Assembly (NCBI GenBank): GCA_024683775.1
Contig: GCA_024683775.1_4106.1
Reading direction: 5' to 3' (one strand)
Source of the DNA: a phage
Length of the DNA: 64,000 bases
The notes under the pieces are model-generated. The model made no database searches. It saw nothing but the letters and a program-made list of their open reading frames with translations, and was not told the origin of the DNA. This document shows, in pieces, positions 1-64,000 of the stretch. Position 1 is the first letter of the stretch. Each line of letters begins with the position of its first letter. The position numbers and the translations under genes were made by a program.

Positions 1-79
1 TATATTATGCCAGTACTTGATAATGCTGTCAATACTTTTTTTTTACTATTCAGTACTGAAAACTATTTTTAAAAAGTAC

Positions 80-107
80 TTGTAAACTATGTTTAAAGGC
101 GTATAAT
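80..107 (+). promoter_or_regulatory. sigma70-like promoter (TTGTAA-16-TATAAT)
   Basis: -35/-10 hexamers read directly; first of two tandem promoters upstream of CDS 258. Confidence 0.6.
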
Positions 108-197
108 GTTTTACATCAGGACGGGGAACGAAATAAGTAACTTCCCGTTAAGTAGCCCAGGAGTAAGGCACACGAAAAACTCCCCTGATAAAATAGT

Positions 198-225
198 TTG
201 ACAATAGAAAGTAAAAGCGTATAAT
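198..225 (+). promoter_or_regulatory. sigma70-like promoter (TTGACA-16-TATAAT)
   Basis: Consensus -35 and -10 hexamers; about 30 nt upstream of CDS 258. Confidence 0.65.
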
Positions 226-257
226 ACTTACATCAACTACTGAATGAGGGTTACAAA

Positions 258-869
258 ATGAAAACTATCACTACTACTACTTTTGTTATGGCTTTTTCTG
301 AACTGAACGCAGAACAAAAAACGGCGGCTATCGAACTGGTTCGGGATCGTGAGCGTTCATGTGAGGATAATTTCTTTGCTGAGGGCGTTATCGAGTACTA
401 TAAAGAAACAGTACTACCAGAATACGGCATAGATGAAGCTGAATTGCAATACAGTGGTTTTTGGTCGCAAGGTGACGGTGCATCAATCAGTACTGACCAC
501 GTTGACGCAGTGAAGTTTTTACGCAAGGTAAGAGCATTAACTAAGTATCGCTCAATCCGTCACTTGCTGAATGAAGATGATTTGGCGATGAGTGTAGAAC
601 GTTCACACTCTCGCTACGCACACGAAAACACGGTAAGCGGGTACATTGAATCGGCTTACACTGATTTAACCGCAAAACAAGAAACGTTAGTTAATGAGCT
701 TGAGGAACTACTCACTGAAACTATTCGTGAATTGTCCCGCAAGTTGTACCGTGATTTAGAGAATGCATATGAGGATCAATTCACTACTGAAAACATTACG
801 GCACTGATTGAGGGTAACGAATATCAATTCAATGTTATTGATGGCGTAGTGGAATCAATCGAATATTAA
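258..869 (+). CDS. hypothetical protein (203 aa)
   Basis: Long ORF; tandem promoters and structured leader upstream; SD-like GAGGG before ATG. Confidence 0.75.
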   Translation: MKTITTTTFVMAFSELNAEQKTAAIELVRDRERSCEDNFFAEGVIEYYKETVLPEYGIDEAELQYSGFWSQGDGASISTDHVDAVKFLRKVRALTKYRSIRHLLNEDDLAMSVERSHSRYAHENTVSGYIESAYTDLTAKQETLVNELEELLTETIRELSRKLYRDLENAYEDQFTTENITALIEGNEYQFNVIDGVVESIEY

Positions 870-881
870 TTTAAAAAGTAC

Positions 882-909
882 TTGCAAACTAAGTTTAAAA
901 GCGTATAAT
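882..909 (+). promoter_or_regulatory. sigma70-like promoter (TTGCAA-16-TATAAT)
   Basis: Hexamers read directly; followed by leader hairpin GGCGGGGAATGGTTCCCCGC and RBS. Confidence 0.6.
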
Positions 910-959
910 ACTTTATATCGAGGCGGGGAATGGTTCCCCGCTCAAACGAGGATTTAAAA

Positions 960-1199
960 ATGGCTAGTACTAAAACTTACAACGGACACAAAAACAAAAC
1001 TCATTGGAATGTAAGCCTTTGGATTAATAACGGTGAGTCATTGTATCGGCTTGCACAAAGTTGCATCGCACAAAGTAGAACTAAAGATATTGCTGCGGAA
1101 TGTATGTACCGCAGATTAAAAGCCAACGGTACTACTACAACGCCGGACGGCTTTAAGTATAGCACTACTGCGATCCGTGCTGCAATGGTTGGAATGTAA
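960..1199 (+). CDS. hypothetical protein (79 aa)
   Basis: ORF; promoter, leader hairpin and SD upstream; start trimmed from track ORF 930 to ATG after SD. Confidence 0.7.
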   Translation: MASTKTYNGHKNKTHWNVSLWINNGESLYRLAQSCIAQSRTKDIAAECMYRRLKANGTTTTPDGFKYSTTAIRAAMVGM

Positions 1200-1256
1200 T
1201 ATTCAGTACTGAGATAATGGCGGGTAATAGTTCCCGCCTTTACTGAGGGTTATCTA

Positions 1257-1517
1257 ATGAGTAAAGTAATTAGCTATACAGCACTAAGCAAGACATTATC
1301 TATTAGCCAGTGCACCGATGGTTATTGGCTATTTGATGAAACGCGTGGCATGAATTTAGCCATGCGTGCAAAAACTGCTGAGGCGGCGTATCTTGAAGCA
1401 TTGGAATACTACCAGGAACGTTTAAAGGAAGTAGAAGAAGATTATAAAAGCCTCAAAGCGAAAGTAGATCATTTCGTCGGTCAATTCATCGAGGAAGACG
1501 ACGACAAACAATATTGA
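1257..1517 (+). CDS. hypothetical protein (86 aa)
   Basis: ORF; leader hairpin GGCGGGTAATAGTTCCCGCC and SD GAGGG upstream. Confidence 0.65.
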   Translation: MSKVISYTALSKTLSISQCTDGYWLFDETRGMNLAMRAKTAEAAYLEALEYYQERLKEVEEDYKSLKAKVDHFVGQFIEEDDDKQY

Positions 1518-1525
1518 AAAAGTAC

Positions 1526-1553
1526 TTGCAATTAGTTTTCAGTACTGTATAAT
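1526..1553 (+). promoter_or_regulatory. sigma70-like promoter (TTGCAA-16-TATAAT)
   Basis: Hexamers read directly; followed by leader hairpin and RBS. Confidence 0.6.
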
Positions 1554-1603
1554 GGTTTACATCAAAGGGAGAAATGGTTCTCCCTGGTAATGAGGAAAAT
1601 AAA

Positions 1604-1825
1604 ATGGCTAATATCACTACTCTTTCCCAACTGGAAGCACTGGTTAAATCTATGCGGGAACATGCCGACAAAATCGGCGTACAAGATCCAGCCGTTTGCT
1701 TCTGCGACGAATTGAATGATGATACCCTGGTAATAGCAGAAGTCCAGGACGTTTCTAACTATTCCTCGCGTTACACTGGCGGCGTAGCAAATAAAGGCGA
1801 CTTCTGTTTATACCTTACAAAATAA
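1604..1825 (+). CDS. hypothetical protein (73 aa)
   Basis: ORF; promoter, hairpin, SD AATGAGGAAA upstream; trimmed from track ORF 1574. Confidence 0.7.
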   Translation: MANITTLSQLEALVKSMREHADKIGVQDPAVCFCDELNDDTLVIAEVQDVSNYSSRYTGGVANKGDFCLYLTK

Positions 1826-1993
1826 CAACGCGGGGAGATAATAACTCCCCGTTACTTTTTCAGTACTGAATCATTTAATAGACGGATCTCGGCACCCGGT
1901 GGGTTAGTGACTGTTTCGTCTTGATGTAGTAATTATGCCAGTACTGGATGCACTTGTCAACAACTATTTTTCAAATACTTTTTATTAAAATAC

Positions 1994-2021
1994 TTGCAAT
2001 TAGTTTTTAAACGCGTATAAT
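1994..2021 (+). promoter_or_regulatory. sigma70-like promoter (TTGCAA-16-TATAAT)
   Basis: Hexamers read directly; followed by hairpin GGGGGAGCGGTTCCCC. Confidence 0.6.
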
Positions 2022-2068
2022 GTTTTGCATAGGGGGAGCGGTTCCCCTGGTAACTAAGGAATAATAAA

Positions 2069-2305
2069 ATGCTTGAACAAATCAAATCAACGTCTGCGAA
2101 TGTAACGGGAACGGTAGTACACTTTACTAGTGATGAATCGCGGGGTGTACCCTATTGTGCTGTACATGTAAACACTGAGGGTAACTACTGGTTTACGGTT
2201 TACGGATCATATTCATTTGGACGACCAGGGCATCAAAAAATTCTGGATAAAGTACAGCCAACGGGTAAAAATATCACTGCTGAAATGTTTTATAAAAAAT
2301 CATAA
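2069..2305 (+). CDS. hypothetical protein (78 aa)
   Basis: ORF; promoter, leader hairpin and SD AAGGAA upstream. Confidence 0.7.
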   Translation: MLEQIKSTSANVTGTVVHFTSDESRGVPYCAVHVNTEGNYWFTVYGSYSFGRPGHQKILDKVQPTGKNITAEMFYKKS

Positions 2306-2389
2306 AGTACTTGATAATAGTTTTTAGTACTGTATAATATTTTACATCGCAAGGGGGAGCGGTTCCCCCTGGTAACTAAGGATAATCAA

Positions 2390-2689
2390 ATGAAAATTAC
2401 AATCATCGCCCTGGCTTTATCTGTTTCCTCTTTCGCTGTTAATGCGTCATTAGATGTAAGTAGTGAAAAATTCATTCAGTGCACTGTTGCAATGACCGAT
2501 GAAAGTACTGGCGAGATTGTATTAAAGGATCTGGAGATTCAGCCGGAAGCATTTAAAAACGGCCCGTTCCATGAAGAAGACGAAAACGGTAGCACGACAA
2601 TTTATTATGATGCCAGTACTAAACGCGGTTCGGTCACTGTAATGGATACCGAGAAAGTAACTCATACCGGCGTTATTAATTGCCGTTGA
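2390..2689 (+). CDS. small secreted or periplasmic protein (99 aa, N-terminal signal-peptide-like segment)
   Basis: ORF; N-terminus MKITIIALALSVSSFAVNA is hydrophobic with an AxA-like end; promoter, hairpin, SD upstream. Confidence 0.65.
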   Translation: MKITIIALALSVSSFAVNASLDVSSEKFIQCTVAMTDESTGEIVLKDLEIQPEAFKNGPFHEEDENGSTTIYYDASTKRGSVTVMDTEKVTHTGVINCR

Positions 2690-2710
2690 TAGATACTACG
2701 GGGTAACATC

Positions 2711-2941
2711 ATGACTAAGCGAATTGTTTTACTTAACGAAAGCAGTACTACACAACTACTTAACGCCGTGCATTATGATATTGAAACGAGCGTTAATCTT
2801 ATCAGTACTGTCGTACTGTTGGACACTGGAAAGGTCGCCAATGATAAAGCGATTGCAGGTATACTAACGGATCTTGAGCCTGGTAGCAGTGCACCAATAA
2901 CGTTAAATGGTAAAGTGTTTAATATTTTACTCACTGATTAA
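2711..2941 (+). CDS. hypothetical protein (76 aa)
   Basis: ORF; SD-like GGGG before ATG; intrinsic terminator immediately downstream. Confidence 0.6.
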   Translation: MTKRIVLLNESSTTQLLNAVHYDIETSVNLISTVVLLDTGKVANDKAIAGILTDLEPGSSAPITLNGKVFNILLTD

Positions 2942-2947
2942 GTACAT

Positions 2948-2970
2948 AGCCCACCTGGTGGGCTTTTTTG
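2948..2970 (+). terminator. rho-independent terminator
   Basis: GC-rich hairpin AGCCCACC/GGTGGGCT followed by a T-run. Confidence 0.7.
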
Positions 2971-3174
2971 TTTTTGTAGTATCGTAGTACTGAGATACTT
3001 TGAAAATAGTTTTAAGAAAGTAGTTGACATTACCGCAGAAAAGCGTAGAATGTATTACATCAAGACGGGGAGCACTAAGTAGACCGCCAGTAAGTCGAAC
3101 GAAAAACTGGACACGTCGAGAAAACTTTGATACACTAATAAACGTAAACTAAACTTTAATTGAGGATTTATAAA

Positions 3175-3657
3175 ATGGCTAATGTAAAATCATTCATCAA
3201 AGCACTGGTAGCAAATGAAACTAACGTCGCGGCTGAGATCCTGGCTGAACTGGATAACGATACCATGAAAGCGGTACGCAATAATTTTAACATCGCGTAC
3301 AGTACTGCGAAAGAACTACAAGCAAATAAAGCGGCAGAAATTGAAGCGGCAAAGGCGGCCCGTGAAGCAGAACTACAAGCAACAATCGAAAGTATTCAGG
3401 CGGCAGTAGTTGGATTGGATCTGGAAGTAGTTACAGAGATGGCACAAAAAGCCCTGGCGGTTAAGTATGGGGAAGACAAGCCAGAAGTAAAAGCCAAAAA
3501 ATGGATTCAGGAACGCGTAGCGGTAGTACTGGACAACGGGGAAGAATATCTGATTCCGGTGCGTGGTAACTGCATTGCGGTAGTACTGGATGCGATTAAC
3601 TCCAGTGGTATGACTCGCGAGGAATGGATCAAAGCTCATCGCAAAGTTGAAGCATAA
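3175..3657 (+). CDS. hypothetical protein (160 aa, Ala/Glu-rich helical N-terminal half)
   Basis: ORF; SD TGAGGA upstream of ATG; trimmed from track ORF 3160. Confidence 0.7.
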   Translation: MANVKSFIKALVANETNVAAEILAELDNDTMKAVRNNFNIAYSTAKELQANKAAEIEAAKAAREAELQATIESIQAAVVGLDLEVVTEMAQKALAVKYGEDKPEVKAKKWIQERVAVVLDNGEEYLIPVRGNCIAVVLDAINSSGMTREEWIKAHRKVEA

Positions 3658-3678
3658 CAATTAAAGTACTGAATCACT

Positions 3679-3706
3679 AGCCCACTGTATAAGTGGGCTT
3701 TTTTGT
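3679..3706 (+). terminator. rho-independent terminator
   Basis: Hairpin AGCCCACT-GTATAA-GTGGGCT followed by a T-run. Confidence 0.75.
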
Positions 3707-3785
3707 GTTTATCGTTTACCATGCCACCAGCACCGCCTAGAAACGATTCTAACGCATTAAACTGATTATCTGATGCATTGCCCTA

Positions 3786-3793
3786 GCTGGTGG
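3786..3793 (+). other. Chi octamer GCTGGTGG
   Basis: Exact match read in sequence; paired with an inverted copy at 3724-3731. Confidence 0.8.
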
Positions 3794-3941
3794 CGTTAAG
3801 GCTGTAAGAACGCGATTGAGAGCGTTTAAAGTATTTTGCAAAAAGTAATAAAAAGTACTTGCACGATTAAGAGATTAGCGTATAATGTTTTACATCGAGA
3901 GGGGGAAACGGTTCTCCTTCCAAATCAAAGGAATTAAAACA

Positions 3942-4169
3942 ATGGCTATCGTAATCACTCGCGTAACTGGTACTACTGGCAATTCTTCTACTGTTGCTGT
4001 AATTACTAATAAGAAAGGTGCGGAATTGCATTTTGCAATGGATAAATGGGCCGTTAATGAGTTCGGTCAGTGGGCAAGTGTAGCATACATTGAAACCTAT
4101 CAAGTGCCGTCGATTAGTTTAACTGATTTGGGCGTTGAGCGTATCCTTTGCCTGGATGAATTAAATTAA
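3942..4169 (+). CDS. hypothetical protein (75 aa)
   Basis: ORF; promoter, hairpin GGGGGAAACGGTTCTCC and SD upstream; track start 3885 lies in the -10 box. Confidence 0.7.
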   Translation: MAIVITRVTGTTGNSSTVAVITNKKGAELHFAMDKWAVNEFGQWASVAYIETYQVPSISLTDLGVERILCLDELN

Positions 4170-4255
4170 AAAAGTACTTGCAAAGTAAATCAGATAAAGT
4201 ATAATACATTACATCAAGGGGAGAAATGGTTCTCCCTGATAATGAGGAAACTAAT

Positions 4256-4399
4256 ATGAAAACTTGTCAATGTGGTAAAAAATCTATTACTGGTTTAAAG
4301 CGGGGCGTTGCACTTTGCCAGTACCATTATAATTTACAAGTATGGGGTAAAGAATGGGCCGACCAGGTGGAAGCAGCAAAGAAAGCAAAAAGTAAGTAA
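4256..4399 (+). CDS. hypothetical small Cys-containing protein (47 aa)
   Basis: Short ORF not in track; promoter, hairpin GGGGAGAAATGGTTCTCCCC and SD AATGAGGAAA upstream. Confidence 0.5.
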   Translation: MKTCQCGKKSITGLKRGVALCQYHYNLQVWGKEWADQVEAAKKAKSK

Positions 4400-4417
4400 A
4401 ATATTATCACAGTACTA

Positions 4418-4446
4418 TTGACATAGTTTGATAGTACTGGCATAAT
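4418..4446 (+). promoter_or_regulatory. sigma70-like promoter (TTGACA-17-CATAAT)
   Basis: Hexamers read directly; the same cassette recurs near 7260, 7520 and 15450. Confidence 0.6.
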
Positions 4447-4489
4447 AGATTTTATCAAGACGACACATATTAATTTAAGGAATACTAAA

Positions 4490-4813
4490 ATGGCTAAAAC
4501 TATCATTAACACCGTTTCCCTGGCTGCAATCCGTGCAATCAATGTTGACGGTAAACGTTGGACTGATTCATATGGCAATACTTATCATTCTTGTCATGTA
4601 AGCGTTGAACTGGATAACGGTTTGAATGATCTGGCGGTTGAATCATTTACTTATGGCTATGAAGATGCATATCAACAAACGGCGTTAGATCTCTTAAAGG
4701 AATCAGTAGACGGGCTTAATACTGATGACACCTCCCTTACTCGTTTGTGCAATGATCTTAATATCCCGTTGCATTGTACTGTACAGAATGTTAAACGCAA
4801 AAAAGATCTTTAA
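4490..4813 (+). CDS. hypothetical protein (107 aa), paralog of CDS 10978
   Basis: ORF; shares RWTDSxGNTYHSC and FTYGY motifs and C-terminal KRKKD with CDS 10978. Confidence 0.7.
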   Translation: MAKTIINTVSLAAIRAINVDGKRWTDSYGNTYHSCHVSVELDNGLNDLAVESFTYGYEDAYQQTALDLLKESVDGLNTDDTSLTRLCNDLNIPLHCTVQNVKRKKDL

Positions 4814-4893
4814 TTAGCTTTACTTTATGCAGATACTTTGATATAGTGTCTGCATAGGGGAAAGAAATTAAATTAACTTAAGAGGAACGTATA

Positions 4894-5163
4894 ATGAAAA
4901 ATATCAGTACTTTAATCGACGCAGGTACACATGTTCGGCGGTCTATGGTTGCAACCAGTACTACAAAACAAGTACCAAGCGGTTATCTTGTATTTGTGCA
5001 CGATGGTAAACTCCTGGAACGTTCAATCAATTTTGATGTTAAAAACAATTGCCGTTTTATTATCTTTAAGCGTGAGCAATATAAAATTGATTTACCAGCA
5101 AAGCCCATAAGCGGGGCGTACAACGTGCAATCATTGTTTGAACGTCAACCATACACCTATTAA
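4894..5163 (+). CDS. hypothetical protein (89 aa)
   Basis: ORF; SD AAGAGGAA upstream. Confidence 0.65.
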   Translation: MKNISTLIDAGTHVRRSMVATSTTKQVPSGYLVFVHDGKLLERSINFDVKNNCRFIIFKREQYKIDLPAKPISGAYNVQSLFERQPYTY

Positions 5164-5214
5164 TCAAAACATCGTTAGCGGTCGATTTAGGCCGCTTATA
5201 TTGGGGATTATACC

Positions 5215-5487
5215 ATGAACGTTAATCAAGTACTGAATGAGATCGAAAGCATCATTAAACCGATGAAGCGTACTGATGCTATGTTAACACCGGAAGAATG
5301 CCGCCTTTATGAGCGTTACAGCGTCGAACAAGTCCAGGCGATGGCTATGGCTACCCCAGCCGTTAAACCGCCTGAGAATGCGTTACAGGACGTTACAGGG
5401 GATTATATCATCAATCCAGTACTAGGGAAGATGGCTGCAATCACCGAAGATCAACAAGACTACTTAAGCCAGTACTTAAAAGGTTAA
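5215..5487 (+). CDS. hypothetical protein (90 aa)
   Basis: ORF; SD-like GGGG before ATG. Confidence 0.6.
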   Translation: MNVNQVLNEIESIIKPMKRTDAMLTPEECRLYERYSVEQVQAMAMATPAVKPPENALQDVTGDYIINPVLGKMAAITEDQQDYLSQYLKG

Positions 5488-5492
5488 TTAAT

Positions 5493-5702
5493 ATGCTTAC
5501 TGTACAGGATAAGATCGACATCTTAAAGGTTAATATGTATGTGATTGATGCAGTACCTGGTAAAGTATTTGCATACGATGACAGTACTGTAAGCGATTTC
5601 TACTATAGCCAGGCCGTGGGGGATCTTTCTGTACAGTCGGTTATTGAAAACGTAGTTAATGCAGCGTATGAGCATTTACTTTCAAATAGTACTTGCAATT
5701 AG
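5493..5702 (+). CDS. hypothetical protein (69 aa)
   Basis: ORF 5 nt after previous stop; likely co-translated. Confidence 0.55.
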   Translation: MLTVQDKIDILKVNMYVIDAVPGKVFAYDDSTVSDFYYSQAVGDLSVQSVIENVVNAAYEHLLSNSTCN

Positions 5703-5771
5703 TTTTTAAACGCGTATAATGTTTTACATGAAGGGGAGAAATGATTCTCCCCACTAATTAAGGAATATGAA

Positions 5772-5918
5772 ATGAAAGCATCAAAAAAGAGTACTAACAA
5801 GAAAGCACGTTCAACCTTAGATGGGGTATTCCCTTTACGTTTCGTTGATGAAGTAGTTTCCTACCCGCCGGGCCTTACTCCTGAGATGGTAGAAAGTTTG
5901 CGTAAATCTAAAAAATAG
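5772..5918 (+). CDS. hypothetical small basic protein (48 aa)
   Basis: Short ORF not in track; promoter, hairpin and SD AAGGAA upstream. Confidence 0.5.
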   Translation: MKASKKSTNKKARSTLDGVFPLRFVDEVVSYPPGLTPEMVESLRKSKK

Positions 5919-5999
5919 TACTTGCAATTAGTTTTTAGTACTGTATAATGTTTTACATGAAGGGGAGAAATGATTCTCCCCAATAACAGGAGAAACAAA

Positions 6000-6152
6000 A
6001 TGAAACAATACAACGCTCGGTTTGATGTTACTATCGGTAACGGCAAAGGTCAATTCTCTTTCAGTACTCGCAAAAGTTATACAGAAAACTTCCTGCGTAA
6101 TTGTGCACTGACCGCCGCTCAAATTAAACATTATTTTCAGGCTAAAAAATGA
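6000..6152 (+). CDS. hypothetical protein (50 aa)
   Basis: ORF; promoter, hairpin, SD AGGAGA upstream; trimmed from track ORF 5970. Confidence 0.6.
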   Translation: MKQYNARFDVTIGNGKGQFSFSTRKSYTENFLRNCALTAAQIKHYFQAKK

Positions 6153-6238
6153 GATCATTAGCTTATTACAGTTCGGCCCTGGTCGGTGCATTGATCGCGG
6201 CGTTGTTAGTAACCTATCTATTCTTTATGGTGATTTAA
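6149..6238 (+). CDS. possible hydrophobic peptide (29 aa)
   Basis: ATGA overlap with previous stop; single hydrophobic helix; very short, so speculative. Confidence 0.3.
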   Translation: MRSLAYYSSALVGALIAALLVTYLFFMVI

Positions 6239-6382
6239 ATGAATCCAACAGGTTTAAACTATAAAAGTTGTTCGGCGTTTACGAAAGCAAATAAAGCGAA
6301 TGCACGTAAAGCGAAAGTACAGGAATACATCAAGCAAGGCATGACGCGAAAGGCGGCGATTCTAAAAGCTAAAAATAAATGA
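6239..6382 (+). CDS. hypothetical small basic protein (47 aa)
   Basis: Short ORF directly after previous stop; Lys/Ala-rich; terminator downstream. Confidence 0.4.
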   Translation: MNPTGLNYKSCSAFTKANKANARKAKVQEYIKQGMTRKAAILKAKNK

Positions 6383-6384
6383 AA

Positions 6385-6478
6385 AAAGTGGTTGACTCCG
6401 GTCAGCCATTTTGCTATTATATATTCATTGAGAGATAGCTCACTAGCCCACAGGGTGCATAAGTGTATCTATTATATG
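6385..6478. repeat. composite intergenic repeat, copy 1
   Basis: Terminator hairpin (6389-6414) overlapping TTGACT-17-TATTAT, then conserved box CCCACAGGGTGCATAAGTGTATCT; similar copies at about 10025, 13310, 16082. Confidence 0.7.
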
Positions 6479-6593
6479 AGTATTGAGTACTGAAAACTAT
6501 TTGATAAAAAGTACTTGCAAACTATCTCAATAAGCGTATAATGTTTTACATCGAAAGGGGAAACGGTTTCCCCTGGTAATAAGGAAACGAATC

Positions 6594-6935
6594 ATGACTA
6601 TCTCAATTGCTCAATCTAACTTTGAAAATGAAATCATCGCCCAGGCACTGCGTTTAAATGATGGTCGGGCCGAAATTAATTACGGTTTCAATTCAGGCGG
6701 TTGCGAAAACTATCAGTACTTTGTAACGGCTGATGGCGGTGTCCTGGGTATCAATACAGTTATTGTAAACATCCAAAAAATTAATTTCAATGATCCAGAC
6801 GATAGCCAGTTTTACATCACTGGCGTAGACGTGAACTATGAGGATGACTCACTAACTGATGATTACACTGGCGAGCGGTTAGAAAGTGCATACGGTGAAG
6901 ATGATTATCAGTCCGGTCCAGAAGATTTCGAATAA
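6594..6935 (+). CDS. hypothetical acidic protein (113 aa)
   Basis: ORF; promoter, hairpin GGGGAAACGGTTTCCCC and SD upstream. Confidence 0.7.
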   Translation: MTISIAQSNFENEIIAQALRLNDGRAEINYGFNSGGCENYQYFVTADGGVLGINTVIVNIQKINFNDPDDSQFYITGVDVNYEDDSLTDDYTGERLESAYGEDDYQSGPEDFE

Positions 6936-7028
6936 TATAAAAAAATAGTTTGACAATAGATTATAGTACTGTATAATGTTTTACATGAAGGGGAGAATAG
7001 TTCTCCCCACTAACAGAGAGAAAACAAA

Positions 7029-7241
7029 ATGGCTAATATCTGCACTGTACTGAAAAATGCAAAACAAGTTTTATTTTCTGATCACGATCATTTAAACAAG
7101 GATATTACTGGCGTTCGGAATATCAAAGATGTAAAAAGTGTTATGGGTATCTATTGCAATATGAAACGTGTCGGCACGTTCGGCGATAAAGTACTATACC
7201 AGGCAGGGGATTACAATTTTACACTGACTATCATTAACTAA
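7029..7241 (+). CDS. hypothetical protein (70 aa)
   Basis: ORF; promoter TTGACA...TATAAT, hairpin and SD upstream. Confidence 0.7.
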   Translation: MANICTVLKNAKQVLFSDHDHLNKDITGVRNIKDVKSVMGIYCNMKRVGTFGDKVLYQAGDYNFTLTIIN

Positions 7242-7324
7242 AAATATTATCACAGTACTATTGACATAGTTTTATAGTACTGACATAATAACTTTTATCA
7301 ACTACACTACTAAGGAATTAAAAA

Positions 7325-7504
7325 ATGGCTATCATCGCAAAAACTGAAATCGTTGGTCTGGATTCTATCATCATGACGTTTGAAGATCAAAAAGGTATGT
7401 ATGTAGTTTCATATGGTGATTATGTTCGGGAGTATGAAACGGTAGACGAAGCCTTTGAAAGTTATATTCGCCAGGTGAATAAAGCATACGACGACTACCG
7501 CTAA
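7325..7504 (+). CDS. hypothetical protein (59 aa)
   Basis: ORF not in track; type-III promoter and SD AAGGAA upstream. Confidence 0.55.
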   Translation: MAIIAKTEIVGLDSIIMTFEDQKGMYVVSYGDYVREYETVDEAFESYIRQVNKAYDDYR

Positions 7505-7594
7505 AATATATTACCAGTACTATTGACATTGTTTGATAGTACTGTATAATAAGTTTTATAAACAGTAGTTAACTTAACCTAAGAGAGAAATAAA

Positions 7595-7738
7595 ATGATC
7601 GCACTGGATTCATTCATCGACGCAGTACTGGCAAAAACTGGCGAGGATCTGACCGCAGAACAATACGCGATGATCGAGCAATGTCAGCAAAACGGTAAAT
7701 CGGTGAAAGATACTGTTAAGATTATCCGCAAGATGTAA
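7595..7738 (+). CDS. hypothetical protein (47 aa)
   Basis: ORF not in track; promoter and SD AAGAGAGA upstream; hairpin downstream. Confidence 0.5.
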   Translation: MIALDSFIDAVLAKTGEDLTAEQYAMIEQCQQNGKSVKDTVKIIRKM

Positions 7739-7759
7739 TATTATAGCCCACTGGTTAAC

Positions 7760-7767
7760 GCTGGTGG
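7760..7767 (+). other. Chi octamer GCTGGTGG
   Basis: Exact match inside the hairpin after CDS 7595. Confidence 0.8.
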
Positions 7768-7837
7768 GCTATAATCATTTACCCTATACAATGCCAGTAC
7801 TCAACCGTTTATCTCGTTAGAATGCGTTACAGGACGT

Positions 7838-8041
7838 TTGACAATGATTAGCATGAAATCAGTACAAAAACAAATAGAAACATTATCAAAAATTAAACGT
7901 AAACAGTACTCGTTAGAATATACAATCAATGGTAACTATCATCTAATGAAAGAGAATAATTTCATTGTCATTGATGAATCATTGCAAGTTATTAGTATAG
8001 TACTGAAAGCATTAATCAATGACAGAAAAAAATTAAAATAA
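7838..8041 (+). CDS. hypothetical protein (67 aa)
   Basis: ORF only; no clear promoter cassette or SD. Confidence 0.35.
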   Translation: MTMISMKSVQKQIETLSKIKRKQYSLEYTINGNYHLMKENNFIVIDESLQVISIVLKALINDRKKLK

Positions 8042-8268
8042 TCTATTGACAATATCCTCCAGTACTGGCATAATACTTACATCAAGACGAGAACGTCACT
8101 AACCCATAGGGTGCACAAATGTAACTATATAATATCGATCAATAAATGATCAAAAAGTACTGGATCAATTTAGCATAAGGCGTATAATTCTGATCAATTC
8201 TTGATCAAAGGCAATATACGCAGTTGAATTTATATAGACAGTACAAAGGCGTTACTATCCGTGGTAAT

Positions 8269-8276
8269 GCTGGTGG
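8269..8276 (+). other. Chi octamer GCTGGTGG
   Basis: Exact match read in sequence. Confidence 0.8.
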
Positions 8277-8369
8277 ATATGTAGTATCATATGGTTTGAA
8301 TAAGATAAACACTAGTAGTATTATTGTAGCATTACAGTACTATAGTATTTTTATAATGAGGTTAAAATA

Positions 8370-8627
8370 ATGGCAGTAGGATACGCGAAAGACGGGGCCG
8401 AACAAGACGAGATTCACGCAGTGATTCAGGCAGCCGTTAACCACGCTAGAAAGCAAATTAACGCACAAAGAGAATCACTGGTACATTGCCTCGACTGCGG
8501 CGATAAAATCCCTGAGAATCGACGCCAGGCCGTTATAGGGTGCATGTATTGTATTACTTGCCAGGAGGATCATGATAGTACTTTTAAAAGAGATCCGCGT
8601 AATTGTTGGCATAGATCTATGAGATAA
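8370..8627 (+). CDS. TraR/DksA-family C4 zinc-finger protein (85 aa)
   Basis: CxxC-17-CxxC spacing (CLDCG...CMYCITC) near the C-terminus as in TraR/DksA proteins; SD TGAGG upstream. Confidence 0.7.
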   Translation: MAVGYAKDGAEQDEIHAVIQAAVNHARKQINAQRESLVHCLDCGDKIPENRRQAVIGCMYCITCQEDHDSTFKRDPRNCWHRSMR

Positions 8628-8690
8628 AAAGTATTGACAGTACTGAAAGATAGTGTATAATGTTTTATATCTTAACTGAGGATAGTAATC

Positions 8691-9047
8691 ATGGGAATAC
8701 AACATATCACGCGTACTACTGACAATGGCGAGATCACTGGTTATCAGGTACAGGGCAAAGTAGCACAATTGCAGTACTGGTTTGTTAAACGTGGAATCAT
8801 TGCACCGGATCTTGATTATGACCGTGTAGCGTTTATTGATTCTCTTTATGTTGATCCTGATAGTCGGGGCAATGGTGAAGGTAACGAATTAATGAATGCC
8901 TTTATTGATGCCGCCGATGATTCAGATTGTATCATCTTAGAATGCGATACGGGAGAAGATAACGCCTTTAATCTTAAAGAATGGTACGAAGGTTTCGGAT
9001 TCGAGGTACTGATCGATAGTGAATATCCTATCATGATTTTATCATAG
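8691..9047 (+). CDS. GNAT-family N-acetyltransferase-like protein (118 aa)
   Basis: Motif LYVDPDSRGNGEGNELMNAFI resembles the GNAT acetyl-CoA binding motif A; promoter and SD upstream. Confidence 0.6.
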   Translation: MGIQHITRTTDNGEITGYQVQGKVAQLQYWFVKRGIIAPDLDYDRVAFIDSLYVDPDSRGNGEGNELMNAFIDAADDSDCIILECDTGEDNAFNLKEWYEGFGFEVLIDSEYPIMILS

Positions 9048-9125
9048 TACTTGCATTTAGTTTTCAGTACTGTTATAGTACTTGCATCAAGGGGAAACAT
9101 CTTCCCCTACTAAGAGGAAATAAAA

Positions 9126-9314
9126 ATGGAAAACTTATCAAGTATTTTAGTACAAGATGATTTCGGTAATCCTGGAAGTGCTATCATTGTTCGGGGCAAT
9201 AAAGCAACGTTTGTTATTGCTGGTGGACCCGTACAGCGTAGCATTAAAAATAATGCTGTTACCATTAATAATGTACGCTATCGCTTAGATAAAGAATTAA
9301 TTCATAAACTGTAA
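9126..9314 (+). CDS. hypothetical protein (62 aa)
   Basis: ORF; hairpin GGGGAAACATCTTCCCC and SD AAGAGGAAA upstream; contains a Chi octamer. Confidence 0.65.
   Translation: MENLSSILVQDDFGNPGSAIIVRGNKATFVIAGGPVQRSIKNNAVTINNVRYRLDKELIHKL
9219..9226 (+). other. Chi octamer GCTGGTGG
   Basis: Exact match read in sequence. Confidence 0.8.
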
Positions 9315-9399
9315 AAAAGTACTGGACAATAGATTATAGTACTGTATAATAGTTTACATGAAGGGGAGAAATGATTCTCCCCACTAAGAGGAAAGAAAA

Positions 9400-9612
9400 A
9401 TGCAAGGTCAACTAATCGTTCGTAAATGGTCTGATACTAACGAAAAACCGTGGGATGTACAATACATCGCCCCAAATGGTGAATCCAGATATCAACCAGG
9501 TGTAACGCATAGTACTGAGCAATTCGCCGCCGCTCATCGCGAACGTCTGTTACAATCAATGCAGCACGGTTCCGGTGAAAAATTCATTCAGGATCATTGG
9601 CTGAAAGATTAA
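9400..9612 (+). CDS. hypothetical protein (70 aa)
   Basis: ORF; promoter, hairpin GGGGAGAAATGATTCTCCCC and SD upstream. Confidence 0.7.
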   Translation: MQGQLIVRKWSDTNEKPWDVQYIAPNGESRYQPGVTHSTEQFAAAHRERLLQSMQHGSGEKFIQDHWLKD

Positions 9613-9698
9613 AAAGTACTTGCACAGTACTGAATAAAGTGTATAATGTTTTATATCGGAAGGGGAATAGTTCCCCTCCTAACAAAGAGGAAAGTATA

Positions 9699-9872
9699 AT
9701 GGTCCAGGTAGAATTAACAGTACTGAAAGATCTGTTTTATCGGATTGGTACTACTGGCGAATATCCGAAGGGTGATAATGCAAAACTTTACGTATCACTC
9801 GACTTATGGCAACGCGAACAATTAGCAACGGCCTGGCGTAAAGGCAAAGCAGATAGCGAGGTGAAAGCATGA
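9699..9872 (+). CDS. hypothetical protein (57 aa)
   Basis: ORF; promoter, hairpin and SD AAGAGGAAA upstream; trimmed from track ORF 9597. Confidence 0.6.
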   Translation: MVQVELTVLKDLFYRIGTTGEYPKGDNAKLYVSLDLWQREQLATAWRKGKADSEVKA

Positions 9873-10018
9873 AAGAATTCTTATTTGAAGTAGTGTTTCA
9901 AGGTGTCGGTAATAACCAACTGATTCGATCAAGTGGTTATAATGTTAACCAGGCATGGAATAACATTAAACAAATGTACCCGAACGCTATCACATATCGC
10001 AACCCGAAAGAAGTTTAA
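9869..10018 (+). CDS. hypothetical protein (49 aa)
   Basis: ORF not in track; ATGA overlap with previous stop. Confidence 0.45.
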   Translation: MKEFLFEVVFQGVGNNQLIRSSGYNVNQAWNNIKQMYPNAITYRNPKEV

Positions 10019-10024
10019 AAATAA

Positions 10025-10112
10025 TTGAAAAAGGGATTGACTCCGGTCAGTCCCTTTGCTATTATATACGCATAGAAACAAATTAGCCCACCGGGTGCAT
10101 AAATGTATCTAT
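10025..10112. repeat. composite intergenic repeat, copy 2
   Basis: Terminator hairpin AAAGGGATTGAC-TCCG-GTCAGTCCCTTT overlapping TTGACT-17-TATTAT, then conserved box CCCACCGGGTGCATAAATGTATCT. Confidence 0.7.
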
Positions 10113-10117
10113 TGTTT

Positions 10118-10125
10118 GCTGGTGG
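10118..10125 (+). other. Chi octamer GCTGGTGG
   Basis: Exact match just downstream of repeat copy 2. Confidence 0.8.
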
Positions 10126-10166
10126 CTAGTACTATCAAGTACTGAAAACTATTTTTAAAAAAGTAC

Positions 10167-10194
10167 TTGCAAAGTATCACGATAAGCGTATAAT
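10167..10194 (+). promoter_or_regulatory. sigma70-like promoter (TTGCAA-16-TATAAT)
   Basis: Hexamers read directly; upstream promoter of a duplicated double-promoter leader. Confidence 0.6.
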
Positions 10195-10282
10195 GTTTTA
10201 CATCAGGACGGGGAACGAAATAAGTAACCCCGTTAAGTAGTCCAGGAGTAAGACATACGAAAAACTCCCCTGATAAAATAGT

Positions 10283-10310
10283 TTGACAATAGAAAGTAAA
10301 CGAGTATAAT
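10283..10310 (+). promoter_or_regulatory. sigma70-like promoter (TTGACA-16-TATAAT)
   Basis: Consensus hexamers; about 30 nt upstream of CDS 10344. Confidence 0.65.
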
Positions 10311-10343
10311 ACTTACATCAACCACTGATAAGGAAACATTAAA

Positions 10344-10619
10344 ATGCGGACTTTACTTACAGCTAACGAAATCGAGCAAGTACTGACTACTAATCTGGAA
10401 CAATGGAAACGTGAAGCAGATATCCAGGCGGTTCAATGCCTTAACGATAAGTTAACGCCAGATGACTTAAGCACGATTGTTGATCCACAATTTTATGAAG
10501 ATATTCACGACACGTCTTTAAGCGTCGAGGATGTACTTGATAAGCACTACATTGATACTGATTTACATGTTTACGGTCGTAAAAACTTTATCACTATTCA
10601 CGACATTTACAATACTTAA
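10344..10619 (+). CDS. hypothetical acidic protein (91 aa)
   Basis: ORF; double-promoter leader and SD AAGGAA upstream. Confidence 0.7.
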   Translation: MRTLLTANEIEQVLTTNLEQWKREADIQAVQCLNDKLTPDDLSTIVDPQFYEDIHDTSLSVEDVLDKHYIDTDLHVYGRKNFITIHDIYNT

Positions 10620-10707
10620 GTATTGACAAAGTATCTTAGTACTGTATAATAGTTTACATCAAGTGAGGGGAAACGGTTCCCCTCCTAACAAAGAGAGAGA
10701 AATTAAA

Positions 10708-10890
10708 ATGGCTAAGTGCACTATCTGTAAGAAAGAAATCGTATTAGTTCCAAGTGCCCGTGAACGTGCCGCTCGGTTCGGTGGCAAAGCGTCAGACTAT
10801 ACAAAAATGTTTACTGCCCATGCAGCTTGTCAAGTAGCAAAACGTTCACAAGAAAGCGTAGAATTAATGCGTAAACTTTCCAAAAAATAA
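10708..10890 (+). CDS. hypothetical protein (60 aa, CxxC plus HxxC)
   Basis: ORF; promoter, hairpin and SD upstream; trimmed from track ORF 10663. Confidence 0.65.
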   Translation: MAKCTICKKEIVLVPSARERAARFGGKASDYTKMFTAHAACQVAKRSQESVELMRKLSKK

Positions 10891-10977
10891 GTATTGACAA
10901 AGTATCTTAGTACTGTATAATAGTTTACATCAAGCGAGGGGAATGGTTCCCCTCCTAACAAAGAGAGAGAAATAAAA

Positions 10978-11301
10978 ATGGCTATGATCCTTACCCAGAA
11001 AGTAGAACTGAAAATTGTAACCTCCTTTGACATTAAAGTTAATCGGTGGACTGATAGCCACGGCAATACTTACCACTCCTGCTACGTGTCCGCATTGATT
11101 GGTGATCGCTGGGAAGACCTGGGACACGAAACCTTTACATACGGTTACGGCACACAAGGTGAGTACACGGGTTTAGAAATCATTAAGGAAACTGTAATAG
11201 GTTTCAACCCGAAAGAGAAAGTACTACACAGAATTGAGAAAGAGATCAACAAAGAAATTACAGTTCGCTACTACGATGTAAAACGTAAGAAAGACATGTA
11301 A
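10978..11301 (+). CDS. hypothetical protein (107 aa), paralog of CDS 4490
   Basis: ORF; upstream cassette almost identical to that of CDS 10708; shares motifs with CDS 4490. Confidence 0.7.
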   Translation: MAMILTQKVELKIVTSFDIKVNRWTDSHGNTYHSCYVSALIGDRWEDLGHETFTYGYGTQGEYTGLEIIKETVIGFNPKEKVLHRIEKEINKEITVRYYDVKRKKDM

Positions 11302-11400
11302 TAGAATCCATTTAAAGTACTATTTGACATTGCCCAGATAGTACTTTATAATAGACTCTAACTTGTAGTACTAATTAACTTAACTAATAGGATGTACACC

Positions 11401-11796
11401 ATGATTACTAAATTCTTCGCTACCCGTGAACAAGCTCGCATCGTTGCCCGTGAGGAAGGTGAAACATTTAAAGACATGGGTAAAGATTCTCCTACTGGTA
11501 AACGCTGGGCGGTACAGTTCAAAGAGATCTCTGATATTGTGAATTCACCTGAGCCTGTACTTACAGCAGCAGAACTAAAGCAAGCTCAAGAACTGGCTGA
11601 AGTACTGAACGCTCAAGATGACTTCTTGAAAGGTTCTGATATTGAAGTTACAGTTAACGCAAATGCATGGACTCACGCGGATCACCTGGCAAACCTTAAG
11701 CGTCCAAGTGAACTGATTCGCAACCAGAAAGAGATCCGACACGACCGTAAGGGTAATCGTGTAACAGTATACAGTAAACGCCGCCAGGTTATCTAA
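11401..11796 (+). CDS. hypothetical protein (131 aa)
   Basis: ORF; promoter TTGACA...TATAAT upstream; start chosen at second ATG after AGGA. Confidence 0.65.
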   Translation: MITKFFATREQARIVAREEGETFKDMGKDSPTGKRWAVQFKEISDIVNSPEPVLTAAELKQAQELAEVLNAQDDFLKGSDIEVTVNANAWTHADHLANLKRPSELIRNQKEIRHDRKGNRVTVYSKRRQVI

Positions 11797-11818
11797 TAAC
11801 TTGCAGTACTAACAACAC

Positions 11819-11843
11819 GGCGGGATCAGTTCCCGCCTTTTTT
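11819..11843 (+). terminator. rho-independent terminator
   Basis: Hairpin GGCGGGA-TCAG-TTCCCGCC followed by TTTTTT. Confidence 0.75.
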
Positions 11844-11857
11844 ATAGGACAAACAAA

Positions 11858-12112
11858 ATGATTAAGGTTCAACTATATAAAGATAACATCTTACGGGTAC
11901 ACTATAAAGCACCTCAGAGAATCATCACAAAGGCCGTACAGCTTGCTAATGAGTTTATTAATGGTAACCTATTACCTAGGAAGTTAAGCAACGGGAAACT
12001 GCGTGTAATCGACGTGGACACTAACAACAGGATAGTAATCGAGAACACAGGAAAGATAAACCTTTATGAGCATCAACAATACAATAAGAAAATAAAACTA
12101 ATATCACGTTGA
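11858..12112 (+). CDS. hypothetical protein (84 aa)
   Basis: ORF; SD-like sequence upstream. Confidence 0.6.
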   Translation: MIKVQLYKDNILRVHYKAPQRIITKAVQLANEFINGNLLPRKLSNGKLRVIDVDTNNRIVIENTGKINLYEHQQYNKKIKLISR

Positions 12113-12165
12113 CAGTACTCAATTGTTTTAGTACTATGTACACATACCAACACGGGAGAAACAAA

Positions 12166-12384
12166 ATGAAATTATCTAAAATCGAAAAGAAAACTATTGA
12201 TGAAGCAGTTAAGCACGGTTATACCTTTCGTAATGATTCACATTTTACCAATTTTCAACAAGGGTATCGTACTATTAAAAAACTAATTGACAAAGGTTTA
12301 TTAGTTGAAGTCAATAACGGTAACGGTATCGAGTATCAACCAACACAAGACGCATTTTATTTTAAGAAATATAATATTATCTAA
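12166..12384 (+). CDS. hypothetical protein (72 aa)
   Basis: ORF; promoter and SD GGGAGAAA upstream; trimmed from track ORF 12109. Confidence 0.65.
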   Translation: MKLSKIEKKTIDEAVKHGYTFRNDSHFTNFQQGYRTIKKLIDKGLLVEVNNGNGIEYQPTQDAFYFKKYNII

Positions 12385-12442
12385 TTGACAGTACTCAATT
12401 GTTTTAGTATTATGTACACATACCAACACGGGGGGAAACAAA

Positions 12443-12685
12443 ATGATTACTTTAGAAAAACGTATCAAAGAAACTACATCGCTGGTGGAACTGTTAACAG
12501 TACTCAAATGTAAAACAACACCATTCAGCACGCCGGACTTTATTAATATGGTTGATGTTAATGGTCGCTATCGTATCACGGTCGAACAAGGAGCGGCGAA
12601 AGTATTCAGTACTAAAAACACTAAGGAAGTGATCCACGCCGTTAATGTTAAAAAAGTAGTTGCCATTGATAGTAAAGTACTGTAA
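12443..12685 (+). CDS. hypothetical protein (80 aa)
   Basis: ORF; upstream about 60 bp is a near-identical copy of the region upstream of CDS 12166. Confidence 0.65.
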   Translation: MITLEKRIKETTSLVELLTVLKCKTTPFSTPDFINMVDVNGRYRITVEQGAAKVFSTKNTKEVIHAVNVKKVVAIDSKVL

Positions 12686-12716
12686 TATAGTTTCATTAAC
12701 TCAAGGAGAACATGCA

Positions 12717-13301
12717 ATGCGTAAATATACTAAATTCATCCGTACACTGTCAGAAATGGAAACCAACAAAGAGATCCTTTCAGCTTGTCGGTTAGCTGGC
12801 CTGGAGATCATCGGTGCTGGTTCTTCCCGTATAGTATTCGCTTTAAATGATCGGTTAGTGATTAAGGTCGCGAATTGTGATGCGGGTGTCGAACAAAATG
12901 AAACTGAATGTAAGGTATGGAATTTTTTAGACTATGACCGCCCTCAGTTGAAACAGTACTTTGCAAAGGTGCATATGCATTTATGCGATCCTGATAATAT
13001 GTTTATCGTTATGGATCGGTTGAGTACTGCAAGCAAAGGCAGTGTGAAGCACGTAAACGCGTGCAATGAATTAAAGTACAATATTAAACGTAATGCAATC
13101 GAACGCCAGCACCGCTTTGCTGATGCACTACAACACGTTGATGATACATTATCAACACTAACGATAAGAGATATCAGAAAACAGAATATCGGCCAGGATC
13201 GTAATGGACTTATTAAAGTACTTGATTACGGTTTAACCAGCAATATCTGGAATCAGTACTATAAAAAGCGTGATGTGGCAGCAAGTAAGGTAACACGATA
13301 A
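12717..13301 (+). CDS. protein-kinase-like protein (194 aa)
   Basis: Gly-rich loop IGAGSSRIVF, VIKVA lysine, catalytic-loop-like RDIRKQNIG and DFG-like VLDYG in the expected order; SD AAGGAGAA upstream; trimmed from TTG-start track ORF 12660. Confidence 0.6.
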   Translation: MRKYTKFIRTLSEMETNKEILSACRLAGLEIIGAGSSRIVFALNDRLVIKVANCDAGVEQNETECKVWNFLDYDRPQLKQYFAKVHMHLCDPDNMFIVMDRLSTASKGSVKHVNACNELKYNIKRNAIERQHRFADALQHVDDTLSTLTIRDIRKQNIGQDRNGLIKVLDYGLTSNIWNQYYKKRDVAASKVTR

Positions 13302-13309
13302 AAAAGATT

Positions 13310-13400
13310 AAAAAAGGGATTGACTCCGGTCAGTCCCTTTGCTATTATATATCCATTGAGAGATAACTCACTGACCCATAGGGTGCGGAAGTGTATCTAT
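13310..13400. repeat. composite intergenic repeat, copy 3
   Basis: Terminator hairpin overlapping TTGACT-17-TATTAT, then box CCCATAGGGTGCGGAAGTGTATCT. Confidence 0.7.
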
Positions 13401-13525
13401 TATATAAGTATTCAGTACTGAAAACTATTTGATAAAAAGTACTTGCAAACTATCTCAATGAGCGTATAATGTTTTATATCGAGAGGGGGAAATGGTTCTC
13501 CCTGGTACTAAAAGGAATCAAGACG

Positions 13526-13747
13526 ATGACTACTATGACCTGCGTTCACGCTTCAAATCTTCTGAATGATGCAGCATTTAAAGCAGGTGAAGAATATCAA
13601 TGCTATCGGGATGAAAATAAAAAAGTTTTCGTCGTTGATGCTAACGGTTTCCATATTGAATTGCAATCCGGCTTCACTGGTTTAAATGGTAAATCAGTAT
13701 GGGGCGTTAATGATGATAATGGTCTTTATCACTTTATCCGTAATTAA
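13526..13747 (+). CDS. hypothetical protein (73 aa)
   Basis: ORF; promoter, hairpin and SD AAAGGAA upstream; trimmed from track ORF 13469. Confidence 0.65.
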   Translation: MTTMTCVHASNLLNDAAFKAGEEYQCYRDENKKVFVVDANGFHIELQSGFTGLNGKSVWGVNDDNGLYHFIRN

Positions 13748-13831
13748 GTATTTGACAAAGTATATCAGTACTGTATAATAGTTTACATCAAGGGGAGAAT
13801 AGTTCTCCCCGATACTAAAAGGAATAAAATC

Positions 13832-14239
13832 ATGACTACTACCAATCAAGCTCGGAACATCACCAACGATAAAAATCATGCTGCAATGGTCGCTGGATAC
13901 ATTGAAGCTATGCAATTCAGTACTGTATACAATGAGAACGGCGATTACCTGGAAGATTATGAATTATCAGAGCAAGCCCATCAAGCGGCAGTGATTGCAT
14001 GTTCACGTTTCCTTGCTGTACATGGTGAAGATATGGAAACAGTACAAAAACACCATAATCCTGATTATACTTATAGTCATGCAGGTCATGATCTCTTTCT
14101 TACTCGCGAAGGTCACGGCACTGGTTTTTGGGATCGTGGTTTAGGTCACTATGGCGATGTATTCACGAAGTACTGCGAAGAAATCAACGTTTGCGATCCC
14201 TATGTAGGCGATGATAACTTAATCTATATGGGCGAATAA
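13832..14239 (+). CDS. hypothetical protein (135 aa)
   Basis: ORF; promoter TTGACA...TATAAT, hairpin GGGGAGAATAGTTCTCCCC, SD upstream. Confidence 0.7.
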   Translation: MTTTNQARNITNDKNHAAMVAGYIEAMQFSTVYNENGDYLEDYELSEQAHQAAVIACSRFLAVHGEDMETVQKHHNPDYTYSHAGHDLFLTREGHGTGFWDRGLGHYGDVFTKYCEEINVCDPYVGDDNLIYMGE

Positions 14240-14328
14240 AAGTATTTGACAAAGTATATCAGTACTGTATAATAGTTTACATCAAGGGGAGAATAGTTCT
14301 CCCCACACCAATAAAAGGAAACAAAATT

Positions 14329-14601
14329 ATGTCCAGCTACTCCGCTACTATGATCATTAAAGATATGAACGGTAATCCTACTTCTGCTGGTGGATCATTT
14401 GGAAATATTAACTTAGATGGGCGGTTATCCATGCAATCAGCCATCGATGCAGCGAAAGAAGTTTTTAAGAATGAATGTACTGTTAGTAAGCTGGATTATA
14501 TGGGTTTCGCTATCGAGAAAACTACTCGTTTTGTGAACTACAAAAATCCACTGATGATTGATACTAACCTGAAAGCTAACGAAGTGGGGTACTTATTATG
14601 A
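14329..14601 (+). CDS. hypothetical protein (90 aa)
   Basis: ORF; upstream cassette duplicates the one upstream of CDS 13832; contains a Chi octamer. Confidence 0.7.
   Translation: MSSYSATMIIKDMNGNPTSAGGSFGNINLDGRLSMQSAIDAAKEVFKNECTVSKLDYMGFAIEKTTRFVNYKNPLMIDTNLKANEVGYLL
14385..14392 (+). other. Chi octamer GCTGGTGG
   Basis: Exact match read in sequence. Confidence 0.8.
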
Positions 14602-14789
14602 CAGTAGAAGAAGTAAAAAAAGTACTGGCAGTACTACGATATCATAATCATTGCAAGGTGAAGAATGATCCTGATTATCTTGATTCATCCCTGGAGGAAG
14701 ACACCTTGAACGCTATAAGCCATATGCAGACATTAGCAAAGCGTATGACTGAAAAGAACATGCCGGACTATATCGGAAATAAAATTTAA
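14598..14789 (+). CDS. hypothetical protein (63 aa)
   Basis: ORF; ATGA overlap with previous stop. Confidence 0.6.
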   Translation: MTVEEVKKVLAVLRYHNHCKVKNDPDYLDSSLEEDTLNAISHMQTLAKRMTEKNMPDYIGNKI

Positions 14790-14876
14790 AAAGTACTTGC
14801 ATTGTAGTTAGATTAACGTATAATGTTTTATATCGAGAGGGGGAAATGGTTTCCCCTCAAGTCCAGGAGATACACC

Positions 14877-15140
14877 ATGAACACTATCGAAATCACTATC
14901 AATGCACACGTATACGACAACGTAGTACTGCAAACTACTATGACCGCCAATGATACCAGTACTTTGCGGAATACTGTTATTAGTGCCGTATGTGCCGCTA
15001 TCGGTGATGTCGCCCTGGAAAATGCAAAACACGTAAACGATGGTTTCACTATGTGCAAACGTGATAACGCAAAACATATCATCGTGGAAGGTTACGGCGG
15101 TGTAGAATTTAATGTTTATATGAAAAAAGTACTTGCATAA
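14877..15140 (+). CDS. hypothetical protein (87 aa)
   Basis: ORF; promoter, hairpin, SD CAGGAGA upstream; trimmed from track ORF 14823. Confidence 0.7.
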   Translation: MNTIEITINAHVYDNVVLQTTMTANDTSTLRNTVISAVCAAIGDVALENAKHVNDGFTMCKRDNAKHIIVEGYGGVEFNVYMKKVLA

Positions 15141-15207
15141 TAACTAAAACAAAGTATAATGTTTTGCATAGGGGGAGATATCCTCCCCCACTAAAAGGAG
15201 TAATAAA

Positions 15208-15432
15208 ATGGCTAACTTTGATGAACTGATGCGGGAAGTAGCTAACCTGGCAGAAGAGAAGAAATCATTCGATTCTATCTATAACACCGCTCACCGTGAT
15301 TCAGTACTGGCATGTAACCAGGATCAAAAAGATGAACTAATCGCCACCTATCATGAAGCATGGAAGTACTACCGACAATGGGAGAAAGAAGAAAGTGAGT
15401 CTACCATTGACGGCCTCAATAATCTAATCTAA
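15208..15432 (+). CDS. hypothetical protein (74 aa)
   Basis: ORF; promoter, hairpin GGGGGAGATATCCTCCCCC and SD upstream. Confidence 0.7.
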   Translation: MANFDELMREVANLAEEKKSFDSIYNTAHRDSVLACNQDQKDELIATYHEAWKYYRQWEKEESESTIDGLNNLI

Positions 15433-15508
15433 AAGTTTTATTTCAGTACTATTGACATAGCTTGATAGTACTGATGTAATAACTTTACTAACTACAAGGG
15501 GAAACATA

Positions 15509-15766
15509 ATGGATCAGTTCACACAATATCGGGTAAATCCTCAAGCTATGGCCTACGTAGAAGACCATAAAACGTTACCAGTACTGCAACCAGTTAAAGG
15601 CCATATCTATCGTGCAATGTCGTGGTGTACGGCCCAGGATGGCTATAAAACCGTAGCCGTGGGTATGTATTGCGGTGATGGTGAATGGTTTGATCCAAAT
15701 AATCCGGTATCCATTGACAGTACTGAAAAAATGAAATGGGCCGACTACATCGAAGATATTTCATAA
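15509..15766 (+). CDS. hypothetical protein (85 aa)
   Basis: ORF; type-III promoter and SD upstream. Confidence 0.65.
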   Translation: MDQFTQYRVNPQAMAYVEDHKTLPVLQPVKGHIYRAMSWCTAQDGYKTVAVGMYCGDGEWFDPNNPVSIDSTEKMKWADYIEDIS

Positions 15767-15856
15767 AAACTATTTGACAGTACTAACCAGTAATGTATAA
15801 TGTTTTACATAGAGCGGGGGAATAGTTCTCCCGCCAATAGTTTGGAGTAAAACATT

Positions 15857-16057
15857 ATGTCTATCGCTATCGCCCTGGTTGAAGTACTGAAAGAAGCTAA
15901 AGCCAACCAGATCGACGTAAAGATCCAGGAACTACAAAACGGCTTAATCGGCTGTACTTGTACCGCTGGTGGAGCGGCAGACTATCGAGAACACGAATCA
16001 CTCGAATCACTGGTTCGGTATCTTACCATGATCGTTGATGATTGGAGAATCATCTAA
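15857..16057 (+). CDS. hypothetical protein (66 aa)
   Basis: ORF; promoter, hairpin and SD upstream; contains a Chi octamer. Confidence 0.65.
   Translation: MSIAIALVEVLKEAKANQIDVKIQELQNGLIGCTCTAGGAADYREHESLESLVRYLTMIVDDWRII
15965..15972 (+). other. Chi octamer GCTGGTGG
   Basis: Exact match read in sequence. Confidence 0.8.
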
Positions 16058-16081
16058 CAAAAAAGAATAAAAAAAGGGATT

Positions 16082-16154
16082 GACTCCGGTCAGTCCTTTT
16101 GCTATTATATACGCATAGACAAAAACTAGCCCACAGGGTGCATAGGTGTATCCA
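16082..16154. repeat. composite intergenic repeat, copy 4
   Basis: Terminator hairpin overlapping TTGACT-17-TATTAT, then box CCCACAGGGTGCATAGGTGTATCC. Confidence 0.7.
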
Positions 16155-16187
16155 AAATATATAGTTAATAACGGTGAGTAACTATCT

Positions 16188-16195
16188 GCTGGTGG
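16188..16195 (+). other. Chi octamer GCTGGTGG
   Basis: Exact match just downstream of repeat copy 4. Confidence 0.8.
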
Positions 16196-16302
16196 AACTA
16201 AAACTATTAATAAAAAAGTATTGACAAAGTATATCAGTACTGCAATAATGTATCTCGTAGGGCGGCAATGGTGCGACGGCCCACAAAGTTAGGAGATTCA
16301 AA

Positions 16303-16638
16303 ATGACTACTTCAATCGCTATCGTTAAAGCTTTCATCCGTACTAATGTTTCCTCTGTATTCATCGACGGCCTCGACCGTAACGTAGAATACTCAATCAT
16401 TATCGCACAAACGGCAAACGGTTCTCGGTACATCCTGAATGATAGTGAAGCAAATCACTACTACTTCACTAAAGCCACTGGCTTTAAACGCATCGATGCT
16501 GATGTAGTATACGCTAAGATGAATAAGCTGGTAGACAAGATTAACGCGAAAGGTACTATCGATTTACAGTACTGGACCGAAACCGATCCAGAGTATGGAT
16601 CTCACCGCTACCTGAATCCAGGTATTAAAATGAAATAG
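16303..16638 (+). CDS. hypothetical protein (111 aa)
   Basis: ORF; promoter TTGACA...(C)AATAAT and SD TAGGAGA upstream. Confidence 0.7.
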   Translation: MTTSIAIVKAFIRTNVSSVFIDGLDRNVEYSIIIAQTANGSRYILNDSEANHYYFTKATGFKRIDADVVYAKMNKLVDKINAKGTIDLQYWTETDPEYGSHRYLNPGIKMK

Positions 16639-16723
16639 TACTTGCATAGTACTTAGATTCATGTATAATGTTTTACATAGAGAGGGGGAAATGGTTCTCC
16701 CTCCTAAATTAAGGAGTTTTATC

Positions 16724-17125
16724 ATGACCTTCTCAATCACTTCCTTCGCTGACGTTTTAGTACTGGCCCGGACTTTTGGTAAAGCTGGCCTTGAACACGC
16801 TGTAAGTAATGGTCATATGCACCCTGAATATTGCCGCATCATTGGAAGCTGCAAACGTTGGGCAGTGTCCCGTAATATTGAGATTGAAAACTTCAATGAC
16901 GGCAACAACGAATATACAGTTGATGCAGTATTCGAAGCCGTTGATCTCGGCGGTATCTATAACACTAACCTGAATGATGTGCGTATCGTTCGCACGGGGT
17001 TCGGTGCTTATGATGTATCTATCCGTGAAGCTATGGACAAGGGATACATTAGCAAGGACCAGTTAGCTTACATCATGCAGCAAACTAAGGAGCGTAATGA
17101 AGCACGTACTATCTTAGGGCTGTAA
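16724..17125 (+). CDS. hypothetical protein (133 aa)
   Basis: ORF; promoter, hairpin and SD TAAGGAG upstream; trimmed from track ORF 16661. Confidence 0.7.
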   Translation: MTFSITSFADVLVLARTFGKAGLEHAVSNGHMHPEYCRIIGSCKRWAVSRNIEIENFNDGNNEYTVDAVFEAVDLGGIYNTNLNDVRIVRTGFGAYDVSIREAMDKGYISKDQLAYIMQQTKERNEARTILGL

Positions 17126-17193
17126 GCAATACACATCACCAAACATCATAGGCCGCTCTCTAGCGGCCTTAACTATATCAGGAGTACATACAC

Positions 17194-17403
17194 ATGATCT
17201 ATACAGTATATAGCGTTCTAGGCACTATTGCAGGCGTACATGATAACGTCGATGGTGCTATGCGTACAGTACTGCAACAGGTTCCACTAAAGCCTAAGAC
17301 CATTAAGCAGATGACAGCACGACTAACCAGGGCGACGGCTGGCGTGGAAGTATGGCAGGACTATGGGGATACACAGATAATCGTAAGCGTAACGAAGGAT
17401 TAA
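17194..17403 (+). CDS. hypothetical protein (69 aa)
   Basis: ORF; hairpin AGGCCGCT-CTCT-AGCGGCCT then SD CAGGAG upstream. Confidence 0.65.
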   Translation: MIYTVYSVLGTIAGVHDNVDGAMRTVLQQVPLKPKTIKQMTARLTRATAGVEVWQDYGDTQIIVSVTKD

Positions 17404-17594
17404 TGCGTAAAAGGATTTAGTACTGAATCATAAAAAAGTCAAGGCATTTTTAAACTTCAGCGTTAAAAAAATGCATAGGTAATCCCTTGACTTTTATGAA
17501 TAAAAAGGGATTGGACTATGGCAAAATGCGTAGGGGGCTAAAGGGCGGGTAACCTTAGCGACTTCGATAAAGGGGTATTACTTATAAAATGTTA

Positions 17595-17622
17595 TTGACT
17601 TTTTATATGAATCGTATATTAT
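17595..17622 (+). promoter_or_regulatory. candidate promoter of the family A operon (TTGACT ... TATTAT)
   Basis: Only sigma70-like hexamer pair between the zone-1 end and the first family A gene. Confidence 0.5.
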
Positions 17623-17652
17623 TGGATTGATATTATTTTTAATGGAGTCCCT

Positions 17653-17850
17653 ATGCGTATTTTAACTCAAGAAGAGCACAACCACACACTCATATCCAAC
17701 ATGGCATATATCCTACATATGTCACATATCCGTGGTATTGCATATAAGCGTGAATTGGTTATGAAACTTTTCATAGGAACTAACTATCAAGAAAAGTATA
17801 TCGAACTATACTTACAAGAATTACGAAGGGACATAAAAGGTAGACTATGA
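17653..17850 (+). CDS. family A small protein (65 aa)
   Basis: ORF; SD AATGGAG upstream; C-terminal motif GTNYQEKYIELYL. Confidence 0.7.
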   Translation: MRILTQEEHNHTLISNMAYILHMSHIRGIAYKRELVMKLFIGTNYQEKYIELYLQELRRDIKGRL

Positions 17851-18047
17851 AAATGCGTATTTTAAATAAAGAAGATTATCAAGAACTGTTACGTAAAAAC
17901 ATGGTAAAGATTTATAACACAGACACAAACTTAGAACGAATTGAGTTATACCTTTTGATTACATTGGGAACAAGCTATCAGGGAAGATGGGTGATTCAAT
18001 ATATGGATGCATTGAAAAATGAAATATTATCCACGAGGAAACAATGA
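17847..18047 (+). CDS. family A small protein (66 aa)
   Basis: Family A motif LGTSYQ; ATGA overlap with neighbour. Confidence 0.7.
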   Translation: MKMRILNKEDYQELLRKNMVKIYNTDTNLERIELYLLITLGTSYQGRWVIQYMDALKNEILSTRKQ

Positions 18048-18253
18048 AAACTATAACACGAACCCAATCATACGGTCTTATCTTGAGATACATGGACTTA
18101 ATGTTGGATATCAGAAAAGACCTTCCTAAAACTGCAATTGAAGTTGCAAGAGCAGAGATCCGCATGTTGGCTGTACTGAACACAAACCATCAGGAAGAGT
18201 ATGTTGACGATTGGATTCGATTTTTAATAGAAGATATTAAGAGGAAACTATGA
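18044..18253 (+). CDS. family A small protein (69 aa)
   Basis: Family A motif LNTNHQEEY; ATGA overlap. Confidence 0.7.
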   Translation: MKTITRTQSYGLILRYMDLMLDIRKDLPKTAIEVARAEIRMLAVLNTNHQEEYVDDWIRFLIEDIKRKL

Positions 18254-18462
18254 TTTTTTTAACACCAGAAGAATATAAGATACGTTTTGTTTCTGTCCAG
18301 AATAAAATCTTAATTATATACAATTCAAATGCAGACCTTAACTTATCAAGGGTATTAGAAAAAGATTTACTTATGGGTGCATTTTTGGATACAGACTTTC
18401 AGGTGTATTATGTAGGGGAATACTTAATTGCACTCCAGAATTACATTAAGAGTAAACTATGA
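18250..18462 (+). CDS. family A small protein (70 aa)
   Basis: Family A motif LDTDFQ; ATGA overlap. Confidence 0.7.
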   Translation: MIFLTPEEYKIRFVSVQNKILIIYNSNADLNLSRVLEKDLLMGAFLDTDFQVYYVGEYLIALQNYIKSKL

Positions 18463-18671
18463 ATAGCATTAACTCAAATCTATATACCGAACGCGTCGCT
18501 GCAAGACAACTTGAAATTCTCATAGTATATGAAGAGACTGATGATTTGAACTTAGCATTAGTATTGGAAAATGATATACTATTGGGTGCATTCCTCGGCA
18601 CAGATTATCAGGAGCACTTCTTGAATGAGTATATAATTGCACTCCAGAAATACATTAAGAGCAAACTATGA
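18459..18671 (+). CDS. family A small protein (70 aa)
   Basis: Family A motif LGTDYQEHF; ATGA overlap; close paralog of 18250. Confidence 0.7.
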   Translation: MNSINSNLYTERVAARQLEILIVYEETDDLNLALVLENDILLGAFLGTDYQEHFLNEYIIALQKYIKSKL

Positions 18672-18886
18672 AACATTTAAGTAATTCCGAGAAGAATAAA
18701 ATTATCATTGCTGCAATAAACAAATATTTTACACTTCCTCACACAGAAGGTTTATGTGTAAGGGAACACAGGATAAACACCACCGATATACGCATGATGG
18801 CTGTACTGGGGACGAACTTTCAGGAAGAGTATGTTGTTGCACACATAGTTGCCCTCACTGATCTAATAAGGGACAAATGTAAATGA
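18668..18886 (+). CDS. family A small protein (72 aa)
   Basis: Family A motif LGTNFQEEY; ATGA overlap. Confidence 0.7.
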   Translation: MKHLSNSEKNKIIIAAINKYFTLPHTEGLCVREHRINTTDIRMMAVLGTNFQEEYVVAHIVALTDLIRDKCK

Positions 18887-19140
18887 AACACTTAACACTA
18901 GATGAATATGAAACTATAGTCCGTAAACTAACCCCTATAGCAAGGATAGTCTACGATGACCCCAGCCTTACATGGAACCAAATGCGAGCTAAAGTTAATG
19001 AGCTATGGTTGCTGTACTTTATGGGGACTCAATATCAAGATAAGTTTTGCACAGAATATGTCGAACAATTAATGAATGTTATACAGGATAAACTAGATGA
19101 TTATTGGCTCACAAAACATGAAGACTTTATCAGGAGTTGA
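18883..19140 (+). CDS. family A small protein (85 aa)
   Basis: Family A motif MGTQYQDKF; ATGA overlap; C-terminal extension overlaps next gene. Confidence 0.65.
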   Translation: MKHLTLDEYETIVRKLTPIARIVYDDPSLTWNQMRAKVNELWLLYFMGTQYQDKFCTEYVEQLMNVIQDKLDDYWLTKHEDFIRS

Positions 19141-19369
19141 GTATCAAACTGCCCTATTCTCTTTAATCCATACCCTTAGAAAAAACAATGCCTTACATGG
19201 TGCACCTGAAGTGGATGTTATCAACGGTGAACTTTATCTTATGAAATTCATTGGAACAAACTATCAAGATCTGTTCATTCAACGATACTTATCAGCATTA
19301 AGAAACCAAATCCAATATAAAACCATCAAGGCCAAAAAAGAATGGAATAAACAATGCGACACAGACTAA
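19118..19369 (+). CDS. family A small protein (83 aa)
   Basis: Family A motif IGTNYQDLF; start trimmed to MKTLSGVEY. Confidence 0.65.
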   Translation: MKTLSGVEYQTALFSLIHTLRKNNALHGAPEVDVINGELYLMKFIGTNYQDLFIQRYLSALRNQIQYKTIKAKKEWNKQCDTD

Positions 19370-19605
19370 ATCACAAAATGTATTGTAAACTATTACAGAC
19401 ACTGGCACAGAAACACTATGACACGGTATCTGGAATATTACCCTATGATATCATGCGTTTACTTCACTGTGAGGCCGAGATGCTTGTACTGATGACAGGC
19501 ACTGATAAAAAAGCAATTGTCAAATCAATAGATATGTTCATCGAAGCACAATGTCAACACATTAGAACCGAGATATGGAGGCGAGAGAATGATAACCCTA
19601 AATGA
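19354..19605 (+). CDS. family A-like small protein, divergent (83 aa)
   Basis: Same size and position in the array; motif degraded to MTGTDKK. Confidence 0.6.
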   Translation: MRHRLNHKMYCKLLQTLAQKHYDTVSGILPYDIMRLLHCEAEMLVLMTGTDKKAIVKSIDMFIEAQCQHIRTEIWRRENDNPK

Positions 19606-19804
19606 GTTTCAGTATCATTGGAGATTACAAGCTATAAGAAGGAAAGTTGTTAGTATTTCTTTAGACAAGTCTATTGCACAAGAGGACAAATGTGTTATAA
19701 TAGCTGAAATGAAGTTGGGTGCTTTCGTAGGGACAAACTATCAAAACATCTACACTGACGTATTGTTAAGTGCCTTACGTAACAAGGTGATATCAAAAGA
19801 ATGA
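19589..19804 (+). CDS. family A small protein (71 aa)
   Basis: Family A motif VGTNYQNIY; overlap with neighbours. Confidence 0.7.
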   Translation: MITLNEFQYHWRLQAIRRKVVSISLDKSIAQEDKCVIIAEMKLGAFVGTNYQNIYTDVLLSALRNKVISKE

Positions 19805-20019
19805 GAAAATTACAAGGCTTTGAATACATCAGACTCCTGAAAACATGCACCAGCAGAAGGAAAATCTTATCAAGCAACAAGAGCATCCCTGCCAACCTAA
19901 AACATGCAATGATAGCTGAACTCTATGTAGAAGCACTCATAGGGACAAACTATCAACAAATGTATATAGACATGTGGGTTGATGCATTAGTCAAGGAGAT
20001 CAAAAGTAAATGCAAATGA
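19801..20019 (+). CDS. family A small protein (72 aa)
   Basis: Family A motif IGTNYQQMY; ATGA overlap. Confidence 0.7.
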   Translation: MRKLQGFEYIRLLKTCTSRRKILSSNKSIPANLKHAMIAELYVEALIGTNYQQMYIDMWVDALVKEIKSKCK

Positions 20020-20228
20020 TTAATTTAAGTAAAGATGAATATTATGATCGTCTTGCAAAAACTTATCCAGCACGTAACGCCGTTTATAATAGTAACATTA
20101 TTGAACGCTCAAAGAAGTTGATTGTAGTAAATGAGATTAAGATGCTTTCAGTCTTAGGAACAAACTATCAAGAGAATGCTGTACTGTTGTTAATTGATGC
20201 CCTCAAGAGAGAGATACAAAGTAAATGA
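20010..20228 (+). CDS. family A small protein (72 aa)
   Basis: Family A motif LGTNYQENA; overlap. Confidence 0.7.
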   Translation: MQMINLSKDEYYDRLAKTYPARNAVYNSNIIERSKKLIVVNEIKMLSVLGTNYQENAVLLLIDALKREIQSK

Positions 20229-20461
20229 TTCATTTATCTTACCATGATTATCAAAAACGTTTAAATGCATCAAGGGATATAAGGATTCAAATCTTCAATA
20301 ACAAAAAATTGAAACCTGATAACAGAAGAATCAAAATGATAGAAGCAGAGTTATGCAACTTCCTGGGGACGAACTATCAGGCAGGTAAGGTAAAAAACTA
20401 TCTTAGAGAACTAATGAATTGTATCGAAAATAAATGCGATGCTTTGGAGAATAAAAAATGA
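20225..20461 (+). CDS. family A small protein (78 aa)
   Basis: Family A motif LGTNYQAGK; ATGA overlap. Confidence 0.7.
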   Translation: MIHLSYHDYQKRLNASRDIRIQIFNNKKLKPDNRRIKMIEAELCNFLGTNYQAGKVKNYLRELMNCIENKCDALENKK

Positions 20462-20715
20462 TCAATTTAAGTAAAGATGAATATACCGAGCGTATGACAA
20501 AAATTACACACAAACGTAATACAATCTATCACAACCAAAAAATTCAACACAGTAAGAAAATGATTATGATGCGTGAGTTAAAGATGGGTGTATTCTTGGG
20601 AACAAACTATCAAGAGCCAGAAGTAAATCGATTAATTGATGAGTTACTATTGGAAATCAAAGGTAAGCTGTACTTTTATCAAATGACCCGTCCACTAAGG
20701 TGTACTGATCGATGA
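20458..20715 (+). CDS. family A small protein (85 aa)
   Basis: Family A motif LGTNYQEPE; ATGA overlap. Confidence 0.7.
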   Translation: MINLSKDEYTERMTKITHKRNTIYHNQKIQHSKKMIMMRELKMGVFLGTNYQEPEVNRLIDELLLEIKGKLYFYQMTRPLRCTDR

Positions 20716-20954
20716 ATATTGTGAATAACATCAGATTAGCAGAAAGATTTGATAGAATTGGGGAAGCTATGAGAAGATACGATAAAGAATATGGTCATTT
20801 AAGCTTTACGATAGAAAAGAGATATGAACTTGAAGCAGAGTTTAAAATGCAGTTCCTTTTAGGTACACAGTATCAAAACCAATATGTAGAAAAATGGATT
20901 TCACTTTTAATCCAGACAATTTACGTAAGGAACATTAAATGCAAAATGAAATGA
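20712..20954 (+). CDS. family A small protein (80 aa)
   Basis: Family A motif LGTQYQNQY; ATGA overlap. Confidence 0.7.
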   Translation: MNIVNNIRLAERFDRIGEAMRRYDKEYGHLSFTIEKRYELEAEFKMQFLLGTQYQNQYVEKWISLLIQTIYVRNIKCKMK

Positions 20955-21175
20955 TATACTTAACACATGATGAGTTAACAGAAAGACTAGATAAATCCAA
21001 AAAACTTACAAAATATCTTCCACACAACCCAAACCAAACCCCAGCAGAAAGGAGTGCAGAAGTTTTATTCCAAACATTACCATACCTTCTTGGAACTGAT
21101 AGGCAAGAGTATCATATTGAACGTATAATTAAATATCTCAAAATTACTATTATGGAAAAAGTAAATGCAAAGTGA
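20939..21175 (+). CDS. family A small protein (78 aa)
   Basis: Family A motif LGTDRQEYH; subgroup with N-terminus MQNEMIYLT. Confidence 0.7.
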   Translation: MQNEMIYLTHDELTERLDKSKKLTKYLPHNPNQTPAERSAEVLFQTLPYLLGTDRQEYHIERIIKYLKITIMEKVNAK

Positions 21176-21395
21176 AATGATATACTTAACGAATGAAGAA
21201 TTTCAAGAGAAGATGTTAAAAGCCAATAACATTACTCTTAAGTTCGTTCCAAATCAATCAATATATGAAATGTCTGCGAATGTATTGTTTCAGAAGCTAC
21301 CATACGTTCTTGGAACTGATAAACAAGAATTTATGGTTCAAAATATGATTGAACATCTTGTAATGAGTATTAAGGAAAAAGTAAATGCAAAATGA
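21165..21395 (+). CDS. family A small protein (76 aa)
   Basis: Family A motif LGTDKQEFM; close paralog of 20939. Confidence 0.7.
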   Translation: MQSEMIYLTNEEFQEKMLKANNITLKFVPNQSIYEMSANVLFQKLPYVLGTDKQEFMVQNMIEHLVMSIKEKVNAK

Positions 21396-21642
21396 AATGA
21401 AATACTTAACAGACGATGAGTTAAAAGAACGATTAATTAAATCCAGAAAACTTACAAATCAACTTCCAAACGACACAAACAAGTCACCTGCCGAAAGGAG
21501 TGCAGAAGTTTTATACATTCAACTCATGTACTTTCTTGGAACTGACAGACAAGAGTATTACATTGAAAGTATGCTTCGATATCTTAAATTCTCTATAAAG
21601 GAAAAGATACATGCTCAAGAATTTAAAAATCCTAACAGTTAA
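21385..21642 (+). CDS. family A small protein (85 aa)
   Basis: Family A motif LGTDRQEYY; close paralog of 20939. Confidence 0.7.
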   Translation: MQNEMKYLTDDELKERLIKSRKLTNQLPNDTNKSPAERSAEVLYIQLMYFLGTDRQEYYIESMLRYLKFSIKEKIHAQEFKNPNS

Positions 21643-21868
21643 TGAATATCATAAGATTGTAATGAAAACTAATAGTGCAATTTCTAAAAAATCAAACCCA
21701 AAGTACATACTGGAACACACATTTGAAGAACGTCAATTAGCTTTAGTTGAAGCAAAACTTCTTGCACTCCTAGGAACAAACTATCAGGAAGAATACATCA
21801 GAAAACTAATATACCTTTTAACTAAACACATCAGGAAAAGAAAAAAGCATGAAGCACTTGACAGATGA
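21611..21868 (+). CDS. family A small protein (85 aa)
   Basis: Family A motif LGTNYQEEY. Confidence 0.7.
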   Translation: MLKNLKILTVNEYHKIVMKTNSAISKKSNPKYILEHTFEERQLALVEAKLLALLGTNYQEEYIRKLIYLLTKHIRKRKKHEALDR

Positions 21869-22079
21869 TGAACATGGGCTTATAGTAATGGATGTAATCA
21901 ACATCGAATACAAAAAGTTGATACGCTACCGTTGTTATGAAGATAAGCAACTCGTTCTAGCAGAACAGAAGTTGTTTCGACTCTTAAACACAAACTTCCA
22001 AGCACAATACGAAGAATCGTATATGTACCTTTTGGCGAGGAAAGCAAAAAGAGATTATGAAAATTTTAAGCCACAGTGA
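21849..22079 (+). CDS. family A small protein (76 aa)
   Basis: Family A motif LNTNFQAQY. Confidence 0.7.
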   Translation: MKHLTDDEHGLIVMDVINIEYKKLIRYRCYEDKQLVLAEQKLFRLLNTNFQAQYEESYMYLLARKAKRDYENFKPQ

Positions 22080-22272
22080 ACAAACAGAATTGTTAATCTT
22101 TAATACAAGTAAATTCTTAAACATAACATTGTCTGATATAGATGAGGATGAAAAAGAGTTACTTAGAGCAGATTTAAGAGTTCTTTTATATATTGGAACT
22201 AACTTCCAAGAGCAATTCGTTGAGGACTACATCGATGAACTTAAAGAATCTGTACTGAGAACATGCAAATGA
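22057..22272 (+). CDS. family A small protein (71 aa)
   Basis: Family A motif IGTNFQEQF. Confidence 0.7.
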   Translation: MKILSHSEQTELLIFNTSKFLNITLSDIDEDEKELLRADLRVLLYIGTNFQEQFVEDYIDELKESVLRTCK

Positions 22273-22505
22273 AAATCCTTTCACCAAGTGAATACCACGA
22301 ACTATTAAGTAGTTTAATTCTAAAATTGTATATAGCAAAGACCACAGATTTACCTGATGAAGAAAAAAATATTCTAATGAGTGAAATCTATGTTAATTCT
22401 ACCCTAGGGACTAACTATCAAGAATGTAATATTAATGATTACATCAAAGAACTAAAAAGGTTTATCCAATGCAAATGCGAATCATTACTGAAACAGAATA
22501 CCTAA
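22263..22505 (+). CDS. family A small protein (80 aa)
   Basis: Family A motif LGTNYQECN. Confidence 0.7.
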   Translation: MQMKILSPSEYHELLSSLILKLYIAKTTDLPDEEKNILMSEIYVNSTLGTNYQECNINDYIKELKRFIQCKCESLLKQNT

Positions 22506-22711
22506 CAATCTTAAATGGACTGTTTTTGAAGTTATTTGCCATTAACACATCAAAACTACCAGATACTGATAAAATTATTAAGTTAAATGAAATCTATGTT
22601 CAAGCTACACTGGGAACTAACTATCAAGAAGCCAATGTGTATAATTACATTAATACACTCAAAAGGGTAATAAAATTAAAATGCACAAACAGCCAATACA
22701 CAAACCCCTAG
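22469..22711 (+). CDS. family A small protein (80 aa)
   Basis: Family A motif LGTNYQEAN; close paralog of 22263. Confidence 0.7.
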   Translation: MQMRIITETEYLTILNGLFLKLFAINTSKLPDTDKIIKLNEIYVQATLGTNYQEANVYNYINTLKRVIKLKCTNSQYTNP

Positions 22712-22911
22712 GAACAGCAGAATACATTGAACTAATGGCTGCAAACTTCTCATCCTTTAAGAAACTGATGCAAGAATCAAATAATGATTTAGAATATCAC
22801 ATCAAAAGTTCAGATTTAAGATTGCTACTCACTCTAGGAACAGATTCCCAAGAGCGATTTGTCAATGAGCATATTAGAGCACTTTTAAATGGCATCAGGA
22901 ATAAACTATGA
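22681..22911 (+). CDS. family A small protein (76 aa)
   Basis: Family A motif LGTDSQERF; start overlaps previous gene by 31 nt. Confidence 0.65.
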   Translation: MHKQPIHKPLGTAEYIELMAANFSSFKKLMQESNNDLEYHIKSSDLRLLLTLGTDSQERFVNEHIRALLNGIRNKL

Positions 22912-23123
22912 AGGAAATATCAAATCAAGAGTACTTGGCACTATTCAGGAAGAATAATCACAAATATATGGCACTTGATTCAAGAACTGATATAAGTGAA
23001 CTTCAGAAAAATCTTTTGCGTTCAGAGATGATAGTACTGACACTCTTAGGAACACAGCATCAAGAGAGAACTGTTAATTCACACATAGAGATTCTTATGC
23101 AGATAGTACAGGAAAAGATATGA
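22908..23123 (+). CDS. family A small protein (71 aa)
   Basis: Family A motif LGTQHQERT; ATGA overlap. Confidence 0.7.
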   Translation: MKEISNQEYLALFRKNNHKYMALDSRTDISELQKNLLRSEMIVLTLLGTQHQERTVNSHIEILMQIVQEKI

Positions 23124-23341
23124 GAATCATAACACAACAAGATATTCTTAAGTTCACAAGGGTTCATGCATCTGAATTTGATGCTATATTATCAAAAAGT
23201 TACAACAACCCTTATACAGAAGATGTACATTACAGTGAATTATGGATGTATATACTTTTAGGTACAAATAAGCAAGAGCAAGCAGTACAGAAGTATTTGA
23301 CAGCTTTACGTGATGCTACAGCTAATGGAGTACGTGTTTAA
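23120..23341 (+). CDS. family A small protein (73 aa)
   Basis: Family A motif LGTNKQEQA; ATGA overlap. Confidence 0.7.
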   Translation: MRIITQQDILKFTRVHASEFDAILSKSYNNPYTEDVHYSELWMYILLGTNKQEQAVQKYLTALRDATANGVRV

Positions 23342-23342
23342 T

Positions 23343-23594
23343 ATGAAAGTACTGACAGAACTAGAAATGTATCATAGATTTAATAAGTACTATCATTTAC
23401 TTAAGCCTATACAGAGGATTAAATGTCCATTTGAAGAGAAACAGGTTTTAATCTATGAGCACAAGTTCTTTGTATCATTAGGTACAGATCAACAAGAGTA
23501 CTATTTGACGTTGTACTTGATTACATTAATAGATTTCATTCACTATAAAACCACACAATCTAAACAAGCTAATAAAGAGAAATATGAAAACTAA
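23343..23594 (+). CDS. family A small protein (83 aa)
   Basis: Family A motif LGTDQQEYY; start trimmed to MKVLTELEMY right after previous stop. Confidence 0.65.
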   Translation: MKVLTELEMYHRFNKYYHLLKPIQRIKCPFEEKQVLIYEHKFFVSLGTDQQEYYLTLYLITLIDFIHYKTTQSKQANKEKYEN

Positions 23595-23922
23595 TATAAA
23601 ACTCAAGGTATATAAATCATTTGCAAGTACATACATCAAATGCCATACATGTAACTCTGTAATGGACTACAAAGGTAAGCCATTTGCACTTACTTATGAT
23701 AATACAAGAGGTTTTTATATATCTTTTGCTGATTACAAATATAACATGTACGAACACATTGACATTGAAGATTTAAGTACTTTATCTGAAGAGGAATACT
23801 TTCAAGAATCATTAGTATGGGATTTGGAGTTTCCTATGCCATTAGTACATAAAATGATAGTACTAATAAAAGAAACTAAACCTGTACCTAATGGTTATGA
23901 AGAACACATTATTGAGTATTAA
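23584..23922 (+). CDS. family B protein (112 aa)
   Basis: Motif EEEYFQESLVWD; near-identical tandem duplicate of CDS 23937. Confidence 0.7.
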   Translation: MKTNIKLKVYKSFASTYIKCHTCNSVMDYKGKPFALTYDNTRGFYISFADYKYNMYEHIDIEDLSTLSEEEYFQESLVWDLEFPMPLVHKMIVLIKETKPVPNGYEEHIIEY

Positions 23923-23936
23923 TATATAAGGTAACT

Positions 23937-24278
23937 ATGAAAACTAATATACAACTCAATGTATACAGTTCAGAAGAACATACATATATCAAATGCAGTC
24001 TATGTAAAGATGTAATGGACTACAAAGGTAAGCCATTCACAATTACTTATGATTCTGATGTTAATGATTTATATATATCATTTCTTAATTACGAAAAGAA
24101 AATATACAAGCACGTTGATATTAAAGATTTAAGTACTTTATCAGCAGAGGAATACTTTCAAGAATCATTAGTATGGGATTTAGAATTTCCTATGCCATTA
24201 GTACATAAAATGGTAGTCCTAATGAAAGAAGCTAAACCGGAGTTTAATGGTTATGAAGAACACATCGTTGAGTACTGA
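23937..24278 (+). CDS. family B protein (113 aa)
   Basis: Motif AEEYFQESLVWD; SD AAGGTAA upstream. Confidence 0.7.
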   Translation: MKTNIQLNVYSSEEHTYIKCSLCKDVMDYKGKPFTITYDSDVNDLYISFLNYEKKIYKHVDIKDLSTLSAEEYFQESLVWDLEFPMPLVHKMVVLMKEAKPEFNGYEEHIVEY

Positions 24279-24281
24279 ACA

Positions 24282-24497
24282 ATGAAAATATTATCATACG
24301 AAGATTACCGCAAGCTTCGCGGTATTTTGCGACCAGAAATTCAAAGAATTAATTCTCTTCCTATATCTAATGCAGAATGTTCAGTACTGAAAGATGAGTT
24401 AATATTAAAACACACAGTAGGAACTAACTATCAAGCTGATAGTGTTCGATATCTAATTTGGGGATTAATATGCATAGTAAAGGAAAAACAAGCTTGA
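24282..24497 (+). CDS. family A small protein (71 aa)
   Basis: Family A motif VGTNYQADS. Confidence 0.7.
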   Translation: MKILSYEDYRKLRGILRPEIQRINSLPISNAECSVLKDELILKHTVGTNYQADSVRYLIWGLICIVKEKQA

Positions 24498-24522
24498 CAG
24501 TACTTTTCATTACTGATATAGT
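24494..24522 (+). promoter_or_regulatory. candidate sigma70-like promoter (TTGACA-17-TATAGT)
   Basis: Hexamers read directly upstream of CDS 24554. Confidence 0.5.
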
Positions 24523-24553
24523 ACCTGTACGTTAATCATTAGGGTAGAAAATT

Positions 24554-24799
24554 ATGTTGAATTTTTTAAATTTCCTTATCGTCTTGTGTATTGTTCTTGG
24601 GATTGCACCATTTGTATTGTATTTCATGGATTCCGATGAAATGCAAAAGATGAATTGCACAAGGACAGGACAGAGTAGAGAAGAGACGATTCTTATGCCT
24701 GTTACCGTTATTGTTAATAATATGCCCATTACAAACATGGTCCCTACCCTAACGACAACGTACCAGTACTCTTGTACAGACGGAGAGAGGTGGAGATAA
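24554..24799 (+). CDS. small membrane protein (81 aa)
   Basis: ORF; SD AGGGTAGAAA upstream; hydrophobic N-terminal helix FLNFLIVLCIVLGIAPFVLYF. Confidence 0.6.
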   Translation: MLNFLNFLIVLCIVLGIAPFVLYFMDSDEMQKMNCTRTGQSREETILMPVTVIVNNMPITNMVPTLTTTYQYSCTDGERWR

Positions 24800-25122
24800 T
24801 GCGTAAGTTCAATTGTATTGTACGTAAGAATTCATGTTACATTGTAGTAGCTGATTTTAATACAGGTTCTGGGTTGAAGATATTTGAGTACAGAAAATGC
24901 AATAATTCTTTTCATTGGAAATTGGGTGCAAGAAAAGCAAAAACAATTTCAGTACCGAATTTATGTTCTATCTCTGAAGAAGAAGAGTTTCAGTACTTGT
25001 TAGTACATGATGATTCTTTAGGATTTACATTCGAAGATATGAAGGAAGTACAAAAGCAGATGATTGCACATTGTCATCTTCCACCGAATTTTGTTCAACG
25101 CGTATGTGAATTCTACATATAA
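24799..25122 (+). CDS. family B protein (107 aa)
   Basis: Motif EEEEFQYLLVHD; SD GGAGAGAGG upstream; trimmed from track ORF 24772. Confidence 0.65.
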   Translation: MRKFNCIVRKNSCYIVVADFNTGSGLKIFEYRKCNNSFHWKLGARKAKTISVPNLCSISEEEEFQYLLVHDDSLGFTFEDMKEVQKQMIAHCHLPPNFVQRVCEFYI

Positions 25123-25131
25123 GAGAAGAAT

Positions 25132-25443
25132 ATGAAATTTAATATAGCAAAAACATCGAGTATATGTATTTTTGGTTATGCAGAAGAGTTAGGTGATATT
25201 GACATTCTTTTGTACAAAAAGGATGGTGTTATGCATTTCAAGTACCAGGATGAAGAGGCAGACAATTATCTTTTACCTAATTTAGTACAAATGCAGGAAG
25301 AGGAATTATTCCAGTACAGCTTAATATACGACATTGATATTTGCACGATGCCAGTATTAATTAGTATTCAAAAAGTGATGCTCGATATGTATGATAATTT
25401 AATACAAGGTACAGCAGGGATAACCAAACATGTCAATATATAA
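25132..25443 (+). CDS. family B protein (103 aa)
   Basis: Motif EEELFQYSLIYD. Confidence 0.7.
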   Translation: MKFNIAKTSSICIFGYAEELGDIDILLYKKDGVMHFKYQDEEADNYLLPNLVQMQEEELFQYSLIYDIDICTMPVLISIQKVMLDMYDNLIQGTAGITKHVNI

Positions 25444-25636
25444 GGATTTACCTAATGCATATATGTTGAAGTATAAAGAGTTTATTAAAGATGTATATGT
25501 AGATCCGTTCAATATAAAATTATCAGAGTTCGATGTATCATTTTATCTAGGGACAATAGTACAGGAACAATACGTTGATAAGCTCATAAGGTGCATGAAA
25601 AATGAGATTCGATGGAGATTAGATGCAAATGTATAA
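25430..25636 (+). CDS. family A-like small protein (68 aa)
   Basis: Motif LGTIVQEQYVDKLI; located inside array B. Confidence 0.65.
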   Translation: MSIYKDLPNAYMLKYKEFIKDVYVDPFNIKLSEFDVSFYLGTIVQEQYVDKLIRCMKNEIRWRLDANV

Positions 25637-25880
25637 AAAGATAGATGCTTATTTGTATGCTTCAAAGTACAGGGATTTTTGTTTACGAGGGGGAGAGGAA
25701 GATTTCGCTCTGAGATTATCTGAATTTAATATGTTATTTTATCTTGGTACAAAAGAACAAGAAGATACAGTACAGAAATTTCTCAATCATCTTGTACAAA
25801 AAATTAATATGCAAATTTTGATGCTTAAGTTACAGAATGAGATAAATGAATATGAATCCAGAAATAGTTCAGGATCTTAA
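25623..25880 (+). CDS. family A-like small protein (85 aa)
   Basis: Motif LGTKEQEDTVQKFL; located inside array B. Confidence 0.65.
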   Translation: MQMYKKIDAYLYASKYRDFCLRGGEEDFALRLSEFNMLFYLGTKEQEDTVQKFLNHLVQKINMQILMLKLQNEINEYESRNSSGS

Positions 25881-26256
25881 AAAAGTAATATTTCTTTTGA
25901 ATACAAGAAGCTCTTTATATAAGGAGTTCAAGGATATTAAAACATCGTGTAATATAGATTTTTTTGAAACCATACATGCGGAGTTTCGTGATTTAATTGC
26001 AGATGCATTGTTTGAATTTTCCGAGAAATATCAAGGTACAGTCTTCGGTGTTAAGAATGTTCTTCGTCCAAGTACAGGTACAAGGAAGATTGAGTTATCA
26101 CATTTTACAATTGGTAACAACGATTTATTCAGTTATAACCCCAGTACATCTTTATATTTTATTCCTGTTTCAGACAAAAATCATCCTATTCATTACGGAT
26201 GGATTATATCTTATACAATAAATGGAACGGAGTATCCTATCAAATGGCACGATTAG
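25846..26256 (+). CDS. hypothetical protein (136 aa)
   Basis: ORF; no family motif recognised. Confidence 0.55.
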   Translation: MNMNPEIVQDLKKVIFLLNTRSSLYKEFKDIKTSCNIDFFETIHAEFRDLIADALFEFSEKYQGTVFGVKNVLRPSTGTRKIELSHFTIGNNDLFSYNPSTSLYFIPVSDKNHPIHYGWIISYTINGTEYPIKWHD

Positions 26257-26396
26257 GGTGTGAAGATTATAATATGAATATATTATTAAGAAATATTAAT
26301 GCAGATTATTGTGTATGGGTTAAGAATAGAGATATGATGTATTATGATTTTTATTTAGATTGTGCCATTAAGCGTTATTTGAGGGAAGAATTTTAA
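26244..26396 (+). CDS. hypothetical protein (50 aa)
   Basis: ORF overlapping previous stop; start uncertain (track ORF 26199). Confidence 0.4.
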   Translation: MARLGCEDYNMNILLRNINADYCVWVKNRDMMYYDFYLDCAIKRYLREEF

Positions 26397-26578
26397 TGAA
26401 ATCATATGAAGCAAGAACATTTGATGATTTAAATAATTCATTGATTACAAGCATTAAGATGTATTACAATATACATTTAAAGGGTGGAATTAATGATTTT
26501 AGTTATTATCTTAGTGCAATATTACAAGAGCATTTAAATTATCAAGATCGTTTATTACATCCAAATCCACCAAATTAA
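26396..26578 (+). CDS. hypothetical protein (60 aa)
   Basis: ORF; start abuts previous stop. Confidence 0.5.
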   Translation: MKSYEARTFDDLNNSLITSIKMYYNIHLKGGINDFSYYLSAILQEHLNYQDRLLHPNPPN

Positions 26579-26589
26579 GGAATACCAAT

Positions 26590-27150
26590 ATGAATGATAT
26601 TGAGTTATTGGTACATAAGATTTGCACAATATCGTTAGTGCTGAACAATGCGAATACAGTACAGAGTTCCCTTTTAAGAATTAATAAAGTTGGGAGTAGT
26701 TTATATTTGGAAGTAAAAGCTGGTTTTGCAGGACAGTACAATGATAAAATCAAAGAAGAAGTTAAGGGAAATGAAGATGCTTTCATTGAGGTTTGTGCAA
26801 CAGTTGGTTCAAATCCAATTTCAGTATCACCTTTAATGCGAAATGAAAATTCAGAATTTGATTCCAGTTTTGAAGGTTATTTGTGGTACAATTATGGTGA
26901 TGATTATTTTATATATCAAAATTCCAAAACGGATTATAGTGAAGAAGGTATAAAATTCATTGATCCTTACAATGAAGCAGAAGTATTTCAGACATCCCTA
27001 ATATACAATACAAATCAAATGAAGTATCTTATGTTGTTTAGTACAATGCATTTGAATCCATTGAAAGATAATTTAAAATTTTTCATTCGTTTAGAATTAG
27101 TTGATATTGCTTATGATCTTTTAATGCAAGGATATAGTTATGAAGTATAA
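26590..27150 (+). CDS. family B protein (186 aa)
   Basis: Motif EAEVFQTSLIYN. Confidence 0.7.
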   Translation: MNDIELLVHKICTISLVLNNANTVQSSLLRINKVGSSLYLEVKAGFAGQYNDKIKEEVKGNEDAFIEVCATVGSNPISVSPLMRNENSEFDSSFEGYLWYNYGDDYFIYQNSKTDYSEEGIKFIDPYNEAEVFQTSLIYNTNQMKYLMLFSTMHLNPLKDNLKFFIRLELVDIAYDLLMQGYSYEV

Positions 27151-27451
27151 AATGCTGTATACATTAACATTAATATATGTAGAATTAGAATCCGATTCAG
27201 ATGCATGGAATTTGGTTAAAGAGGTCGATACCAATCAATGGTACATGGCAAATTTAGACGAACATGTTGTTACGGATTATTTTATAGATTTTAATACATT
27301 ATCTGAAGAAGAATTTTTCCAAATGCAATTGGTGGTTGACATGTACGGACATGACATGGTAACATTAAGAAATATACAGAAAGTCGTTAATGAATTCCAA
27401 AGCAAGAAAGATTATGAGGTAGGAGCGTATTATGACATCGACGTACAGTGA
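27140..27451 (+). CDS. family B protein (103 aa)
   Basis: Motif EEEFFQMQLVVD; tandem duplicate of next gene. Confidence 0.7.
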   Translation: MKYKMLYTLTLIYVELESDSDAWNLVKEVDTNQWYMANLDEHVVTDYFIDFNTLSEEEFFQMQLVVDMYGHDMVTLRNIQKVVNEFQSKKDYEVGAYYDIDVQ

Positions 27452-27798
27452 AAGCAATGAGTACAATAGTTATGATATATAAAATGCTTTATACAGTATC
27501 GGGGATATATGTAGAATTAGAACCCGATTATCCAGATGGATGGAATTTTATTAAACGCTCCGAAAGAAATACATGGCACATGGCACATTTGGATAATGAC
27601 GTAATATTAGACAATTTTGTGGATTTTAATACATTATCAGAAGAAGAATTCTTCCAAATGCAATGTGTGCTTGACACAAAAGGATTTGATGTGCTATTAT
27701 TAAAGAATATACAGAAAGCTGTTAACGAATTAATATCCAATGACGAGTTAGGCAAAGTGAGGCTGTTCCATGATCTCGAAGTACCGTACCAGCAATGA
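27448..27798 (+). CDS. family B protein (116 aa)
   Basis: Motif EEEFFQMQCVLD; true start may be the internal Met at 27472. Confidence 0.65.
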   Translation: MKAMSTIVMIYKMLYTVSGIYVELEPDYPDGWNFIKRSERNTWHMAHLDNDVILDNFVDFNTLSEEEFFQMQCVLDTKGFDVLLLKNIQKAVNELISNDELGKVRLFHDLEVPYQQ

Positions 27799-28339
27799 AA
27801 TTCAGTACACCTACGCTAATGCAATCCTAATGGGACAAAAGTTAGCTTGTATTGTTGCAGCCTTATATAATGTACAAAAAGCAGCACATAATAAAAAACC
27901 ATATACAAGAATCATTAACGCATTCATGGGGTTTAAACCATCTGATTTTGATTCACATATTGCGTGCACAAGTTATTTTGACAAACGATTCAATACACCT
28001 GATACCCCAAATGCCCGTAGTGTTATTAGTCTTTTACAGTTTAATCCAACACCAGTTATATCAAAGAATGATTTGGATTACACATGGTACAATTCAAATC
28101 AAGATTCATTTTATTCTAATGATCAATCGATTGAATATAATAAAATTAAATCAGAGGAAGCATTTTTTCAGGAATCATTATTTACACATGAACGTTCTTT
28201 GTTTTATAGTGTTATGTTGAGTACAGTATACAATAGTCCATTACACAAGAATAACAAAATTAATTTCAGTTTTTGTGCTTATGCGATTGATGGTGTTTAT
28301 GAGTGCTTAATGGAGGTATTGAGTTATGAAGCTGAATAA
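27770..28339 (+). CDS. family B protein (189 aa)
   Basis: Motif EEAFFQESLFTH. Confidence 0.65.
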   Translation: MISKYRTSNEIQYTYANAILMGQKLACIVAALYNVQKAAHNKKPYTRIINAFMGFKPSDFDSHIACTSYFDKRFNTPDTPNARSVISLLQFNPTPVISKNDLDYTWYNSNQDSFYSNDQSIEYNKIKSEEAFFQESLFTHERSLFYSVMLSTVYNSPLHKNNKINFSFCAYAIDGVYECLMEVLSYEAE

Positions 28340-28667
28340 TACATTTGATATTAAGAAGTTAAGAGAATGGTTTTATAGTATTGAAATTGAAGCCATTCCT
28401 TATCATAGATATGAACAAAGTGATTTACAAAGTATTGATATCAGAGAGTTGTACAAATATTATCAGAGTGCATTAGAGATGCATAAGTTATTTTTGAGTA
28501 CAAATTTCATTCTAAATTACAATTTTGAGGAATTTAATAATTATAATTTAGTACAGAAATATGTAGTAGCAAAGTACATGTACAATCAAGGTATCAAAGG
28601 TTGCCTCGAATTCAATACCGTTCTTATTTTAGTTGAGGTAATTTTATGCACCGCATGTCTGATTTAG
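28326..28667 (+). CDS. hypothetical protein (113 aa)
   Basis: ORF in array; no family motif recognised. Confidence 0.55.
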   Translation: MKLNNTFDIKKLREWFYSIEIEAIPYHRYEQSDLQSIDIRELYKYYQSALEMHKLFLSTNFILNYNFEEFNNYNLVQKYVVAKYMYNQGIKGCLEFNTVLILVEVILCTACLI

Positions 28668-29143
28668 AGTTCAGTTTAGATGCAGCCTTTAAATTTGTTC
28701 ACAAAATTGAAACAATATATCGTACATTATGTGCAATAACATCAGTATCAAAAGAGTTTGATGTTGGTGAAAGGTATCAGGTGTGGAATAATTCATTTTA
28801 TAATAAAGAACATTCTGCGACGGCATTTTATATTTTAGCATTTAATCCCAGCAATTGTTACCCAGAGAAGCATGAACGTTATCCAAATGACGACATGTGG
28901 TTTGAGTACAAAGAAGATGCTGATATGTCGTCAATTGTAGTTCCTGATGATTTTAATGCACAAGATTTAACAGAAGAGTGGTGGTTCCAGCAGAATTTAG
29001 TACATGATGATATTGATTTATTTTTCTATATTGCATTTAAAATGCTTTATCACAACAATATAGTTAAAGAAAGTTTATCGTTTTCATGTCTATATATTGA
29101 TGATTTGTACAATGAAATTCAAATAAACATGCCTGTATCGTAA
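28646..29143 (+). CDS. family B protein (165 aa)
   Basis: Motif EEWWFQQNLVHD. Confidence 0.7.
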   Translation: MHRMSDLEFSLDAAFKFVHKIETIYRTLCAITSVSKEFDVGERYQVWNNSFYNKEHSATAFYILAFNPSNCYPEKHERYPNDDMWFEYKEDADMSSIVVPDDFNAQDLTEEWWFQQNLVHDDIDLFFYIAFKMLYHNNIVKESLSFSCLYIDDLYNEIQINMPVS

Positions 29144-29161
29144 GATATGGGCTTTTTTTGT

Positions 29162-29190
29162 TTGACACGAGTACAAATGCATGGTACAAT
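29162..29190 (+). promoter_or_regulatory. sigma70-like promoter (TTGACA-17-TACAAT)
   Basis: Hexamers read directly; internal promoter within array B. Confidence 0.6.
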
Positions 29191-29215
29191 GTGTAATCAT
29201 TTTAAGGAGATACCT

Positions 29216-29791
29216 ATGGAAAATTTTAAAATACCAGATGATTTCAATTCAGTACAAGAGATTGTACACAAGGTTCATTATATTTTTAATGAATTAATTA
29301 TTGCCAATTCATCCGGTATGCAAATTGAGTTAAAGGATATTGATAGAGAAGAAGTTTTTTTGGGTTCCCCAAATTCAATCATTCCTTTTTATGGACAAGA
29401 TCGTTTATGGTTCATGAGAGATACCCCAATTGACAAATACAAAATACAAACAAAATCAGAGTTTTATTCTATTTTTGAATATCTTAATATTACATTACAA
29501 ACACAAGATATAAATGCAATAAGTGCCATGAGTGCTGAGGAATATTTTCAGTACAGTACATTGCATAGTCCAGAAGAAATCTTTGTTGTTATGCTCGTTG
29601 CAAAATTAAGTACAGTTGATTTTGGGACGTACCCAAATAAATCATTCAAGATTATTATTCCTGCATTCGTTGATCTTTATGATTTCATTGTGCACAAGAA
29701 AGAAAGTACAGTGTACGATATGTATCGTTCAAATATCAGTTTATTTGCATCAAGTGCAGTAAATGCAGTGATTACAGGGGAATTAAAATGA
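29216..29791 (+). CDS. family B protein (191 aa)
   Basis: Motif AEEYFQYSTLHS; SD TAAGGAGA upstream; trimmed from track ORF 29147. Confidence 0.7.
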   Translation: MENFKIPDDFNSVQEIVHKVHYIFNELIIANSSGMQIELKDIDREEVFLGSPNSIIPFYGQDRLWFMRDTPIDKYKIQTKSEFYSIFEYLNITLQTQDINAISAMSAEEYFQYSTLHSPEEIFVVMLVAKLSTVDFGTYPNKSFKIIIPAFVDLYDFIVHKKESTVYDMYRSNISLFASSAVNAVITGELK

Positions 29792-30396
29792 ACATAGACC
29801 AATTAATGAAGTACAGTACAAGTGCAATCACAGTGCTAAGTAAAGCATTAGATTCATTCAATGCTAAGTACCCTGAAGGTTCAGAGTTAAATATTCCTTT
29901 TACCACAGAGGGGATTGTTGATACGTACATTGTAAACATCAGTAGTACAGGTATTGTTTTGAAGCAAAAGTACGGCGAAAGTGAATATTATGGATTGAAG
30001 CTGGATAATATTTCAGGAGAGAAGACACCTTATGAGTTTTGGGTTCCGAATAACATTGAGTCATGGAAAACAAATATTAATAAGAGAGACGAAAGAAATT
30101 TACCTCTTGTACAAAATAATGAAAAAAGAATTGATGTATTTTATTATTACAGTACAGCCCAGTTTCCAGAAGAGATTTATTTAAATTCAGAGGTGCATGA
30201 AGATATTGAATCATTTTTCTTTCAGTTATCATTGGTACAGGATATCATGCCTGTGCAAATGTTCAGGGATGAAATAAATTTAGCGAAAGAGATTTCGGAT
30301 ATGTTACCTGAATTTAGTGTTCTTTATGGTAGTAGAGCTTTACCTGAAAATGTTTACAAAGAATTTATTTCCATTGTTAAAGGGTTGAATATATAA
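29788..30396 (+). CDS. family B protein (202 aa)
   Basis: Motif ESFFFQLSLVQD; ATGA overlap. Confidence 0.7.
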   Translation: MNIDQLMKYSTSAITVLSKALDSFNAKYPEGSELNIPFTTEGIVDTYIVNISSTGIVLKQKYGESEYYGLKLDNISGEKTPYEFWVPNNIESWKTNINKRDERNLPLVQNNEKRIDVFYYYSTAQFPEEIYLNSEVHEDIESFFFQLSLVQDIMPVQMFRDEINLAKEISDMLPEFSVLYGSRALPENVYKEFISIVKGLNI

Positions 30397-30397
30397 T

Positions 30398-30592
30398 ATG
30401 ACCGCCTATGATATCAAACAAAGGCATACGAAGTTTGATTTGTTCACATACCAATTCCACAATGATATAGTGAATTTTAACATCAATGCGTCATTGCATC
30501 CTACATCACAAGATGATTTTGACAACAGAGTGCTTAACATCGTGGTGCTTTTGTGTTATAATCATTTCAGTGAATATTTTAACACAAGATAA
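30398..30592 (+). CDS. hypothetical protein (64 aa)
   Basis: ORF between family B genes; no motif. Confidence 0.5.
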   Translation: MTAYDIKQRHTKFDLFTYQFHNDIVNFNINASLHPTSQDDFDNRVLNIVVLLCYNHFSEYFNTR

Positions 30593-30605
30593 GGTTGAGG
30601 CACAC

Positions 30606-31124
30606 ATGTATCAGGCCAAGTACAATACATCATATGCATTTGCACACAACATTTTGAAGATCATCAAAGCGTTAGAGGGTGGATTGCTTAGTCATAAGTA
30701 CACCAAAGTAGGTGACAATTGGTTCAGAAATGATGATGAGTTCAGAAGTCATAAGATTGTTTACAGCAATAATTACAGTGCTAATTACCTTCAGGATGTT
30801 GCTATGTGCTTCGAATACGTGTTACAGTTCAGGGGTTCCATCAGTCCTGAGCTAAGAGAACACATGTACATTCGATACCTACCAATGCTTAAGGATGAGA
30901 AAACAATATTCAATTCAGTACACCACAGAGTACGAGAGAGAACATTCAGGGATATTTTAGAAGATGAAGCTGCATATTTCCAGCAATCATTGATTGATGC
31001 TCCTGATGTGTTACAGATGCAGAATTTGTATAATGTATTAGATGCGAACATCGATACGGATATCTTTTTTTCCTTAAGTGATTATGAAACATTTTTGGAA
31101 GATTTAAAGGAAATAGGATTATGA
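30606..31124 (+). CDS. family B protein (172 aa)
   Basis: Motif EAAYFQQSLIDA; SD AAGGTTGAGG upstream; trimmed from track ORF 30486. Confidence 0.7.
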   Translation: MYQAKYNTSYAFAHNILKIIKALEGGLLSHKYTKVGDNWFRNDDEFRSHKIVYSNNYSANYLQDVAMCFEYVLQFRGSISPELREHMYIRYLPMLKDEKTIFNSVHHRVRERTFRDILEDEAAYFQQSLIDAPDVLQMQNLYNVLDANIDTDIFFSLSDYETFLEDLKEIGL

Positions 31125-31465
31125 GTAGATTTTCAGTTTATATAGTAAACGTCAGTAAAGATGGTAGTTTAATTGAATTTGATGTAGTTGATGACAATGA
31201 TAATTCATATGGTATTAAGGTACAGGACAATGATGTACAGTTCAGTACAAGGACAAATTTTGAGAATCCAGTCCAAGTTCCGAATTTCATAGAAGATGAA
31301 GCTGCACGATTCCAATACGAAACGGCCTTTGATAATTTAGCGATGCATATTATTATGCAACAAAGTTTAGTTCAATTGCTTCAGGTATTCAGACAAAATA
31401 TATATGTACATGAAGTGTCGATTAATGGCATTCAAAGTTCCGTTTTGTTCGGTACAAATATGTAA
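31121..31465 (+). CDS. family B protein (114 aa)
   Basis: Motif EAARFQYETAFD; ATGA overlap. Confidence 0.65.
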   Translation: MSRFSVYIVNVSKDGSLIEFDVVDDNDNSYGIKVQDNDVQFSTRTNFENPVQVPNFIEDEAARFQYETAFDNLAMHIIMQQSLVQLLQVFRQNIYVHEVSINGIQSSVLFGTNM

Positions 31466-31475
31466 GGAAAGTACA

Positions 31476-32030
31476 ATGAGTTCAATGAGTTTATTAGATA
31501 CATTAGAAAAAGACAGAAGTGCCATTAAGAGATTAAAAAATCTTGTCCAGAGCATTGCGAACAACGCTGAGAAGTTCAGTGACAATCTTAGTATAGGTGA
31601 TATAACCAGTACAGGAATAAAATCCCTGAAGTCAGATTTATTAATTCATAAGGAAGATAAATTATTATTTGTATTGAGTTCAGATTTAATGGTTGCAAGT
31701 AATGGTTTCAATTCGATATCAACACAAGATGGTAGCACAGGATTATATCTATCACAGGGTGTCCAGACGAACGAACAAAAGTGTTTTAGTTCAGGAGTAC
31801 AGAATCCCTTTAAGTTCAGTACAGAACAAGCCACAGAGCTTTTAGAGGCTTCAGAAGAGATGTTATTTCAGTACAAAACGGTTCATACAGATTTTGAATT
31901 ACGATGCATGTACGCTGTTAAGCATTATGTTCAGGAGTTCGAGAATTTAAGTTATCTTTTAGTTCGAACGAATACAAAGAACATTGGTGCATTAGAAGAT
32001 TACATTTCAAAAGTTGTTAAAGGGTGCTAA
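31476..32030 (+). CDS. family B protein (184 aa)
   Basis: Motif EEMLFQYKTVHT; SD TAAGGAAAG upstream; trimmed from track ORF 31404. Confidence 0.7.
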   Translation: MSSMSLLDTLEKDRSAIKRLKNLVQSIANNAEKFSDNLSIGDITSTGIKSLKSDLLIHKEDKLLFVLSSDLMVASNGFNSISTQDGSTGLYLSQGVQTNEQKCFSSGVQNPFKFSTEQATELLEASEEMLFQYKTVHTDFELRCMYAVKHYVQEFENLSYLLVRTNTKNIGALEDYISKVVKGC

Positions 32031-32193
32031 AGGGTGCTGATGAAAGAGTTATTTGAAGAACAGTTCGATACATATGTGGATAATATTCTTTATTCTAGCC
32101 GTGCTAGTCAACGAGGAAATCGTGCTTACAACATAGATTACCTATTAACGGTGCTGAGTTCACAGTACACCTACGCTGTGCAGAGGACATATT

Positions 32194-32397
32194 ATGGATA
32201 ATTTTAGAGATGTTGCAAAGGAGAAGTTCAAGTGCAGTTTAGATTACGGTTTAAATGATTTTCTTACATGCACAATGTACAGGAATGATGATTATGAGCA
32301 ATCCGTAATTTCGTTGCACAGATATTTCGAAATAATTTACGCAAGATATCTTAGAAGGTTAGATGGGATAGGGGATTGGAATTATGATTACGTTTGA
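32194..32397 (+). CDS. hypothetical protein (67 aa)
   Basis: ORF; no family motif. Confidence 0.5.
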   Translation: MDNFRDVAKEKFKCSLDYGLNDFLTCTMYRNDDYEQSVISLHRYFEIIYARYLRRLDGIGDWNYDYV

Positions 32398-32599
32398 AGA
32401 GCCGGAAGTGGTATATTGCTTTAGTGTGAAAGGTTTTGAATACATGATGGATTCGATTTTGAAGGATACATATTTGGTTCAGATTGCAGATGCAGATAAT
32501 GCAGTACAACGAGTATTGAATATATACGAGAAGACGAGTCGAAGGCTTTGTGCGATGAAAAGGATTGAAGAAATCAAGCTTTCTAGGCTGAATAAATAG
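32384..32599 (+). CDS. hypothetical protein (71 aa)
   Basis: ORF overlapping previous; no family motif. Confidence 0.5.
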   Translation: MITFEEPEVVYCFSVKGFEYMMDSILKDTYLVQIADADNAVQRVLNIYEKTSRRLCAMKRIEEIKLSRLNK

Positions 32600-32758
32600 A
32601 GACGTTTAGTTTTCACAGGCCGCAGGGGGGGTCAAAAAAATTTTCGCTGAAAAACATGTTAAGGTATATGTTTAATATAAAGTTTTAAAATGTGTTTTCA
32701 GAGTACAGTTCATGTTTCCTGAAACAAAAAATACCCCGCCGCAAACGTTCTCCTTATA

Positions 32759-33172
32759 TTGGAGTTTACCTTATTAATTACAGTAGAGATTATTATGGAA
32801 ATAAAATATAAAGAATTTTGTATAGGGACATGGATGTACACGGGTGAGTTGATTACGTGTTGTAATTTGTACAAAGGTGATTTAAACTACACAAGGGGCA
32901 AGGTTATAAAGTTCTGGAATTCACAATTTTATTTAATGGATCTTGGTACTGGATTTAGTTGTAAAGCAACCGATATGCTGGACTATACCTTAATGGATGA
33001 TGCTGCACTATTTCAGGAGTCATTAGTATTTGACAAGAAGTACATCTGTACATTAGAAGAGATTGTTGAAATCCAGCGTAGAATTAAATGCATTCACAGG
33101 GAATGTATAGATAAATGGTGTAAAACTGGTGAAACTAATTTTAGTAATCATTTCAATCTAGGGGAAGAGTGA
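32759..33172 (+). CDS. family B protein (about 137 aa)
   Basis: Motif DAALFQESLVFD; track start is TTG, first ATG at 32795; N-terminus aligns with paralog 33169 from the TTG. Confidence 0.6.
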   Translation: MEFTLLITVEIIMEIKYKEFCIGTWMYTGELITCCNLYKGDLNYTRGKVIKFWNSQFYLMDLGTGFSCKATDMLDYTLMDDAALFQESLVFDKKYICTLEEIVEIQRRIKCIHRECIDKWCKTGETNFSNHFNLGEE

Positions 33173-33525
33173 TGGAATTTGATTTTGTAATATCAGTACA
33201 TTCTTTTAAGAACAGTTTTCAGTACTTTTGTAATTTAAACAAAGGTGATTTGATGCACAGTGCAAATGAGTATATTCATTTCACTCAGGGTAAATTTACA
33301 TTCATTGATTACAATTCATTACAGTATCCGCATCAGGATATGCCGGATTATACAGTAATGGATGCCGCTGAACTATTTCAGGAGTCATTAGTATTTGATA
33401 AGAAGTACTTGTGTACATTTGAAGAAGTTATTGCAATACAAAATGAAATGAAAGAGTATGCTTCTTTGAATAAAGGCAATGTCAGTATTAATCAAGAATA
33501 CAAATTCAATATAGGAATTACATAA
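33169..33525 (+). CDS. family B protein (118 aa)
   Basis: Motif AAELFQESLVFD; ATGA overlap. Confidence 0.7.
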   Translation: MMEFDFVISVHSFKNSFQYFCNLNKGDLMHSANEYIHFTQGKFTFIDYNSLQYPHQDMPDYTVMDAAELFQESLVFDKKYLCTFEEVIAIQNEMKEYASLNKGNVSINQEYKFNIGIT

Positions 33526-33890
33526 TGACATATGATTATTCAATGTACGTTTGCAAGTCCAGAACGGGGTGGGATTTGTGCTGTAATCTTGTCAAGGGTG
33601 ATTCGGAACATGAGTTGAGTTTATATATTCAGTACTCGGATTTGTGTTTTAATTTCATTGATGTATTGCATGATGACTTCGACTATAACTCTGAAAGTAT
33701 TACAGATTATACAGTACTGGATGATGTTGAACTATTTCAAGCTTCTTTGGTGTTTGACAAGAATAAGTACTCATGTACAATAGAAGATATGATTTTTATA
33801 CAAAATGAAATGAAGAGATATGTTAAAGAAAACACCTTTGATACATCTACCACAACAACAAGTAACTATTATTTCAATGCAGGTAAGTAA
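33525..33890 (+). CDS. family B protein (121 aa)
   Basis: Motif DVELFQASLVFD. Confidence 0.7.
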   Translation: MTYDYSMYVCKSRTGWDLCCNLVKGDSEHELSLYIQYSDLCFNFIDVLHDDFDYNSESITDYTVLDDVELFQASLVFDKNKYSCTIEDMIFIQNEMKRYVKENTFDTSTTTTSNYYFNAGK

Positions 33891-33891
33891 T

Positions 33892-34236
33892 ATGGAATAT
33901 GATTTTTCTATGTTTATACCTAAGATTAGTACTTCACTGGAAGTGTATTGCAATCTTAACAAAGGTGATTATGAACACAAAATGGATCAGTACATTAAAT
34001 TTAATGGTTCTTACTTTAGCTTCATTGATTATCAGGCCAAAGGAACAGTTGTAGAAAATATGAAAGACTATACAACTGTACAGGGTGAGGCTGAAATATT
34101 TCAAGAGTCATTAATATTTGACAAGAAGTACTTGTGTACACTAGAGGAAGTCATTGAACTCCAACAGAAGATGAAAGAATATAGAAGAATCTGTATAGAG
34201 ACTGATTCCAAAGATAGGTATCGTTTTAAGATATGA
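33892..34236 (+). CDS. family B protein (114 aa)
   Basis: Motif EAEIFQESLIFD; trimmed from track ORF 33820. Confidence 0.7.
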   Translation: MEYDFSMFIPKISTSLEVYCNLNKGDYEHKMDQYIKFNGSYFSFIDYQAKGTVVENMKDYTTVQGEAEIFQESLIFDKKYLCTLEEVIELQQKMKEYRRICIETDSKDRYRFKI

Positions 34237-34418
34237 ATAAAAAAGAACAAATGGAATCATTCATGAATACAATACTTCGACGATTCGTAATTGATATTAG
34301 ACATAACAACAGCATTAGGAATGACATGTACTTCGGTACATATGATATTAGTGAATTGTATATAGCTAATATTCACATGGTTTACCGAGATTATATCAAG
34401 ACACAACACAGGAGTTGA
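34233..34418 (+). CDS. hypothetical protein (61 aa)
   Basis: ORF with ATGA overlap; possibly a divergent family A relative (MYFGTYD). Confidence 0.5.
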   Translation: MNKKEQMESFMNTILRRFVIDIRHNNSIRNDMYFGTYDISELYIANIHMVYRDYIKTQHRS

Positions 34419-34419
34419 T

Positions 34420-34890
34420 ATGAGTTTTGCAAGAGCATTAGAAATTGCTAAGTTAATTGATTTATGTAAAAAGGAAATAGTACTCAATCAACTCAATGGG
34501 TATCTATTCAAGGAAGGTAAAGCTTATTGTCGAATGATATACGATGACAGTAGTGAGTACATTCACATGTACGAAGAAAACTTAGATTCTTCTGAAACAA
34601 CACTCAATGGGTGTGATGTTAATCTGGAAGATAATTACATGTACTTCTGTCGTGATGCTGATATTTTAATACAAGATTCTGACATTATAACTGGTGCAGC
34701 AGAGCAACATCTCCCGTATTCAGTACTGGATAATGACTGGGGAAGTGAAGAGTTCTACTTCCAGCAGAATACTATCTACGAGGAATATGTGCTTGACAAG
34801 CTTGTCATTCTGTGGTACTTTAATAATACCGATTGTCCTAGCTTCTATCTGGACTTGGATCTACTACGAGTTATTAAAGAGGATATATGA
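34420..34890 (+). CDS. family B protein, MSxxSAL subgroup (156 aa)
   Basis: Motif SEEFYFQQNTIY followed by LVILWYFNN. Confidence 0.7.
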   Translation: MSFARALEIAKLIDLCKKEIVLNQLNGYLFKEGKAYCRMIYDDSSEYIHMYEENLDSSETTLNGCDVNLEDNYMYFCRDADILIQDSDIITGAAEQHLPYSVLDNDWGSEEFYFQQNTIYEEYVLDKLVILWYFNNTDCPSFYLDLDLLRVIKEDI

Positions 34891-35327
34891 GTTTAGCAAG
34901 TGCACTTAAACTGGCACACAAAATACATCACTTCCACGATAACATAAAAAGTGGTTTCTATGGTGATAAAGTAAGTGCATTTGGTAATGAGTATTATCTA
35001 TCAGGTATAAAGACATACTCTGATGATATTTTACTTATGGGCCATGATAAAGACAATACTATACAGTACTCTTCATGTAGTCAATATACTAGTTTTTTTG
35101 TATATATTCCAGGTACTAAGATTACTTTTGACACATCAAATACACCTGTTGACTTCGGGGTACTTGATGGGCCGTGGGGTACTGAAGAGTATTACTTCCA
35201 ACAGAGTCTTATTTTTAACCAAGAAATGCTTGATTCCTTGGTTGTTTTGTGGTACTTTAAGGAATTGAATTTTGAACCCTTCTTCCTTGACTGGGGAGCA
35301 TGTGAATATTTAAGTACAGGGGATTAG
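34887..35327 (+). CDS. family B protein, MSxxSAL subgroup (146 aa)
   Basis: Motif TEEYYFQQSLIF followed by LVVLWYFKE. Confidence 0.7.
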   Translation: MSLASALKLAHKIHHFHDNIKSGFYGDKVSAFGNEYYLSGIKTYSDDILLMGHDKDNTIQYSSCSQYTSFFVYIPGTKITFDTSNTPVDFGVLDGPWGTEEYYFQQSLIFNQEMLDSLVVLWYFKELNFEPFFLDWGACEYLSTGD

Positions 35328-35329
35328 TA

Positions 35330-35821
35330 ATGTCATTAGAAAGTGCATTGAAAGAAGCAAAGAAGATTCATGAGTACATGATTATGGTACAAGAAGGTTC
35401 AGTGCCTGGTGTGTATAAAACATCTGATACTGAATTTTTTGTAAAAGACCGCGACGATTATGATGAGTCAGAGATATGTGCAGAAACGTTAGTACTACAC
35501 ACTGATACGGGTGATACTGATGACTGTGAATATCATATGTACAATCAGTACATTAGTTATTGTAGAGATGAAGATATTATAATTTACAGCCCTGATTACG
35601 ATGATGATGACACAATCATTCCGTATTCAGTACTAGAAGGTCCGTGGGATAGTGAAGAATATTACTTCCAGAACAGTACTGTGTACAATGAAGAAGAATT
35701 AGATGTTATTGTAATTATGTGGTACTTTAAAAGTATTGGTTCTGATAGTTTCTATTTCGATTATGAATACGTAGAGAATACTGTAGGGGAAGATAATGTC
35801 ATTACAAAGTGCACTGGATAA
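35330..35821 (+). CDS. family B protein, MSxxSAL subgroup (163 aa)
   Basis: Motif SEEYYFQNSTVY followed by IVIMWYFKS. Confidence 0.7.
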   Translation: MSLESALKEAKKIHEYMIMVQEGSVPGVYKTSDTEFFVKDRDDYDESEICAETLVLHTDTGDTDDCEYHMYNQYISYCRDEDIIIYSPDYDDDDTIIPYSVLEGPWDSEEYYFQNSTVYNEEELDVIVIMWYFKSIGSDSFYFDYEYVENTVGEDNVITKCTG

Positions 35822-36239
35822 AGCAAAAGAACTACAGGTATATATTGAAGATATCAAGGCTGGGAAGTTCGAAGAAGTATACAAAGCCGAGAATGGTAAC
35901 TACTACAAGGATAGTGATTTTACCACAACTACAGTTATTCTTGGGCTGAATTCCAAAAGTCCCGCAGATTTTTCACAATACAATCCAGATGCAGAATTTA
36001 TCAGTTATGCTTATGGTGGTGAAATCCGTTTTTATAATCGCAGCAGACCTTTAAAATTGAACTTTGAAGTACTGAAAGGTCCGTGGGATAGTGAAGAGTA
36101 TTACTTTCAGAATAGTACTTTGTATGATGATGAAGTACTAGATACTTTAGTTATTATGTGGTACTTTAAAAGTATTGATAGTACAAGATTTTATTTGGAT
36201 TATGAATATGTACGTGAAGCATATAAGGGCAAACGATGA
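35796..36239 (+). CDS. family B protein, MSxxSAL subgroup (147 aa)
   Basis: Motif SEEYYFQNSTLY followed by LVIMWYFKS. Confidence 0.7.
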   Translation: MSLQSALDKAKELQVYIEDIKAGKFEEVYKAENGNYYKDSDFTTTTVILGLNSKSPADFSQYNPDAEFISYAYGGEIRFYNRSRPLKLNFEVLKGPWDSEEYYFQNSTLYDDEVLDTLVIMWYFKSIDSTRFYLDYEYVREAYKGKR

Positions 36240-36550
36240 AATTCTTATACAGTATTCAGTACATTCCTGGTACAATTAGTTTAATGTATTTCTTCGATCA
36301 TGATAATTTCCAGCACCTTGCCGTTAGAAGATGTAATGAATCTTTAATGATTGAATATCTTCACGATTGTGATTATATTCCTGACTTCCTTGAATGTGAT
36401 TATAGAGATGATCATGAAACATTTCTTTTTCAGGAATCACTTGTATGGGATAAGAGAATTAATTTTCATGCCTTAATTGAGATACAAAAACAAGTGAAGT
36501 ACTACTGGGATTACTTAATTACCCAAGAATATATAGAGATTGAAATATAA
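36236..36550 (+). CDS. family B protein (104 aa)
   Basis: Motif ETFLFQESLVWD; ATGA overlap. Confidence 0.7.
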   Translation: MKFLYSIQYIPGTISLMYFFDHDNFQHLAVRRCNESLMIEYLHDCDYIPDFLECDYRDDHETFLFQESLVWDKRINFHALIEIQKQVKYYWDYLITQEYIEIEI

Positions 36551-37023
36551 TGTACGAAAGTGATCTTAAGCACGCTGAAGAATTAGTTAATATAGTAAAG
36601 TTCTTTCAAAATAATGTAAAGTACTTAGACTATAAAGGGGCATATATTAGTACTATAAGTGTTGGAACAGATATACTAGGATTAGGTAATGAATATAAGT
36701 ACGAGTCCCATGATTATGATTTGGAATTCAAGTACTTCGTATGGGATTCTGGAACTTTCTATTATATAGAGGAAGGTGGAAAATATTTTGAATTCACAGA
36801 AGAAGAAGTACTATTTTTAAATTCAGAAGATGCTTACTTCCAGTACAGTACTATATACCCAAATAGTGCATTAAGAGCTTTGGTAGTTTTTAATGCATTC
36901 CTGAAAGAGAACTTTAATAATTCTATATTCATTGATTTAGATTATGTATATGAACTAAATCAGGTGATATATATGGAGTCCAGAAAAAATGAGTTACGAA
37001 AGTGCAATCAAGAAAGCAAATGA
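36550..37023 (+). CDS. family B protein (157 aa)
   Basis: Motif EDAYFQYSTIYP. Confidence 0.7.
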   Translation: MYESDLKHAEELVNIVKFFQNNVKYLDYKGAYISTISVGTDILGLGNEYKYESHDYDLEFKYFVWDSGTFYYIEEGGKYFEFTEEEVLFLNSEDAYFQYSTIYPNSALRALVVFNAFLKENFNNSIFIDLDYVYELNQVIYMESRKNELRKCNQESK

Positions 37024-37435
37024 TATTCTAAAAGTTGTTAAGTTCTTCAAAGAAAATCCTGAATACGTAGATGATGAACGCAGAGAAGTTTCTAATGGTA
37101 CGAAGATTACAATTGATTCTTTATTTGACACTAGCAACAACAACTGTAGTACTATTGAATTAGCATACGATTATATTTCATTGAACAGAAAATATGATGA
37201 AGTTACGATAGAGCGTCATGAGAATGAAGAATCTTTTAAAATTTCTGATATTTTATCTCTGAGTACAGAAGAAGGGTACTTCCAGGGAAGTACTGTTTTT
37301 AATGAAGGAACACTAGACAATCTATGTACATTTAGTGTACTATATCAGAAGTCAGTACTGGATATATTTTATCTAGACACTGAAAAACTTGATAGGTTAG
37401 TTGATTTCGTTACTATAGAAGAGGCATCCGTTTGA
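36989..37435 (+). CDS. family B protein (148 aa)
   Basis: Motif EEGYFQGSTVFN; overlaps previous gene by 35 nt. Confidence 0.65.
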   Translation: MSYESAIKKANDILKVVKFFKENPEYVDDERREVSNGTKITIDSLFDTSNNNCSTIELAYDYISLNRKYDEVTIERHENEESFKISDILSLSTEEGYFQGSTVFNEGTLDNLCTFSVLYQKSVLDIFYLDTEKLDRLVDFVTIEEASV

Positions 37436-37968
37436 GAAAAATTAACATTAATGATTACAATGCATTACAAGATTTATCAAAAAAGATTCGCACTATCGTA
37501 CCAGTACTGAAAAAATGCAGTACTGGATTAATTGATCCTAGTACTGTTGTTAATGAGAAGTACAATTTTCATTATGTATTACAGGGTACTGGGGCATTCC
37601 AGAAGTGTGAGGTGCGTGAGAAACACGTAATTGATACATCATTGTTTTCTATTGGTGCACCTATGTCGAATAATACTATTTTCCTGGATGACGCAGGAAA
37701 TATTCAACAATTAACATTTAAGAAAAGGAAAAAGAACAATAACATTGGTGTGTACGCGATGAAGTGGGGTCAACCTGATTTGAAGCGTGAAATTCACATC
37801 CCTAAGTACAATTACAATTCATTTGAAGAACAGTGCTTTCAACTATCTTGTACTGACCCTGACTATGCTATCATTCAGTTCTATATGGAATTGCAGATTG
37901 CATTTAACAGTAATTTGTATATTAACTTATTGGCGATGAACATCGATGAAGTATTCAAAAACATTTAA
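37432..37968 (+). CDS. family B protein (178 aa)
   Basis: Motif EEQCFQLSCTDP; ATGA-type overlap. Confidence 0.65.
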   Translation: MRKININDYNALQDLSKKIRTIVPVLKKCSTGLIDPSTVVNEKYNFHYVLQGTGAFQKCEVREKHVIDTSLFSIGAPMSNNTIFLDDAGNIQQLTFKKRKKNNNIGVYAMKWGQPDLKREIHIPKYNYNSFEEQCFQLSCTDPDYAIIQFYMELQIAFNSNLYINLLAMNIDEVFKNI

Positions 37969-38164
37969 TCGAATTGAATACATGAGAACTGTGAGTGCAG
38001 TGTGGGACATATGGTTCACTACTAAACCAAAAATGGATTACCATGACTTTAAGCTATTGTTCTTCGTTGGCTCTAACAAACAGGATGTTGCAATGAAGGG
38101 TTATATTCAGCACTTACAGGAACTAATCCAGAAGAGAATATATGAAAATAATAGACCAAGATGA
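37946..38164 (+). CDS. family A-like small protein (72 aa)
   Basis: Motif VGSNKQDVAMKGYI; inside array B. Confidence 0.65.
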   Translation: MKYSKTFNRIEYMRTVSAVWDIWFTTKPKMDYHDFKLLFFVGSNKQDVAMKGYIQHLQELIQKRIYENNRPR

Positions 38165-38333
38165 TATTGCTAAACTATTCAATATATATTCTTCTAAAAT
38201 GATGCAAACCGACTCATATAGTACTGAATTCAAAGAATTAAAAGTACTGATGTATTTGGGCACACAGTATCAGGAACAAGTTGTTAAAGAATATATTGAT
38301 TCTTTACAGAAGGATATCCGTTATGTACAATGA
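38142..38333 (+). CDS. family A small protein (63 aa)
   Basis: Motif LGTQYQEQVVKEYI; inside array B. Confidence 0.7.
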   Translation: MKIIDQDDIAKLFNIYSSKMMQTDSYSTEFKELKVLMYLGTQYQEQVVKEYIDSLQKDIRYVQ

Positions 38334-38877
38334 ACTTGACTTGGCATTTGAGCGTGTAAAAATCTTCATTGAAACTTATATTATGCATGAAACTATACTG
38401 AAAACAAAAGGAATATGGTTCACTGATAAATTTCTTACTATGGCTATGAGAGGTGGAATGAAACATCTGTACTGCACAGATAATTCAAGAATTTCAGTAC
38501 TGAATTATGATGAAAGTGTAGCATCCAGTACCAGTTTAATTTCTACATACAATGATAATGTTATTAGTATTATGTGCAATATGAATGTCCCATCTATTTC
38601 TGTATATAAAAACTGTGATAGTTCATTGGAGTACAAGATTGAGCAGTACTTATATCCTAACACAGAAGAAAACATCTTTCAAAATAGTCTTATGTGGGAT
38701 GATACATCTACTAAGTGCATATATCTTTATAATAAATTAAAAGAGTACATTGTTGATAGTTCAATTAGTACTGCTGTATTCAGTGTTACTGTTTTTAATG
38801 ATAATCGTGAAGATATGAGTTATTACAGAGACATTGTAAGAATACATGCAATGTATAAGGATCTACTATGTTATTAA
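38323..38877 (+). CDS. family B protein (184 aa)
   Basis: Motif EENIFQNSLMWD; trimmed from TTG-start track ORF 38281. Confidence 0.65.
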   Translation: MYNELDLAFERVKIFIETYIMHETILKTKGIWFTDKFLTMAMRGGMKHLYCTDNSRISVLNYDESVASSTSLISTYNDNVISIMCNMNVPSISVYKNCDSSLEYKIEQYLYPNTEENIFQNSLMWDDTSTKCIYLYNKLKEYIVDSSISTAVFSVTVFNDNREDMSYYRDIVRIHAMYKDLLCY

Positions 38878-39470
38878 ATGCAAATAAATGTTGTAGTACT
38901 GAGGTTCATTTGTATTTTAAGAAATTAGTAAATGATATTATCTATATGCAAGAAATCATTTATCACAAAAGAATGGACTTAGAAAAAGCATTAGTTCAGT
39001 TCTCTTTTAATCTCGATGGTGATATATCGTTAGATGGTGATGGATTGCGTATAGCATTTGACGGTAATACAAATAGGGTTTTCTTTTGGATAGATAATAA
39101 ATTATGTTCATCAATATGTCGTACTTTTTATAACCCTATTTCGGACTTATATCAATTGGTGTATTCTAAAGGTGCAGTAGAAGCATCATACGGTGATAGC
39201 TTTGCACTAGGAAAGAGTATCCCATATATGCAATCATTTGATATTGAATTAGTCAGTACTGATGAAGATGCGATGTTCACAAATGATATAACAATGCAGC
39301 GTGAATCTGCAATGAGATATATTACAAATTCTATGCATACATTCTTCGAAAGAACAGAATTTGATAATGTGTATATAGCAAATGTAAATATTTTTACTGA
39401 CCTTTGTCAGTTCTTGAGAAGTATTTTTGATTTCGATGAAAGCTATTGTAAGCTTTATACTGAGGTTTAA
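38868..39470 (+). CDS. hypothetical protein (200 aa), possibly divergent family B
   Basis: ORF in array; motif weak. Confidence 0.55.
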   Translation: MLLNANKCCSTEVHLYFKKLVNDIIYMQEIIYHKRMDLEKALVQFSFNLDGDISLDGDGLRIAFDGNTNRVFFWIDNKLCSSICRTFYNPISDLYQLVYSKGAVEASYGDSFALGKSIPYMQSFDIELVSTDEDAMFTNDITMQRESAMRYITNSMHTFFERTEFDNVYIANVNIFTDLCQFLRSIFDFDESYCKLYTEV

Positions 39471-39475
39471 ATGCC

Positions 39476-39835
39476 ATGAATACCATTAGTATTACGTACT
39501 ACACAACGAAAAAATACGTTTGTTGTTTACTTTCGTTAAAGACAAATGATGATATGTTTGAAATGGCGGCATATACATTAGAATTATCAGAAGATGGTTT
39601 TCAATGTCATGAAGCGTACTCAAATACACGTGAAGATACAATTGATACTACGCTAATGCAAGAAGATGAGTTATTTCAAGAAAGTTTAGTATGGGATAAA
39701 AAATACTATTGTGATTTTGATTTTCTTTGTTTAATCCAGAAAGAAATGAAAAGGATCTTCGACAATTATCCGGTGAAGAGATTGAGTACTAAGCCGGAGC
39801 AGTACAGGAGAATTTTATTCCGTTATGAAGACTGA
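39476..39835 (+). CDS. family B protein (119 aa)
   Basis: Motif EDELFQESLVWD. Confidence 0.7.
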   Translation: MNTISITYYTTKKYVCCLLSLKTNDDMFEMAAYTLELSEDGFQCHEAYSNTREDTIDTTLMQEDELFQESLVWDKKYYCDFDFLCLIQKEMKRIFDNYPVKRLSTKPEQYRRILFRYED

Positions 39836-40163
39836 ATTAGTAAAAATAATGTACGCAACTCACACTAAGTTATTATTGGTTAAAATGAATTATAACAGAA
39901 AACATAATGAATTCTGTACATTAATCCGAAATGAGGAATCATTTACATTGCGTACCAATGATAAGCCAATGCTAACTATAAATGATTTTTCATGTTTAGA
40001 TACAGGTGAATTGTTCCAGGAGTCATTAGTACTGGATAGTAGTATACATTTGGAAATTGAAGTACTACAACAGTACCAGATACTTTTGAATCGTATTATG
40101 GAAAATTATCCATGTGAAGTTGGTGGACCAATGCAATTCAAATCAAAGATGTATGAACTATGA
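39825..40163 (+). CDS. family B protein (112 aa)
   Basis: Motif TGELFQESLVLD. Confidence 0.7.
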   Translation: MKTELVKIMYATHTKLLLVKMNYNRKHNEFCTLIRNEESFTLRTNDKPMLTINDFSCLDTGELFQESLVLDSSIHLEIEVLQQYQILLNRIMENYPCEVGGPMQFKSKMYEL

Positions 40164-40170
40164 GGTTAGT

Positions 40171-40704
40171 ATGTTAGATAAAATAAAGAACGAGGGAACT
40201 CTATACAATCATCTTAAGTTGGATACGTTCGAGGCAGCAATCAGTACTGCACAAGATATAATTGATATTATCAAGTACATTAAAGAAAATAAGTTAAAAT
40301 GTGTGAAAACGCCAGAACGTACAATATACAAAGATGACGACCTTCACGTATCAGTTGTTAAGCCAAAAGATAAGGATGGTAATAGAGATTTCTATAATAA
40401 CAGTGGACAGTATGAATGTGAATATGATCCCGAATTTAGAGGTGGATTCATGTGCTTCAGTAAAACAGATACTTCACATGTTGAGATACGTACATTAAAA
40501 GGTCTAGGTAGATTTGAGTTCATGGATATAGAACTAAATGAAGAAAACTACTTCCAACAATCATTACTTAACACTGAATACAATTTAGGTGTACTATTCA
40601 TGTACAAGTACTTATATGAGCACTTAAATGAAGACTTCTATCTGGACTTAGAAGATTACCATTTAGTATGGAAAGAAATGGTAGAACTTCGTGAGAACTA
40701 TTGA
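40171..40704 (+). CDS. family B protein (177 aa)
   Basis: Motif EENYFQQSLLNT; trimmed from track ORF 40114. Confidence 0.65.
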   Translation: MLDKIKNEGTLYNHLKLDTFEAAISTAQDIIDIIKYIKENKLKCVKTPERTIYKDDDLHVSVVKPKDKDGNRDFYNNSGQYECEYDPEFRGGFMCFSKTDTSHVEIRTLKGLGRFEFMDIELNEENYFQQSLLNTEYNLGVLFMYKYLYEHLNEDFYLDLEDYHLVWKEMVELRENY

Positions 40705-40730
40705 CACCCTCCAAATCTTTGTGATATAAT
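40701..40730 (+). promoter_or_regulatory. sigma70-like promoter (TTGACA-18-TATAAT)
   Basis: Hexamers read directly upstream of CDS 40764. Confidence 0.55.
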
Positions 40731-40763
40731 CTCTTTATATTAATTGTAAAGGGTTATATCACT

Positions 40764-41243
40764 ATGTCCAAAGACCTATCATTTAGCAATGCACAAAAAA
40801 TCGCACAAAATATCATTAAACTTCATAAGTTCTTTGTAACAGTTAAAGAGAATATAATTCTCCCACGATGCACACTTTATGCGTACAAAAATTATTTGTC
40901 AATGAATAGCAATTTGTTGCATACTACAGATGAGAATTTCTGTGGTATTCGTGTACTTGACGATGCACCATCAGGGGATTTTATCTCATATTGTTTCCAT
41001 ACATCTGATAGTTTTAAGTACTATCATCCTAGATCTAATGATGATGATGAATATGACACATTTAATGTTAGATCAGAAGAAGAATTCTTCCAGTACAGTA
41101 CTTTGTACAATGAGAGAATCGTGTTTAGTTCTACAATTTTTACAGTACTTAAAGATGAACTCAATGACGCAAATGATAGATTCTATATGGATTTAAACTT
41201 CGTAGATGAAATCATTGAGTACATGGAGAAAAATGGTCTATGA
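40764..41243 (+). CDS. family B protein, MSxxSAL-like subgroup (159 aa)
   Basis: Motif EEEFFQYSTLYN. Confidence 0.7.
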   Translation: MSKDLSFSNAQKIAQNIIKLHKFFVTVKENIILPRCTLYAYKNYLSMNSNLLHTTDENFCGIRVLDDAPSGDFISYCFHTSDSFKYYHPRSNDDDEYDTFNVRSEEEFFQYSTLYNERIVFSSTIFTVLKDELNDANDRFYMDLNFVDEIIEYMEKNGL

Positions 41244-41722
41244 TTACAACAGAATATGATTACGATGGTGTTTTAGAATTTGCATCTAACATTCATCGCA
41301 TTGCAAAGGAGTTCAGAAGTCCCCAACCTTTCGGTGGAATGCCTTTTGGTGGAATGTTCCAATATGACCAATTCAGTTCAACCAAAGGAAGACTTGCCTT
41401 TAAAAATAATAAGGGCAATCAAGTATATGCTGAGTTCTTTGACGATAATGACTTTCACTACAGAGCTGAATATATTTCATATTGCCAAGGGTCTGATTTG
41501 AAGATTAACATTGATACATTTAGAGATTCAGTGTTTATCCCTTATAGTGAGTTAGTTTTCATGACAGAAGAAATGTACTTCCAAGGGTCTTGTATTCATG
41601 ATGCAAAAGTACTTAATGCTATATTACTTTATGGTGCACTACTTCATCATTACAAATACAAACAACGATTCTTTATAGATTTAGTTGTATACCATCAATG
41701 CGTGGATTATTTGAATGCATAA
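41240..41722 (+). CDS. family B protein (160 aa)
   Basis: Motif EEMYFQGSCIHD; ATGA overlap. Confidence 0.7.
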   Translation: MITTEYDYDGVLEFASNIHRIAKEFRSPQPFGGMPFGGMFQYDQFSSTKGRLAFKNNKGNQVYAEFFDDNDFHYRAEYISYCQGSDLKINIDTFRDSVFIPYSELVFMTEEMYFQGSCIHDAKVLNAILLYGALLHHYKYKQRFFIDLVVYHQCVDYLNA

Positions 41723-42077
41723 TACAACAACAATTCAGTACATGACGGATGGCAATGATTGCTTTGCTTCAAGATATGAATTCATCAAGAACCATTTCGT
41801 AACCTATATCCCTGAATATAATCAGTTTTATCTACAGATTTACCAAAATGATTCATATATGAATGAGATATATTCTGAAATAAAAATCCCTGATTATAGT
41901 ACTTTATCAGAAGAGGAATTGTTTCAGGAGAGCACTGTCAATACTGAAGATGTGTACGAACTAATGGAATACCAGAAGGTACTTAAATATTTCCATGAAG
42001 TTCAGGATATACAAATGGATAGTGTTAAAACGTGGAATTATAACACATACGAGGTAAATTATGTTCGAAATGATTAA
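41715..42077 (+). CDS. family B protein (120 aa)
   Basis: Motif EEELFQESTVNT. Confidence 0.7.
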   Translation: MHNTTTIQYMTDGNDCFASRYEFIKNHFVTYIPEYNQFYLQIYQNDSYMNEIYSEIKIPDYSTLSEEELFQESTVNTEDVYELMEYQKVLKYFHEVQDIQMDSVKTWNYNTYEVNYVRND

Positions 42078-42474
42078 AATTATGCAACGATGCATTGTTG
42101 ACCAACATGGAATATATGGATATAGTTTAAGTGCAGCTATTGACAAAAACAAAACAACATATGTAAGCTATAATGCAGTACTTGGATTTGATATATTCAT
42201 TAATGCCAACAATAAAATCAAACAAGCCAAGGATGTATCTATAATGACCCCTGATGAGCTATTTCAGTACAGCTTAGTTCTGCCGGGCTGTATTGATTTA
42301 CAACGTCTAGGAGCTATACAGAAGGTTTTACGCGAACATAAAGTACAACCAAATAAAATCACACACATTCCAGAAACATTCTACAAACCCATAGAAGTAG
42401 AAACACCTGATTATATGTTAAGTGATGATGAGTTCTACGAGAAACACTTCCCTGGTAAAGTTTGGAGAGACTAA
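42061..42474 (+). CDS. family B protein (137 aa)
   Basis: Motif PDELFQYSLVLP. Confidence 0.7.
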   Translation: MFEMIKIMQRCIVDQHGIYGYSLSAAIDKNKTTYVSYNAVLGFDIFINANNKIKQAKDVSIMTPDELFQYSLVLPGCIDLQRLGAIQKVLREHKVQPNKITHIPETFYKPIEVETPDYMLSDDEFYEKHFPGKVWRD

Positions 42475-42956
42475 TGAACCGAAAGTACAGAGAAACTATG
42501 AAGTTCGCTAAGGAGTGTTTAGAGACAATTGATTTCATTTTCGATAACAAAGACTCATTGGGCCGTCACTTCGTAATTACAAAGAAAGAAGATAAGAGAT
42601 ACAAGTGTCAACGATTAGGATACAGTATTGAGTTCTCCTTAATGATTGATGGCATGATAAACTCCTTATATGAATGTGGTAAGACTTATTACATTTCATT
42701 TAGATCTTGGAGTGAACGTGTCATGTTCTTGACTCCAAATGGAGTTGTATATCCTTTTCTTGATGATTTATCAGAAGAAAGTTACTTTCAAAATAGTTTA
42801 ATTTACACAGAAAAAGAACTCAAAATGCTATTCATTATGTCGTACTTTAAAAAGTACTGCAAATTTAAATCATTAGCTTTTGAGATTTCTGCAATGAAAG
42901 TATTCATTAAAAATGTAAAAGAATTAAAGAGGATTTACGATGTACATAGAAAATGA
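42462..42956 (+). CDS. family B protein (164 aa)
   Basis: Motif EESYFQNSLIYT followed by LFIMSYFKK. Confidence 0.7.
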   Translation: MERLMNRKYRETMKFAKECLETIDFIFDNKDSLGRHFVITKKEDKRYKCQRLGYSIEFSLMIDGMINSLYECGKTYYISFRSWSERVMFLTPNGVVYPFLDDLSEESYFQNSLIYTEKELKMLFIMSYFKKYCKFKSLAFEISAMKVFIKNVKELKRIYDVHRK

Positions 42957-43482
42957 TAATGTAAAATGCATTTCCGACATTTGTATAAAATTAATGAAAA
43001 TTTTCATTAACCCAAAATACAAGACTCGTTCATTACGTCATGACATTGATGAACATTGTGTAATTACTATTCTAGGTAATATGCTTGATGTAAAGTACGA
43101 TGGTAAATTGTTATTCGGTGTCCGAGAAGAGAAGATAGATGATGTCTTCTTTTCTCCTAAAGATAAGTTTGAACCTTCTGATTATAAAGTAATTATTCGT
43201 GATGATAGTATCTACATTAGCAGTGATCATTCAAATTACGTCGAACAGATATACACTGAAAATGTTGACTACAACCATGAACTACTAGATTTACCAACAT
43301 CAGACATAGATATGGAGAGAATCAAATTTTCATTATCAAATAATGAGTACTTAGGTATACAAACATATTATGCACTTCAGGGAAAGATTCCACCTGCGAT
43401 GTATATAAGAATTGAGATTGGTAATGTATTCAATGACAAGGTTATATCAATTGCTGATAAAATATTGAAGGTACAATTATGA
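42940..43482 (+). CDS. hypothetical protein (180 aa)
   Basis: ORF in array; no family motif recognised. Confidence 0.55.
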   Translation: MYIENDNVKCISDICIKLMKIFINPKYKTRSLRHDIDEHCVITILGNMLDVKYDGKLLFGVREEKIDDVFFSPKDKFEPSDYKVIIRDDSIYISSDHSNYVEQIYTENVDYNHELLDLPTSDIDMERIKFSLSNNEYLGIQTYYALQGKIPPAMYIRIEIGNVFNDKVISIADKILKVQL

Positions 43483-44036
43483 ATTTTACTAATTATAATT
43501 TACATAGACTTGAATTACGTCATTGTATTGCATTTGCAAAAACATTAATGTGCATCATTGATACACTATCATCTAAAACTTTTCGAAAGGATAATGATTT
43601 ATGCCTTAAAAAAGGTAAAGTACAAAAATACGATTATACAGATGAAACGTATTTTGATATCTTTTTGGGAACAAATGATAGTACAAGAGTAGGATGTTTG
43701 GGAACAGTTGGAACACATTGCTTTACATGGAATCCAAATTCAAGTACAGTACGAATTGACACCAACGATACATGTTATGCTGACCTTAGTACTGAATCTG
43801 ATTTAGAATCAGTTATGTTCCAACACATGTTAATTCATAAACCAAATGAAATTCTTTATCTTGTTGCTTTTAGTTATCTCTTACAAAATTATAAATCAGG
43901 TTTTACTATTGAAACTGATATCGATGAGATTATGGATGAGATTCCTAGTTTAAAAGATATTCTTGAAGAAAAAGATTTCTATCAGGACTTTAGAGATTTA
44001 TACAACATGCACAGGGAGTTATCTGATAATGAATAA
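43479..44036 (+). CDS. family B protein (185 aa)
   Basis: Motif ESVMFQHMLIHK; ATGA overlap. Confidence 0.65.
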   Translation: MNFTNYNLHRLELRHCIAFAKTLMCIIDTLSSKTFRKDNDLCLKKGKVQKYDYTDETYFDIFLGTNDSTRVGCLGTVGTHCFTWNPNSSTVRIDTNDTCYADLSTESDLESVMFQHMLIHKPNEILYLVAFSYLLQNYKSGFTIETDIDEIMDEIPSLKDILEEKDFYQDFRDLYNMHRELSDNE

Positions 44037-44547
44037 AGATGATATTCTAATCAGACTAATCAACAGTCTGTTAAAATTCGTGAATAGTGATAGCGATACA
44101 CACAATGTAGGTGACATTGAATTCAAATCATTTGGAATGTACGGTGAGGACAAAACATATTATGCATCAATGAAATTCCAAGATTATTATGAAATGTTAA
44201 TTGCGTTAACATACGAAGATGTGGACCCAAGATGGAGTTCCAGTATTTCTCTGTCGAGAATGGTAATTCGTAGTAAACATCGTTACATTTCGTCAAAGAA
44301 TACTCCTAATTTGTTTGATATTGTTTTGAATGAAAATACCAACCCCCCATCTAAACATGATATCGTACCTTTAACTGATGAAGTACAGTTTCAATTGAGT
44401 ACCATTTGTGATGAAGATGTGATATCATGTATGAAAATTTACGAGAAGATTGGTAGTGATATCCCTAAGAACTATTACATAACAATAGATGGAACGTACC
44501 TCCGAGATGAGGCTCTAGCGTACATTGACAGCGTTTTACCAAAATAA
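44029..44547 (+). CDS. family B protein (172 aa)
   Basis: Motif DEVQFQLSTICD; trimmed from track ORF 43963. Confidence 0.65.
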   Translation: MNKDDILIRLINSLLKFVNSDSDTHNVGDIEFKSFGMYGEDKTYYASMKFQDYYEMLIALTYEDVDPRWSSSISLSRMVIRSKHRYISSKNTPNLFDIVLNENTNPPSKHDIVPLTDEVQFQLSTICDEDVISCMKIYEKIGSDIPKNYYITIDGTYLRDEALAYIDSVLPK

Positions 44548-44568
44548 AGACCCTTATGGGTCTTTTTG
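44548..44568 (+). terminator. rho-independent terminator
   Basis: Hairpin AGACCC-TTAT-GGGTCT followed by TTTTT. Confidence 0.75.
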
Positions 44569-44578
44569 TGTTTAGTGC

Positions 44579-44607
44579 TTTACATGAGCATTCAGGTGTG
44601 TTATAAT
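44579..44607 (+). promoter_or_regulatory. sigma70-like promoter (TTTACA-17-TATAAT)
   Basis: Hexamers read directly; SD ACAGGAGAAG follows before CDS 44635. Confidence 0.6.
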
Positions 44608-44634
44608 CGCTTTTAACAGAGTACAGGAGAAGAT

Positions 44635-45198
44635 ATGAGTACTGAATTAATTAAAGAAATCACATTGTTGGTAAAGCATTGTTTTAAGTTCATTGATGAT
44701 AATGGTTCACGCCAGTACATTAAAGTTAATGAGAAATATAACATTAACGTCCTAAAGAATGAAACCGTTAACAGTTATGCAAACATTGAGTTAGATGTTG
44801 AGGACAAATACACAGCATTACACATCATTTCGTCCGGCGATAGAAAACAAGATTATCGTTCTACATTTTATGATGATAGTGTTACTGTTGGTTATAAATT
44901 TCATAAAAATAAAATTGCTTATAAGAATACATACACACATGAAGTAATTGAAGAGTACAATTATAAAATTAAAAAAGACGAGTACGATGTACTTTTATTC
45001 AATGCGAATCTCATACACAACGCTGGTACTGTTCGCAATCTTATGTTAGCATATGAAATTCCAAAGATTATAGAAAGAAATGAATTGATAATCTTTAAAA
45101 CTATATTAAAATTCAGTACAGAAGAATTAGAAGATCTAGTACTGGCTCTTAAGACGTTCATCAATGAACATGTACCTGTTAAATTAGAGGACTTATAA
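44635..45198 (+). CDS. hypothetical protein (187 aa)
   Basis: ORF with promoter and SD; no family motif recognised. Confidence 0.65.
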   Translation: MSTELIKEITLLVKHCFKFIDDNGSRQYIKVNEKYNINVLKNETVNSYANIELDVEDKYTALHIISSGDRKQDYRSTFYDDSVTVGYKFHKNKIAYKNTYTHEVIEEYNYKIKKDEYDVLLFNANLIHNAGTVRNLMLAYEIPKIIERNELIIFKTILKFSTEELEDLVLALKTFINEHVPVKLEDL

Positions 45199-45782
45199 TG
45201 CAAGCTGAACACATTCAAATTATGAAATTGATGCATGACATTGCAGAACTATCTGAAAAGCACAACATTACTGAACATGAGCCTATTGGAAATTATCGTC
45301 TTAAAGTTGAATGCAAATCACCATATCGTTTTGGTTCAGTAGTACTGGAGTCTTATAAAGTTTACGATTATGGAACGACAAAAAAAGGTTCATGGGATAC
45401 TATGGCAATGTATATCCGTACATCAAGGCATAGTGAGCGAATTGGTTCCATTACTCCAAACATGATATTTGTCAATGCTTTACACGAAGATATTAATCGA
45501 ATTGTTGAATCTAATTTTGATGACGTAGAGAATGATACATATTTGGAAATTCCACCAGAACTAGATCAAAGTGAAGACATTCGTGAAGCATACATTTTCC
45601 AGAGATCAGTACTTGACAACTTCAAGGAGTTTGAGTACATGATGCTTTGCTATGAAACTGCAAAAGCTATTGACACTGGTGAATTGGTAATGTATAGTAA
45701 GTTCATTAACTGTGAATCCGATACATTAAAAGAGCTACACACGGCAATCAAAAACATCAAGGATACATATGAACGCTTATAG
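45198..45782 (+). CDS. family B protein (194 aa)
   Basis: Motif EAYIFQRSVLDN. Confidence 0.65.
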   Translation: MQAEHIQIMKLMHDIAELSEKHNITEHEPIGNYRLKVECKSPYRFGSVVLESYKVYDYGTTKKGSWDTMAMYIRTSRHSERIGSITPNMIFVNALHEDINRIVESNFDDVENDTYLEIPPELDQSEDIREAYIFQRSVLDNFKEFEYMMLCYETAKAIDTGELVMYSKFINCESDTLKELHTAIKNIKDTYERL

Positions 45783-46347
45783 TTATATGACAGCCCGACA
45801 CCAACAGCTATATGATATCAGTACAAAGATGCTACACATTGTTGGTAGTGCCAAAGAAATTAACAAACATTACCTCATTCGTGATGTGTCATTTTCATCT
45901 AAATGTTTGTCCAAAGAATATTACGATCACGGTATTCTTACTATTTCTGGTGCCAGGAATATTTGTATTGTAAAAAATAATAGTAAAAGTAATGAAGAGT
46001 GCGAGATTAGATCCGATATCCAAATTAATGATGATGGAAGTTTTTCACACCATCCATTTCATATTAGTACTGTTGGTGTTTTATATAATATTAAAGTACT
46101 ATTCGGTGATAAAGAGTATGAGTTAAAAGCTATCAATCCAGAATCAAGTACAGTTGATGAAGAACTGTTTCAGATGAGCACCGTTATACCTGAAGAGGTT
46201 CTTAGTACTGTTGTTTTTTGTAGTTTAATTTATCACACATACAAAAAGAACCAGTTCGATTTCCACATTTTAGGAACGTACATCTTCAATACTTTGAATG
46301 TTGATCGTTTAAAAGCATTAAATGCAGCAATGGATAAGGTGCTATAA
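45769..46347 (+). CDS. family B protein (192 aa)
   Basis: Motif DEELFQMSTVIP. Confidence 0.7.
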   Translation: MNAYSYMTARHQQLYDISTKMLHIVGSAKEINKHYLIRDVSFSSKCLSKEYYDHGILTISGARNICIVKNNSKSNEECEIRSDIQINDDGSFSHHPFHISTVGVLYNIKVLFGDKEYELKAINPESSTVDEELFQMSTVIPEEVLSTVVFCSLIYHTYKKNQFDFHILGTYIFNTLNVDRLKALNAAMDKVL

Positions 46348-46775
46348 TGACAAGAGATGAATGCTTATACATATGGGATATAATTGAAACTACACTTTCA
46401 AATCCAGAAAATTATAAAACAAAAAAAAGACAACGACACAAAATATGGATAGATTTGTTCGTTGAGGGCATACACGCAGTGACTATTTGGGATTCACCGA
46501 GGGCATCATCATCTACTCTGTTGGACAATGAATGCATTGATTGCATTAATTCCAATTTTCATCTCCACGGTACTACATATTTCGGCACATTTCTGGATAT
46601 TGAAAGTAAAGATGATATTGATTCACTTGCTTTACAATACGGAGTACTGTATGATACTAAATTAATTTACGATTTAGTACTAGCTTCTTATGTGTATAAA
46701 TTAATGATGAAATACAATCACATTTCTGTATCAGTTTATACTAAGGATATTCTTTCATTAAGAGACAAAACATGA
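46347..46775 (+). CDS. hypothetical protein (142 aa), possibly divergent family B
   Basis: ORF; weak motif DSLALQYGVLYD. Confidence 0.55.
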   Translation: MTRDECLYIWDIIETTLSNPENYKTKKRQRHKIWIDLFVEGIHAVTIWDSPRASSSTLLDNECIDCINSNFHLHGTTYFGTFLDIESKDDIDSLALQYGVLYDTKLIYDLVLASYVYKLMMKYNHISVSVYTKDILSLRDKT

Positions 46776-47278
46776 GTTTATTAAATGCACGAGAATTAGT
46801 TGAGATGTATGAGATCTTATCTTCATATAAAAATTCCCCAAAAGATGTAATTCTAAACAAAAAGTTCCATGTCAGTGTTGAACATATAACAAATATAGAT
46901 ATGATTTCTTTGGTGGAAAGTAATAAGTCAGGTCTGGAGCGTGATATCATGCGTTTGATTTATATTCCTAAACCATCATATACTAATGATAGTACTATTA
47001 GCAATGAGACATTCATGTATAGTCCTGGTACGGATTCTACTATAGTATCGCTGTCAAATAAATCAATGGATACTTTCCAATTCATCTATACCAGTACTGA
47101 TAACATTGAAGAAAATGAATTCCAAAACAATACATTAAGTTCATGTAGTAGTGTTATAACCTTTATGTCATATCTGTGGTCAATCAAATCAAATGCAATT
47201 GTATATAGTTCTAATTACACACAAGATAGTATTGTTGAATCATTTAAAGTTCTAAAGGAATACTATGAAAATAACTAA
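46772..47278 (+). CDS. family B protein (168 aa)
   Basis: Motif EENEFQNNTLSS; ATGA overlap. Confidence 0.65.
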   Translation: MSLLNARELVEMYEILSSYKNSPKDVILNKKFHVSVEHITNIDMISLVESNKSGLERDIMRLIYIPKPSYTNDSTISNETFMYSPGTDSTIVSLSNKSMDTFQFIYTSTDNIEENEFQNNTLSSCSSVITFMSYLWSIKSNAIVYSSNYTQDSIVESFKVLKEYYENN

Positions 47279-47846
47279 TGATTTTATTAGAAGCTTAGTG
47301 CACCCTATGCTTGGTGTTATGAAAAAATTACAAACTCTACCTGAAGACAACGATTACAAGTTTAATCGTTTTGATTCAGATGTGTTTTGTATTGAAATGG
47401 AAATTAATAACAATCGTTATTTTCATTTAAAATTCAAAGAATCGTCGAGTTCGCACTACAACTTTGACATGAATTTTAAAATAAGCAATGATATTGAAGA
47501 AAACGCAATATCAAATCATATTAGCAGAAATGGTTTCATGCATAGAACTAATATGTTCAATAATAAAAACAGTATTATATCTAAATGGAATCATCAATTC
47601 ACTAAAATTTGTGATATTGATTGCAGTACATTTGGTGAAGAACAATACTTTCAGTTAAGTACAATACATGAACTTCCACCATATGATTGTGTAAAAACAT
47701 GGTTTGATATTCATAATATAATTGATGATGCAATCGTACTTCCATTTGGGTTGTCAATATCATATACTGCACCTAAAACGTTTGTTTTTACTGAAGATAT
47801 GATTATGAAAAAGATATGGGCGATGATGCCACTTATGCTTGATTAA
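47265..47846 (+). CDS. family B protein (193 aa)
   Basis: Motif EEQYFQLSTIHE; paralog of 47858. Confidence 0.7.
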   Translation: MKITNDFIRSLVHPMLGVMKKLQTLPEDNDYKFNRFDSDVFCIEMEINNNRYFHLKFKESSSSHYNFDMNFKISNDIEENAISNHISRNGFMHRTNMFNNKNSIISKWNHQFTKICDIDCSTFGEEQYFQLSTIHELPPYDCVKTWFDIHNIIDDAIVLPFGLSISYTAPKTFVFTEDMIMKKIWAMMPLMLD

Positions 47847-47857
47847 CGGAGAACTAC

Positions 47858-48409
47858 ATGAATCAAAGTCATGATCTTTTTAAATTATGTGCATCCAAAG
47901 ATGTGGAAGGATGGGCAGATAAAATCAATACAATTATTAACCGTTATCTTGGCTTCTGTGCACGTTCACGAAGTGAAGGTTCAATGCGTTTCCAAATAAC
48001 CATGACAATCGATGGTGTTACGATTTATGTCAACGAAGAGCGTCTTGGTATTATTCTCTATGATAGTTGTGTCTTTGCTATTCACCAGAAAATGGGGGCA
48101 GGTTGGGGTTGTAATAATATGAACACCAATGCTTTTTTCTGGGTAGGTCATAGCAACACAGTACTTGATCCTTCAAAGAAATCAAACCTTTTAGATGATA
48201 ATTTGGTATATGATTTAGCTTACTCTGAAGAACAACATTTCCAGTTAAGTACAATACATAGCTTAGTTCAATATGAAGATTGTATCAAAGCATTAGAATT
48301 ATGTCATTCACTTGAACTTAAAGAAAAATTGATACAAATTTACCCGTTGTTCTTCCATGAAGAAGTACAATGCACACTAGATCATATTTTATATGGGTAC
48401 GACAAATGA
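47858..48409 (+). CDS. family B protein (183 aa)
   Basis: Motif EEQHFQLSTIHS. Confidence 0.7.
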   Translation: MNQSHDLFKLCASKDVEGWADKINTIINRYLGFCARSRSEGSMRFQITMTIDGVTIYVNEERLGIILYDSCVFAIHQKMGAGWGCNNMNTNAFFWVGHSNTVLDPSKKSNLLDDNLVYDLAYSEEQHFQLSTIHSLVQYEDCIKALELCHSLELKEKLIQIYPLFFHEEVQCTLDHILYGYDK

Positions 48410-49008
48410 GAAAAAGTTATCAAGAAGCTATTGACCTAGTTCGAGAAGTTATTAAGGTGGCTCCAGGTGCGATAGCATTCAAGAAGTCCCTATATAAAAA
48501 GTATGGTCCCATGTCAAGTATGTGCTGTCAAAAGAAACGTAGTAAATTCACTACGCAGTACTGGCATGATTCTATTATCCTGAGTAATGAACATCAGCGT
48601 ATTTTAACAATCGAATCAGTAGATAATCAATATGGTGAAGGAATGATTTGTGTTCCTGACTATGATGAAATTAATTTCAATTGTGGAGATTATGAGACTA
48701 CATTATTATTACACGAGGGTTACCCTGAAGGTGATGTAATGGCAGAGTATAACCCAAAAACCAAAATACTGAAACGTGGTATGCAGTTCAAAATCAATAA
48801 CAAAGATGATGTGGAAGCAGCACTAATGCAACTTAGTACTAGTGAACCTATCACTATTGATGTAGAAGAGTTATGGGGAATCATTTCAGTACTTAATGAG
48901 TGTTATAAAATTAAATCATTACACAAGTACGCTATCATTTTACATACTAATTGTGCAATGATAAAATGCAAGAACATACAAGAGATGGCGGTTCCAGATG
49001 AACTTTAA
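48406..49008 (+). CDS. hypothetical protein (200 aa), possibly divergent family B
   Basis: ATGA overlap; weak motif VEAALMQLSTSE; trimmed from track ORF 48370. Confidence 0.55.
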   Translation: MRKSYQEAIDLVREVIKVAPGAIAFKKSLYKKYGPMSSMCCQKKRSKFTTQYWHDSIILSNEHQRILTIESVDNQYGEGMICVPDYDEINFNCGDYETTLLLHEGYPEGDVMAEYNPKTKILKRGMQFKINNKDDVEAALMQLSTSEPITIDVEELWGIISVLNECYKIKSLHKYAIILHTNCAMIKCKNIQEMAVPDEL

Positions 49009-49582
49009 AGAAATAGAAAGTAAAATTAAGTACTTTAAAGATATTAAAAAACTTTGGGAAAAGTATAAAATTGATTATCAATTCCAAGATGATGATACTG
49101 TTCAAAACATTGATATTAATATTCGTGTAAAGTTCAAGAATGGCAATTATGGCGAAGTTAAATTGAATGCTATTGGTATATTCCTTAAGGATTATGATGG
49201 TTCTTCACTCGCTCAATTCGATTTCACACCTGATCCTGATGATATGTTATTGAGTGAAGTCAATGCATATGACCTTGAGATGTTTAATGGTAAACCTTTA
49301 CTATTCCGCTTATCAGATGAATGGGATGAGATTTACTACACATACAAAGATGGTGTGATTCGAGACGCAAATGATGAAGTAGTAAATGATATGGAAGAAC
49401 GTCTATTTCAAGAATCATGTGTGTCATCGGAGTCATATACATATCAATATCTACTTGACATGTTCGATTTGTATAGTAAAATAGATTCAGAAATGAGTAC
49501 ATTGGGTATTCATTATCTTACAATCAACGACTTTGCACAACTTGAAACAGCGGTTAAAGCCCTTGTCAAAGTACTGAAATAG
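48998..49582 (+). CDS. family B protein (194 aa)
   Basis: Motif EERLFQESCVSS. Confidence 0.65.
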   Translation: MNFKEIESKIKYFKDIKKLWEKYKIDYQFQDDDTVQNIDINIRVKFKNGNYGEVKLNAIGIFLKDYDGSSLAQFDFTPDPDDMLLSEVNAYDLEMFNGKPLLFRLSDEWDEIYYTYKDGVIRDANDEVVNDMEERLFQESCVSSESYTYQYLLDMFDLYSKIDSEMSTLGIHYLTINDFAQLETAVKALVKVLK

Positions 49583-49591
49583 GAATGAATA

Positions 49592-50005
49592 ATGAAACTG
49601 TATCATGCGAGTACTGTAAAAATTGATAACTTTTATATCCCGTATGGTGGCCTTCATATGGGTGGCAAACACAGTGCTTTAGAAGCTGCATTACGCAAGC
49701 TGAGAAGCCCACTGAACGTTGTTGACGCTGATACAGTATACTTACATACCTTAGAAGTTGATGTTGATAACGTGCTTCTGTGGACGGATATGGGCAGTGA
49801 CGACGAATGGCGTGGAGTGATTGAGTACTGCGAAATTAACGGCTATGATGCAGTTCAGTACAAAAACGATTACGAACCAGATACAGTTCCTAGCTATATG
49901 ATTTGGGATACGTCTAAGGTTCGCATTGTTGAAGTTGATGCTATGCACATGGATGACGCAGAAATGATCATCGAAGATTTCCTTGATGAATATGAAGGTG
50001 TATAA
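49592..50005 (+). CDS. hypothetical acidic protein (137 aa), compositionally distinct
   Basis: ORF; SD TAGGAATGAATA upstream; visibly higher GC than neighbours; no family motif. Confidence 0.65.
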   Translation: MKLYHASTVKIDNFYIPYGGLHMGGKHSALEAALRKLRSPLNVVDADTVYLHTLEVDVDNVLLWTDMGSDDEWRGVIEYCEINGYDAVQYKNDYEPDTVPSYMIWDTSKVRIVEVDAMHMDDAEMIIEDFLDEYEGV

Positions 50006-50523
50006 TGATTGAACCTATGACAGTACTAGCACGTACTAAATTATTATTGAAGATTGCTGAAATATTCACTGTTCTTATGTACAATAATAAAGACATAAAT
50101 GACTTAGATATTAAGCAACCGTGGCAAATTACAAAGTTCACGGCGTTCCACCGATTGTCATATAATGGTGAAACTGTTCTTGATTTTAATCCAAAAGCCA
50201 AGTTCGTGAATTACGCTGCATTATATGGATGTAATGGTGGATTAACAAATGACTTCACTAAAATAAAAGTACAATCAGAATCATTAGAATTTAATGACTT
50301 ACTATATCCAGAATTTAAGTTAACTGAAGAATCACTATTTCAGTACTCACTAATTATAAAAGATGTATATGATCTTGAGTACTACAAAGAGTTAGTAGAT
50401 ATTTTTAAGAATACTCGACTTTCAAAAGATATTGTGATATTCTGGTATGTTGAGTATGTTACAGAGGAATTGCTTGAAGAATTTCTTCTAAATATGACAG
50501 CAATCAAGGAGAAGTTATGTTAG
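50005..50523 (+). CDS. family B protein (172 aa)
   Basis: Motif EESLFQYSLIIK. Confidence 0.7.
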   Translation: MIEPMTVLARTKLLLKIAEIFTVLMYNNKDINDLDIKQPWQITKFTAFHRLSYNGETVLDFNPKAKFVNYAALYGCNGGLTNDFTKIKVQSESLEFNDLLYPEFKLTEESLFQYSLIIKDVYDLEYYKELVDIFKNTRLSKDIVIFWYVEYVTEELLEEFLLNMTAIKEKLC

Positions 50524-50990
50524 ACATTTTAGGAAACATCGATACAGCAAATTATTTTATTCAAGATGCACTGTTCAATACAGTACAGAAAGGGTTGGAT
50601 GTACGATGTAATATCCATCAGGGAGATGGGTATTTTGTTGATATCACTGAAACACGCAAGAACGTGTTCAATTTAAACATTACCACATTAGCACGTCAGA
50701 ACATTGCACGCATTCTGGTCAATAAAGATGAAATAGTTCTTCGTTATAATTCCAAATTCTTGTTCACATACAAGAAGAAGACTGACATGTTCAGTACTAA
50801 TTTGTTTGATGAACCCTTCAATCTGGAAGACTTAGAAGCAACTTTCTTTACACAGAACACTATGCTGAAATTCAATGATGTTGAATTTTCATCAGAAGTA
50901 ATGTCTGAAACACTACAAATGGTTAAGGTAGTATTCTATGCTTTTCAACAGTTTAACGAAGAACGAAACAAGGTTAACAACAACAGATGA
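50517..50990 (+). CDS. hypothetical protein (157 aa), possibly divergent family B
   Basis: Weak motif LEATFFTQNTML. Confidence 0.55.
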   Translation: MLDILGNIDTANYFIQDALFNTVQKGLDVRCNIHQGDGYFVDITETRKNVFNLNITTLARQNIARILVNKDEIVLRYNSKFLFTYKKKTDMFSTNLFDEPFNLEDLEATFFTQNTMLKFNDVEFSSEVMSETLQMVKVVFYAFQQFNEERNKVNNNR

Positions 50991-51351
50991 ACTAATCGCG
51001 GCGATGGGAGCCAATGAGAAATACTTCAATGGGATTCATTTTTTTAAAACAGATCTTAGTGAAAGTAAAGTACTATATGTGTATGGTTCCCAGTACTGCA
51101 TTGTTACAAAGCACCCCGATGCGATTTCACTAAAATTTAATACTTATTCAAAAAACTTCTTGACGATTAATAAAAGCAATGTTACTATGTCTGGTATAGG
51201 GAATCAGGTTGTTGAGATTCCTTTGGACTCAATTGATTCTATTGAGTTCTTTCAATACGAGTGCTTAGGTGTTGATTTTGGTACTGTCAGTACTGAATCT
51301 ATGCGAACATTAATTAATTTACTTAAAGGTAAAGTTCATGCTTTTAACTAA
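50938..51351 (+). CDS. family B protein (137 aa)
   Basis: Motif SIEFFQYECLGV; start overlaps previous gene by 53 nt, alternative ATG at 51004. Confidence 0.55.
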   Translation: MLFNSLTKNETRLTTTDELIAAMGANEKYFNGIHFFKTDLSESKVLYVYGSQYCIVTKHPDAISLKFNTYSKNFLTINKSNVTMSGIGNQVVEIPLDSIDSIEFFQYECLGVDFGTVSTESMRTLINLLKGKVHAFN

Positions 51352-51838
51352 TTCGATGAAGTATTCATTTAAAATTATCAAAGAAATACTAAATGGATCT
51401 AAAAATCATAGTGGGTCTTCCTTTACTAGTGACCAGATCCAACACAGTACAAAGGATTGTACTGTAATCTTTGGGTTACATAGTCTGCGTTTGACAATAG
51501 TAAATAATATTGATAACACAGCAATTGTAATCACCCCATGTCATATTCAGAATGATACTGGTGTATACTTACACCACATGGGGACTGTATTCTACATCTT
51601 CAATACTGAAGAAAACATTGTTAAAGAATACAACACACTCAATGTTGATGCAGGTGAGTTATTCCAATTGAGTACTGTCAATGATTGTAACTTCAGTGAC
51701 AATGCAGAAGTACTTCCATTGTTTCTAAGTCTTCTCAATAACATGGAAAAACTAACCACTGCATACAACAAAAGTGACGTACCGCAAGCAGTATTGAATA
51801 TCACCGAAGCAATGGAGAAATACAAAGCTGTGACCTAA
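51338..51838 (+). CDS. family B protein (166 aa)
   Basis: Motif AGELFQLSTVND. Confidence 0.7.
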   Translation: MLLTNSMKYSFKIIKEILNGSKNHSGSSFTSDQIQHSTKDCTVIFGLHSLRLTIVNNIDNTAIVITPCHIQNDTGVYLHHMGTVFYIFNTEENIVKEYNTLNVDAGELFQLSTVNDCNFSDNAEVLPLFLSLLNNMEKLTTAYNKSDVPQAVLNITEAMEKYKAVT

Positions 51839-51880
51839 TATATGTGCACATGGAGTGCCTTTGAAGATCAAGGATAGATC

Positions 51881-52354
51881 ATGGAGATTAAAACTGTTGA
51901 GAATGGAAAGATAGATGACATTTTAGAGTTGGACGCATTCAAAGTTCATGATATAATGTTCAATGTAAAGGACATAATTCAGTGCTTGTTTTTATGCAGT
52001 AAAACTATGCACGACTTCTTTCACAATCCAAATACTAATGTTTTCATACTAACAATCAGTACTAGTAATTCGTTTATCATGGGTATGCCTATGAGTACAA
52101 ATGACGAGTACATTGATTGTGTTATTCGTAACAATGATAATATTACCCCACAATCTGAAGTACGTAAGAAAAAGAATACATACACCATCAAAGATGATAA
52201 AATCATGATGTGTTGTAGTAAAGGGTTTATTTTGGATAATTTTAAAGTGAAAGATAGTTATCATGATTTTAAAGTATCAGAGACACAAACTAATGTAGTT
52301 CTTTACGCAAGTGATATTGAAAGCCTAACAGTTAAAGATCCCGATTTGGAGTAA
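51881..52354 (+). CDS. hypothetical protein (157 aa)
   Basis: ORF; no family motif. Confidence 0.55.
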   Translation: MEIKTVENGKIDDILELDAFKVHDIMFNVKDIIQCLFLCSKTMHDFFHNPNTNVFILTISTSNSFIMGMPMSTNDEYIDCVIRNNDNITPQSEVRKKKNTYTIKDDKIMMCCSKGFILDNFKVKDSYHDFKVSETQTNVVLYASDIESLTVKDPDLE

Positions 52355-52356
52355 GT

Positions 52357-52488
52357 ATGGCTAAAAATGTAAACAACTTTGTACAAAAGCATATGAATGA
52401 GTTTAATAAACCTCAAACACATGTGGACCGTAAAAAAGCAATGAAGAATGGTAAAGTAAAACACAAGTCGAGATTTATTCTCGACTAA
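52357..52488 (+). CDS. hypothetical Lys-rich small protein (43 aa)
   Basis: ORF not in track; starts 3 nt after previous stop. Confidence 0.4.
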   Translation: MAKNVNNFVQKHMNEFNKPQTHVDRKKAMKNGKVKHKSRFILD

Positions 52489-52521
52489 TTTTTTGTCCGA
52501 AATTTAGGAGATTGTATTACG

Positions 52522-53370
52522 ATGGATATCGCAGATTTTCGTAATTTCAAAAAGTATTCAGTACTTGAGCATATAAATGAATTTCTGAATTCCCCAACAC
52601 CGTTTGGTATCAGTTCATCAGATGCATACGATGGGTATACAATCTTCCCATGCAATGACTTTCAAATTTCTGTCAAAAAAGGTACTTCAAAAGAAGTTGC
52701 AATTCGTGATGTTGTACTGTATAGCGATTCTTCTATTTCTTACTGTCATGATGTGAACAATTTTGAATCTCTTTCAACACCTAATTGTTCATACTACAAA
52801 TCCAATGACACAATGATGTACAAAGAAGAACACGTCAATGGGGTTTCGTTTTATAAAACCGCCAGTGATAAATCTTATACATCTAGAGATGATTTTGGAA
52901 AATATACATGCACTATGTATACGGATGATGAAACATCAAATCGTATTCATTCATTCGAATCCAAATTCAAAGAGAGTGAAGTTTCAAATATCACTATACA
53001 AGAAAAGGTTACCGAAGATGGTGTTGTGTATCGTAGTACTGCATTCTTCCGAATGAAAGATATTGCATCTGGTCGCCCAATGATGTATAATATTGACATA
53101 TCCATGAAAGGTGAATCATCGGAAGTAGTGATTAGTACTGGTTATCGTGCCAACTACACATTTACAATGGAATCACCTGATGCATCGTTGGTACATCTAT
53201 TCAACAATTTATATACTTTCCAATTCGAACTTGGTTTCGAAACAAATGAATATCAAATATTTGAGATATTAAAAAGTAATATTATTAATAAATTGGAATA
53301 TTACTTCAAGTTAGGCGGGAAGATGAACATAGTTAATACTATGTTACGCAACATAAAAGAAACAATGTAA
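52522..53370 (+). CDS. hypothetical protein (282 aa)
   Basis: Long ORF; SD TAGGAGA upstream. Confidence 0.7.
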   Translation: MDIADFRNFKKYSVLEHINEFLNSPTPFGISSSDAYDGYTIFPCNDFQISVKKGTSKEVAIRDVVLYSDSSISYCHDVNNFESLSTPNCSYYKSNDTMMYKEEHVNGVSFYKTASDKSYTSRDDFGKYTCTMYTDDETSNRIHSFESKFKESEVSNITIQEKVTEDGVVYRSTAFFRMKDIASGRPMMYNIDISMKGESSEVVISTGYRANYTFTMESPDASLVHLFNNLYTFQFELGFETNEYQIFEILKSNIINKLEYYFKLGGKMNIVNTMLRNIKETM

Positions 53371-53386
53371 TTATGGAGGATTTGGT

Positions 53387-53680
53387 ATGGATACTAAATT
53401 CAAACTTATTTTCAAAACAGAGCCGTATATCCCTTATACTGGTGAACGTTTTATTCCACCTGGTGCAGTGGAGATTGAGCATCCTGATGGAACAAAATTG
53501 TATCTCAGCCCATGTTCGTATGAACGTGCAGTTGAAATGCTAATTATGAATAGCAAACACTGTAGTAATAAGTACATTAGCTACTTATACAATGAACATA
53601 TTCTAGAATTTAATGATGAGAATATGTTTATGCTGGCTATTAACGATTTCAATAACTGGCACGAAAGTTTGACTATTTGA
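53387..53680 (+). CDS. hypothetical protein (97 aa)
   Basis: ORF; SD TGGAGGA upstream. Confidence 0.65.
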   Translation: MDTKFKLIFKTEPYIPYTGERFIPPGAVEIEHPDGTKLYLSPCSYERAVEMLIMNSKHCSNKYISYLYNEHILEFNDENMFMLAINDFNNWHESLTI

Positions 53681-53751
53681 TAAAATATTGTGGACATGAC
53701 AATTCCTTGTGATATAATGTTCACATCTTTTTTTGATAAATGGAGATATAG

Positions 53752-54138
53752 ATGAATACAAGTTCTGTTCTAAAAGCTATTGGTGGTGTACTTCTGATTG
53801 AAGTCCAGGGTGAACCTAAGCTATGTTGCTTAGAAGACATGAAGAATACTAAACACTTCAGTACTGGACAGATTTTCAATGCTATTCGTGTTCTTAACGA
53901 CAAATCAGTACAAGACTATGGAAAGGTATGGCCTTCGTATGTAAATCCTGAAGGTGAAATTAGTGCTGATTGGAAAACAATTGAAGCAGTACGTGTGAGT
54001 TGTGAGAGCGATTGGGATTTCATCGTTGAAGTATGTGACCAACTGCAAGAAGATGTGCCAGAGATTGTCGAACGTAAAGAAGTTCTTGCACAACTTGATA
54101 AATTCCGTCACGGTACTCTACCGTATGACGTAATCTAA
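53752..54138 (+). CDS. hypothetical protein (128 aa)
   Basis: ORF; extended -10 promoter (TGATATAAT) and SD AAATGGAGA upstream. Confidence 0.65.
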   Translation: MNTSSVLKAIGGVLLIEVQGEPKLCCLEDMKNTKHFSTGQIFNAIRVLNDKSVQDYGKVWPSYVNPEGEISADWKTIEAVRVSCESDWDFIVEVCDQLQEDVPEIVERKEVLAQLDKFRHGTLPYDVI

Positions 54139-54189
54139 TCTGATTTATTAAAAACTATCTAACTAACATTATATAAAAAGGAATTTAAA

Positions 54190-54495
54190 ATGGAAGACAA
54201 CGGAATGAAATTTGATATGTTTGAAGGTGTACCAGAGTTCGATTTCAATAAACTTGAAAATGGTGAAGAATCAGAACTAGTAAGTGTTACACTAAAATCA
54301 GATACCAAAAAGAAATATTCCCCATCAGTTCGTTCACGTTCTCAAGAAGAATATGAAACCTTCATTGAGAGTATTCATTACGAAACGTTCCATCATGCAG
54401 ATGGTACTCCGTATGAAGTTCGTGTTACAGTACTGAAGCCTGAAGTAAACCCAATGGAAAATCTACGTCCTGTTTACTGCTGGGCAAGCCACTAA
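54190..54495 (+). CDS. hypothetical protein (101 aa)
   Basis: ORF; SD AAAGGAA upstream; terminator downstream. Confidence 0.65.
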   Translation: MEDNGMKFDMFEGVPEFDFNKLENGEESELVSVTLKSDTKKKYSPSVRSRSQEEYETFIESIHYETFHHADGTPYEVRVTVLKPEVNPMENLRPVYCWASH

Positions 54496-54504
54496 TAAAC
54501 CAAA

Positions 54505-54535
54505 GGACGGGATATAATATCTCGTCCTTTTTTTG
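54505..54535 (+). terminator. rho-independent terminator
   Basis: Hairpin GGACGGG...CTCGTCC followed by TTTTTTT. Confidence 0.7.
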
Positions 54536-54546
54536 TCTGGAGATAT

Positions 54547-55395
54547 ATGAAACTTTATCTAATCGTTGACTACAGTAAGGGTTATTATGACTACGCAGAA
54601 GAATCTGAAGGGTATTGCTCGTCTACTAATGTCAATGTACGCACCAGTAGTACACATGAGCATGAATCTATTACAAACCTAAAAGATTTCATCGCATATC
54701 GAGCATTTGAAAAGAATTTCTGTCGTAGTAGATATTCGAAGTTTGAGTACCCGTTAATTGATGTTCCTGATGAATTGATGTTCCAGTTAATGCTAACTGG
54801 AGTTCAAGATTATGATTACATCGCGTACAATCACATTACTAAGAAAATTTATATCGGTACGTCAACACATGACATTTCTATGTATGCATCATGCCCGGAT
54901 GATCGAATGAATGATAGAAAATCATACTATAGTGGATCAGTTGGTTCAAATGATTCATTAAATGAAAATTTATTCTTTGAGTACGAGTTTGATAATCATC
55001 GAGGGAAAAAAGACCGAGAAGATTATTGTACTGAAATTGATAGTACCAATGGATATGAAGAAGTGAAAGAAGCGATAATGCCATATATCCTTGACAAGTA
55101 CTACAAAGATTTTCAGTACTGTAGTAATTTTCTAATCCGAAATTCTATCATAATCGGTCGTCAAAGTACTGCATTCTCTAAGTACTACAATGATTCCCCT
55201 GTTGCTGAAAATGAAAACTGTAATATTCTCTCAATCCCACGTGAAGATATGGTATTCATGTTCACATCTTTCATTGAAGATGATGAGTTGTATGTAAAAA
55301 ACAAGCACAGGTTCATGCCAAGTAAGATTGAGGTTATGAGAAGCTTAAGTGCAGATATCTTAACGAATTTCACTGAAAAAACAGAATACAACTGA
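54547..55395 (+). CDS. hypothetical protein (282 aa)
   Basis: Long ORF; SD CTGGAGATA upstream; contains a family B-like motif DELMFQLMLTGV. Confidence 0.65.
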   Translation: MKLYLIVDYSKGYYDYAEESEGYCSSTNVNVRTSSTHEHESITNLKDFIAYRAFEKNFCRSRYSKFEYPLIDVPDELMFQLMLTGVQDYDYIAYNHITKKIYIGTSTHDISMYASCPDDRMNDRKSYYSGSVGSNDSLNENLFFEYEFDNHRGKKDREDYCTEIDSTNGYEEVKEAIMPYILDKYYKDFQYCSNFLIRNSIIIGRQSTAFSKYYNDSPVAENENCNILSIPREDMVFMFTSFIEDDELYVKNKHRFMPSKIEVMRSLSADILTNFTEKTEYN

Positions 55396-55425
55396 GACAT
55401 ACCATAAGTTTATGATATAATGTAA

Positions 55426-55456
55426 GGTGACAGCAGAATATGTTGTCACCTTTTTT
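55426..55456 (+). terminator. rho-independent terminator
   Basis: Hairpin GGTGACA...TGTCACC followed by TTTTTT. Confidence 0.7.
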
Positions 55457-55986
55457 AATCCTGAAAGGTTCCATATGGAAATGATTAAAGCCTAATCCAC
55501 TCGAAAAGTAGAGGGTAGATGAGTAGTCCTTTCAGTACGAACAGCAAATGAAACCCGTTAGATGATGGCATAGTTTGAACCACTCACGGCAATGCGGCTG
55601 TATAAAGAACTCCAATAGGATAAAGAGAGTTCCTCGATAGACATATAAGGATCGCACCTTACCAATTATCTAAGGGAGATTTCATGAGAAATTTGCGGTC
55701 GTAATTTATACAATATAGTTGCGTCCAAAATTCGTGAAATCAAATACAAGTACTGGTCATATGGTATTTGTATTATGTGTCGGGATGTTTAAGACCGACG
55801 ACCGTTGCTACAAGAACCGCGATAGAGAGAAACAGAGCAACCCGCTTTCGCCTCGTAAGAGAATTCGTGATATGAACTATGTGAAGGCCACCAGCGTCAA
55901 ACTTTTTGTTCTTTCCCCTGCGGGGGGATGAAATATGCTCAAGCAAACCCCGTCAATATTAATTAAAACAAATCATAGTACTTTCG

Positions 55987-56015
55987 TTGAATTAGACATG
56001 CGAAGCGTGTATAAT
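55987..56015 (+). promoter_or_regulatory. sigma70-like promoter (TTGAAT-17-TATAAT)
   Basis: Hexamers read directly upstream of CDS 56074. Confidence 0.55.
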
Positions 56016-56073
56016 TCGACTGGTGTTGATGAAGTCAACGCCATGTACAGTCATTGATGTTTCCATAGGAATA

Positions 56074-56619
56074 ATGATGTCATTTATTAAAAAATCTAAA
56101 AGCGTCACTTATAAAACACTAGAATTTGTTGATTCAGACAATCAGAACCAAGACCAAGAGAATTTTACTGGTTTTGTTGTGATTAAAGAAAAGGGATGTA
56201 TTTCGTACATCAAAGAGTTGCAGTGCGGTTTTGAATTAACTTCCATTAAGTTATTTCCAACCAAGAAGCCTACAATTCTTAAAGCTCGTTATGGGAACTA
56301 CTACGAAGAGCGTTATAGTAATAATCTAATCAGTGCGAAAGCACATATCGTCAATGGAGAACTAGAAGGAGAATATAGAAAATTCAACCCACAAGGAAAA
56401 TGTGTTTGGGTTAAATACTTCAATTCAGGAAATGATGTAACATCAGAAATTATTGAGTTTTTAGGTTTAACATGTACCCTTGAAACTCTTCATGATTACA
56501 AATTTAATACTGAAGAAGAGTTTAATCTGATGATGCGTTATGGATCACATTTTAAATTTTTATATGAATACAACATTGACAGTAGTACTTTTGATGACAT
56601 AGTACTTAACTGTCTATAA
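56074..56619 (+). CDS. hypothetical protein (181 aa)
   Basis: ORF; SD ATAGGAATA upstream; trimmed from track ORF 56023. Confidence 0.6.
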   Translation: MMSFIKKSKSVTYKTLEFVDSDNQNQDQENFTGFVVIKEKGCISYIKELQCGFELTSIKLFPTKKPTILKARYGNYYEERYSNNLISAKAHIVNGELEGEYRKFNPQGKCVWVKYFNSGNDVTSEIIEFLGLTCTLETLHDYKFNTEEEFNLMMRYGSHFKFLYEYNIDSSTFDDIVLNCL

Positions 56620-56635
56620 TCAAAGGAAATTATGT

Positions 56636-57160
56636 ATGTCGAAGAAGGATGCTTCGAAGAAAAAACAATCAGTACATTTCAGTACTGGAAAAGATAACTG
56701 GACTACTCCAAAGGATTTCTTTGAAGATTTGGATGAACTCTGGGAATTTACACTAGATGCAGCGTGTGTCAAAGAAACTGCATTGTGTGATAAGTTCTTT
56801 ACACCAGAAGACAATTCACTTGAACAGGACTGGGGAAACAATATCGTGTGGCTCAACCCACCGTACAGTGATTTGAAAACGTGGTTATCTAAGGCAGTTG
56901 ATGCATATAACAAAGGTGCTACAGTACTGATTCTCGTACCATCAAGAACTGATACTATAGCCTTTCAGGATTATGCTGCGAAAGTTTGTGATTGTATTTG
57001 TTTTATAAAAGGTCGCTTAAAGTTCGGTATCCCTGAAGAACCAGATAAAAAGACGGACAGTGCACCATTCCCTAGTTGTTTAATAGTACTGGATAAGTAT
57101 TTGACTCCAGCTAAAATCAACTATCTTAAATCTATTGGTCAGGTGATGAAGAACATATGA
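56636..57160 (+). CDS. DNA N6-adenine methyltransferase, phage Dam family (174 aa)
   Basis: Motifs WTTPKDFF, FTLDAAC and NPPY in the arrangement typical of the small phage Dam family; SD AAAGGAAA upstream. Confidence 0.75.
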   Translation: MSKKDASKKKQSVHFSTGKDNWTTPKDFFEDLDELWEFTLDAACVKETALCDKFFTPEDNSLEQDWGNNIVWLNPPYSDLKTWLSKAVDAYNKGATVLILVPSRTDTIAFQDYAAKVCDCICFIKGRLKFGIPEEPDKKTDSAPFPSCLIVLDKYLTPAKINYLKSIGQVMKNI

Positions 57161-57690
57161 AAGAAACATGTATACTATCATTCATGAGATGTAACCCAAT
57201 ACATCACGGACATGGCTTAGTGTTTGAAAAAGCTCAAGCACTACAAGAACAGTACAATGCTGATTTGAAAATATTCCTTAGTACCAGTACTGATGCCGTA
57301 AAAAATCCATTACCTCCTGAACTGAAAATGTACTATACAGAAGGATTTTACCCATCTGTACAAGAAAATATCTATACAGAAGATAATCTGTTTGATATAA
57401 TGAGAGAACTGGATGGAAAGTACTTAGATGTTCTTTTCATATGTGGTTCAGACAGACTTGAACCATTCCAAAAAACGCTTGACACGTACAATGGGAAGTT
57501 ATATAATTTTTGTTCAATCAAGGCAGTTCAAGCTGGAATTGACCGAAATGTAAGTCGCTACAGTTCCACACAGATGCGTGAGTTTGCCAAGAATGAAGAT
57601 TTTAATAGCTTCAGTACTTTTCTACCTGGTAATGATGATGCACTGAAAACTAAACTATTTGAAGATGTAATAAAATACATGAGGAAATAA
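57157..57690 (+). CDS. HxGH-motif nucleotidyltransferase, NMN/NaMN adenylyltransferase-like (177 aa)
   Basis: N-terminal CNPIHHGH (nucleotidyltransferase HxGH) and C-terminal SSTQMR (ISSTxxR-like); ATGA overlap with the methyltransferase gene. Confidence 0.55.
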   Translation: MKETCILSFMRCNPIHHGHGLVFEKAQALQEQYNADLKIFLSTSTDAVKNPLPPELKMYYTEGFYPSVQENIYTEDNLFDIMRELDGKYLDVLFICGSDRLEPFQKTLDTYNGKLYNFCSIKAVQAGIDRNVSRYSSTQMREFAKNEDFNSFSTFLPGNDDALKTKLFEDVIKYMRK

Positions 57691-57692
57691 CT

Positions 57693-57986
57693 ATGTCAGT
57701 ACTGTTTAAAACTAACCCAGTACTTTGGGATCAGAATGAGGATTCGGGTTTCCGTTCAATCCATGTTGAATTCAAAGGTAATACGGTGGTTGCAATCATT
57801 GCAAACAAAACTTTAGGAAACTGGACTGCACAAGTTGTTCCTATGGGATATTCTTATACATCTGATGAAGTTGCGTTTCTGGCTGAATTATATAGTCAAA
57901 CACCATTCATCATCAATGTTCTAGAGCGTAGTGATAAGTTAACACATGACGAAGTAATTGACTTCCTGGCGAACTTACATGTCTGA
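57693..57986 (+). CDS. hypothetical protein (97 aa)
   Basis: ORF 3 nt after previous stop. Confidence 0.6.
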   Translation: MSVLFKTNPVLWDQNEDSGFRSIHVEFKGNTVVAIIANKTLGNWTAQVVPMGYSYTSDEVAFLAELYSQTPFIINVLERSDKLTHDEVIDFLANLHV

Positions 57987-58266
57987 TGATTCGAATCTAA
58001 CAGGTTATTTTTTGCAAGAATCAATGATCAAATTCAGTGAACATTTTCCAGTACTAGATGGTGTGGAGATGTGGCATGTAAAACCACTCTTCCACACTTT
58101 CAGTAAAGAGCACAAAATGTTATTGACTGAGGCTTGTAAATCGAATAAAATATGCCAAATCAAGATTGGTGTAAATGTCTACAAAGGATTAGTCATCTTT
58201 TTTGACAACAACAGCAACTACTTTTATATTGTTAAGGAGCATTACGTTGACAAATACAAATACTAA
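57979..58266 (+). CDS. hypothetical protein (95 aa)
   Basis: ORF overlapping previous stop; trimmed from TTG-start track ORF 57958. Confidence 0.55.
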   Translation: MSDDSNLTGYFLQESMIKFSEHFPVLDGVEMWHVKPLFHTFSKEHKMLLTEACKSNKICQIKIGVNVYKGLVIFFDNNSNYFYIVKEHYVDKYKY

Positions 58267-58861
58267 TACATACTTTCGTTATCTTCGCCTAGGGCTTTCC
58301 CTACGCCCAATCCGTGGTAAGTGTGATTCACTTGCTGATTTGGATTATGCATATGCATTACATTGTGATGGTGTTCAATATGTATTAGGTGACTATGGCA
58401 CATTCGAAGAATCCAATGACAGTTCAGAAATTATTGCTGGTGTTGCTAACCTTAACAACATTGCCAATAGTTCTCGTCATGAAATCGTTCTTGAAATTCA
58501 GAACTTCATTGAGAAAAATACTGGCAAGCGTACATGGTCATATGTCGGTACTGATGCACAAATGTCAATCGCATTTGGTAACGAAGATGGTTATGTAGCA
58601 CAACTTATTATGGATTTTGAATCAGAAGAGAAGTTCCAAGAATACAAAGAAAAAATCATCCAATCCTTATTGCAAATGGGTATTCCTGAAGATCGTATGC
58701 CTGAAATTCAAAGCATTGATGAGTTTGTTCTTATCCCATCTGATGAAAAATATGATGCGATGTTCACAGCACTGAACATTCCTGGTGTAGTGGTTGAGTA
58801 CTTCGATGATGGTGATAGTGACATTTACCTAGATCTCGACGACGATGATGACGATGAATAA
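58202..58861 (+). CDS. hypothetical acidic protein (up to 219 aa; start uncertain)
   Basis: Long ORF with poly-Asp C-terminus; track start is TTG 65 nt inside previous gene; no in-frame ATG until far downstream. Confidence 0.5.
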   Translation: MTTTATTFILLRSITLTNTNTNTYFRYLRLGLSLRPIRGKCDSLADLDYAYALHCDGVQYVLGDYGTFEESNDSSEIIAGVANLNNIANSSRHEIVLEIQNFIEKNTGKRTWSYVGTDAQMSIAFGNEDGYVAQLIMDFESEEKFQEYKEKIIQSLLQMGIPEDRMPEIQSIDEFVLIPSDEKYDAMFTALNIPGVVVEYFDDGDSDIYLDLDDDDDDE

Positions 58862-58867
58862 TACATA

Positions 58868-58896
58868 TAGCCCGACATAAGTTCGGGCTATTTTTG
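58868..58896 (+). terminator. rho-independent terminator
   Basis: Hairpin TAGCCCGAC-ATAAG-TTCGGGCTA followed by TTTTT. Confidence 0.75.
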
Positions 58897-58907
58897 TAAG
58901 GGGAAAT

Positions 58908-59177
58908 ATGAATTACAAACATATACAATTCACTTATATGGAATTATTTAAATTACACCACAATCACCGAAGTACTAACACAATTAATAAAAATGCGTTT
59001 ACCCATAAAATATGGTCAAATTATCTAGAAGAATTACGTGAGTATTTTGTTAATACTGAAATTGTCATTAATGGAAAAAAACGAAAGATACTTAGAGTAG
59101 ATAGTTTCGGTGGTAGATTAGTACTTTCATATAAATTTGATAACGACCTATTCTCTGTGGATTTGGTGAATATATGA
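58908..59177 (+). CDS. family C protein (89 aa)
   Basis: N-terminal motif HIQFTYMELF; SD AAGGGGAAAT upstream. Confidence 0.65.
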   Translation: MNYKHIQFTYMELFKLHHNHRSTNTINKNAFTHKIWSNYLEELREYFVNTEIVINGKKRKILRVDSFGGRLVLSYKFDNDLFSVDLVNI

Positions 59178-59434
59178 ATTATAAAGATTTCCAATTAACA
59201 TTCAAGTGCATTCGTGACCTAGCAAATAAAAATAATAGTATATTTTTAGAAGATACATGTAATGAAATGATTAATACTGTGCGTGAGAGGATTAAAGAAA
59301 AATTCAGTACTGTAATTATTAATAACGATCATGCAGAATTTTCAGATATAATCATTAAGCTCGATGGTAAAGTAGAGGTACAGTTCTACACTGATTTTGG
59401 ATTTACGAGTGTTCCTCTGGAGATATTCCCTTGA
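59174..59434 (+). CDS. family C protein (86 aa)
   Basis: N-terminal motif DFQLTFK; ATGA overlap. Confidence 0.65.
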   Translation: MNYKDFQLTFKCIRDLANKNNSIFLEDTCNEMINTVRERIKEKFSTVIINNDHAEFSDIIIKLDGKVEVQFYTDFGFTSVPLEIFP

Positions 59435-59742
59435 AATTAAATTTGAATGATGTTCAATTCACATATAAAAATATATACGGTTTGTATGACATGTATCTTT
59501 TTAGTGGGAAGATTGGTGAACATGTAGAATCAAAAGAATCACCATTTATTCATAATTACTATGATTACTTAGATTCTATTGCTGAATATATAAAAAAGAA
59601 TTACAGTACTTACACTGATGGCGATGATATATTCGAATATTCAGGTGTCAAATCTTATCAAGGTATTATCCATGTAGAATTTCTTGAAAAAACTGATAGG
59701 GAATTTATGGAGATCAAAGTTTTGAAGTTGACAGACCTATAA
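59431..59742 (+). CDS. family C protein (103 aa)
   Basis: N-terminal motif DVQFTYKNIY; overlap. Confidence 0.65.
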   Translation: MKLNLNDVQFTYKNIYGLYDMYLFSGKIGEHVESKESPFIHNYYDYLDSIAEYIKKNYSTYTDGDDIFEYSGVKSYQGIIHVEFLEKTDREFMEIKVLKLTDL

Positions 59743-59752
59743 GGATTGACAT

Positions 59753-60064
59753 ATGAATCTTAATGATATACAATTCACATACAAATTTTTGTATATCCAA
59801 TACGCTACGGTTGATGCTGGAGAATATCTCTACGGTGAAATCTATCGTTCGGTATGGATAAAGTTTTTGGATGAATTACATGAATATTACCATGATTTGT
59901 GTATAGTTCGTGATAATAAAATATACAAATTCCGCGATATTGTTAGTCATAGCGGTAAGCTACGATTGGAATTAAGTACTGATAGTGATGTTGATTGGAT
60001 TGGTGTAAATTTACTGGAGTTGGAGAATGAAAAACAACTTAAAGGAAATACAAGTATTTTATAA
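59753..60064 (+). CDS. family C protein (103 aa)
   Basis: N-terminal motif DIQFTYKFLY; SD AAGGATTGA upstream. Confidence 0.65.
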   Translation: MNLNDIQFTYKFLYIQYATVDAGEYLYGEIYRSVWIKFLDELHEYYHDLCIVRDNKIYKFRDIVSHSGKLRLELSTDSDVDWIGVNLLELENEKQLKGNTSIL

Positions 60065-60311
60065 ATTCTTATACTTGTCATATGTAAAAGATGAGTACTA
60101 TGAAAGTGTGTATTATTTTTTATGGCAACATTACCGTACTATAGTAAGAGATTTATATATAGGAAAATCTATCATATCCAATGGTGAAAAATGTATATGT
60201 ACTGATGTTGTTAGTTTTAATGGTTCTTTAACACTGTGTTTCAGATGCGATAATAATAGTGGGTCATTTTCATTAAACGTATATCAGTTAGAAGGAATAA
60301 ATTTTGAATAA
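60027..60311 (+). CDS. family C protein (94 aa)
   Basis: N-terminal motif EIQVFYKFLY; SD GGAGTTGGAGA upstream; overlaps previous gene. Confidence 0.6.
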   Translation: MKNNLKEIQVFYKFLYLSYVKDEYYESVYYFLWQHYRTIVRDLYIGKSIISNGEKCICTDVVSFNGSLTLCFRCDNNSGSFSLNVYQLEGINFE

Positions 60312-60504
60312 ATGTCCATATTGCAACAGTACTCAATTAGCTCGTTTCCGTTTAGATTCAGACTGGGCCACTGGTGCTGGTGATTTCTTTCCCATCAATG
60401 ATGATTCGGAATACACTGAAGAACAGCACAAAGATTTCGATAAATCATGGCGACCTGACATTGAGTGCATTTATTGCCTTAATTGTGAGCGTATCCATGA
60501 CTAA
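60304..60504 (+). CDS. zinc-ribbon protein (66 aa)
   Basis: Two CxxC pairs (CPYC ... CLNC) about 45 residues apart. Confidence 0.6.
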   Translation: MNKCPYCNSTQLARFRLDSDWATGAGDFFPINDDSEYTEEQHKDFDKSWRPDIECIYCLNCERIHD

Positions 60505-60760
60505 AGCTGAACTGATCGTGCAAACACTGCGTTTATTGAGGGATTTAGATATCCCACGCATGGATGTGAAACTTGAAGATATCTACATTGAATCTCTTAG
60601 TGAAGATTACACCGATACCGTAATGATGCTGAATGACGTGCTTTATCGTATAGATAGCATCAGTCGTCTTGGAAGTACTTTAAAAGTGAATATGGAAAGA
60701 GTTGATAAACTTTACGTACATATATATAGTCTACCCATTTCAATATTAAACTATAGATGA
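60497..60760 (+). CDS. hypothetical protein (87 aa)
   Basis: ORF overlapping previous stop; trimmed from track ORF 60374. Confidence 0.5.
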   Translation: MTKAELIVQTLRLLRDLDIPRMDVKLEDIYIESLSEDYTDTVMMLNDVLYRIDSISRLGSTLKVNMERVDKLYVHIYSLPISILNYR

Positions 60761-61047
60761 ATATTATATTGATACAAAAAACATATGCTATACTGATGAA
60801 AGAATATGATAAAATTTATGATGAAAAGTGTAGTGCAAGTCATAATATGTATAAATTCATTACTCAAGAGTACAGGGATTATATATATGCTGTGTTAGTG
60901 GGTAGATATTTCAGTACTAGAAAATACCCAAAACTTCAAATAGTTGATGTTTCTTTTTATTTCAATGGTCATATTACTATTCATAGTTTAGACCAAGATT
61001 CAACAACGTACTTAAACTTTTCATTTGATGAGGTAACATTTTTATGA
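60757..61047 (+). CDS. hypothetical protein (96 aa)
   Basis: ORF; ATGA overlap. Confidence 0.6.
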   Translation: MNIILIQKTYAILMKEYDKIYDEKCSASHNMYKFITQEYRDYIYAVLVGRYFSTRKYPKLQIVDVSFYFNGHITIHSLDQDSTTYLNFSFDEVTFL

Positions 61048-61217
61048 GAACAGTATTTTTTATCTGGAGTCTTTTTTCATTGGCAGTACTGACAGCTTCA
61101 GGTGCTTATTCCTTTTTAACAATGAACACATGGTATGTTAATTTACTATTCCCAATTGTTGGTGTTGGTTTAGGATTTACTTTACATAGTGTTTGTAAGG
61201 ATTTTAATGGCAAATAA
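61044..61217 (+). CDS. small membrane protein (57 aa, two hydrophobic segments)
   Basis: ORF not in track; ATGA overlap with previous stop. Confidence 0.45.
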   Translation: MRTVFFIWSLFSLAVLTASGAYSFLTMNTWYVNLLFPIVGVGLGFTLHSVCKDFNGK

Positions 61218-61491
61218 ATCGAATGAAGTACTTGTTGCTGAAACAATGAAGATGGTTTATGCCATAACAACTAGTAATGATTTGTCTTACCCAATTAAGT
61301 CCAAGTTGAGGGATATAACTCTTCAGGTTATACAGCAGTACTACAAATCTAAACACAAAAGTATTATTAGTGTTTATCGTGATTATGAAAGGATTCGTAT
61401 TCTGTTCTGGAACAAGAACCGAGTTCGTGAGGAATGTGATATAGAGAACTTTAAATTTGAGAATCTTTATTGTTACAAAGCGGGACAATAG
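61207..61491 (+). CDS. hypothetical protein (94 aa)
   Basis: ORF; SD TAAGGA upstream; trimmed from track ORF 61189. Confidence 0.55.
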   Translation: MANKSNEVLVAETMKMVYAITTSNDLSYPIKSKLRDITLQVIQQYYKSKHKSIISVYRDYERIRILFWNKNRVREECDIENFKFENLYCYKAGQ

Positions 61492-61549
61492 CTCAAGTAG
61501 TGATATAATATTGGATGAGGAACAATAACTAACACAAGGAGTGTGTAAA

Positions 61550-62278
61550 GTGCTTGACCGTATCCGTTTCGCTACAGAGATGGCGAATGAATTAAACATG
61601 GCAAATTTTCAAATGTTAACATCAGTGATGGCTGAACATGCATGTGCTTATTCTGTAAGTGGTGTGCAGTGCGGTCAGGAGAATATGTTAGCAGATGTAT
61701 ATAGCGAAGTTCAAAGTAAACAATACAGTGTAAAGACGTACAAGGATAAGTTCGTTAGTCTTTATATGAATGAAGACATTGCAGAAGACCGCAAATATAC
61801 TGATTTTATTATTGAACGAAGAGTATCAGGTGTATCCAACCCAAATGCTGACAGTACTACAGTATTTGAAGAAGTACTTCAAGATATATATGAAAATGAA
61901 TTGAAAAGTAAGAATCATTACAATGTACGTGAAACTAACACAGTGCTCTTGGGATATGATGAAGACGATCAATATTATTATTTCCGTATGACTGAAGTTC
62001 CTTTTGAATATAAATCACCAAGTACTACTGCTGTAAAAGAATTTACCGAGAAAAGCAAGAACTACAAGAAACATGAAGGCAACCGTTGTAGTATAAATGG
62101 TTATAATGAAGATGGTGTTCATATATATGAATGGGTTCATCCTAATTGCCAGACATATACCCGTTGCTTGAAGAAACGTTATAATTTAGAAGACAATGAA
62201 TCCTTCTACTTTAAAGTTAAGAAACAAGGCTATACTCGCCCTGAAGATTCAGAATTGATGGGTATGGTATATTTCTAA
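61550..62278 (+). CDS. hypothetical protein (242 aa; probable GTG start)
   Basis: Long ORF; SD AAGGAG 8 nt before GTG at 61550; first in-frame ATG only at 61583. Confidence 0.6.
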   Translation: MLDRIRFATEMANELNMANFQMLTSVMAEHACAYSVSGVQCGQENMLADVYSEVQSKQYSVKTYKDKFVSLYMNEDIAEDRKYTDFIIERRVSGVSNPNADSTTVFEEVLQDIYENELKSKNHYNVRETNTVLLGYDEDDQYYYFRMTEVPFEYKSPSTTAVKEFTEKSKNYKKHEGNRCSINGYNEDGVHIYEWVHPNCQTYTRCLKKRYNLEDNESFYFKVKKQGYTRPEDSELMGMVYF

Positions 62279-62287
62279 GGAACTGTT

Positions 62288-62569
62288 ATGGATTTTTACC
62301 TACACACATGGTCATACGAACAATACATTACATTATATCTTGAGATTATTAATACTGATCCCAGATATGGTTGTGATTTTGCTGATATTATAAAAGAGTA
62401 TGCAGATGAGTTTGAGTTTGTATATCTTGGCTCTGACCTATTCGTGAAGAGTGTAGGTAAAACCGGACGCATCACTGAGATTGATTATGATACTGTTAGT
62501 GTGAATTTCTATGTTGATTTTCCTTGTGATGGCGTTGATGGTGTATATTGTCTATATGAAATAATTTAA
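62288..62569 (+). CDS. hypothetical protein (93 aa)
   Basis: ORF; SD TAAGGAA upstream; terminator downstream. Confidence 0.65.
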   Translation: MDFYLHTWSYEQYITLYLEIINTDPRYGCDFADIIKEYADEFEFVYLGSDLFVKSVGKTGRITEIDYDTVSVNFYVDFPCDGVDGVYCLYEII

Positions 62570-62576
62570 ATTTTGA

Positions 62577-62600
62577 GGCCAGCGTTTGCTGGTCTTTTTT
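62577..62600 (+). terminator. rho-independent terminator
   Basis: Hairpin GGCCAGC-GTTT-GCTGGTC followed by TTTTTT. Confidence 0.7.
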
Positions 62601-62613
62601 CGCAGGTACAAAG

Positions 62614-62916
62614 ATGATTAGTATAGATTTAATTAACAGTACTATAAAGTTGTTGGCTGATGTAGTGAGAGAATCCAATGGAACTGTATACACATCAATG
62701 TATAAAATCTTTGAACGATACATCAAGGATTGTAATATATCCTTATATGGACTGGCTGTTGATATAGACGACCACTATGAAATTAATACTTCATATAAAA
62801 CTGGAATGTTAATTGGTATTAATATAAAGATGGGATATTTTCCTTATTACTGTATAGGATTACCAGATAGTACTATGGTAGATTACCCAGCCAGTACTAT
62901 TAAACTAAGAGGATAG
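62614..62916 (+). CDS. hypothetical protein (100 aa)
   Basis: ORF after terminator; SD-like CAGG upstream. Confidence 0.55.
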   Translation: MISIDLINSTIKLLADVVRESNGTVYTSMYKIFERYIKDCNISLYGLAVDIDDHYEINTSYKTGMLIGINIKMGYFPYYCIGLPDSTMVDYPASTIKLRG

Positions 62917-62920
62917 AATT

Positions 62921-63610
62921 TTGATTAAAGATTTAGATAGAATTTTATATGTACTGAGGGGTGTAATTACATTACAACCACAGGTTAATCGTATGGAGAG
63001 AGCCTTTGAATTAAAATCAAGAGAAACTCCATATTCACATATATCAAATGTAGTTGGATCATTCAGTGCTGAAGACTCGCCTTATGATATTTGTGTATGT
63101 GAAGTACAGCCAAGTTCGGATCTTGGATTTGCTATTTTTGATAAAAATCAAAATCTAATTAGTATGTTTCAGTGCAATAATCCTTTTTGGAAAACATGCC
63201 TGTATCCAGAGTGGGCTATGCTTGATCCAACCAAGAGTTCCATTAAAGTATATGACTCTAAAAATGATGAAGTCGTTATTGATTTGGATGAGTCAATGTC
63301 AGAGGAAGAACACTTTCAGCTAATGATGATGCGTGCTATGCCTGAATACAATGCAATGATTAACACTGTGCAATACATTAAGGATACCATGCCATCGTTG
63401 CGTACACATGAGTTTTGTCATCCGGTATTGTATGAACATTTGGATTTAGATTTCAGTACTATTAAATTTAAAGATAATGTTATTAATTACATTCAAGAGA
63501 ATGTTAAATTTGATTTTATTAGTACAATGACAAATAATCCAAATACTAATTTCAGGCATCAGTACAATGAATCTTTGTCTGGTGGTCGTGATACAACTTG
63601 GTGGAAATAA
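62921..63610 (+). CDS. hypothetical protein (229 aa) with family B-like motif
   Basis: Long ORF; motif EEEHFQLMMMRA resembles the family B core. Confidence 0.6.
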   Translation: MIKDLDRILYVLRGVITLQPQVNRMERAFELKSRETPYSHISNVVGSFSAEDSPYDICVCEVQPSSDLGFAIFDKNQNLISMFQCNNPFWKTCLYPEWAMLDPTKSSIKVYDSKNDEVVIDLDESMSEEEHFQLMMMRAMPEYNAMINTVQYIKDTMPSLRTHEFCHPVLYEHLDLDFSTIKFKDNVINYIQENVKFDFISTMTNNPNTNFRHQYNESLSGGRDTTWWK

Positions 63611-63611
63611 T

Positions 63612-63875
63612 ATGAATATCCAAGATAGATTGCAATTGTTGCACACACTTGAAGAAGCTGCTTTTGAACTTGTTAATAAAATTGCACAAGAACTCCCAAA
63701 AGGAACCAAAGTTCGTGTTCGTGAAATGGATTATTTAACGGGAAAAATTGATGAAAAAGTTCTAACAGTGATCAAAGTAACATACTATGAATCAGAGTTA
63801 TCAATTCAATGTAATTCAGATAATGGTTACGTTTCCTACTATGGCACAGATGTAGATATAGAGGTAATAAAATGA
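63612..63875 (+). CDS. hypothetical protein (87 aa)
   Basis: ORF 1 nt after previous stop; SD TGGTGGAAATA upstream; trimmed from track ORF 63567. Confidence 0.6.
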   Translation: MNIQDRLQLLHTLEEAAFELVNKIAQELPKGTKVRVREMDYLTGKIDEKVLTVIKVTYYESELSIQCNSDNGYVSYYGTDVDIEVIK

Positions 63876-64000
63876 CCCTTTTACAAATATATGAAGATTT
63901 AATGCACTTATGTAATACTCGTGAGGCTTTCTTTTATGTGGATCATAAAAGTCCTGCTGGTGGAACATATCGTGTATTCAGTTATCGTCTAGCATCATAT
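63872..64000 (+). CDS. rnlA: RNA ligase 1, T4 RnlA-like, N-terminal fragment (continues past window end)
   Basis: Translation MTLLQIYEDLMHLCNTREAFFYVDHKSPAGGTYRVFSYRLASY matches the T4 RnlA N-terminus as recalled (..NLMELC...FFYSDD...GRTYRIFSYNYASY); ATGA overlap. Confidence 0.8.
   Translation, partial: MTLLQIYEDLMHLCNTREAFFYVDHKSPAGGTYRVFSYRLASY
63956..63963 (+). other. Chi octamer GCTGGTGG
   Basis: Exact match inside the RNA ligase gene. Confidence 0.8.

Follow-up and report, generated by a model that had tools for sequence, protein, structure and literature searches.

An old multigene family of small four-helix proteins forms a contiguous 27-gene array next to the terminal repeat of an Asteriusvirus jumbo coliphage

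Next to the left terminal repeat (DTR) of an Asteriusvirus jumbo coliphage of the PBECO4/121Q group, 27 consecutive plus-strand genes encode members of a single protein family, here called family A. Family A is an old multigene family of stand-alone, soluble four-helix proteins of ~70 residues, and belongs among the viral multigene families, a known kind of system. From the sequence we tentatively infer that each paralog may be a distinct small, early, non-virion binding protein with a diversified surface, serving host takeover or counter-defence.

As shown in Table 1, the ORF listing confirmed the 27 genes that the original prediction had placed at 17653-23594 of the window (the whole 64,000-nucleotide stretch analysed). 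A seed HMM matched all 27 (E 1e-17 to 1e-27) and also recovered the five extra members proposed further right (E 8e-7 to 2e-13), giving 32 copies. Among the 370 window ORFs of at least 40 aa it found no match beyond these 32, and a second membership count of the window returned the same number. Family A corresponds to PHROG phrog_4148: the tested members matched it along their whole length, with E values of 1e-10 to 1e-25 and, for one outlier, 4.5e-4. Homologous arrays in relatives, named earlier as a check, were found: orthologous arrays are present in 37 phage records. As a catalogued PHROG with orthologous arrays, the family is not a chance grouping. The phrog_4148 entry lists the function as unknown, with no structure and no mention of an array; the present analysis adds the contiguous 27-gene architecture, the DTR-edge position and the fold model.

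Table 1. Family A genes and associated features, in window positions.
Feature	Position	Strand	Basis
Block identical in 5 phages, holding inner boundary of left DTR (~17554/17555)	17470..17575	+	vB_Ec-M-J and fEgEco12 DTR ends
Sigma-70-like promoter TTGACT-16-TATTAT, first promoter-like site of unique region	17595..17622	+	10/12 matches; predicted
GGAG Shine-Dalgarno (SD) of gene 1	17644..17647	+	duplex energy -5.9 kcal/mol
Gene 1, 65 aa	17653..17850	+	HMM 1.8e-19
Gene 2, ATGA overlap, alternative start 17853	17847..18047	+	HMM, junction analysis
Gene 3	18044..18253	+	HMM, junction analysis
Gene 4	18250..18462	+	HMM, junction analysis
Gene 5, 51% identical to gene 4	18459..18671	+	HMM, junction analysis, paralog identity
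Gene 6	18668..18886	+	HMM, junction analysis
Gene 7, 85 aa, C-terminal tail	18883..19140	+	HMM; phrog_4148 6e-21
Gene 8, ORF opens 19097, consistent start 19118	19118..19369	+	HMM, alignment
Gene 9, most divergent, G-T-D-K-K + 6-residue insertion	19354..19605	+	HMM, alignment
Gene 10	19589..19804	+	HMM, junction analysis
Gene 11	19801..20019	+	HMM, junction analysis
Gene 12, ORF opens 20010, AlphaFold-modelled sequence	20016..20228	+	HMM, alignment
Gene 13	20225..20461	+	HMM, junction analysis
Gene 14	20458..20715	+	HMM, phrog_4148 search
Gene 15	20712..20954	+	HMM, junction analysis
Gene 16, ORF opens 20939	20951..21175	+	HMM, junction analysis
Gene 17, ORF opens 21165	21177..21395	+	HMM, junction analysis
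Gene 18, ORF opens 21385	21397..21642	+	HMM, phrog_4148 search
Gene 19	21611..21868	+	HMM, junction analysis
Gene 20	21849..22079	+	HMM, junction analysis
Gene 21	22057..22272	+	HMM, junction analysis
Gene 22, ORF opens 22263	22269..22505	+	HMM, phrog_4148 search
Gene 23, ORF opens 22469	22475..22711	+	HMM, junction analysis
Gene 24	22681..22911	+	HMM, junction analysis
Gene 25	22908..23123	+	HMM, junction analysis
Gene 26	23120..23341	+	HMM, junction analysis
Gene 27, ORF opens GTG 23310, consistent start 23343	23343..23594	+	HMM, alignment
Two family-B genes, phrog_13866, inside array's gapless unit	23584-23922 and 23937-24278 (span 23584..24278)	+	
Family A outlier 28, gapless unit's last gene	24282..24497	+	HMM 9.7e-10; phrog_4148 3.6e-10
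Promoter-like site TTGACA-17-TATAGT with TG, first real intergenic gap past array	24494..24522	+	kept in relatives
Family A outlier 29	25430..25636	+	HMM 9.6e-9
Family A outlier 30	25623..25880	+	HMM 5.5e-8
Family A outlier 31	37946..38164	+	HMM 7.6e-7
Family A outlier 32	38142..38333	+	HMM 2.3e-13; phrog_4148 1.4e-17
Internal sigma-70-like site TTAACA-17-TATAGT, made of gene 7 N-terminal codons	18892..18920	+	
Internal sigma-70-like site TTGACA-17-TATAGT, made of gene 20 N-terminal codons	21858..21886	+	

The near-invariant core of family A is G-T-x-x-Q (G 91%, T 97%, Q 97%); L63 (94%), I67 (81%), M1, L4 (74%), E8 (68%) and Y9 (59%) are also conserved. The motif first described holds in this core, but its full form G-T-N-Y-Q-E occurs in only six of the 27 array members and G-T-N-Y-Q in ten. 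A C-terminal K-x-K-L did not hold up, being strict in two members and [KR]-L in five, while the others differ or have tails of 5-20 residues. The AlphaFold (AF2) model of gene 12, made from the paralog alignment alone, has four helices (pLDDT 97.8, pTM 0.83), including a helix-turn(G)-helix segment, and its N-terminal M-x-x-L is bridged to the motif G-T. In the model a beta-bridge joins residue 2 to the motif's T49, and the two conserved ends are predicted to be one structural element. A fold search of the model against PDB and BFVD gave no significant match. The proposed fixed scaffold with a variable surface fits the model, in which the conserved residues look like determinants of the fold: M1-x-x-L4, S/T5-x-x-E8, L47-G48-T49-x-x-Q52, L63 and I67 would build the N-terminal beta-bridge, helix caps and hydrophobic stripe, and exposed positions in helices 1-3 and in the loop would vary between paralogs (surface and core were assigned from secondary structure and periodicity rather than from coordinates).

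Structure prediction, multiple alignment, dN/dS and the relatives' arrays all favour family A as real protein genes. A regular period of ~200-260 nt and short DNA similarity around the GGNACNAAYTAYCAR motif could instead mean that a tandem DNA repeat without coding function gives rise to spurious ORFs. However, TRF found no tandem repeat in 17653-23594, the DNA similarity is 60-76% over ~50 nt only, and the motif is encoded by varying synonymous codons across paralogs. At most conserved columns pN was 0.00-0.03 and pS 0.09-0.34, with E8, E53 and V56 higher; pooled omega over the conserved columns was 0.17. Together with the pLDDT of the AF2 model, these results refute the repeat reading, to which we assign practically no probability. 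The pooled ortholog omega was 0.36, with 0.48 at variable columns and 0.47 in the variable segment; positive selection was not seen, omega being <1 at every site and region analysed. The diversification first proposed was overstated: the diversity is ancient and not ongoing, and Alcyoneusvirus copies are interspersed among the Asteriusvirus paralogs.

The first listed ATG was not family-consistent in eight genes (8, 12, 16-18, 22, 23 and 27; consistent starts in Table 1). With consistent starts the 26 junctions comprise 15 ATGA overlaps, three with a 1-nt gap and eight overlaps of 16-32 nt. No junction is >1 nt apart and no intergenic space is left, which bears out the claimed stop/start packing; on sequence grounds, a single transcription unit whose genes are translationally coupled would be packed in this way. 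The gapless unit extends past 23594, where it was first delimited, via two family-B genes and one family A gene to 24497. Mean SD duplex energies were -4.2 kcal/mol at internal starts, -1.5 at random positions and -5.8 at stand-alone genes. The overlaps support the idea of one coupled unit, but 17 of the 26 internal starts carry an SD-like sequence of their own (-4 kcal/mol or better), so probably no more than the ~9 genes that lack one depend on coupling. Annotators of the Alcyoneusvirus phage Muenster had independently flagged mini-array members with "no rbs, close to upstream gene 3' end".

Coupling many cistrons by ATGA is a textbook route to subunits in fixed ratios, and the paralogs might be parts of a single hetero-oligomeric assembly, or else adaptors of a common partner, with coupling setting equal stoichiometry and a polar cluster (E8, E40, T49, Q52, E53) binding a shared machine or neighbours. 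Several conserved residues are indeed polar, the 26-27 copies are steady across genomes and purifying selection retains every copy. We nevertheless regard such an assembly as unlikely. Fixed stoichiometry is not conserved, since the first 50 kb of Muenster contain just 13 copies, dispersed singly or in twos and threes between unrelated genes; net charges run from -7 to +9; and ATGA overlaps are also frequent in other parts of the unique region. None of the phAPEC6 array genes (gp46x-49x) is represented in the 62-protein virion proteome (PMC7247149). MS of virions easily misses small proteins.

The site at 17595-17622, in the sole upstream gap, is conserved in three relatives with 1-3 substitutions. 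Its proposed role as single promoter was not upheld: in Salmonella phage SD-15_S21 a 72-nt deletion removes promoter and SD, yet the array is retained; two good internal sigma-70-like sites exist (Table 1); and ~30 strong promoters in the upstream terminal repeat are oriented into the array. Promoter-like sites in the region showed no excess over a shuffle. The DTR is packed with small genes, each carrying its own promoter. The left repeat is 21 kb long; the array lies just outside it and starts 98 nt inward of its inner edge. The annotated DTR end of vB_Ec-M-J (record position 21525, L001 position 2056) aligns to window ~17555 (alignment A2), and the fEgEco12 DTR of 20,993 bp yields the same inner edge.

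Only two genera have family A: Asteriusvirus, with 26-27 contiguous copies, and Alcyoneusvirus. The Muenster copies also begin right after the terminal repeat, a position thus kept in both genera, and their annotated neighbours include a kinase, toxin/antitoxin-like proteins and an ADP-ribosyltransferase; the window itself holds a Dam methylase gene. Five genomes have 26-27 copies, largely one-to-one counterparts and mostly at >75% identity. Identity to any single relative swings from 47% to 100% gene to gene, a cassette-wise mosaicism as in accessory host-interaction regions. Paralogs share ~24% amino acid identity. By these sequence comparisons most paralogs date from the split of the two genera and remain intact, the individual paralogs being old and each conserved. 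This tells against translated yet largely redundant, dispensable duplicates that unequal recombination left behind in a permissive early region, as do the purifying selection on variable columns and the lack of pseudogenised copies in the five arrays examined. Such a by-product is very unlikely in our view, although omega is relaxed relative to typical core genes, a few adjacent duplicates are recent (genes 4/5, 16-18, 22/23; 46-54% identity), paralog sets take in 64 of the 167 window genes, and a paralogue share of ~10% is reported for RaK2 (PMC3622015).

Isoelectric points span 4.4 to 9.9. Twenty of the 32 members are basic (pI >8), with Lys-rich C-termini, and the model has its helix-turn(G)-helix segment, so the paralogs might be small nucleic-acid-binding regulators (modulators of transcription or translation, or proteins that coat DNA), with a different site for each. 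Bacillus phage G offers a parallel in the ~35 copies of a zinc ribbon, a lineage-specific expansion proposed as transcription factors or DNA-binding proteins (PMC7824862). There too tens of copies of one small protein, its function only guessed, occupy a jumbo phage genome; however, a zinc ribbon is not a four-helix protein, family A has no Cys pattern, and the phage lineages differ. Eight members are clearly acidic, a Pfam search of family A gave no HTH or other DNA-binding match, and the Lys-rich C-terminus arises in part from the embedded SD and ATGA of the following gene. Nucleic-acid binding therefore seems improbable.

The window DTR looks just like the host-takeover modules that large lytic phages carry in or beside long terminal repeats, such as SPO1 genes 37-60 in the terminal redundancy and the T5 pre-early genes. 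There, many small early genes of undescribed function occupy the genome end with the long direct repeat, and host RNA polymerase reads them from strong promoters of the sigma-70 type. The array adjoins the DTR directly, but those modules hold unrelated genes with individual promoters, whereas here one family is repeated 27 times with no intergenic space, just outside the repeat. The ASFV MGF110/360/505 and poxvirus host-range families are tandem paralog blocks near termini that vary between isolates and have been linked to host range and immune evasion. They share no homology with family A and serve as a conceptual model for the proposed function; their copy number shifts fast, while family A is stable at 26-27 copies with ancient paralogs. 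The colicin/pyocin DNase immunity proteins Im7/Im9 are small inhibitors of four helices, one a conserved hot-spot helix and another a variable helix that sets specificity, and orphan immunity gene arrays occur in bacteria. By analogy, family A may resemble them in its similar size, all-helical fold, conserved Tyr-containing motif and variable helix.

The binding-protein reading that we tentatively prefer is supported by the putative early context (sigma-70-like promoter, conserved post-DTR position, small DTR genes with promoters of their own, the annotated neighbours in Muenster and the Dam methylase gene), by the absence of the array proteins from the phAPEC6 virion proteome, by the differentiated surfaces and their pI range, and by the long-term retention of each copy together with mosaicism. 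It is weakened by omega, as an active arms race predicts values >1, by the stable copy number, which speaks against rapid adaptive turnover, and by the dispensability of the promoter in Salmonella-infecting relatives. Host RNA polymerase would transcribe the block early, from the 17595 promoter and by read-through from the repeat promoters. Each cistron would be translated from an SD within the preceding gene's C-terminal codons or, where there is none, by termination-reinitiation at ATGA, so that all members would appear together in roughly fixed proportions. During takeover each paralog would act on its own target, in the host or in its defences, and the array would serve as a standing set of inhibitors or adaptors rather than as a fast-evolving accordion.

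The original prediction described 27 consecutive paralogs of about 70 amino acids (family A) and named five outlying members. The ORF listing of the window confirmed the 27 consecutive + strand ORFs. A hidden Markov model (HMM) built from the array genes scored all 27 at E 1e-17 to 1e-27 and placed the five outliers in the same family (E 8e-7 to 2e-13), while no further member was found among the 370 window ORFs of at least 40 aa. The paralogs had a mean pairwise identity of 24% and a maximum of 64%. The motif proposed for the family stood in its core, G48-T49-x-x-Q52, which was near-invariant (91%, 97% and 97%), but not in its literal ends, as G-T-N-Y-Q-E was present in that form in 6 of the 27 members and a C-terminal [KR]-L in 5. 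Other conserved columns were L63 (94%), I67 (81%), L4 (74%), L47 and E40 (both 72%), E8 (68%) and Y9 (59%). Eight members (five array genes and three outliers) were compared with PHROG, and seven of them matched phrog_4148, annotated as 'unknown function', at E 3.6e-10 to 1.8e-25 over profile positions 1-70 of 74; the outlier 25623 gave a partial match (E 4.5e-4). None of eight members exceeded a Pfam-A gathering threshold, the best score being 15.3 bits (DUF2087, cut-off 22.4).

Coordinates of the family A array and of other features in the window
Feature	Position (nt)	Remarks
Left direct terminal repeat, gene-bearing part	1-17400	about 30 small genes, all directed toward the array
Protein-kinase-like match	12660-13301	within the repeat; weak (PF00069, E 0.005, below threshold)
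Gap upstream of the array	17404-17652	only gap there; contains a GGAG Shine-Dalgarno (SD) sequence
Block identical in five phages	17470-17575	100% identity; flanking genes 86-97%
Segment opposite the SD-15_S21 deletion	17576-17647	72 nt
Promoter-like site	17595-17622	TTGACT-16-TATTAT
Family A array, genes 1-27	17653-23594	+ strand
Internal sigma-70-like site	18892-18920	formed by codons of the N-terminal motif
Internal sigma-70-like site	21858-21886	formed by codons of the N-terminal motif
Family B pair following the array	23584-24278	two genes
TRF match in the family B pair	23583-24274	
Family A outliers	24282, 25430, 25623, 37946, 38142	
Family B (phrog_13866)	23584-42077	11 genes; weak matches out to 51838
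Further tandem paralog sets	34420-37435, 41240-42956, 58908-61047	about 150 aa and about 95 aa
Dam-like N6-adenine DNA methyltransferase	56636-57160	PF05869, E 2.5e-32

The original prediction named as one refutation a motif arising from a non-coding tandem DNA repeat, and this alternative was tested and ruled out. Family A genes do resemble each other at the DNA level, with 60-76% identity, limited to about 50 nt around the motif and with synonymous codons varying. TRF detected no tandem array within the 27 genes at a score of at least 30; its sole match was a pair of genes of a second paralog family (family B). Therefore, given also the 24% paralog identity, the dN/dS values and the AlphaFold2 model, the protein-coding reading of the array holds, and the chance that its ORFs are a DNA-repeat artefact is negligible. 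Family A was shown to consist of real, selected, soluble small proteins. No TM-like segments were found in its members, whose GRAVY values were mostly negative.

Selection was estimated by pairwise NG86 on five genomes (the window, vB_Ec-M-J, ph0011, Salmonella phage SD-15_S21 and SP27). The pooled ortholog dN/dS was 0.36 (range 0.34-0.41). In the conserved columns the pooled omega was 0.17, and most of them had pN of 0.00-0.03 against pS of 0.09-0.34, with E8, E53 and V56 higher. By region, omega was 0.34 in the N-terminal motif, 0.47 in the variable segment, 0.29 in helix 3, 0.16 in G-T-N-Y-Q-E and 0.34 in helix 4, and the bootstrap upper bounds did not exceed 0.60 save in the 4-column tail. 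Region values so far below 1 argue, in this pairwise comparison of five genomes, against an ongoing arms race. A family under diversifying selection was rejected accordingly. Each paralog keeps its own 'variable' residues, in agreement with a long-standing functional differentiation.

The array region (17000-24500) is 96-97% identical to Asteriusvirus WPEC5, Ecwhy_1 and fEgEco12. It matched 37 records of jumbo phages of E. coli and Salmonella, in which every gene under the match is a 'hypothetical protein'. Homologous arrays were found in four relatives, with 26 contiguous copies in vB_Ec-M-J and SP27 and 27 in ph0011 and SD-15_S21, as in the window. Only 97 clusters were returned when a profile was run exhaustively over 1.84 billion cluster representatives, and a word-indexed search returned 108 proteins, the longest contigs all being phage-sized (about 345-380 kb). 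Complete E. coli genomes and plasmids gave no family A match, and in IMG/VR a degenerate DNA pattern matched nothing beyond 121Q and a single chance hit. With tblastn, the consensus matched at 13-21 loci in each Asteriusvirus genome and at 1-3 loci in Klebsiella Alcyoneusvirus; the more sensitive HMM found 13 members in Klebsiella phage Muenster between 20246 and 37487, grouped by one to three with other genes between. The first of these is the first gene past the 20,030-bp repeat, which itself has no members, so that the position following the terminal repeat is common to family A in two genera. Three Alcyoneusvirus members (Muenster and phiKp_21) share a C-terminal extension of about 55 aa (E-E-A-V-Q-Y-C..N-N-x-K-L). 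No description of family A was found in papers mentioning Asteriusvirus, PBECO4, 121Q, phAPEC6 or RaK2, or in a jumbo-phage comparative review; for RaK2, about 10% of proteins were reported as paralogues, with nothing further on them (PMC3622015).

Mean identity between the genera (24.6%) is close to that within the window (23.9%), and the Alcyoneusvirus members are scattered among the paralogs of the window, which places most of the family A diversity before the split of Asteriusvirus and Alcyoneusvirus. Recent-looking pairs are few (adjacent genes 4/5, 16-18 and 22/23; non-adjacent 12/14). It is quite improbable that the paralogs are largely dispensable duplicates. Identity to any single relative swings from 47% to 100% gene by gene, and the divergent alleles have high dS (0.6-1.2) with omega of 0.2-0.45. 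The pattern is one of cassettes exchanged between lineages rather than of rapid evolution within the array itself.

The AlphaFold2 model, whose alignment consisted of the 32 window paralogs alone, had a pLDDT of 97.8 and a pTM of 0.83. It contains four helices (residues 6-15, 17-24, 31-45 and 52-69) and a beta-bridge of residue 2 with residue 49. In the model the N-terminal M-x-x-L packs on the L-G-T turn that joins helix 3 to helix 4, and this arrangement explains the co-variation of the two 'ends' of the motif. By general rules of helix capping, S/T5-x-x-E8 stands where the capping box of helix 1 is presumably expected, G48 is taken by us to terminate helix 3, and the conserved hydrophobics presumably follow an i, i+3/4, i+7 spacing; thus the conserved residues look like fold determinants. 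The least conserved segment, which also varies in length, extends from the remaining part of helix 1 through helix 2 and the loop into the beginning of helix 3.

Foldseek against the PDB gave no significant match (best E 1.9), and BFVD matches were only family members, from 121Q, UB, PBECO4 and slurp01. Neither PADLOC nor the PDB sequence profile gave anything above threshold for family A. An inhibitor like the four-helix colicin/pyocin immunity proteins (Im7/Im9) was rejected, as no sequence or fold similarity was found. The members span net charges of -7.4 to +8.9 and pI values of 4.4 to 9.9. A helix-turn-helix (HTH) DNA-binding protein, for which an HTH profile or fold match and a uniformly basic surface were looked for and not found, was likewise rejected; that the members act as nucleic-acid-binding regulators is improbable. 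Domain fusions were also considered. P0183 (269 aa; coliphages UB and EC.P1) joins a family A domain to a 180-aa RaK2-like domain of unknown function, and P0191 and P0197 carry extensions of about 55 aa. This route to a function was abandoned, since the extra domains had no Pfam match and are absent from the window.

All 26 junctions of the array, counted with family-consistent starts, have a gap of at most 1 nt. ATGA overlaps account for 15, a 1-nt gap for three, and overlaps of 16-32 nt, in which the upstream gene has a C-terminal tail, for eight. ATGA junctions are far rarer elsewhere, making up about 15% across the remaining unique region and about 4% within the repeat. The gapless run extends past the array through two family B genes and a 28th family A gene to 24497, and the first true gap after it (56 nt) contains a strong TTGACA-17-TATAGT site. 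A is the first base of the second codon (K, R, I or N) in 29 of the 32 members, matching the demand of the ATGA stop/start, and part of the 'conserved N-terminal motif' is thus a constraint at the nucleotide level. Even junctions whose upstream stop has shifted still keep this A, an indication that ATGA is the ancestral junction type of the family.

Internal array starts had a mean anti-SD duplex energy of -4.2 kcal/mol, compared with -1.5 kcal/mol at random positions in the array (p = 8e-8) and -5.8 kcal/mol at the stand-alone genes of the repeat (p = 6e-4). The duplex was weaker than -4 kcal/mol at nine of the 26 internal starts, three of them near 0, and SD-like sequences were present at the other 17. 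The translation of the array thus probably combines embedded SDs with putative termination-reinitiation. Of the proposed translational coupling, the lack of intergenic space and the overlapping or abutting stops and starts stand; as to downstream cistrons without a ribosome binding site of their own, the internal starts are divided between these nine and the 17 with SD-like sequences.

The operon had also been proposed to depend on a single promoter at 17595. This promoter-like site is kept in three relatives. SD-15_S21 has lost both this site and the SD of the first gene through a 72-nt deletion, and yet retains the array; four Salmonella-phage matches all have the same query start position. 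Two internal sigma-70-like sites are present, and the region shows no excess of promoter-like sites over shuffles (47 vs 52.9). The single promoter is therefore not upheld, and we infer that 'co-transcribed early block' is the better-supported statement. A promoter word shared by 17486 and 17595 (CTTGACTTTT...GAA) was not above chance, and of −10 elements after the L-T codons, considered for every gene, good sites were present in just two of the 28.

The inner boundary of the left direct terminal repeat (DTR) maps to about 17554/17555 of the window (the DTR of vB_Ec-M-J is annotated to end at 21525, and that of fEgEco12 is 20,993 bp); thus the array opens the unique region. The block identical in five phages contains this boundary and a G-rich run, GCGTAGGGGGCTAAAGGGCGGGTAACC, and may be the signal defining the repeat end. 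A hairpin near the boundary was not significant (z = -1.76). Every small gene of the repeat is served by a separate near-consensus sigma-70 promoter with AGTACT words on its flanks (e.g. AAAAAGTACTTGCAA ... AGTACTGTATAAT), and many have a 5'-UTR hairpin, GGGGAGAAnnnTTCTCCCC, ahead of the SD. The left repeat looks like an immediate-early, host-takeover module. A Muenster repeat gene is annotated, by HHpred, as a putative protein kinase, the kind of match also seen, weakly and below threshold, in the repeat of the window.

Other features of the window were noted. Family B proteins (about 105-140 aa) carry the motif E-E-L-F-Q-E-S-L-V-W-D. Their HMM also gives weak matches to many proteins of 150-200 aa encoded from 27 to 51 kb, so that a single superfamily may fill much of this stretch. 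Kinship of families A and B through a shared [YF]-Q-E was rejected (hhalign probability 0.09%). By BLASTP, paralog groups take in 64 of the 167 + strand window genes. The + strand holds 163 of 171 window ORFs, GC is about 39% in the repeat and drops to about 31% past 20 kb, and AT skew is unusually high (0.16-0.22) only within the array. Rfam gave no match anywhere in the window.

Cases of the same kind as the array are the multigene families near the genome ends of ASFV and poxviruses, and the takeover modules of small genes that SPO1 and T5 carry at their terminal repeats. So are the roughly 35 zinc ribbons of phage G, a lineage-specific expansion (PMC7824862). Unlike all of these, the array is one family, contiguous and overlapping, ancient and of stable copy number. 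The array genes of phAPEC6 are gp467c-gp488c, and the 62-protein virion proteome lists no gp46x-gp49x (Table 1 of PMC7247149), which points to non-virion proteins, with the caveat that small proteins are hard to detect. Stoichiometric assembly of the paralogs, or a role as adaptors of a common partner, is unlikely. Near the Muenster members, a kinase, toxin/antitoxin-like proteins and an ADP-ribosyltransferase are annotated, and the window has its Dam-like methylase as further context. We infer, with somewhat less than an even chance of being right, that family A is a panel of binding proteins, expressed early and built on one scaffold, each with a different host or defence target. In a stronger form, which is rather unlikely, the array would be a library of an unrecognised four-helix binding scaffold, its 32 co-expressed 'mini-binders' each neutralising a different host immunity or housekeeping protein as the first unique-region product once the terminal repeat enters the cell. 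A library of this sort would amount to a new class of phage proteins for counter-defence or host takeover, and would offer binder engineering a natural scaffold.

Overall, what the original prediction observed was confirmed and its interpretation only in part. Family A is a viral multigene family with an orphan fold, of striking anatomy but representing neither a new principle nor a demonstrated function. Its 32 paralogs, with one confidently predicted fold at about 24% identity, are useful for asking how a small scaffold tolerates surface change, and the array is a convenient system for how far termination-reinitiation carries ribosomes along 27-30 overlapping cistrons. Phages of this group are under development as therapy against APEC, UPEC and STEC strains. 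About 83% of the genes of these coliphages of about 350 kb are without known function (PMC7247149), and family A covers about 7 kb of the window, its 32 genes corresponding to about 5% of the 670 predicted genes of the close relative fEgEco12. If its members are host-takeover or counter-defence factors, family A would explain a sizeable block of jumbo-phage 'dark matter' and bear on host range, and the array is a testable entry point into it.

Follow-up and report, generated by a model that had tools for sequence, protein, structure and literature searches.

A tandem EExxFQxS gene array in an Asteriusvirus genome is probably an old multigene family of Rak2-like jumbo phages

Introduction

Does a long array of small, related phage genes reflect duplication that is still under way, or is it made up of copies that were established long ago? 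The question is raised by array B, a run of tandem genes in the 64,000-nucleotide stretch analysed here (the window; contig GCA_024683775.1_4106.1 of assembly GCA_024683775.1). The window derives from an Asteriusvirus (a 121Q/PBECO4-like E. coli jumbo phage), is 98.5% identical in nucleotide sequence to fEgEco12, and matches 36 Asteriusvirus records by megablast. A tandem array in a 121Q-like phage is already known, and dozens of published genomes contain orthologous arrays; Hua et al. 2017 (mBio; PMC5646251) described a tandem-duplicated gene array in 121Q (and in phage G), and Wagemans et al. 2020 (PMC7247149) took up the idea for phAPEC6. The original prediction for this locus went further, in holding that neighbouring genes of array B are near-identical and that duplication is ongoing. 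We conclude that array B is probably an ancient EExxFQxS multigene family of Rak2-like jumbo phages, which grew in tandem and now consists of old copies.

Results

Genomic context and organization of the arrays

The genes named in the original prediction were all confirmed, in position and on the + strand, and are listed with the other features of the window in Table 1. The left part of the window corresponds to a terminal repeat of related phages. 'Direct Terminal Repeats' (DTR) are annotated at 1–21525 in the vB_Ec-M-J record; window coordinates 1000–4000 fall inside this DTR, and window 18000–20965 corresponds to 21971–24949 of the record. The end of the repeat at ~17554, within the 250-bp gap upstream of the first gene of array A, is placed by homology only, transferred from the annotation of another isolate. 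GC content drops from ~0.39 to ~0.31 near 18–20 kb of the window. Array B starts ~6 kb inside the inferred left repeat boundary, with array A in between.

Array A genes overlap at 26/26 junctions, all match phrog_4148-type families ('unknown function'), and showed no relatedness to array B by hhalign (probability 0.2%). Array B extends over ~28 kb with all members on the same strand and overlaps at 50/66 junctions, and a few unrelated small ORFs and five array-A-type genes are interspersed among its members. Within the array, a terminator-like hairpin and an adjacent promoter-like site hint that one transcription unit may end and another begin. Promoter-like sites as a class are no more frequent than in shuffled sequence (112 vs 108 expected), and it is thus the gene packing alone that suggests an operon structure. 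Near the arrays, only the methyltransferase gene at 56636 has a function that can be recognised; it is annotated as a DNA methyltransferase in PBECO4 and 121Q.

Table 1. Features of the window and the evidence or remarks attached to each
Feature	Coordinates	Strand	Evidence or remark
DTR-homologous region of related phages	1..17554	+	homology to vB_Ec-M-J annotation
Array A, 27 tandem small genes (65-94 aa), LGTNYQE motif	17653..23594	+	motif, gene tiling
Array B, ~46 tandem EExxFQxS genes (103-214 aa)	23584..51838	+	motif list, HMMs
Pair 1 copy a, 112 aa, divergent copy	23584..23922	+	in only ~6 of ~35 genomes
Pair 1 copy b, 113 aa, groups with single-copy orthologs	23937..24278	+	97% to Ecwhy_1, 87% to PBECO4
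Pair 2 copy a2, 103 aa	27140..27451	+	pairwise comparison with b2
Pair 2 copy b2, 116 aa from GTG start	27448..27798	+	78% identity to single 121Q ortholog
Terminator-like hairpin and T-run	29131-29152	+	consensus match only
Promoter-like site, 11/12 consensus matches, extended -10	29162-29190	+	consensus match only
Possible break between transcription units	29131..29190		the two preceding features
Short-type block, four genes: 32759/32795-33172, 33169-33525, 33525-33890, 33892-34236	32759..34236	+	CNLxKGD and FQxSLxFDK common to all
Long-type block, four genes: 34420-34890, 34887-35327, 35330-35821, 35796-36239	34420..36239	+	own ortholog each in PBECO4 and 121Q
Pair 47265-47846 / 47858-48409	47265..48409	+	likeness is 31 residues around EEQxFQLSTIH
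Dam-type DNA N6-adenine methyltransferase	56636..57160	+	Pfam PF05869, E 2.5e-32
Outlying candidate member, 229 aa, SEEEHFQLMMM	62921..63610	+	own HMM hit; 11 kb past array

Array B genes form a single family

Array B proteins are small and mostly acidic (median pI 4.8) and have in common a C-terminal [ST]EExxFQxS module. The F and Q are invariant in two of the family alignments (A1 and A3), and in the remaining alignment, A2, Q is invariant and F is present in ≥90%; the E is nearly invariant, and mean column identity for array B is 16–19%. An HMM built from the family identifies 47 window genes, and an independent HMM built solely from RaK2 and metagenome members recovers 41 of these and no other window gene; the six additional members have the motif and our own HMM as their support. 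One of our HMM hits, the outlying 62921 gene, has no match by the external HMM. The short and long types of protein are related to each other (hhalign probability 93.5%), and the array B members are mutually homologous. Every record examined labels them 'hypothetical protein', the family has no match in Pfam or NCBIfam, and members match phrog_9317, 12674, 13866, 15629, 33987, 34017, 34636 and 35972, all of 'unknown function', with E values of 1e-32 to 1e-116, and weakly cross-match each other's PHROG families.

Neighbours are more alike than distant members, and all are diverged

In an all-against-all BLASTP of the 120 tiling genes, the named neighbours are the top-scoring pairs. Normalised Smith-Waterman scores computed over 51 array genes average 0.110 between adjacent genes, 0.078 two positions apart and ~0.057 at distances ≥4, and no permutation of gene order in 10,000 reached the observed neighbour mean. 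The best partner is adjacent for 14 of the 51 (~2 expected) and within three positions for 22. Neighbours are therefore more alike than distant members, as predicted, with a twofold difference in mean score; the effect is driven by few clusters, and by the median (0.054) neighbours do not score above distant pairs.

The likeness nonetheless falls well short of the near-identity and obvious recent duplication that had been claimed. The best pair in the window, 23584/23937, is 70% identical in amino acid and 82% in nucleotide sequence (81.6% over 342 bp), with a dS of 0.30; its repeat unit (353 bp, start codon to stop codon) coincides with exactly one gene. The 27140/27448 pair is 55% identical in amino acid and 71% in nucleotide sequence (dS 0.60), and the second gene has an alternative start, an ATG at 27484. 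Paralogs are 41–48% identical (amino acid) in the 32759 block, with dS 0.86–1.9, and 34–43% in the 34420 block, with dS >1.4. For 47265/47858, identity is 36% on a forced alignment and dS is saturated; the BLAST alignment covers just 31 residues at the motif (E 4e-5), and 47858 finds its best BLAST partner in the 62921 gene, 15 kb off. No tandem copies above 82% nucleotide identity were found, whether in the window or among six related loci, where accordion-type amplification calls for copies above ~95%. Of the two motifs ascribed to the 32759 block, CNLxKGD is present in all four genes; the other, LFQESLVFDKKY, is exact in only two, and the remaining two have FQASLVFDKNKY and IFQESLIFDKKY in its place.

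Most copies are conserved one-to-one in related phages

Nearly all array B genes have reciprocal-best hits in the same order in related phages, with amino acid identities of 41–98% to PBECO4/121Q and 75–100% to fEgEco12, and 121Q genes 342–408 constitute the orthologous array. One-to-one reciprocal-best orthologs were found in PBECO4 and 121Q for the whole 34420–35796 block, both genes of the 47265/47858 pair and three members of the 32759 block, the fourth member of which is variable; most of these conserved genes also have one in A4. Three of the four genes of the long-type block have an A4 ortholog, as do both 47265 and 47858, and PBECO4 and 121Q contain a fifth member of this block that is absent from the window. 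A megablast breakpoint lies at window 34409 in many genomes. Ortholog identities of the conserved clusters (69–97%) are far above paralog identities; in the 34420 block, for example, the PBECO4/121Q orthologs are 69–95% identical vs 34–43% for the paralogs.

Conservation extends beyond the genus. RaK2, a Klebsiella phage of a different genus, has at least 24 family members, its distal array is collinear with window 42.9–54.5 kb, and 47265 has a reciprocal-best ortholog even there. In a distant metagenomic contig, 29 of 35 genes belong to the family and form their own neighbour clusters. On these comparisons, most of the gene-sized tandem steps predate the split of the Asteriusvirus species and, for the distal half, also the split from Alcyoneusvirus (RaK2).

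Copy number does differ between closely related isolates. Among the named clusters only 23584/23937 and 27140/27448 vary, the two-copy state being present in ~6 and ~9 of 34 records, respectively, and fEgEco12 has four array genes more than the window, which are 29–52% identical to the nearest window gene (39–52% for three of the four). As judged from the gene content of the isolates, copy number still shifts by gain or loss of whole genes, mostly in the proximal half (23.5–36 kb), and the units involved are old paralogs. In pair 1, dS between the two copies is greater than that between copy b and its PBECO4 ortholog (0.19), and in pair 2 the corresponding dS exceeds that between b2 and its 121Q ortholog (0.27). 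Since paralog dS exceeds ortholog dS, both variable pairs are old, and in neither is the paralog split younger than the ortholog split in the sister genomes. Growth by tandem duplication fits well as the history of array B, given the clustering of neighbours, the gene-sized unit of the youngest pair and the independent clustering in the metagenomic array, but with three of five clusters one-to-one across species and the variable pairs split before their orthologs, 'ongoing' or 'recent' duplication is not supported. The duplications would have occurred by unequal homologous recombination, either between adjacent paralogs or between co-replicating genomes.

Selection on the N-terminal and C-terminal parts

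When orthologs are pooled, array B has a dN/dS of 0.26 and the flanking genes one of 0.19, and every array B copy is under purifying selection between species. Over all pairs, the C-terminal parts score above shuffled sequence (medians 33 vs 23), and the N-terminal parts do not (25 vs 25). The proposal that the N-terminal region diverges after duplication holds insofar as the C-terminal module is the conserved part and the N-part has evolved faster in 23584/23937 (dN/dS 1.1, vs 0.23 for the C-part; Fisher p = 0.02); it does not extend to 27140/27448, where the two parts show no dN/dS difference. Among orthologs the parts differ little (0.28 vs 0.23), and ortholog dN/dS gives no arms-race signal.

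Alternative explanations for the array and its variable pairs

An array that is growing now, in the manner of a poxvirus 'genomic accordion' with fresh neighbouring duplicates diverging only at the N-terminus, would account for neighbours being the most similar pairs, for two pairs differing in copy number between isolates that are otherwise >97% identical, for the additional fEgEco12 genes and for the raised N-part dN/dS of pair 1. We consider this quite improbable, and for this window it is largely refuted: every pair other than the best has a dS of at least 0.6, the 82% ceiling holds across all seven loci, the fEgEco12 genes are too distant from their nearest window relatives, and both the cross-species conservation of clusters and the relative ages of the splits point the other way. 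Gene conversion, which would maintain neighbour similarity and make it uninformative as to age, is highly improbable. The C-half of pair 1 (~92% nucleotide identity) could resemble a conversion tract next to the N-half (~72–76%), but synonymous divergence is at least as great in the conserved half (dS 0.35–0.38, vs 0.24–0.26 for the N-half); it is nonsynonymous sites that set the two halves apart, which points to selection rather than conversion. Across species, moreover, orthologs resemble each other far more than paralogs do, whereas concerted evolution predicts the reverse. That the ORFs are decaying filler DNA has practically nothing to recommend it; they are 'hypothetical' everywhere and match no Pfam family, but they are intact and tightly tiled in all genomes and yield confident AlphaFold models, and purifying selection and conservation across genera refute this reading.

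A tentative possibility is that each variable pair represents two alleles of one locus, stacked in tandem by unequal recombination between co-infecting, already diverged relatives rather than duplicated inside a single genome. Copy b is 97–98% identical to the single copy of close relatives and copy a falls outside all orthologs in an NJ tree, the A4 allele is the one least diverged from copy a at synonymous sites (dS 0.24), copy a has NMYEHIDIED in common with A4 and 121Q, and there are three deep allele types at the pair-2 locus (a2, b2/121Q and PBECO4/A4). Mosaicism is also evident, in that identity to Ecwhy_1 drops from 99.3% to 92% between adjoining segments. However, an old duplication followed by repeated loss of copy a yields the same pattern, none of the records examined has copy a alone, and the NJ tree is built on ~112 codons with no bootstrap support.

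The module itself resembles a protease site. The TEV or 3C consensus is ExxYxQ followed by G or S, with cleavage after the Q, and the family members might be processed substrates, such as injected or head-internal proteins. An exact match to the TEV consensus is seen in two genes, 36989 (EEGYFQGS) and 41240 (EEMYFQGS), and E at P5/P6 together with Q at P1 recurs in many of the other members. The residue after Q is, however, mostly E, Q, N, Y or L with the S one position on, such that ~2 of 47 members match in full, and the motif lies within a helix predicted with a pLDDT of 96–98 in the long-type model rather than in an accessible flexible linker. We therefore rejected it as a TEV/3C-type substrate site, and with no array member reported in the part of the phAPEC6 virion proteome available, processing of this kind is extremely improbable.

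Predicted fold and possible role

Two AlphaFold2 models of the family have pLDDT values of 86 and 90, the former being that of 35330 (pTM 0.82). In the predicted fold a variable N-terminal beta-sheet is followed by two helices, of which the first is conserved and bears the invariant F-Q, and then by a closing strand, and the long type is predicted to have an additional N-terminal helix. A PDB structure search with the confident models found no relative.

Members of the array in phAPEC6 are numbered like gp442c. In the portion of the phAPEC6 virion proteome list available to us nothing is listed between gp347 and gp549, and the accompanying text names no gp4xx besides Gp44; this evidence comes from one related phage, and mass spectrometry may miss low-abundance proteins. 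A literature search turned up no transcriptome paper. In the CBB paper an early region is predicted in a comparable place. Hints of position as to an early or anti-defence role are that the array is near the inferred terminal repeat boundary and that a Dam methylase gene is nearby.

The array proteins would be non-virion, intracellular products of long polycistronic transcripts, probably made early in infection; early expression is proposed because the array adjoins the terminal repeat on its inner side. The likeliest role, which we put forward tentatively, is that array B encodes a battery of binder or inhibitor proteins, in which the FQ helix pair may serve as a common scaffold or handle and the variable sheet may direct each copy to its own host or defence target. 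The broader proposal is rather doubtful as a whole: a domain specific to phages, with no detectable counterpart in fold among solved structures, present as ~25–50 non-redundant paralogs per Rak2-like jumbo phage and occupying ~8% of the genome, as a battery of host-takeover or anti-defence binders. If true, gain and loss of copies in the proximal half would tune host range, and array B would be to bacterial viruses what the terminal multigene families are to poxviruses and ASFV.

Discussion

The claim of ongoing duplication matters little, as tandem duplication was already proposed for 121Q. What is noteworthy is the family itself, ~46 genes in 28 kb under purifying selection, conserved across genera, with an invariant F-Q and a predicted fold lacking a solved relative. 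Host-takeover or anti-defence proteins could plausibly be found in jumbo-phage 'dark matter' of this kind, and the family definition, together with the map of conserved and variable copies, makes the EExxFQxS family directly testable.

The array reported in 121Q is that of the same phage genus and the same genomic region as the array in the window, and the report (Hua et al. 2017) gives no family definition, motif, dating or isolate comparison and does not specify array A or B. The description of its genes as 'very similar' is too strong for array B, given the low mean column identity. PHROGs split the family into many small groups, which are united here by the EExxFQxS module and a shared predicted fold.

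In the poxvirus 'genomic accordion', K3L is transiently amplified, and the copies are identical and short-lived. Array B is similar in having head-to-tail, gene-sized repeats in a large dsDNA virus and copy-number differences between isolates, but its copies, at no more than 82% nucleotide identity, are individually conserved across species and stable. ASFV MGF360/505 and the ankyrin/PRANC host-range genes of poxviruses are terminal multigene families of large eukaryotic DNA viruses, and they, like array B, comprise dozens of diverged same-strand paralogs by the terminal repeats, vary in copy number and have a conserved and a variable part. Array B differs in its bacterial host and in having no detected sequence or fold relationship to those families. 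In bacterial polyimmunity loci, genes for small, acidic immunity proteins (those of the SUKH superfamily, for example) stand in tandem; array B is similar in that it encodes, also in tandem, many diverged alpha+beta proteins, likewise small and acidic, with a presumed separate binding partner for each.

Similarity between neighbouring genes of array B

Array B, a run of ~46 same-strand genes encoding proteins with an EExxFQxS module, was originally predicted to contain near-identical neighbours that arise by ongoing tandem duplication. The gene coordinates and motifs quoted in that prediction are right, and the neighbours it named (genes are designated here by start position) stand at the top of the list in an all-against-all BLASTP comparison. 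The mean normalised score is 0.110 for adjacent genes versus ~0.057 at separations of four or more positions, with the observed neighbour mean reached by none of 10,000 order permutations, and the best partner is adjacent for 14 of 51 genes, versus ~2 expected. Adjacent genes are thus more alike than distant members, with the effect limited to a few clusters, as the median neighbour score equals background.

The neighbours are nonetheless far from near-identical. The closest pair, 23584/23937 (pair 1, copies a and b), shares 82% nucleotide and 70% amino acid identity with a dS of 0.30, and 27140/27448 (pair 2, copies a2 and b2) shares 71% and 55%, respectively, with a dS of 0.60. Values are 41–48% amino acid identity and dS 0.86–1.9 among the four short-type genes of the 32759 block (32759, 33169, 33525, 33892), and 34–43% and dS >1.4 among the four long-type genes of the 34420 block (34420, 34887, 35330, 35796), while BLAST aligns 47265 with 47858 over no more than 31 residues around EEQxFQLSTIH. 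When the window and six related loci were each compared with themselves, no tandem copies exceeded 82% nucleotide identity. The feature itself is genuine, with solid statistics behind it; the original observation overstated it, and the interpretation was half right.

Age and copy number of the duplicated genes

A 12-kb piece of the array matches 36 phage records, all from jumbo phages of E. coli or Salmonella that belong to the 121Q/PBECO4 group (Asteriusvirus), with fEgEco12 the best match at 98.5% nucleotide identity, and every gene under the matched region is annotated as a 'hypothetical protein'. Reciprocal-best orthologs were mapped in fEgEco12, PBECO4, 121Q, A4, and JNE01. Each of the four genes in the 34420 block is matched by a separate ortholog in both PBECO4 and 121Q (69–95% amino acid identity), and for three of them A4 has one as well; orthologs of 47265 and of 47858 are each present in PBECO4, 121Q, and A4. 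In the 32759 block conservation extends to three of the four genes; in place of the fourth, PBECO4 and 121Q carry an additional, fifth gene of the 34420 block, and a megablast breakpoint at window position 34409 coincides with this replacement. Duplication in array B is therefore not borne out as ongoing, as the units are old and the copies in these blocks have mostly been kept as orthologs across species.

Copy number was read for each record from the span of its match. Pair 1 is present in two copies in the window, fEgEco12, EC.P1, WPEC3, vB_Ec-M-J, and Turkey3, and in a single copy in ~28 further records, among them Ecwhy_1, whose sequence otherwise shares 99.3% identity with the window; pair 2 is present in two copies in ~9 of 34 records. 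Whole-gene presence or absence separates the window from relatives that are 97–99% identical: fEgEco12 has four array genes that the window lacks (two A-type and two B-type), which are 29–52% identical to the nearest window gene (39–52% for three of the four), and further differences of this kind are listed in the table.

In an NJ tree of pair 1, the single-copy orthologs cluster with copy b, and copy a branches outside them all. The dS of 0.30 between copies a and b compares with 0.19 between b and PBECO4 and 0.05 between b and Ecwhy_1, and for pair 2 the dS of 0.60 between a2 and b2 compares with 0.27 between b2 and 121Q. Array B is polymorphic in copy number, yet the varying units are old: the dS values, and for pair 1 also the tree, place the paralog split before the ortholog split. 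The variable pairs reflect either old duplications with repeated loss of one copy, or two alleles stacked by unequal recombination between diverged co-infecting genomes.

Divergence and selection

The repeat unit of pair 1 is 353 bp, running exactly from start codon to stop codon. Its variable N-terminal portion has a dN of 0.29 and a dS of 0.26, and the C-terminal portion containing the EExxFQxS module has a dN of 0.08 and a dS of 0.35 (Fisher p = 0.02). Gene conversion as the source of the conserved C-terminal half was rejected, since dS is equal between the halves; because they differ in dN and not in dS, we attribute this conservation to selection. Pair 2 shows no such difference between the two portions, and in older pairs dN is higher in the N-terminal portion, but dS is saturated. 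For all pairs the C-terminal portions score above shuffled sequence and the N-terminal portions no better than shuffled. Of the proposal that duplication is followed by N-terminal divergence, tandem duplication stands and faster N-terminal divergence holds for one pair, pair 1, but its ongoing nature falls away.

Between the window and PBECO4, array B orthologs have a pooled dN/dS of 0.26 (0.28 in the N-terminal and 0.23 in the C-terminal portions). Array A, at 0.40, lies above this value and other genes, at 0.19, lie below it. These estimates show that the array B copies are all maintained as genes, without a strong arms-race signal.

Definition and distribution of the EExxFQxS family

The module common to the ~46 genes (103–214 aa) is [ST]-x-E-E-x-x-F-Q-x-S-[LT]-[VI] followed by a helix, located 45–65 residues from the C-terminus. 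Aligning 22 long members leaves only M1, F, and Q invariant, with one E almost so; the 35 aligned short members, metagenomic ones included, likewise all carry the F and Q, and nearly all carry a second Q. Short and long types match each other with an hhalign probability of 93.5%, and their predicted topology is the same. Most of the proteins are acidic (median pI 4.8).

Klebsiella phage RaK2, of another genus, has at least 24 family members, and its distal array is collinear with window coordinates 42.9–54.5 kb, the reciprocal-best pairs being 21–30% identical and including an ortholog of 47265. In a 17,267-bp metagenomic contig (Logan SRR7533027; GC 0.387), 29 of 35 genes are HMM matches to the family; these form their own clusters of alike neighbours (up to 55% amino acid identity) and have only local matches to window genes, at 23–60% over 20–115 residues. 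An independent HMM built from RaK2 and metagenome members only recovered 41 window genes at E <0.01, none outside a list of 47. The family evidently extends past cultured Rak2-like phages, because nearly all of this contig from an uncultured phage is made up of EExxFQxS genes. Scanning 1.84 billion representative proteins yielded only 94 clusters, many of them 28–48% identical to anything in the sampled loci; its top match, P0041 (773 aa), was rejected as a member and is a translated tandem repeat. Together, the RaK2 members, the metagenomic contig, and the 94 clusters show that the family is old, restricted to this group of phages, and evolved by birth and death.

The distal end of array B has motif-less genes embedded in it that share 42–62% amino acid identity with RaK2, far above the 21–30% of the surrounding array members; none of them has a Pfam match.

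Predicted structures and possible roles

Scans of array B proteins against Pfam and NCBIfam gave no matching family, PHROGs gave families of unknown function only, and a profile search of PDB sequences gave no relative. In the AlphaFold2 model of the long-type protein 35330 (pLDDT 86, pTM 0.82), an N-terminal helix precedes a seven-stranded sheet, which is followed by a short helix bearing F113-Q114 and then by a long helix, a strand, and a last helix; the model of the short-type 33169 (pLDDT 90, pTM 0.85) runs from a five-stranded sheet through a helix with F70-Q71 and a second helix to a strand. Foldseek against viral models (BFVD) matched only uncharacterised proteins of Rak2-like phages (121Q, RaK2, GAP32, Serratia phage BF, and Yersinia phage fHe-Yen9-04).

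The sequences EEGYFQGS (36989–37435) and EEMYFQGS (41240–41722) match exactly the TEV protease recognition consensus, ExxYxQ(G/S). These matches are probably coincidental, but matter in practice when the two proteins are expressed with TEV-cleavable tags. The FQ motif as a TEV-like cleavage site was rejected on the motif list and the 35330 model.

Among possible roles for array B we favour, with low confidence and from architecture, position, and analogy, a set of binder or inhibitor proteins acting inside the cell; each would combine a conserved scaffold with a variable surface, and long transcripts would supply them shortly after the phage DNA enters. The available part of the phAPEC6 virion proteome table lists no protein from the array region, and literature searches for Asteriusvirus or Alcyoneusvirus transcriptomes turned up nothing useful.

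Organization of the window

The arrays appear to start right after a terminal repeat, because the end of the direct terminal repeat that the depositors of the related phage vB_Ec-M-J annotated at 1–21525 maps by alignment offsets to about window position 17554, in the gap at 17403–17653 just upstream of array A; the boundary is placed by homology. GC falls from ~0.39 to ~0.31 across this position. Promoter and terminator scans showed no enrichment versus shuffled sequence, and scans of the complete window returned neither tRNAs nor Rfam matches.

Most of the dispersed repeats sit between genes in the stretch that corresponds by homology to the terminal repeat; comparable ones occur at the A4 and JNE01 loci, and they could be repeated regulatory elements. 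The segment at 1000–1500 has DNA-level matches in ~110 unrelated coliphages of ~140–150 kb (rV5-like, Vequintavirinae, and Phapecoctavirus), such as A7_1 with 85% over 502 bp and many others with 90–100% over 33–61 bp, suggesting that a small gene here has been exchanged horizontally between phage groups.

Array A proteins have a nearly invariant G-T-x-x-Q (LGTNYQE) and form a tighter tandem family than array B; the overlaps at gene junctions are often ATGA, and RaK2 also carries this family. By hhalign, arrays A and B are unrelated (probability 0.2%), and a shared origin was rejected. Proteins of the third small family begin MN(Y/L)xD(I/F)QFTYK, with neighbours 27–30% identical (E 1e-7 to 1e-9).

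Features of the window and of related loci (window coordinates unless stated)
Feature	Coordinates	Description
Left part	1 to ~17.5 kb	GC near 0.39; small genes with gaps of ~80 bp between
Dispersed DNA repeats	44-243, 6370-6601, 10016-10328, 13299-13527	~200-230 bp, 76-90% identical
Segment matching unrelated coliphages	1000-1500	Gene 930-1199 and neighbours
Promoter-like site	17595-17622	Near inferred terminal repeat end
Array A	17653-23594	27 genes, 65-94 aa, LGTNYQE motif; every junction overlapping
Scattered array A-type genes	24282-24497, 25430-25880, 37946-38333	5 genes, 65-94 aa
Genes without close counterpart in fEgEco12	21165-21395, 25430-25636	
Array B	23584-51838	GC near 0.31
Motif-less distal genes	49592-50005, 50517-50990, 51881-52354, 53387-54495	
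Mixed genes	3' of array B	Including Dam methyltransferase at 56636-57160
Third small family	58908-61047	Tandem genes of 86-128 aa
Extra fEgEco12 genes	fEgEco12 locus 6391-6615, 7739-7987, 12220-12594, 15170-15676	
PBECO4 gene without window counterpart	PBECO4 locus 18520-19011	Presence/absence difference; fifth gene of the 34420 block

Comparison with described phage arrays

As far as could be found, the family definition, dating, and fold prediction have no earlier publication, and the uncharacterised EExxFQxS family is the part worth experiments. Growth of array B by tandem duplication is an ordinary, known finding. The idea is already published in general form, since Hua et al. 2017 (PMC5646251) described a tandem-duplicated array in 121Q and Wagemans et al. 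2020 (PMC7247149) repeated the statement for phAPEC6, the RaK2 paper reported that paralogues make up ~10% of RaK2 genes, and the CBB paper listed 22 paralogous ORFs.

Follow-up and report, generated by a model that had tools for sequence, protein, structure and literature searches.

The closest described counterparts of the locus analysed here come from viral proteases and from the repetitive gene families of phages. The TEV NIa protease (peptidase C4) recognises ENLYFQ followed by G or S, its specificity calling for a hydrophobic residue at P4 and leaving P5 and P2 free, and the human rhinovirus 3C protease (PreScission) recognises LEVLFQ followed by G-P. Jumbo phages carry paralogous families of head proteins which, in the account of Thomas et al. 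(2012) as cited in PMC7247149, are processed by the prohead protease. The inner-body and head paralogues of phiKZ are true protease substrates, being virion proteins cut by the prohead protease gp175 at S/A/G-X-E. Other tandem arrays of small domains are built from tens of fast-diverging paralogues situated by the genome end, with a conserved core and a variable remainder, and where a function is assigned to them it lies in host interaction.

The window, a stretch of 64,000 nucleotides, belongs to an Asteriusvirus jumbo coliphage with 98.7% identity to fEgEco12, and holds an array of the last kind, the members of which are termed family B. A sequence-only reading of this DNA had observed that the conserved core of the family coincides with a 3C/TEV-type recognition pattern; it regarded a conserved structural element as the simplest explanation and offered as the alternative a shared processing or targeting site, in which case the arrayed genes would encode protease substrates. 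The latter idea would be remarkable if true, since a phage would then possess a processing system of the 3C type. The analysis favours the former: the motif is probably the fold-defining helix core of a lineage-specific family of non-virion proteins, in which the likeness to the TEV site would be coincidental and no cleavage would take place.

That the family exists was correctly recognised from the sequence, but the range assigned to it, 36989-41722, was too narrow, the family occupying the whole array and an outlying position listed in Table 1; similarly, the two numbers given for the TEV-like strings mark the starts of the ORFs that contain them and not the motifs. All-vs-all phmmer comparison unites 29 members in the window, a profile search after one HMM iteration raises this number to 37, and about ten further ORFs are assigned to the family by the motif only. 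The outlying member is related to the genes at 47265-47846 and 47858-48409, with which it clusters in phmmer comparison. The array also holds a few family A genes and unrelated small ORFs between the family B members, and 59 of its 66 gene junctions overlap or lie no more than 15 nt apart. It adjoins the terminal repeat amid closely packed small genes, and additional copies occur elsewhere in the phage genome, outside the array. The family B HMM finds 51 matches in fEgEco12 and 22 in Klebsiella phage RaK2, the latter within a 40-kb stretch. With adjacent paralogues, significant profile similarity, and a dN/dS of 0.27 over 6,711 codons, which indicates purifying selection, these small and mostly acidic proteins form a lineage-specific tandem multigene family.

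Table 1. Positions in the window of the family B array, selected members and their TEV-like motif sites.
Feature	Coordinates	Strand	Description	Evidence
Main family B tandem array	23584..51838	+	about 46 members, 103-214 aa	
Family B gene with TEV-like string	36989..37435	+	148 aa	HMM E=2.8e-26; phrog_12674 2e-39
EEGYFQGS	37268..37291	+	P6 to P2', residues 94-101 of the 36989 gene	six-frame motif scan
Short-form family B gene	39476..39835	+	119 aa, motif EDELFQESLV	AF2 helix 63-72
Family B gene with TEV-like string, AF2 target	41240..41722	+	160 aa	ORF listing
EEMYFQGS	41567..41590	+	P6 to P2', residues 110-117 of the 41240 gene	six-frame scan; AF2 helix
Outlying motif-bearing member (MSEEEHFQLMMM)	62921..63610	+		phmmer cluster; motif listing

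Across 170 family sequences the full motif reads [ST]-E-E-x-[YF]-F-Q-x-S-[TL]-[ILV]-[YH], and its conservation is far above chance level. The sequence-only description of this core holds in its particulars. Among 47 window members anchored on the FQ dipeptide, Glu stands at -6 (P6) in 36 and at P5 in 30, the residue at -3 (P3) is Y in 14, L in 14 and F in 6, F and Q at P2 and P1 are present in all 47 by virtue of the anchoring, and Ser is found mostly at +2 (P2', 36/47) and not at +1, where residues vary and G appears in two members only. The larger set gives the same picture, with E at P6 in 132/170 and at P5 in 133/170, Y, L and F at P3 in 75, 26 and 20 sequences, and Ser at P2' in 149, Pro not being among the residues listed there; F-Q is present in 170/170, having itself served as the alignment anchor, and rare family members carry M or K in place of Q. 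The motif is kept in 124 of 127 distant representatives and recurs in the RaK2 array.

Part of this composition would suit a set of substrates cut after the Gln by a 3C/TEV-like or other Gln-specific endopeptidase of phage or host, with release of some 50 residues from the C-terminus. The family resembles the TEV site in E at P6, F at P2 and Q at P1, and also in Y at P3 for the 75 of 170 sequences that have it; both near-literal strings exist as reported, and the short forms (EELFQ) resemble the rhinovirus site at P3 to P1 (L, F and Q) and in carrying Glu at P5 or P4. Other features, however, depart from the TEV pattern, and the conservation at P4, P5 and P2 reverses it. P1' is G in 11 and S in 1 of the 170 sequences, or 12/170 for the two residues accepted by TEV, and small (G/S/A/C) in only 15, the commonest residues being Y (45), L (27), Q (22) and N (21), most of them bulky. 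P4 is the most variable position, with an entropy of 3.80 bits and no conserved hydrophobicity, whereas P5 (1.28 bits) and P2 (0 bits, as is P1, both being anchored) are fixed; the other values are 1.30 for P6, 2.67 for P3, 3.14 for P1', 0.90 for P2', 1.43 for P3' and 1.96 for P4'. Conservation extends six residues beyond the would-be scissile bond, continuing as S-[TL]-[ILV]-[YH], and compared with the rhinovirus site the family lacks G-P at P1'-P2' and has Ser at P2'. Literal E..Y.Q[GS] strings occur in seven sequences, close to the 4.1 expected from independent positional frequencies, and the two literal members of the window thus need no more than chance. The looser pattern E..[YF].Q[GS] occurs four times in the six frames of the window, always on the + strand and within family B genes.

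The search for a cognate protease, proposed from the sequence as a check on this idea, yielded no candidate. The related complete genome of fEgEco12 encodes ClpP (PF00574, 1e-41), a ClpP-like protein, two HslV-like proteins and an S77 gp21-like prohead protease, and no peptidase Pfam family was matched by 41 hypothetical proteins of 180-412 aa. Neither among these annotated proteases nor among the 41 mid-size hypotheticals, the phage proteins covered by the scan, is there a peptidase of the C3, C4 or S1 type, that is, a 3C-like or chymotrypsin-like enzyme. A tblastn search for NIa-like enzymes with a TEV protease sequence gave zero matches in 50,697 phage records, and E. coli is not known to possess a Gln-specific endopeptidase in its cytoplasm.

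Structure prediction places the motif in an alpha-helix, and not in a strand. The AF2 model of the 41240 protein (pLDDT 81.5, pTM 0.77) runs from an N-terminal helix through a low-confidence linker and six beta-strands to the motif helix (residues 110-117), which spans EEMYFQGS in a block of pLDDT about 94, followed by a helix at 122-137, one more strand and a last helix. In the short-form model, built from its own alignment of 15 short-form sequences, the motif again forms a helix, the block of residues 61-70 having the highest pLDDT of the model (96). The motif is therefore predicted to be a short alpha-helix, in the most confident region of two models derived from different paralogue alignments, and its F and Q may be buried. 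The variable positions P4 and P1' are spaced i, i+4, in keeping with helical periodicity. A TEV site is an extended, accessible segment, and the motif is predicted to be helical and not extended; the helical context likewise sets it apart from the rhinovirus site. With P1' rarely small, the P4, P5 and P2 pattern reversed, the motif helical, no enzyme found among the proteins scanned and, as shown below, array members absent from two virion proteomes, processing at this site is highly improbable.

Selection on the motif acts at the amino-acid level. Codons at the invariant residues vary freely between synonyms, being TTT 26 and TTC 20 times for F, CAA 20 and CAG 26 times for Q, and TCN 18 and AGY 18 times for Ser. 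Against the phAPEC6 orthologues the motif has a dN/dS of 0.16 and the remaining sequence one of 0.28, and dS is similar in both. A cause at the DNA level, for example conservation of a regulatory or recombination sequence, is rejected because synonymous codons are free at the invariant residues and dS in the motif equals that elsewhere. Taken together, the high-confidence helix in two models, the helical periodicity of conservation and the selection on amino acids bear out the view of the motif as a conserved structural element.

A further possibility is that the motif directs the proteins to the capsid or marks them for prohead processing, as is the case for internal proteins of T4 and the inner-body paralogues of phiKZ. 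The jumbo-phage precedent for processed head paralogues and the presence of the gp21-like S77 protease would speak for it. Proteases of the gp21 type cleave after Glu, however, whereas the conserved P1 residue is Gln, and the motif is internal, not N-terminal. The virion mass spectrometry which had been suggested as a check exists in published form for two relatives: the products of the phAPEC6 array genes gp404c-gp466c are absent from the 62 proteins of its virion (PMC7247149, Table 1), as are those of RaK2 ORF363-430 from the corresponding list (PMC3622015, Table S3). In contrast to the phiKZ proteins, family B is thus absent from the virion and has its Gln inside a helix. The virion tables have already largely refuted a role in prohead processing, which is scarcely credible.

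Under the preferred reading, that of a fold-defining helix, the TEV/3C-like string would mark a short alpha-helix with a capped N-terminus, along with the hydrophobic stretch after it, the two together being the most conserved core of small non-virion proteins in Rak2-like jumbo phages. The [ST] at P7 and E-E at P6/P5 may cap and stabilise the N-terminus of the helix, the P3 aromatic residue and the P2 Phe may be packed in the protein interior, the helix may end with the P1 Gln and the P2' Ser, and [TL][ILV][YH] would run on into the next structural element. Outside this constant part, in the N-terminal helix, the beta-meander and the variable linker, the paralogues would be free to diverge.

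The near-invariance of E-E, Q and S among sequences otherwise 20-30% identical nonetheless hints at a functional surface beyond usual structural need. The helix face formed by E, E, Y/F, F, Q and S could serve as a common docking surface for one shared phage or host protein or ligand, without cleavage, while the variable beta-sheet and linker bind differing targets, so that the family members would act as modular adaptors or decoys. The polar residues are near-invariant over 170 sequences from two phage genera, and dN/dS is lowest in the motif. The motif is also the sole stretch joining the long and short subfamilies, which hhalign aligns with 92.7% probability over 31 columns centred on it, the confident alignment being limited to these columns. 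The phage-encoded Clp- and HslV-type machinery and the 'ATP-dependent protease' accessory protein offer a possible shared partner. Against this, the partner is so far hypothetical, the [TL][ILV][YH] segment after the helix is hydrophobic and core-like rather than surface-like, and M or K can replace Q; docking is a possible but less probable explanation. A more specific and rather unlikely version, drawn by analogy, would make family B the phage counterpart of eukaryotic-virus adaptor families (F-box/PRANC, BTB-kelch), with the helix docking about 60 paralogues onto one machine, perhaps a central host factor or the phage's own proteolytic machinery of the Clp/HslV type, and the hypervariable linker and sheet of each paralogue picking a different host target, for example a defence protein, for sequestration or destruction.

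Unlike other tandem small-domain arrays, family B has a fold and motif without counterpart in Pfam, NCBIfam, PADLOC or the PDB: scans of ten members against the first three matched no family, and sequence-profile searches of the PDB gave no match. Foldseek against BFVD retrieves solely uncharacterised proteins of Rak2-like phages, tblastn with the HMM consensus sequence or with the representative P0024 gave no match, and the homologues from a word-indexed search were confined to close relatives among Escherichia and Salmonella phages and had no Pfam domains. Window members match PHROG families 12674, 9317, 13866, 15629, 34017, 34636, 30978 and 33987 (E 1e-37 to 1e-116), all eight annotated as 'unknown function'; in PHROGs the superfamily is spread over many families with no link between them, and the common motif and origin go unrecorded. 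No paper describing the family or its motif was found in a literature search. The possibility that F-Q-x-S-T is an 'STS' motif of the ADP-ribosyltransferase kind was rejected, the motif order being wrong, the segment a predicted helix and no ART fold being matched.

The family may be expressed early; a promoter scan gave 112 matches against a shuffled expectation of 108, no excess that would speak for early transcription. Its function is possibly host takeover, and a role in takeover or counter-defence would be exerted through diversified binding. The idea of a protease-substrate set can be dropped. A single uncharacterised superfamily, with a 12-residue signature and a fold not described before, accounts for roughly a tenth of the genes in Asteriusvirus and RaK2-like jumbo phages, and the databases scatter its members over unrelated 'hypothetical' families. 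In practical work, the EEGYFQGS and EEMYFQGS members could suffer clipping by TEV protease if TEV-removable tags are used and the protein is partly unfolded. For phages that are under development for therapy, the unified family offers an annotation handle, a mutational target in F-Q, and a candidate set of host-takeover or counter-defence genes.

The near-literal TEV-type strings EEGYFQGS and EEMYFQGS, reported by the sequence-only reading, were both recovered in a six-frame scan, and since they lie inside ORFs, the positions 36989 and 41240 first given for them are gene starts. Four matches to E..[YF].Q[GS] exist across the six frames of the window, all on the + strand and within genes of family B, a tandem array of small paralogues that was delimited, together with a second large family, by all-vs-all phmmer of the window proteins. 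Family B has 29 members by this comparison and 37 after one HMM iteration, and about ten more ORFs carry the motif below the HMM threshold; it therefore spans 23584-51838 plus 62921, for which the originally proposed 36989-41722 is too narrow. Alignment of 47 window members anchored on the FQ dipeptide, making P2 Phe and P1 Gln present in 47/47, gives Glu at P6 in 36 and at P5 in 30, Tyr (14), Leu (14) or Phe (6) at P3, Ser at P2' in 36, Leu/Thr at P3', Val/Ile/Leu at P4', an aromatic residue or His at P5' and Asp at P6' in 21. The motif had thus been described accurately, down to the placement of Ser at +2 instead of +1, and P1' is variable (Glu 11, Tyr 10, Leu 7, Gly only 2).

TEV protease requires Glu at P6, a hydrophobic residue at P4, Tyr at P3, Gln at P1 and a small P1', leaving P5 and P2 free, whereas in family B no position varies more than P4, P5 and P2 are fixed, and Gly, Ser, Ala or Cys occupies P1' in only 15 of 170 family sequences. 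HRV-3C requires Gly-Pro after Gln, where family B has Ser at P2'. Positional entropies over the 170 sequences, in bits, are 2.59 (P7), 1.30 (P6), 1.28 (P5), 3.80 (P4), 2.67 (P3), 0 (P2 and P1), 3.14 (P1'), 0.90 (P2'), 1.43 (P3') and 1.96 (P4'). Conservation runs at least six residues past the would-be scissile bond, and the two variable positions, P4 and P1', are spaced i, i+4. That family B is cleaved at Gln by a 3C/TEV-like protease is very improbable, as literal E..Y.Q[GS] members number seven against 4.1 expected from positional frequencies, and proteases bind extended segments, whereas the motif is predicted to be helical in two AlphaFold2 models.

The first model, of the 160-aa long-form protein encoded at 41240 (alignment of 22 long-form paralogues; mean pLDDT 81.5, pTM 0.77), comprises helix 8-25, a low-confidence linker, six strands (50-100), helix 110-117, helix 122-137, strand 144-147 and helix 148-159, and helix 110-117 is exactly EEMYFQGS (block pLDDT about 94). 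In the second, of the short-form protein encoded at 39476 (separate alignment of 15 short forms; pLDDT 71.9), EDELFQESLV forms helix 63-72, the most confident block at pLDDT 96. The two subfamilies align by hhalign with 92.7% probability, limited to 31 columns around the motif, and share a predicted architecture of beta-meander, motif helix and long helix. The structural element first proposed is thereby borne out with high confidence; as to exposure or burial, we infer from the models that Phe and Gln are probably buried. [ST]-E-E is typical of a helix N-terminal cap, and the cap, the entropy profile and the i, i+4 spacing point independently to a helical motif. The motif is best interpreted as a fold-defining, N-capped helix of a rapidly diversifying multigene family. 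Strong conservation of the polar motif residues would also allow a less likely alternative, a common docking surface on this helix.

Walking the entire annotation of the related Escherichia phage fEgEco12 (PP777464.1) and classifying all products named protease or peptidase yielded only Clp, HslV and gp21 types and one 'ATP-dependent protease' PHROG match in answer to the suggested search for a chymotrypsin-like or 3C-like enzyme. A scan of 41 concatenated fEgEco12 hypothetical proteins (180-412 aa) detected no peptidase family, and a TEV protease query had no tblastn match in 50,697 phage records. With the P1'/P4 pattern and the helical models, these searches speak against the array being a set of protease substrates; the helix signature resembles the TEV site by coincidence, so the protease-site finding as posed is ordinary. 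The phage encodes its own components of compartmentalised proteases (g207, g214, g216, g327, g518 and g414, the last an accessory protein). One gene annotated as a peptidase, g432, was rejected as such, and the annotations of g432, g182 and g249 need correction or extension. A literal TEV consensus, ENLYTQS, lies in g587, one of the paralogues annotated as chromosome-condensation regulator/DNA condensation protein, and proteins so annotated occur in the phAPEC6 virion proteome; by rough estimate, not computed, chance alone would yield about one such match in a genome that large.

Table. Features of the window and of related phage genomes
Feature	Genome	Coordinates	Strand	Basis
EEGYFQGS (ORF 36989-37435)	window	37268-37291	+	six-frame motif scan
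EEMYFQGS (ORF 41240-41722)	window	41567-41590	+	six-frame motif scan
Family A	window	17653-23594, 24282-24497, 25430-25880, 37946-38333		all-vs-all phmmer
Near-perfect sigma70-like matches, examples	window	16221, 21858, 24494, 27671, 29162, 30534, 33754	+	promoter scan
Family B outside main array, at least 12 members	fEgEco12	119601-119981, 275547-296000, 317243-317815, 331600-332250
EEEEFMYSTVID, Gln to Met (g606)	fEgEco12	350834-351493
EEGAFKYSLLY, Gln to Lys	representative P0098
Family B array, ORF363-ORF430	RaK2 (JQ513383.1)	245-271 kb		HMM + motif
g207, ClpP	fEgEco12			PF00574, 1e-41
g214, weakly ClpP-like	fEgEco12
g216 and g518, HslV-like	fEgEco12			PHROG 1040
g327, annotated Clp ATPase	fEgEco12
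g348, T4 gp21-like prohead protease	fEgEco12			PF03420, 8e-21
g414	fEgEco12			PHROG described as 'ATP-dependent protease'
g432, Rv2179c-like 3'-5' exoribonuclease match	fEgEco12	269481-270170
g182, 'hypothetical', T4 Rnl1-like RNA ligase	fEgEco12	68297-69439
g249, 'hypothetical', RlaP (RNA-repair nucleotidyltransferase) domain	fEgEco12	106768-108006
g587, ENLYTQS	fEgEco12	337862-339052	minus

Family B genes are real and constrained, and selection on the motif acts at the protein level, not the DNA level. Synonymous codons are mixed at the invariant residues (Phe TTT 26/TTC 20; Gln CAA 20/CAG 26; Ser TCN 18/AGY 18), and dN/dS against phAPEC6 orthologues is 0.27 overall, with 0.16 in the motif (P8-P6') versus 0.28 elsewhere at comparable dS (0.72 vs 0.63). 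Orthologues are 40-95% identical and missing for two genes, so turnover of the array is quick. The proteins are acidic (median pI 4.8; below 6 in 39/46). The array genes gp404c-gp466c are absent from the 62-protein virion proteome of phAPEC6 (PMC7247149, Table 1), as are ORF363-430 from the virion mass spectrometry table of RaK2 (PMC3622015, Table S3), which makes processing in the prohead or targeting to the capsid an unlikely role.

The 12-kb stretch around the family B finding is 98.7% identical to fEgEco12 and matches 35 further records at 84-98% identity, each from a jumbo phage of E. coli or Salmonella (310-386 kb), among them the Asteriusvirus phages PBECO4, 121Q, SP27 and phAPEC6. Nearly every window ORF is short and runs on the + strand, G+C is 31-40%, no tRNAs were found in the window, and each gene of the fEgEco12 counterpart region is labelled 'hypothetical protein'. 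Packing is tight, 59 of 66 junctions being overlapping or at most 15 nt apart. Within 16000-35999, total sigma70-like matches do not exceed shuffled controls, and all seven near-perfect (11/12) matches are on the coding strand. The direct terminal repeats of fEgEco12 measure 20,993 bp (PMC13070987), and its paralogue arrays start about 100 bp inside the left repeat boundary, where family A begins. Family A, the second tandem family, has 31 paralogues of about 70 aa (~65-95 aa each), in several of which T-[ND]-F-Q occurs around residue 50.

Among 1.84 billion representative proteins, a profile search gave 127 matches, all of 55-208 aa, 124 of them with [ST]-E-E-x-[YF]-F-Q-x-S-[TL]-[ILV]-[YH]; 97 show less than 45% identity to anything in three Asteriusvirus sequences examined, or only a short alignment. 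Sampled clusters trace to named Asteriusvirus genomes or to contigs of phage size (about 350-360 kb). Applied to 336 kb of fEgEco12, the HMM built from the window detects 51 members, of which the left array contains 39 and the other 12 are dispersed, at 119 kb and 275-332 kb. Distant from the main array, the outlying members lie among the small hypothetical genes of the right-hand region and bring family B to about 60 copies per genome. Rare members replace Gln and keep the remaining motif. RaK2 (Klebsiella, Alcyoneusvirus) has 22 HMM matches and five motif-only ORFs within 40 kb, with EEGYFQGS in two array members, and family B is therefore older than the Asteriusvirus/Alcyoneusvirus split. 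Foldseek against viral models matched only uncharacterised Rak2-like phage proteins (SP27, 121Q, RaK2), more weakly GAP32, fHe-Yen9-03 and Serratia BF. The RaK2 paper (PMC3622015) reports nearly 10% of the gene products as paralogues but gives no account of families, and literature searches found no paper describing the family B superfamily.

Family B, whose genes adjoin the terminal repeat, would on the favoured reading consist of small acidic cytoplasmic proteins. In phage CBB a gene-dense region by the repeat has been suggested to be early (PMC5259590), and by analogy family B may plausibly supply early host-takeover or counter-defence proteins. Making up roughly one tenth of the genes in Asteriusvirus and RaK2-like phages, it is best grouped with the lineage-specific multigene families known from large viruses.
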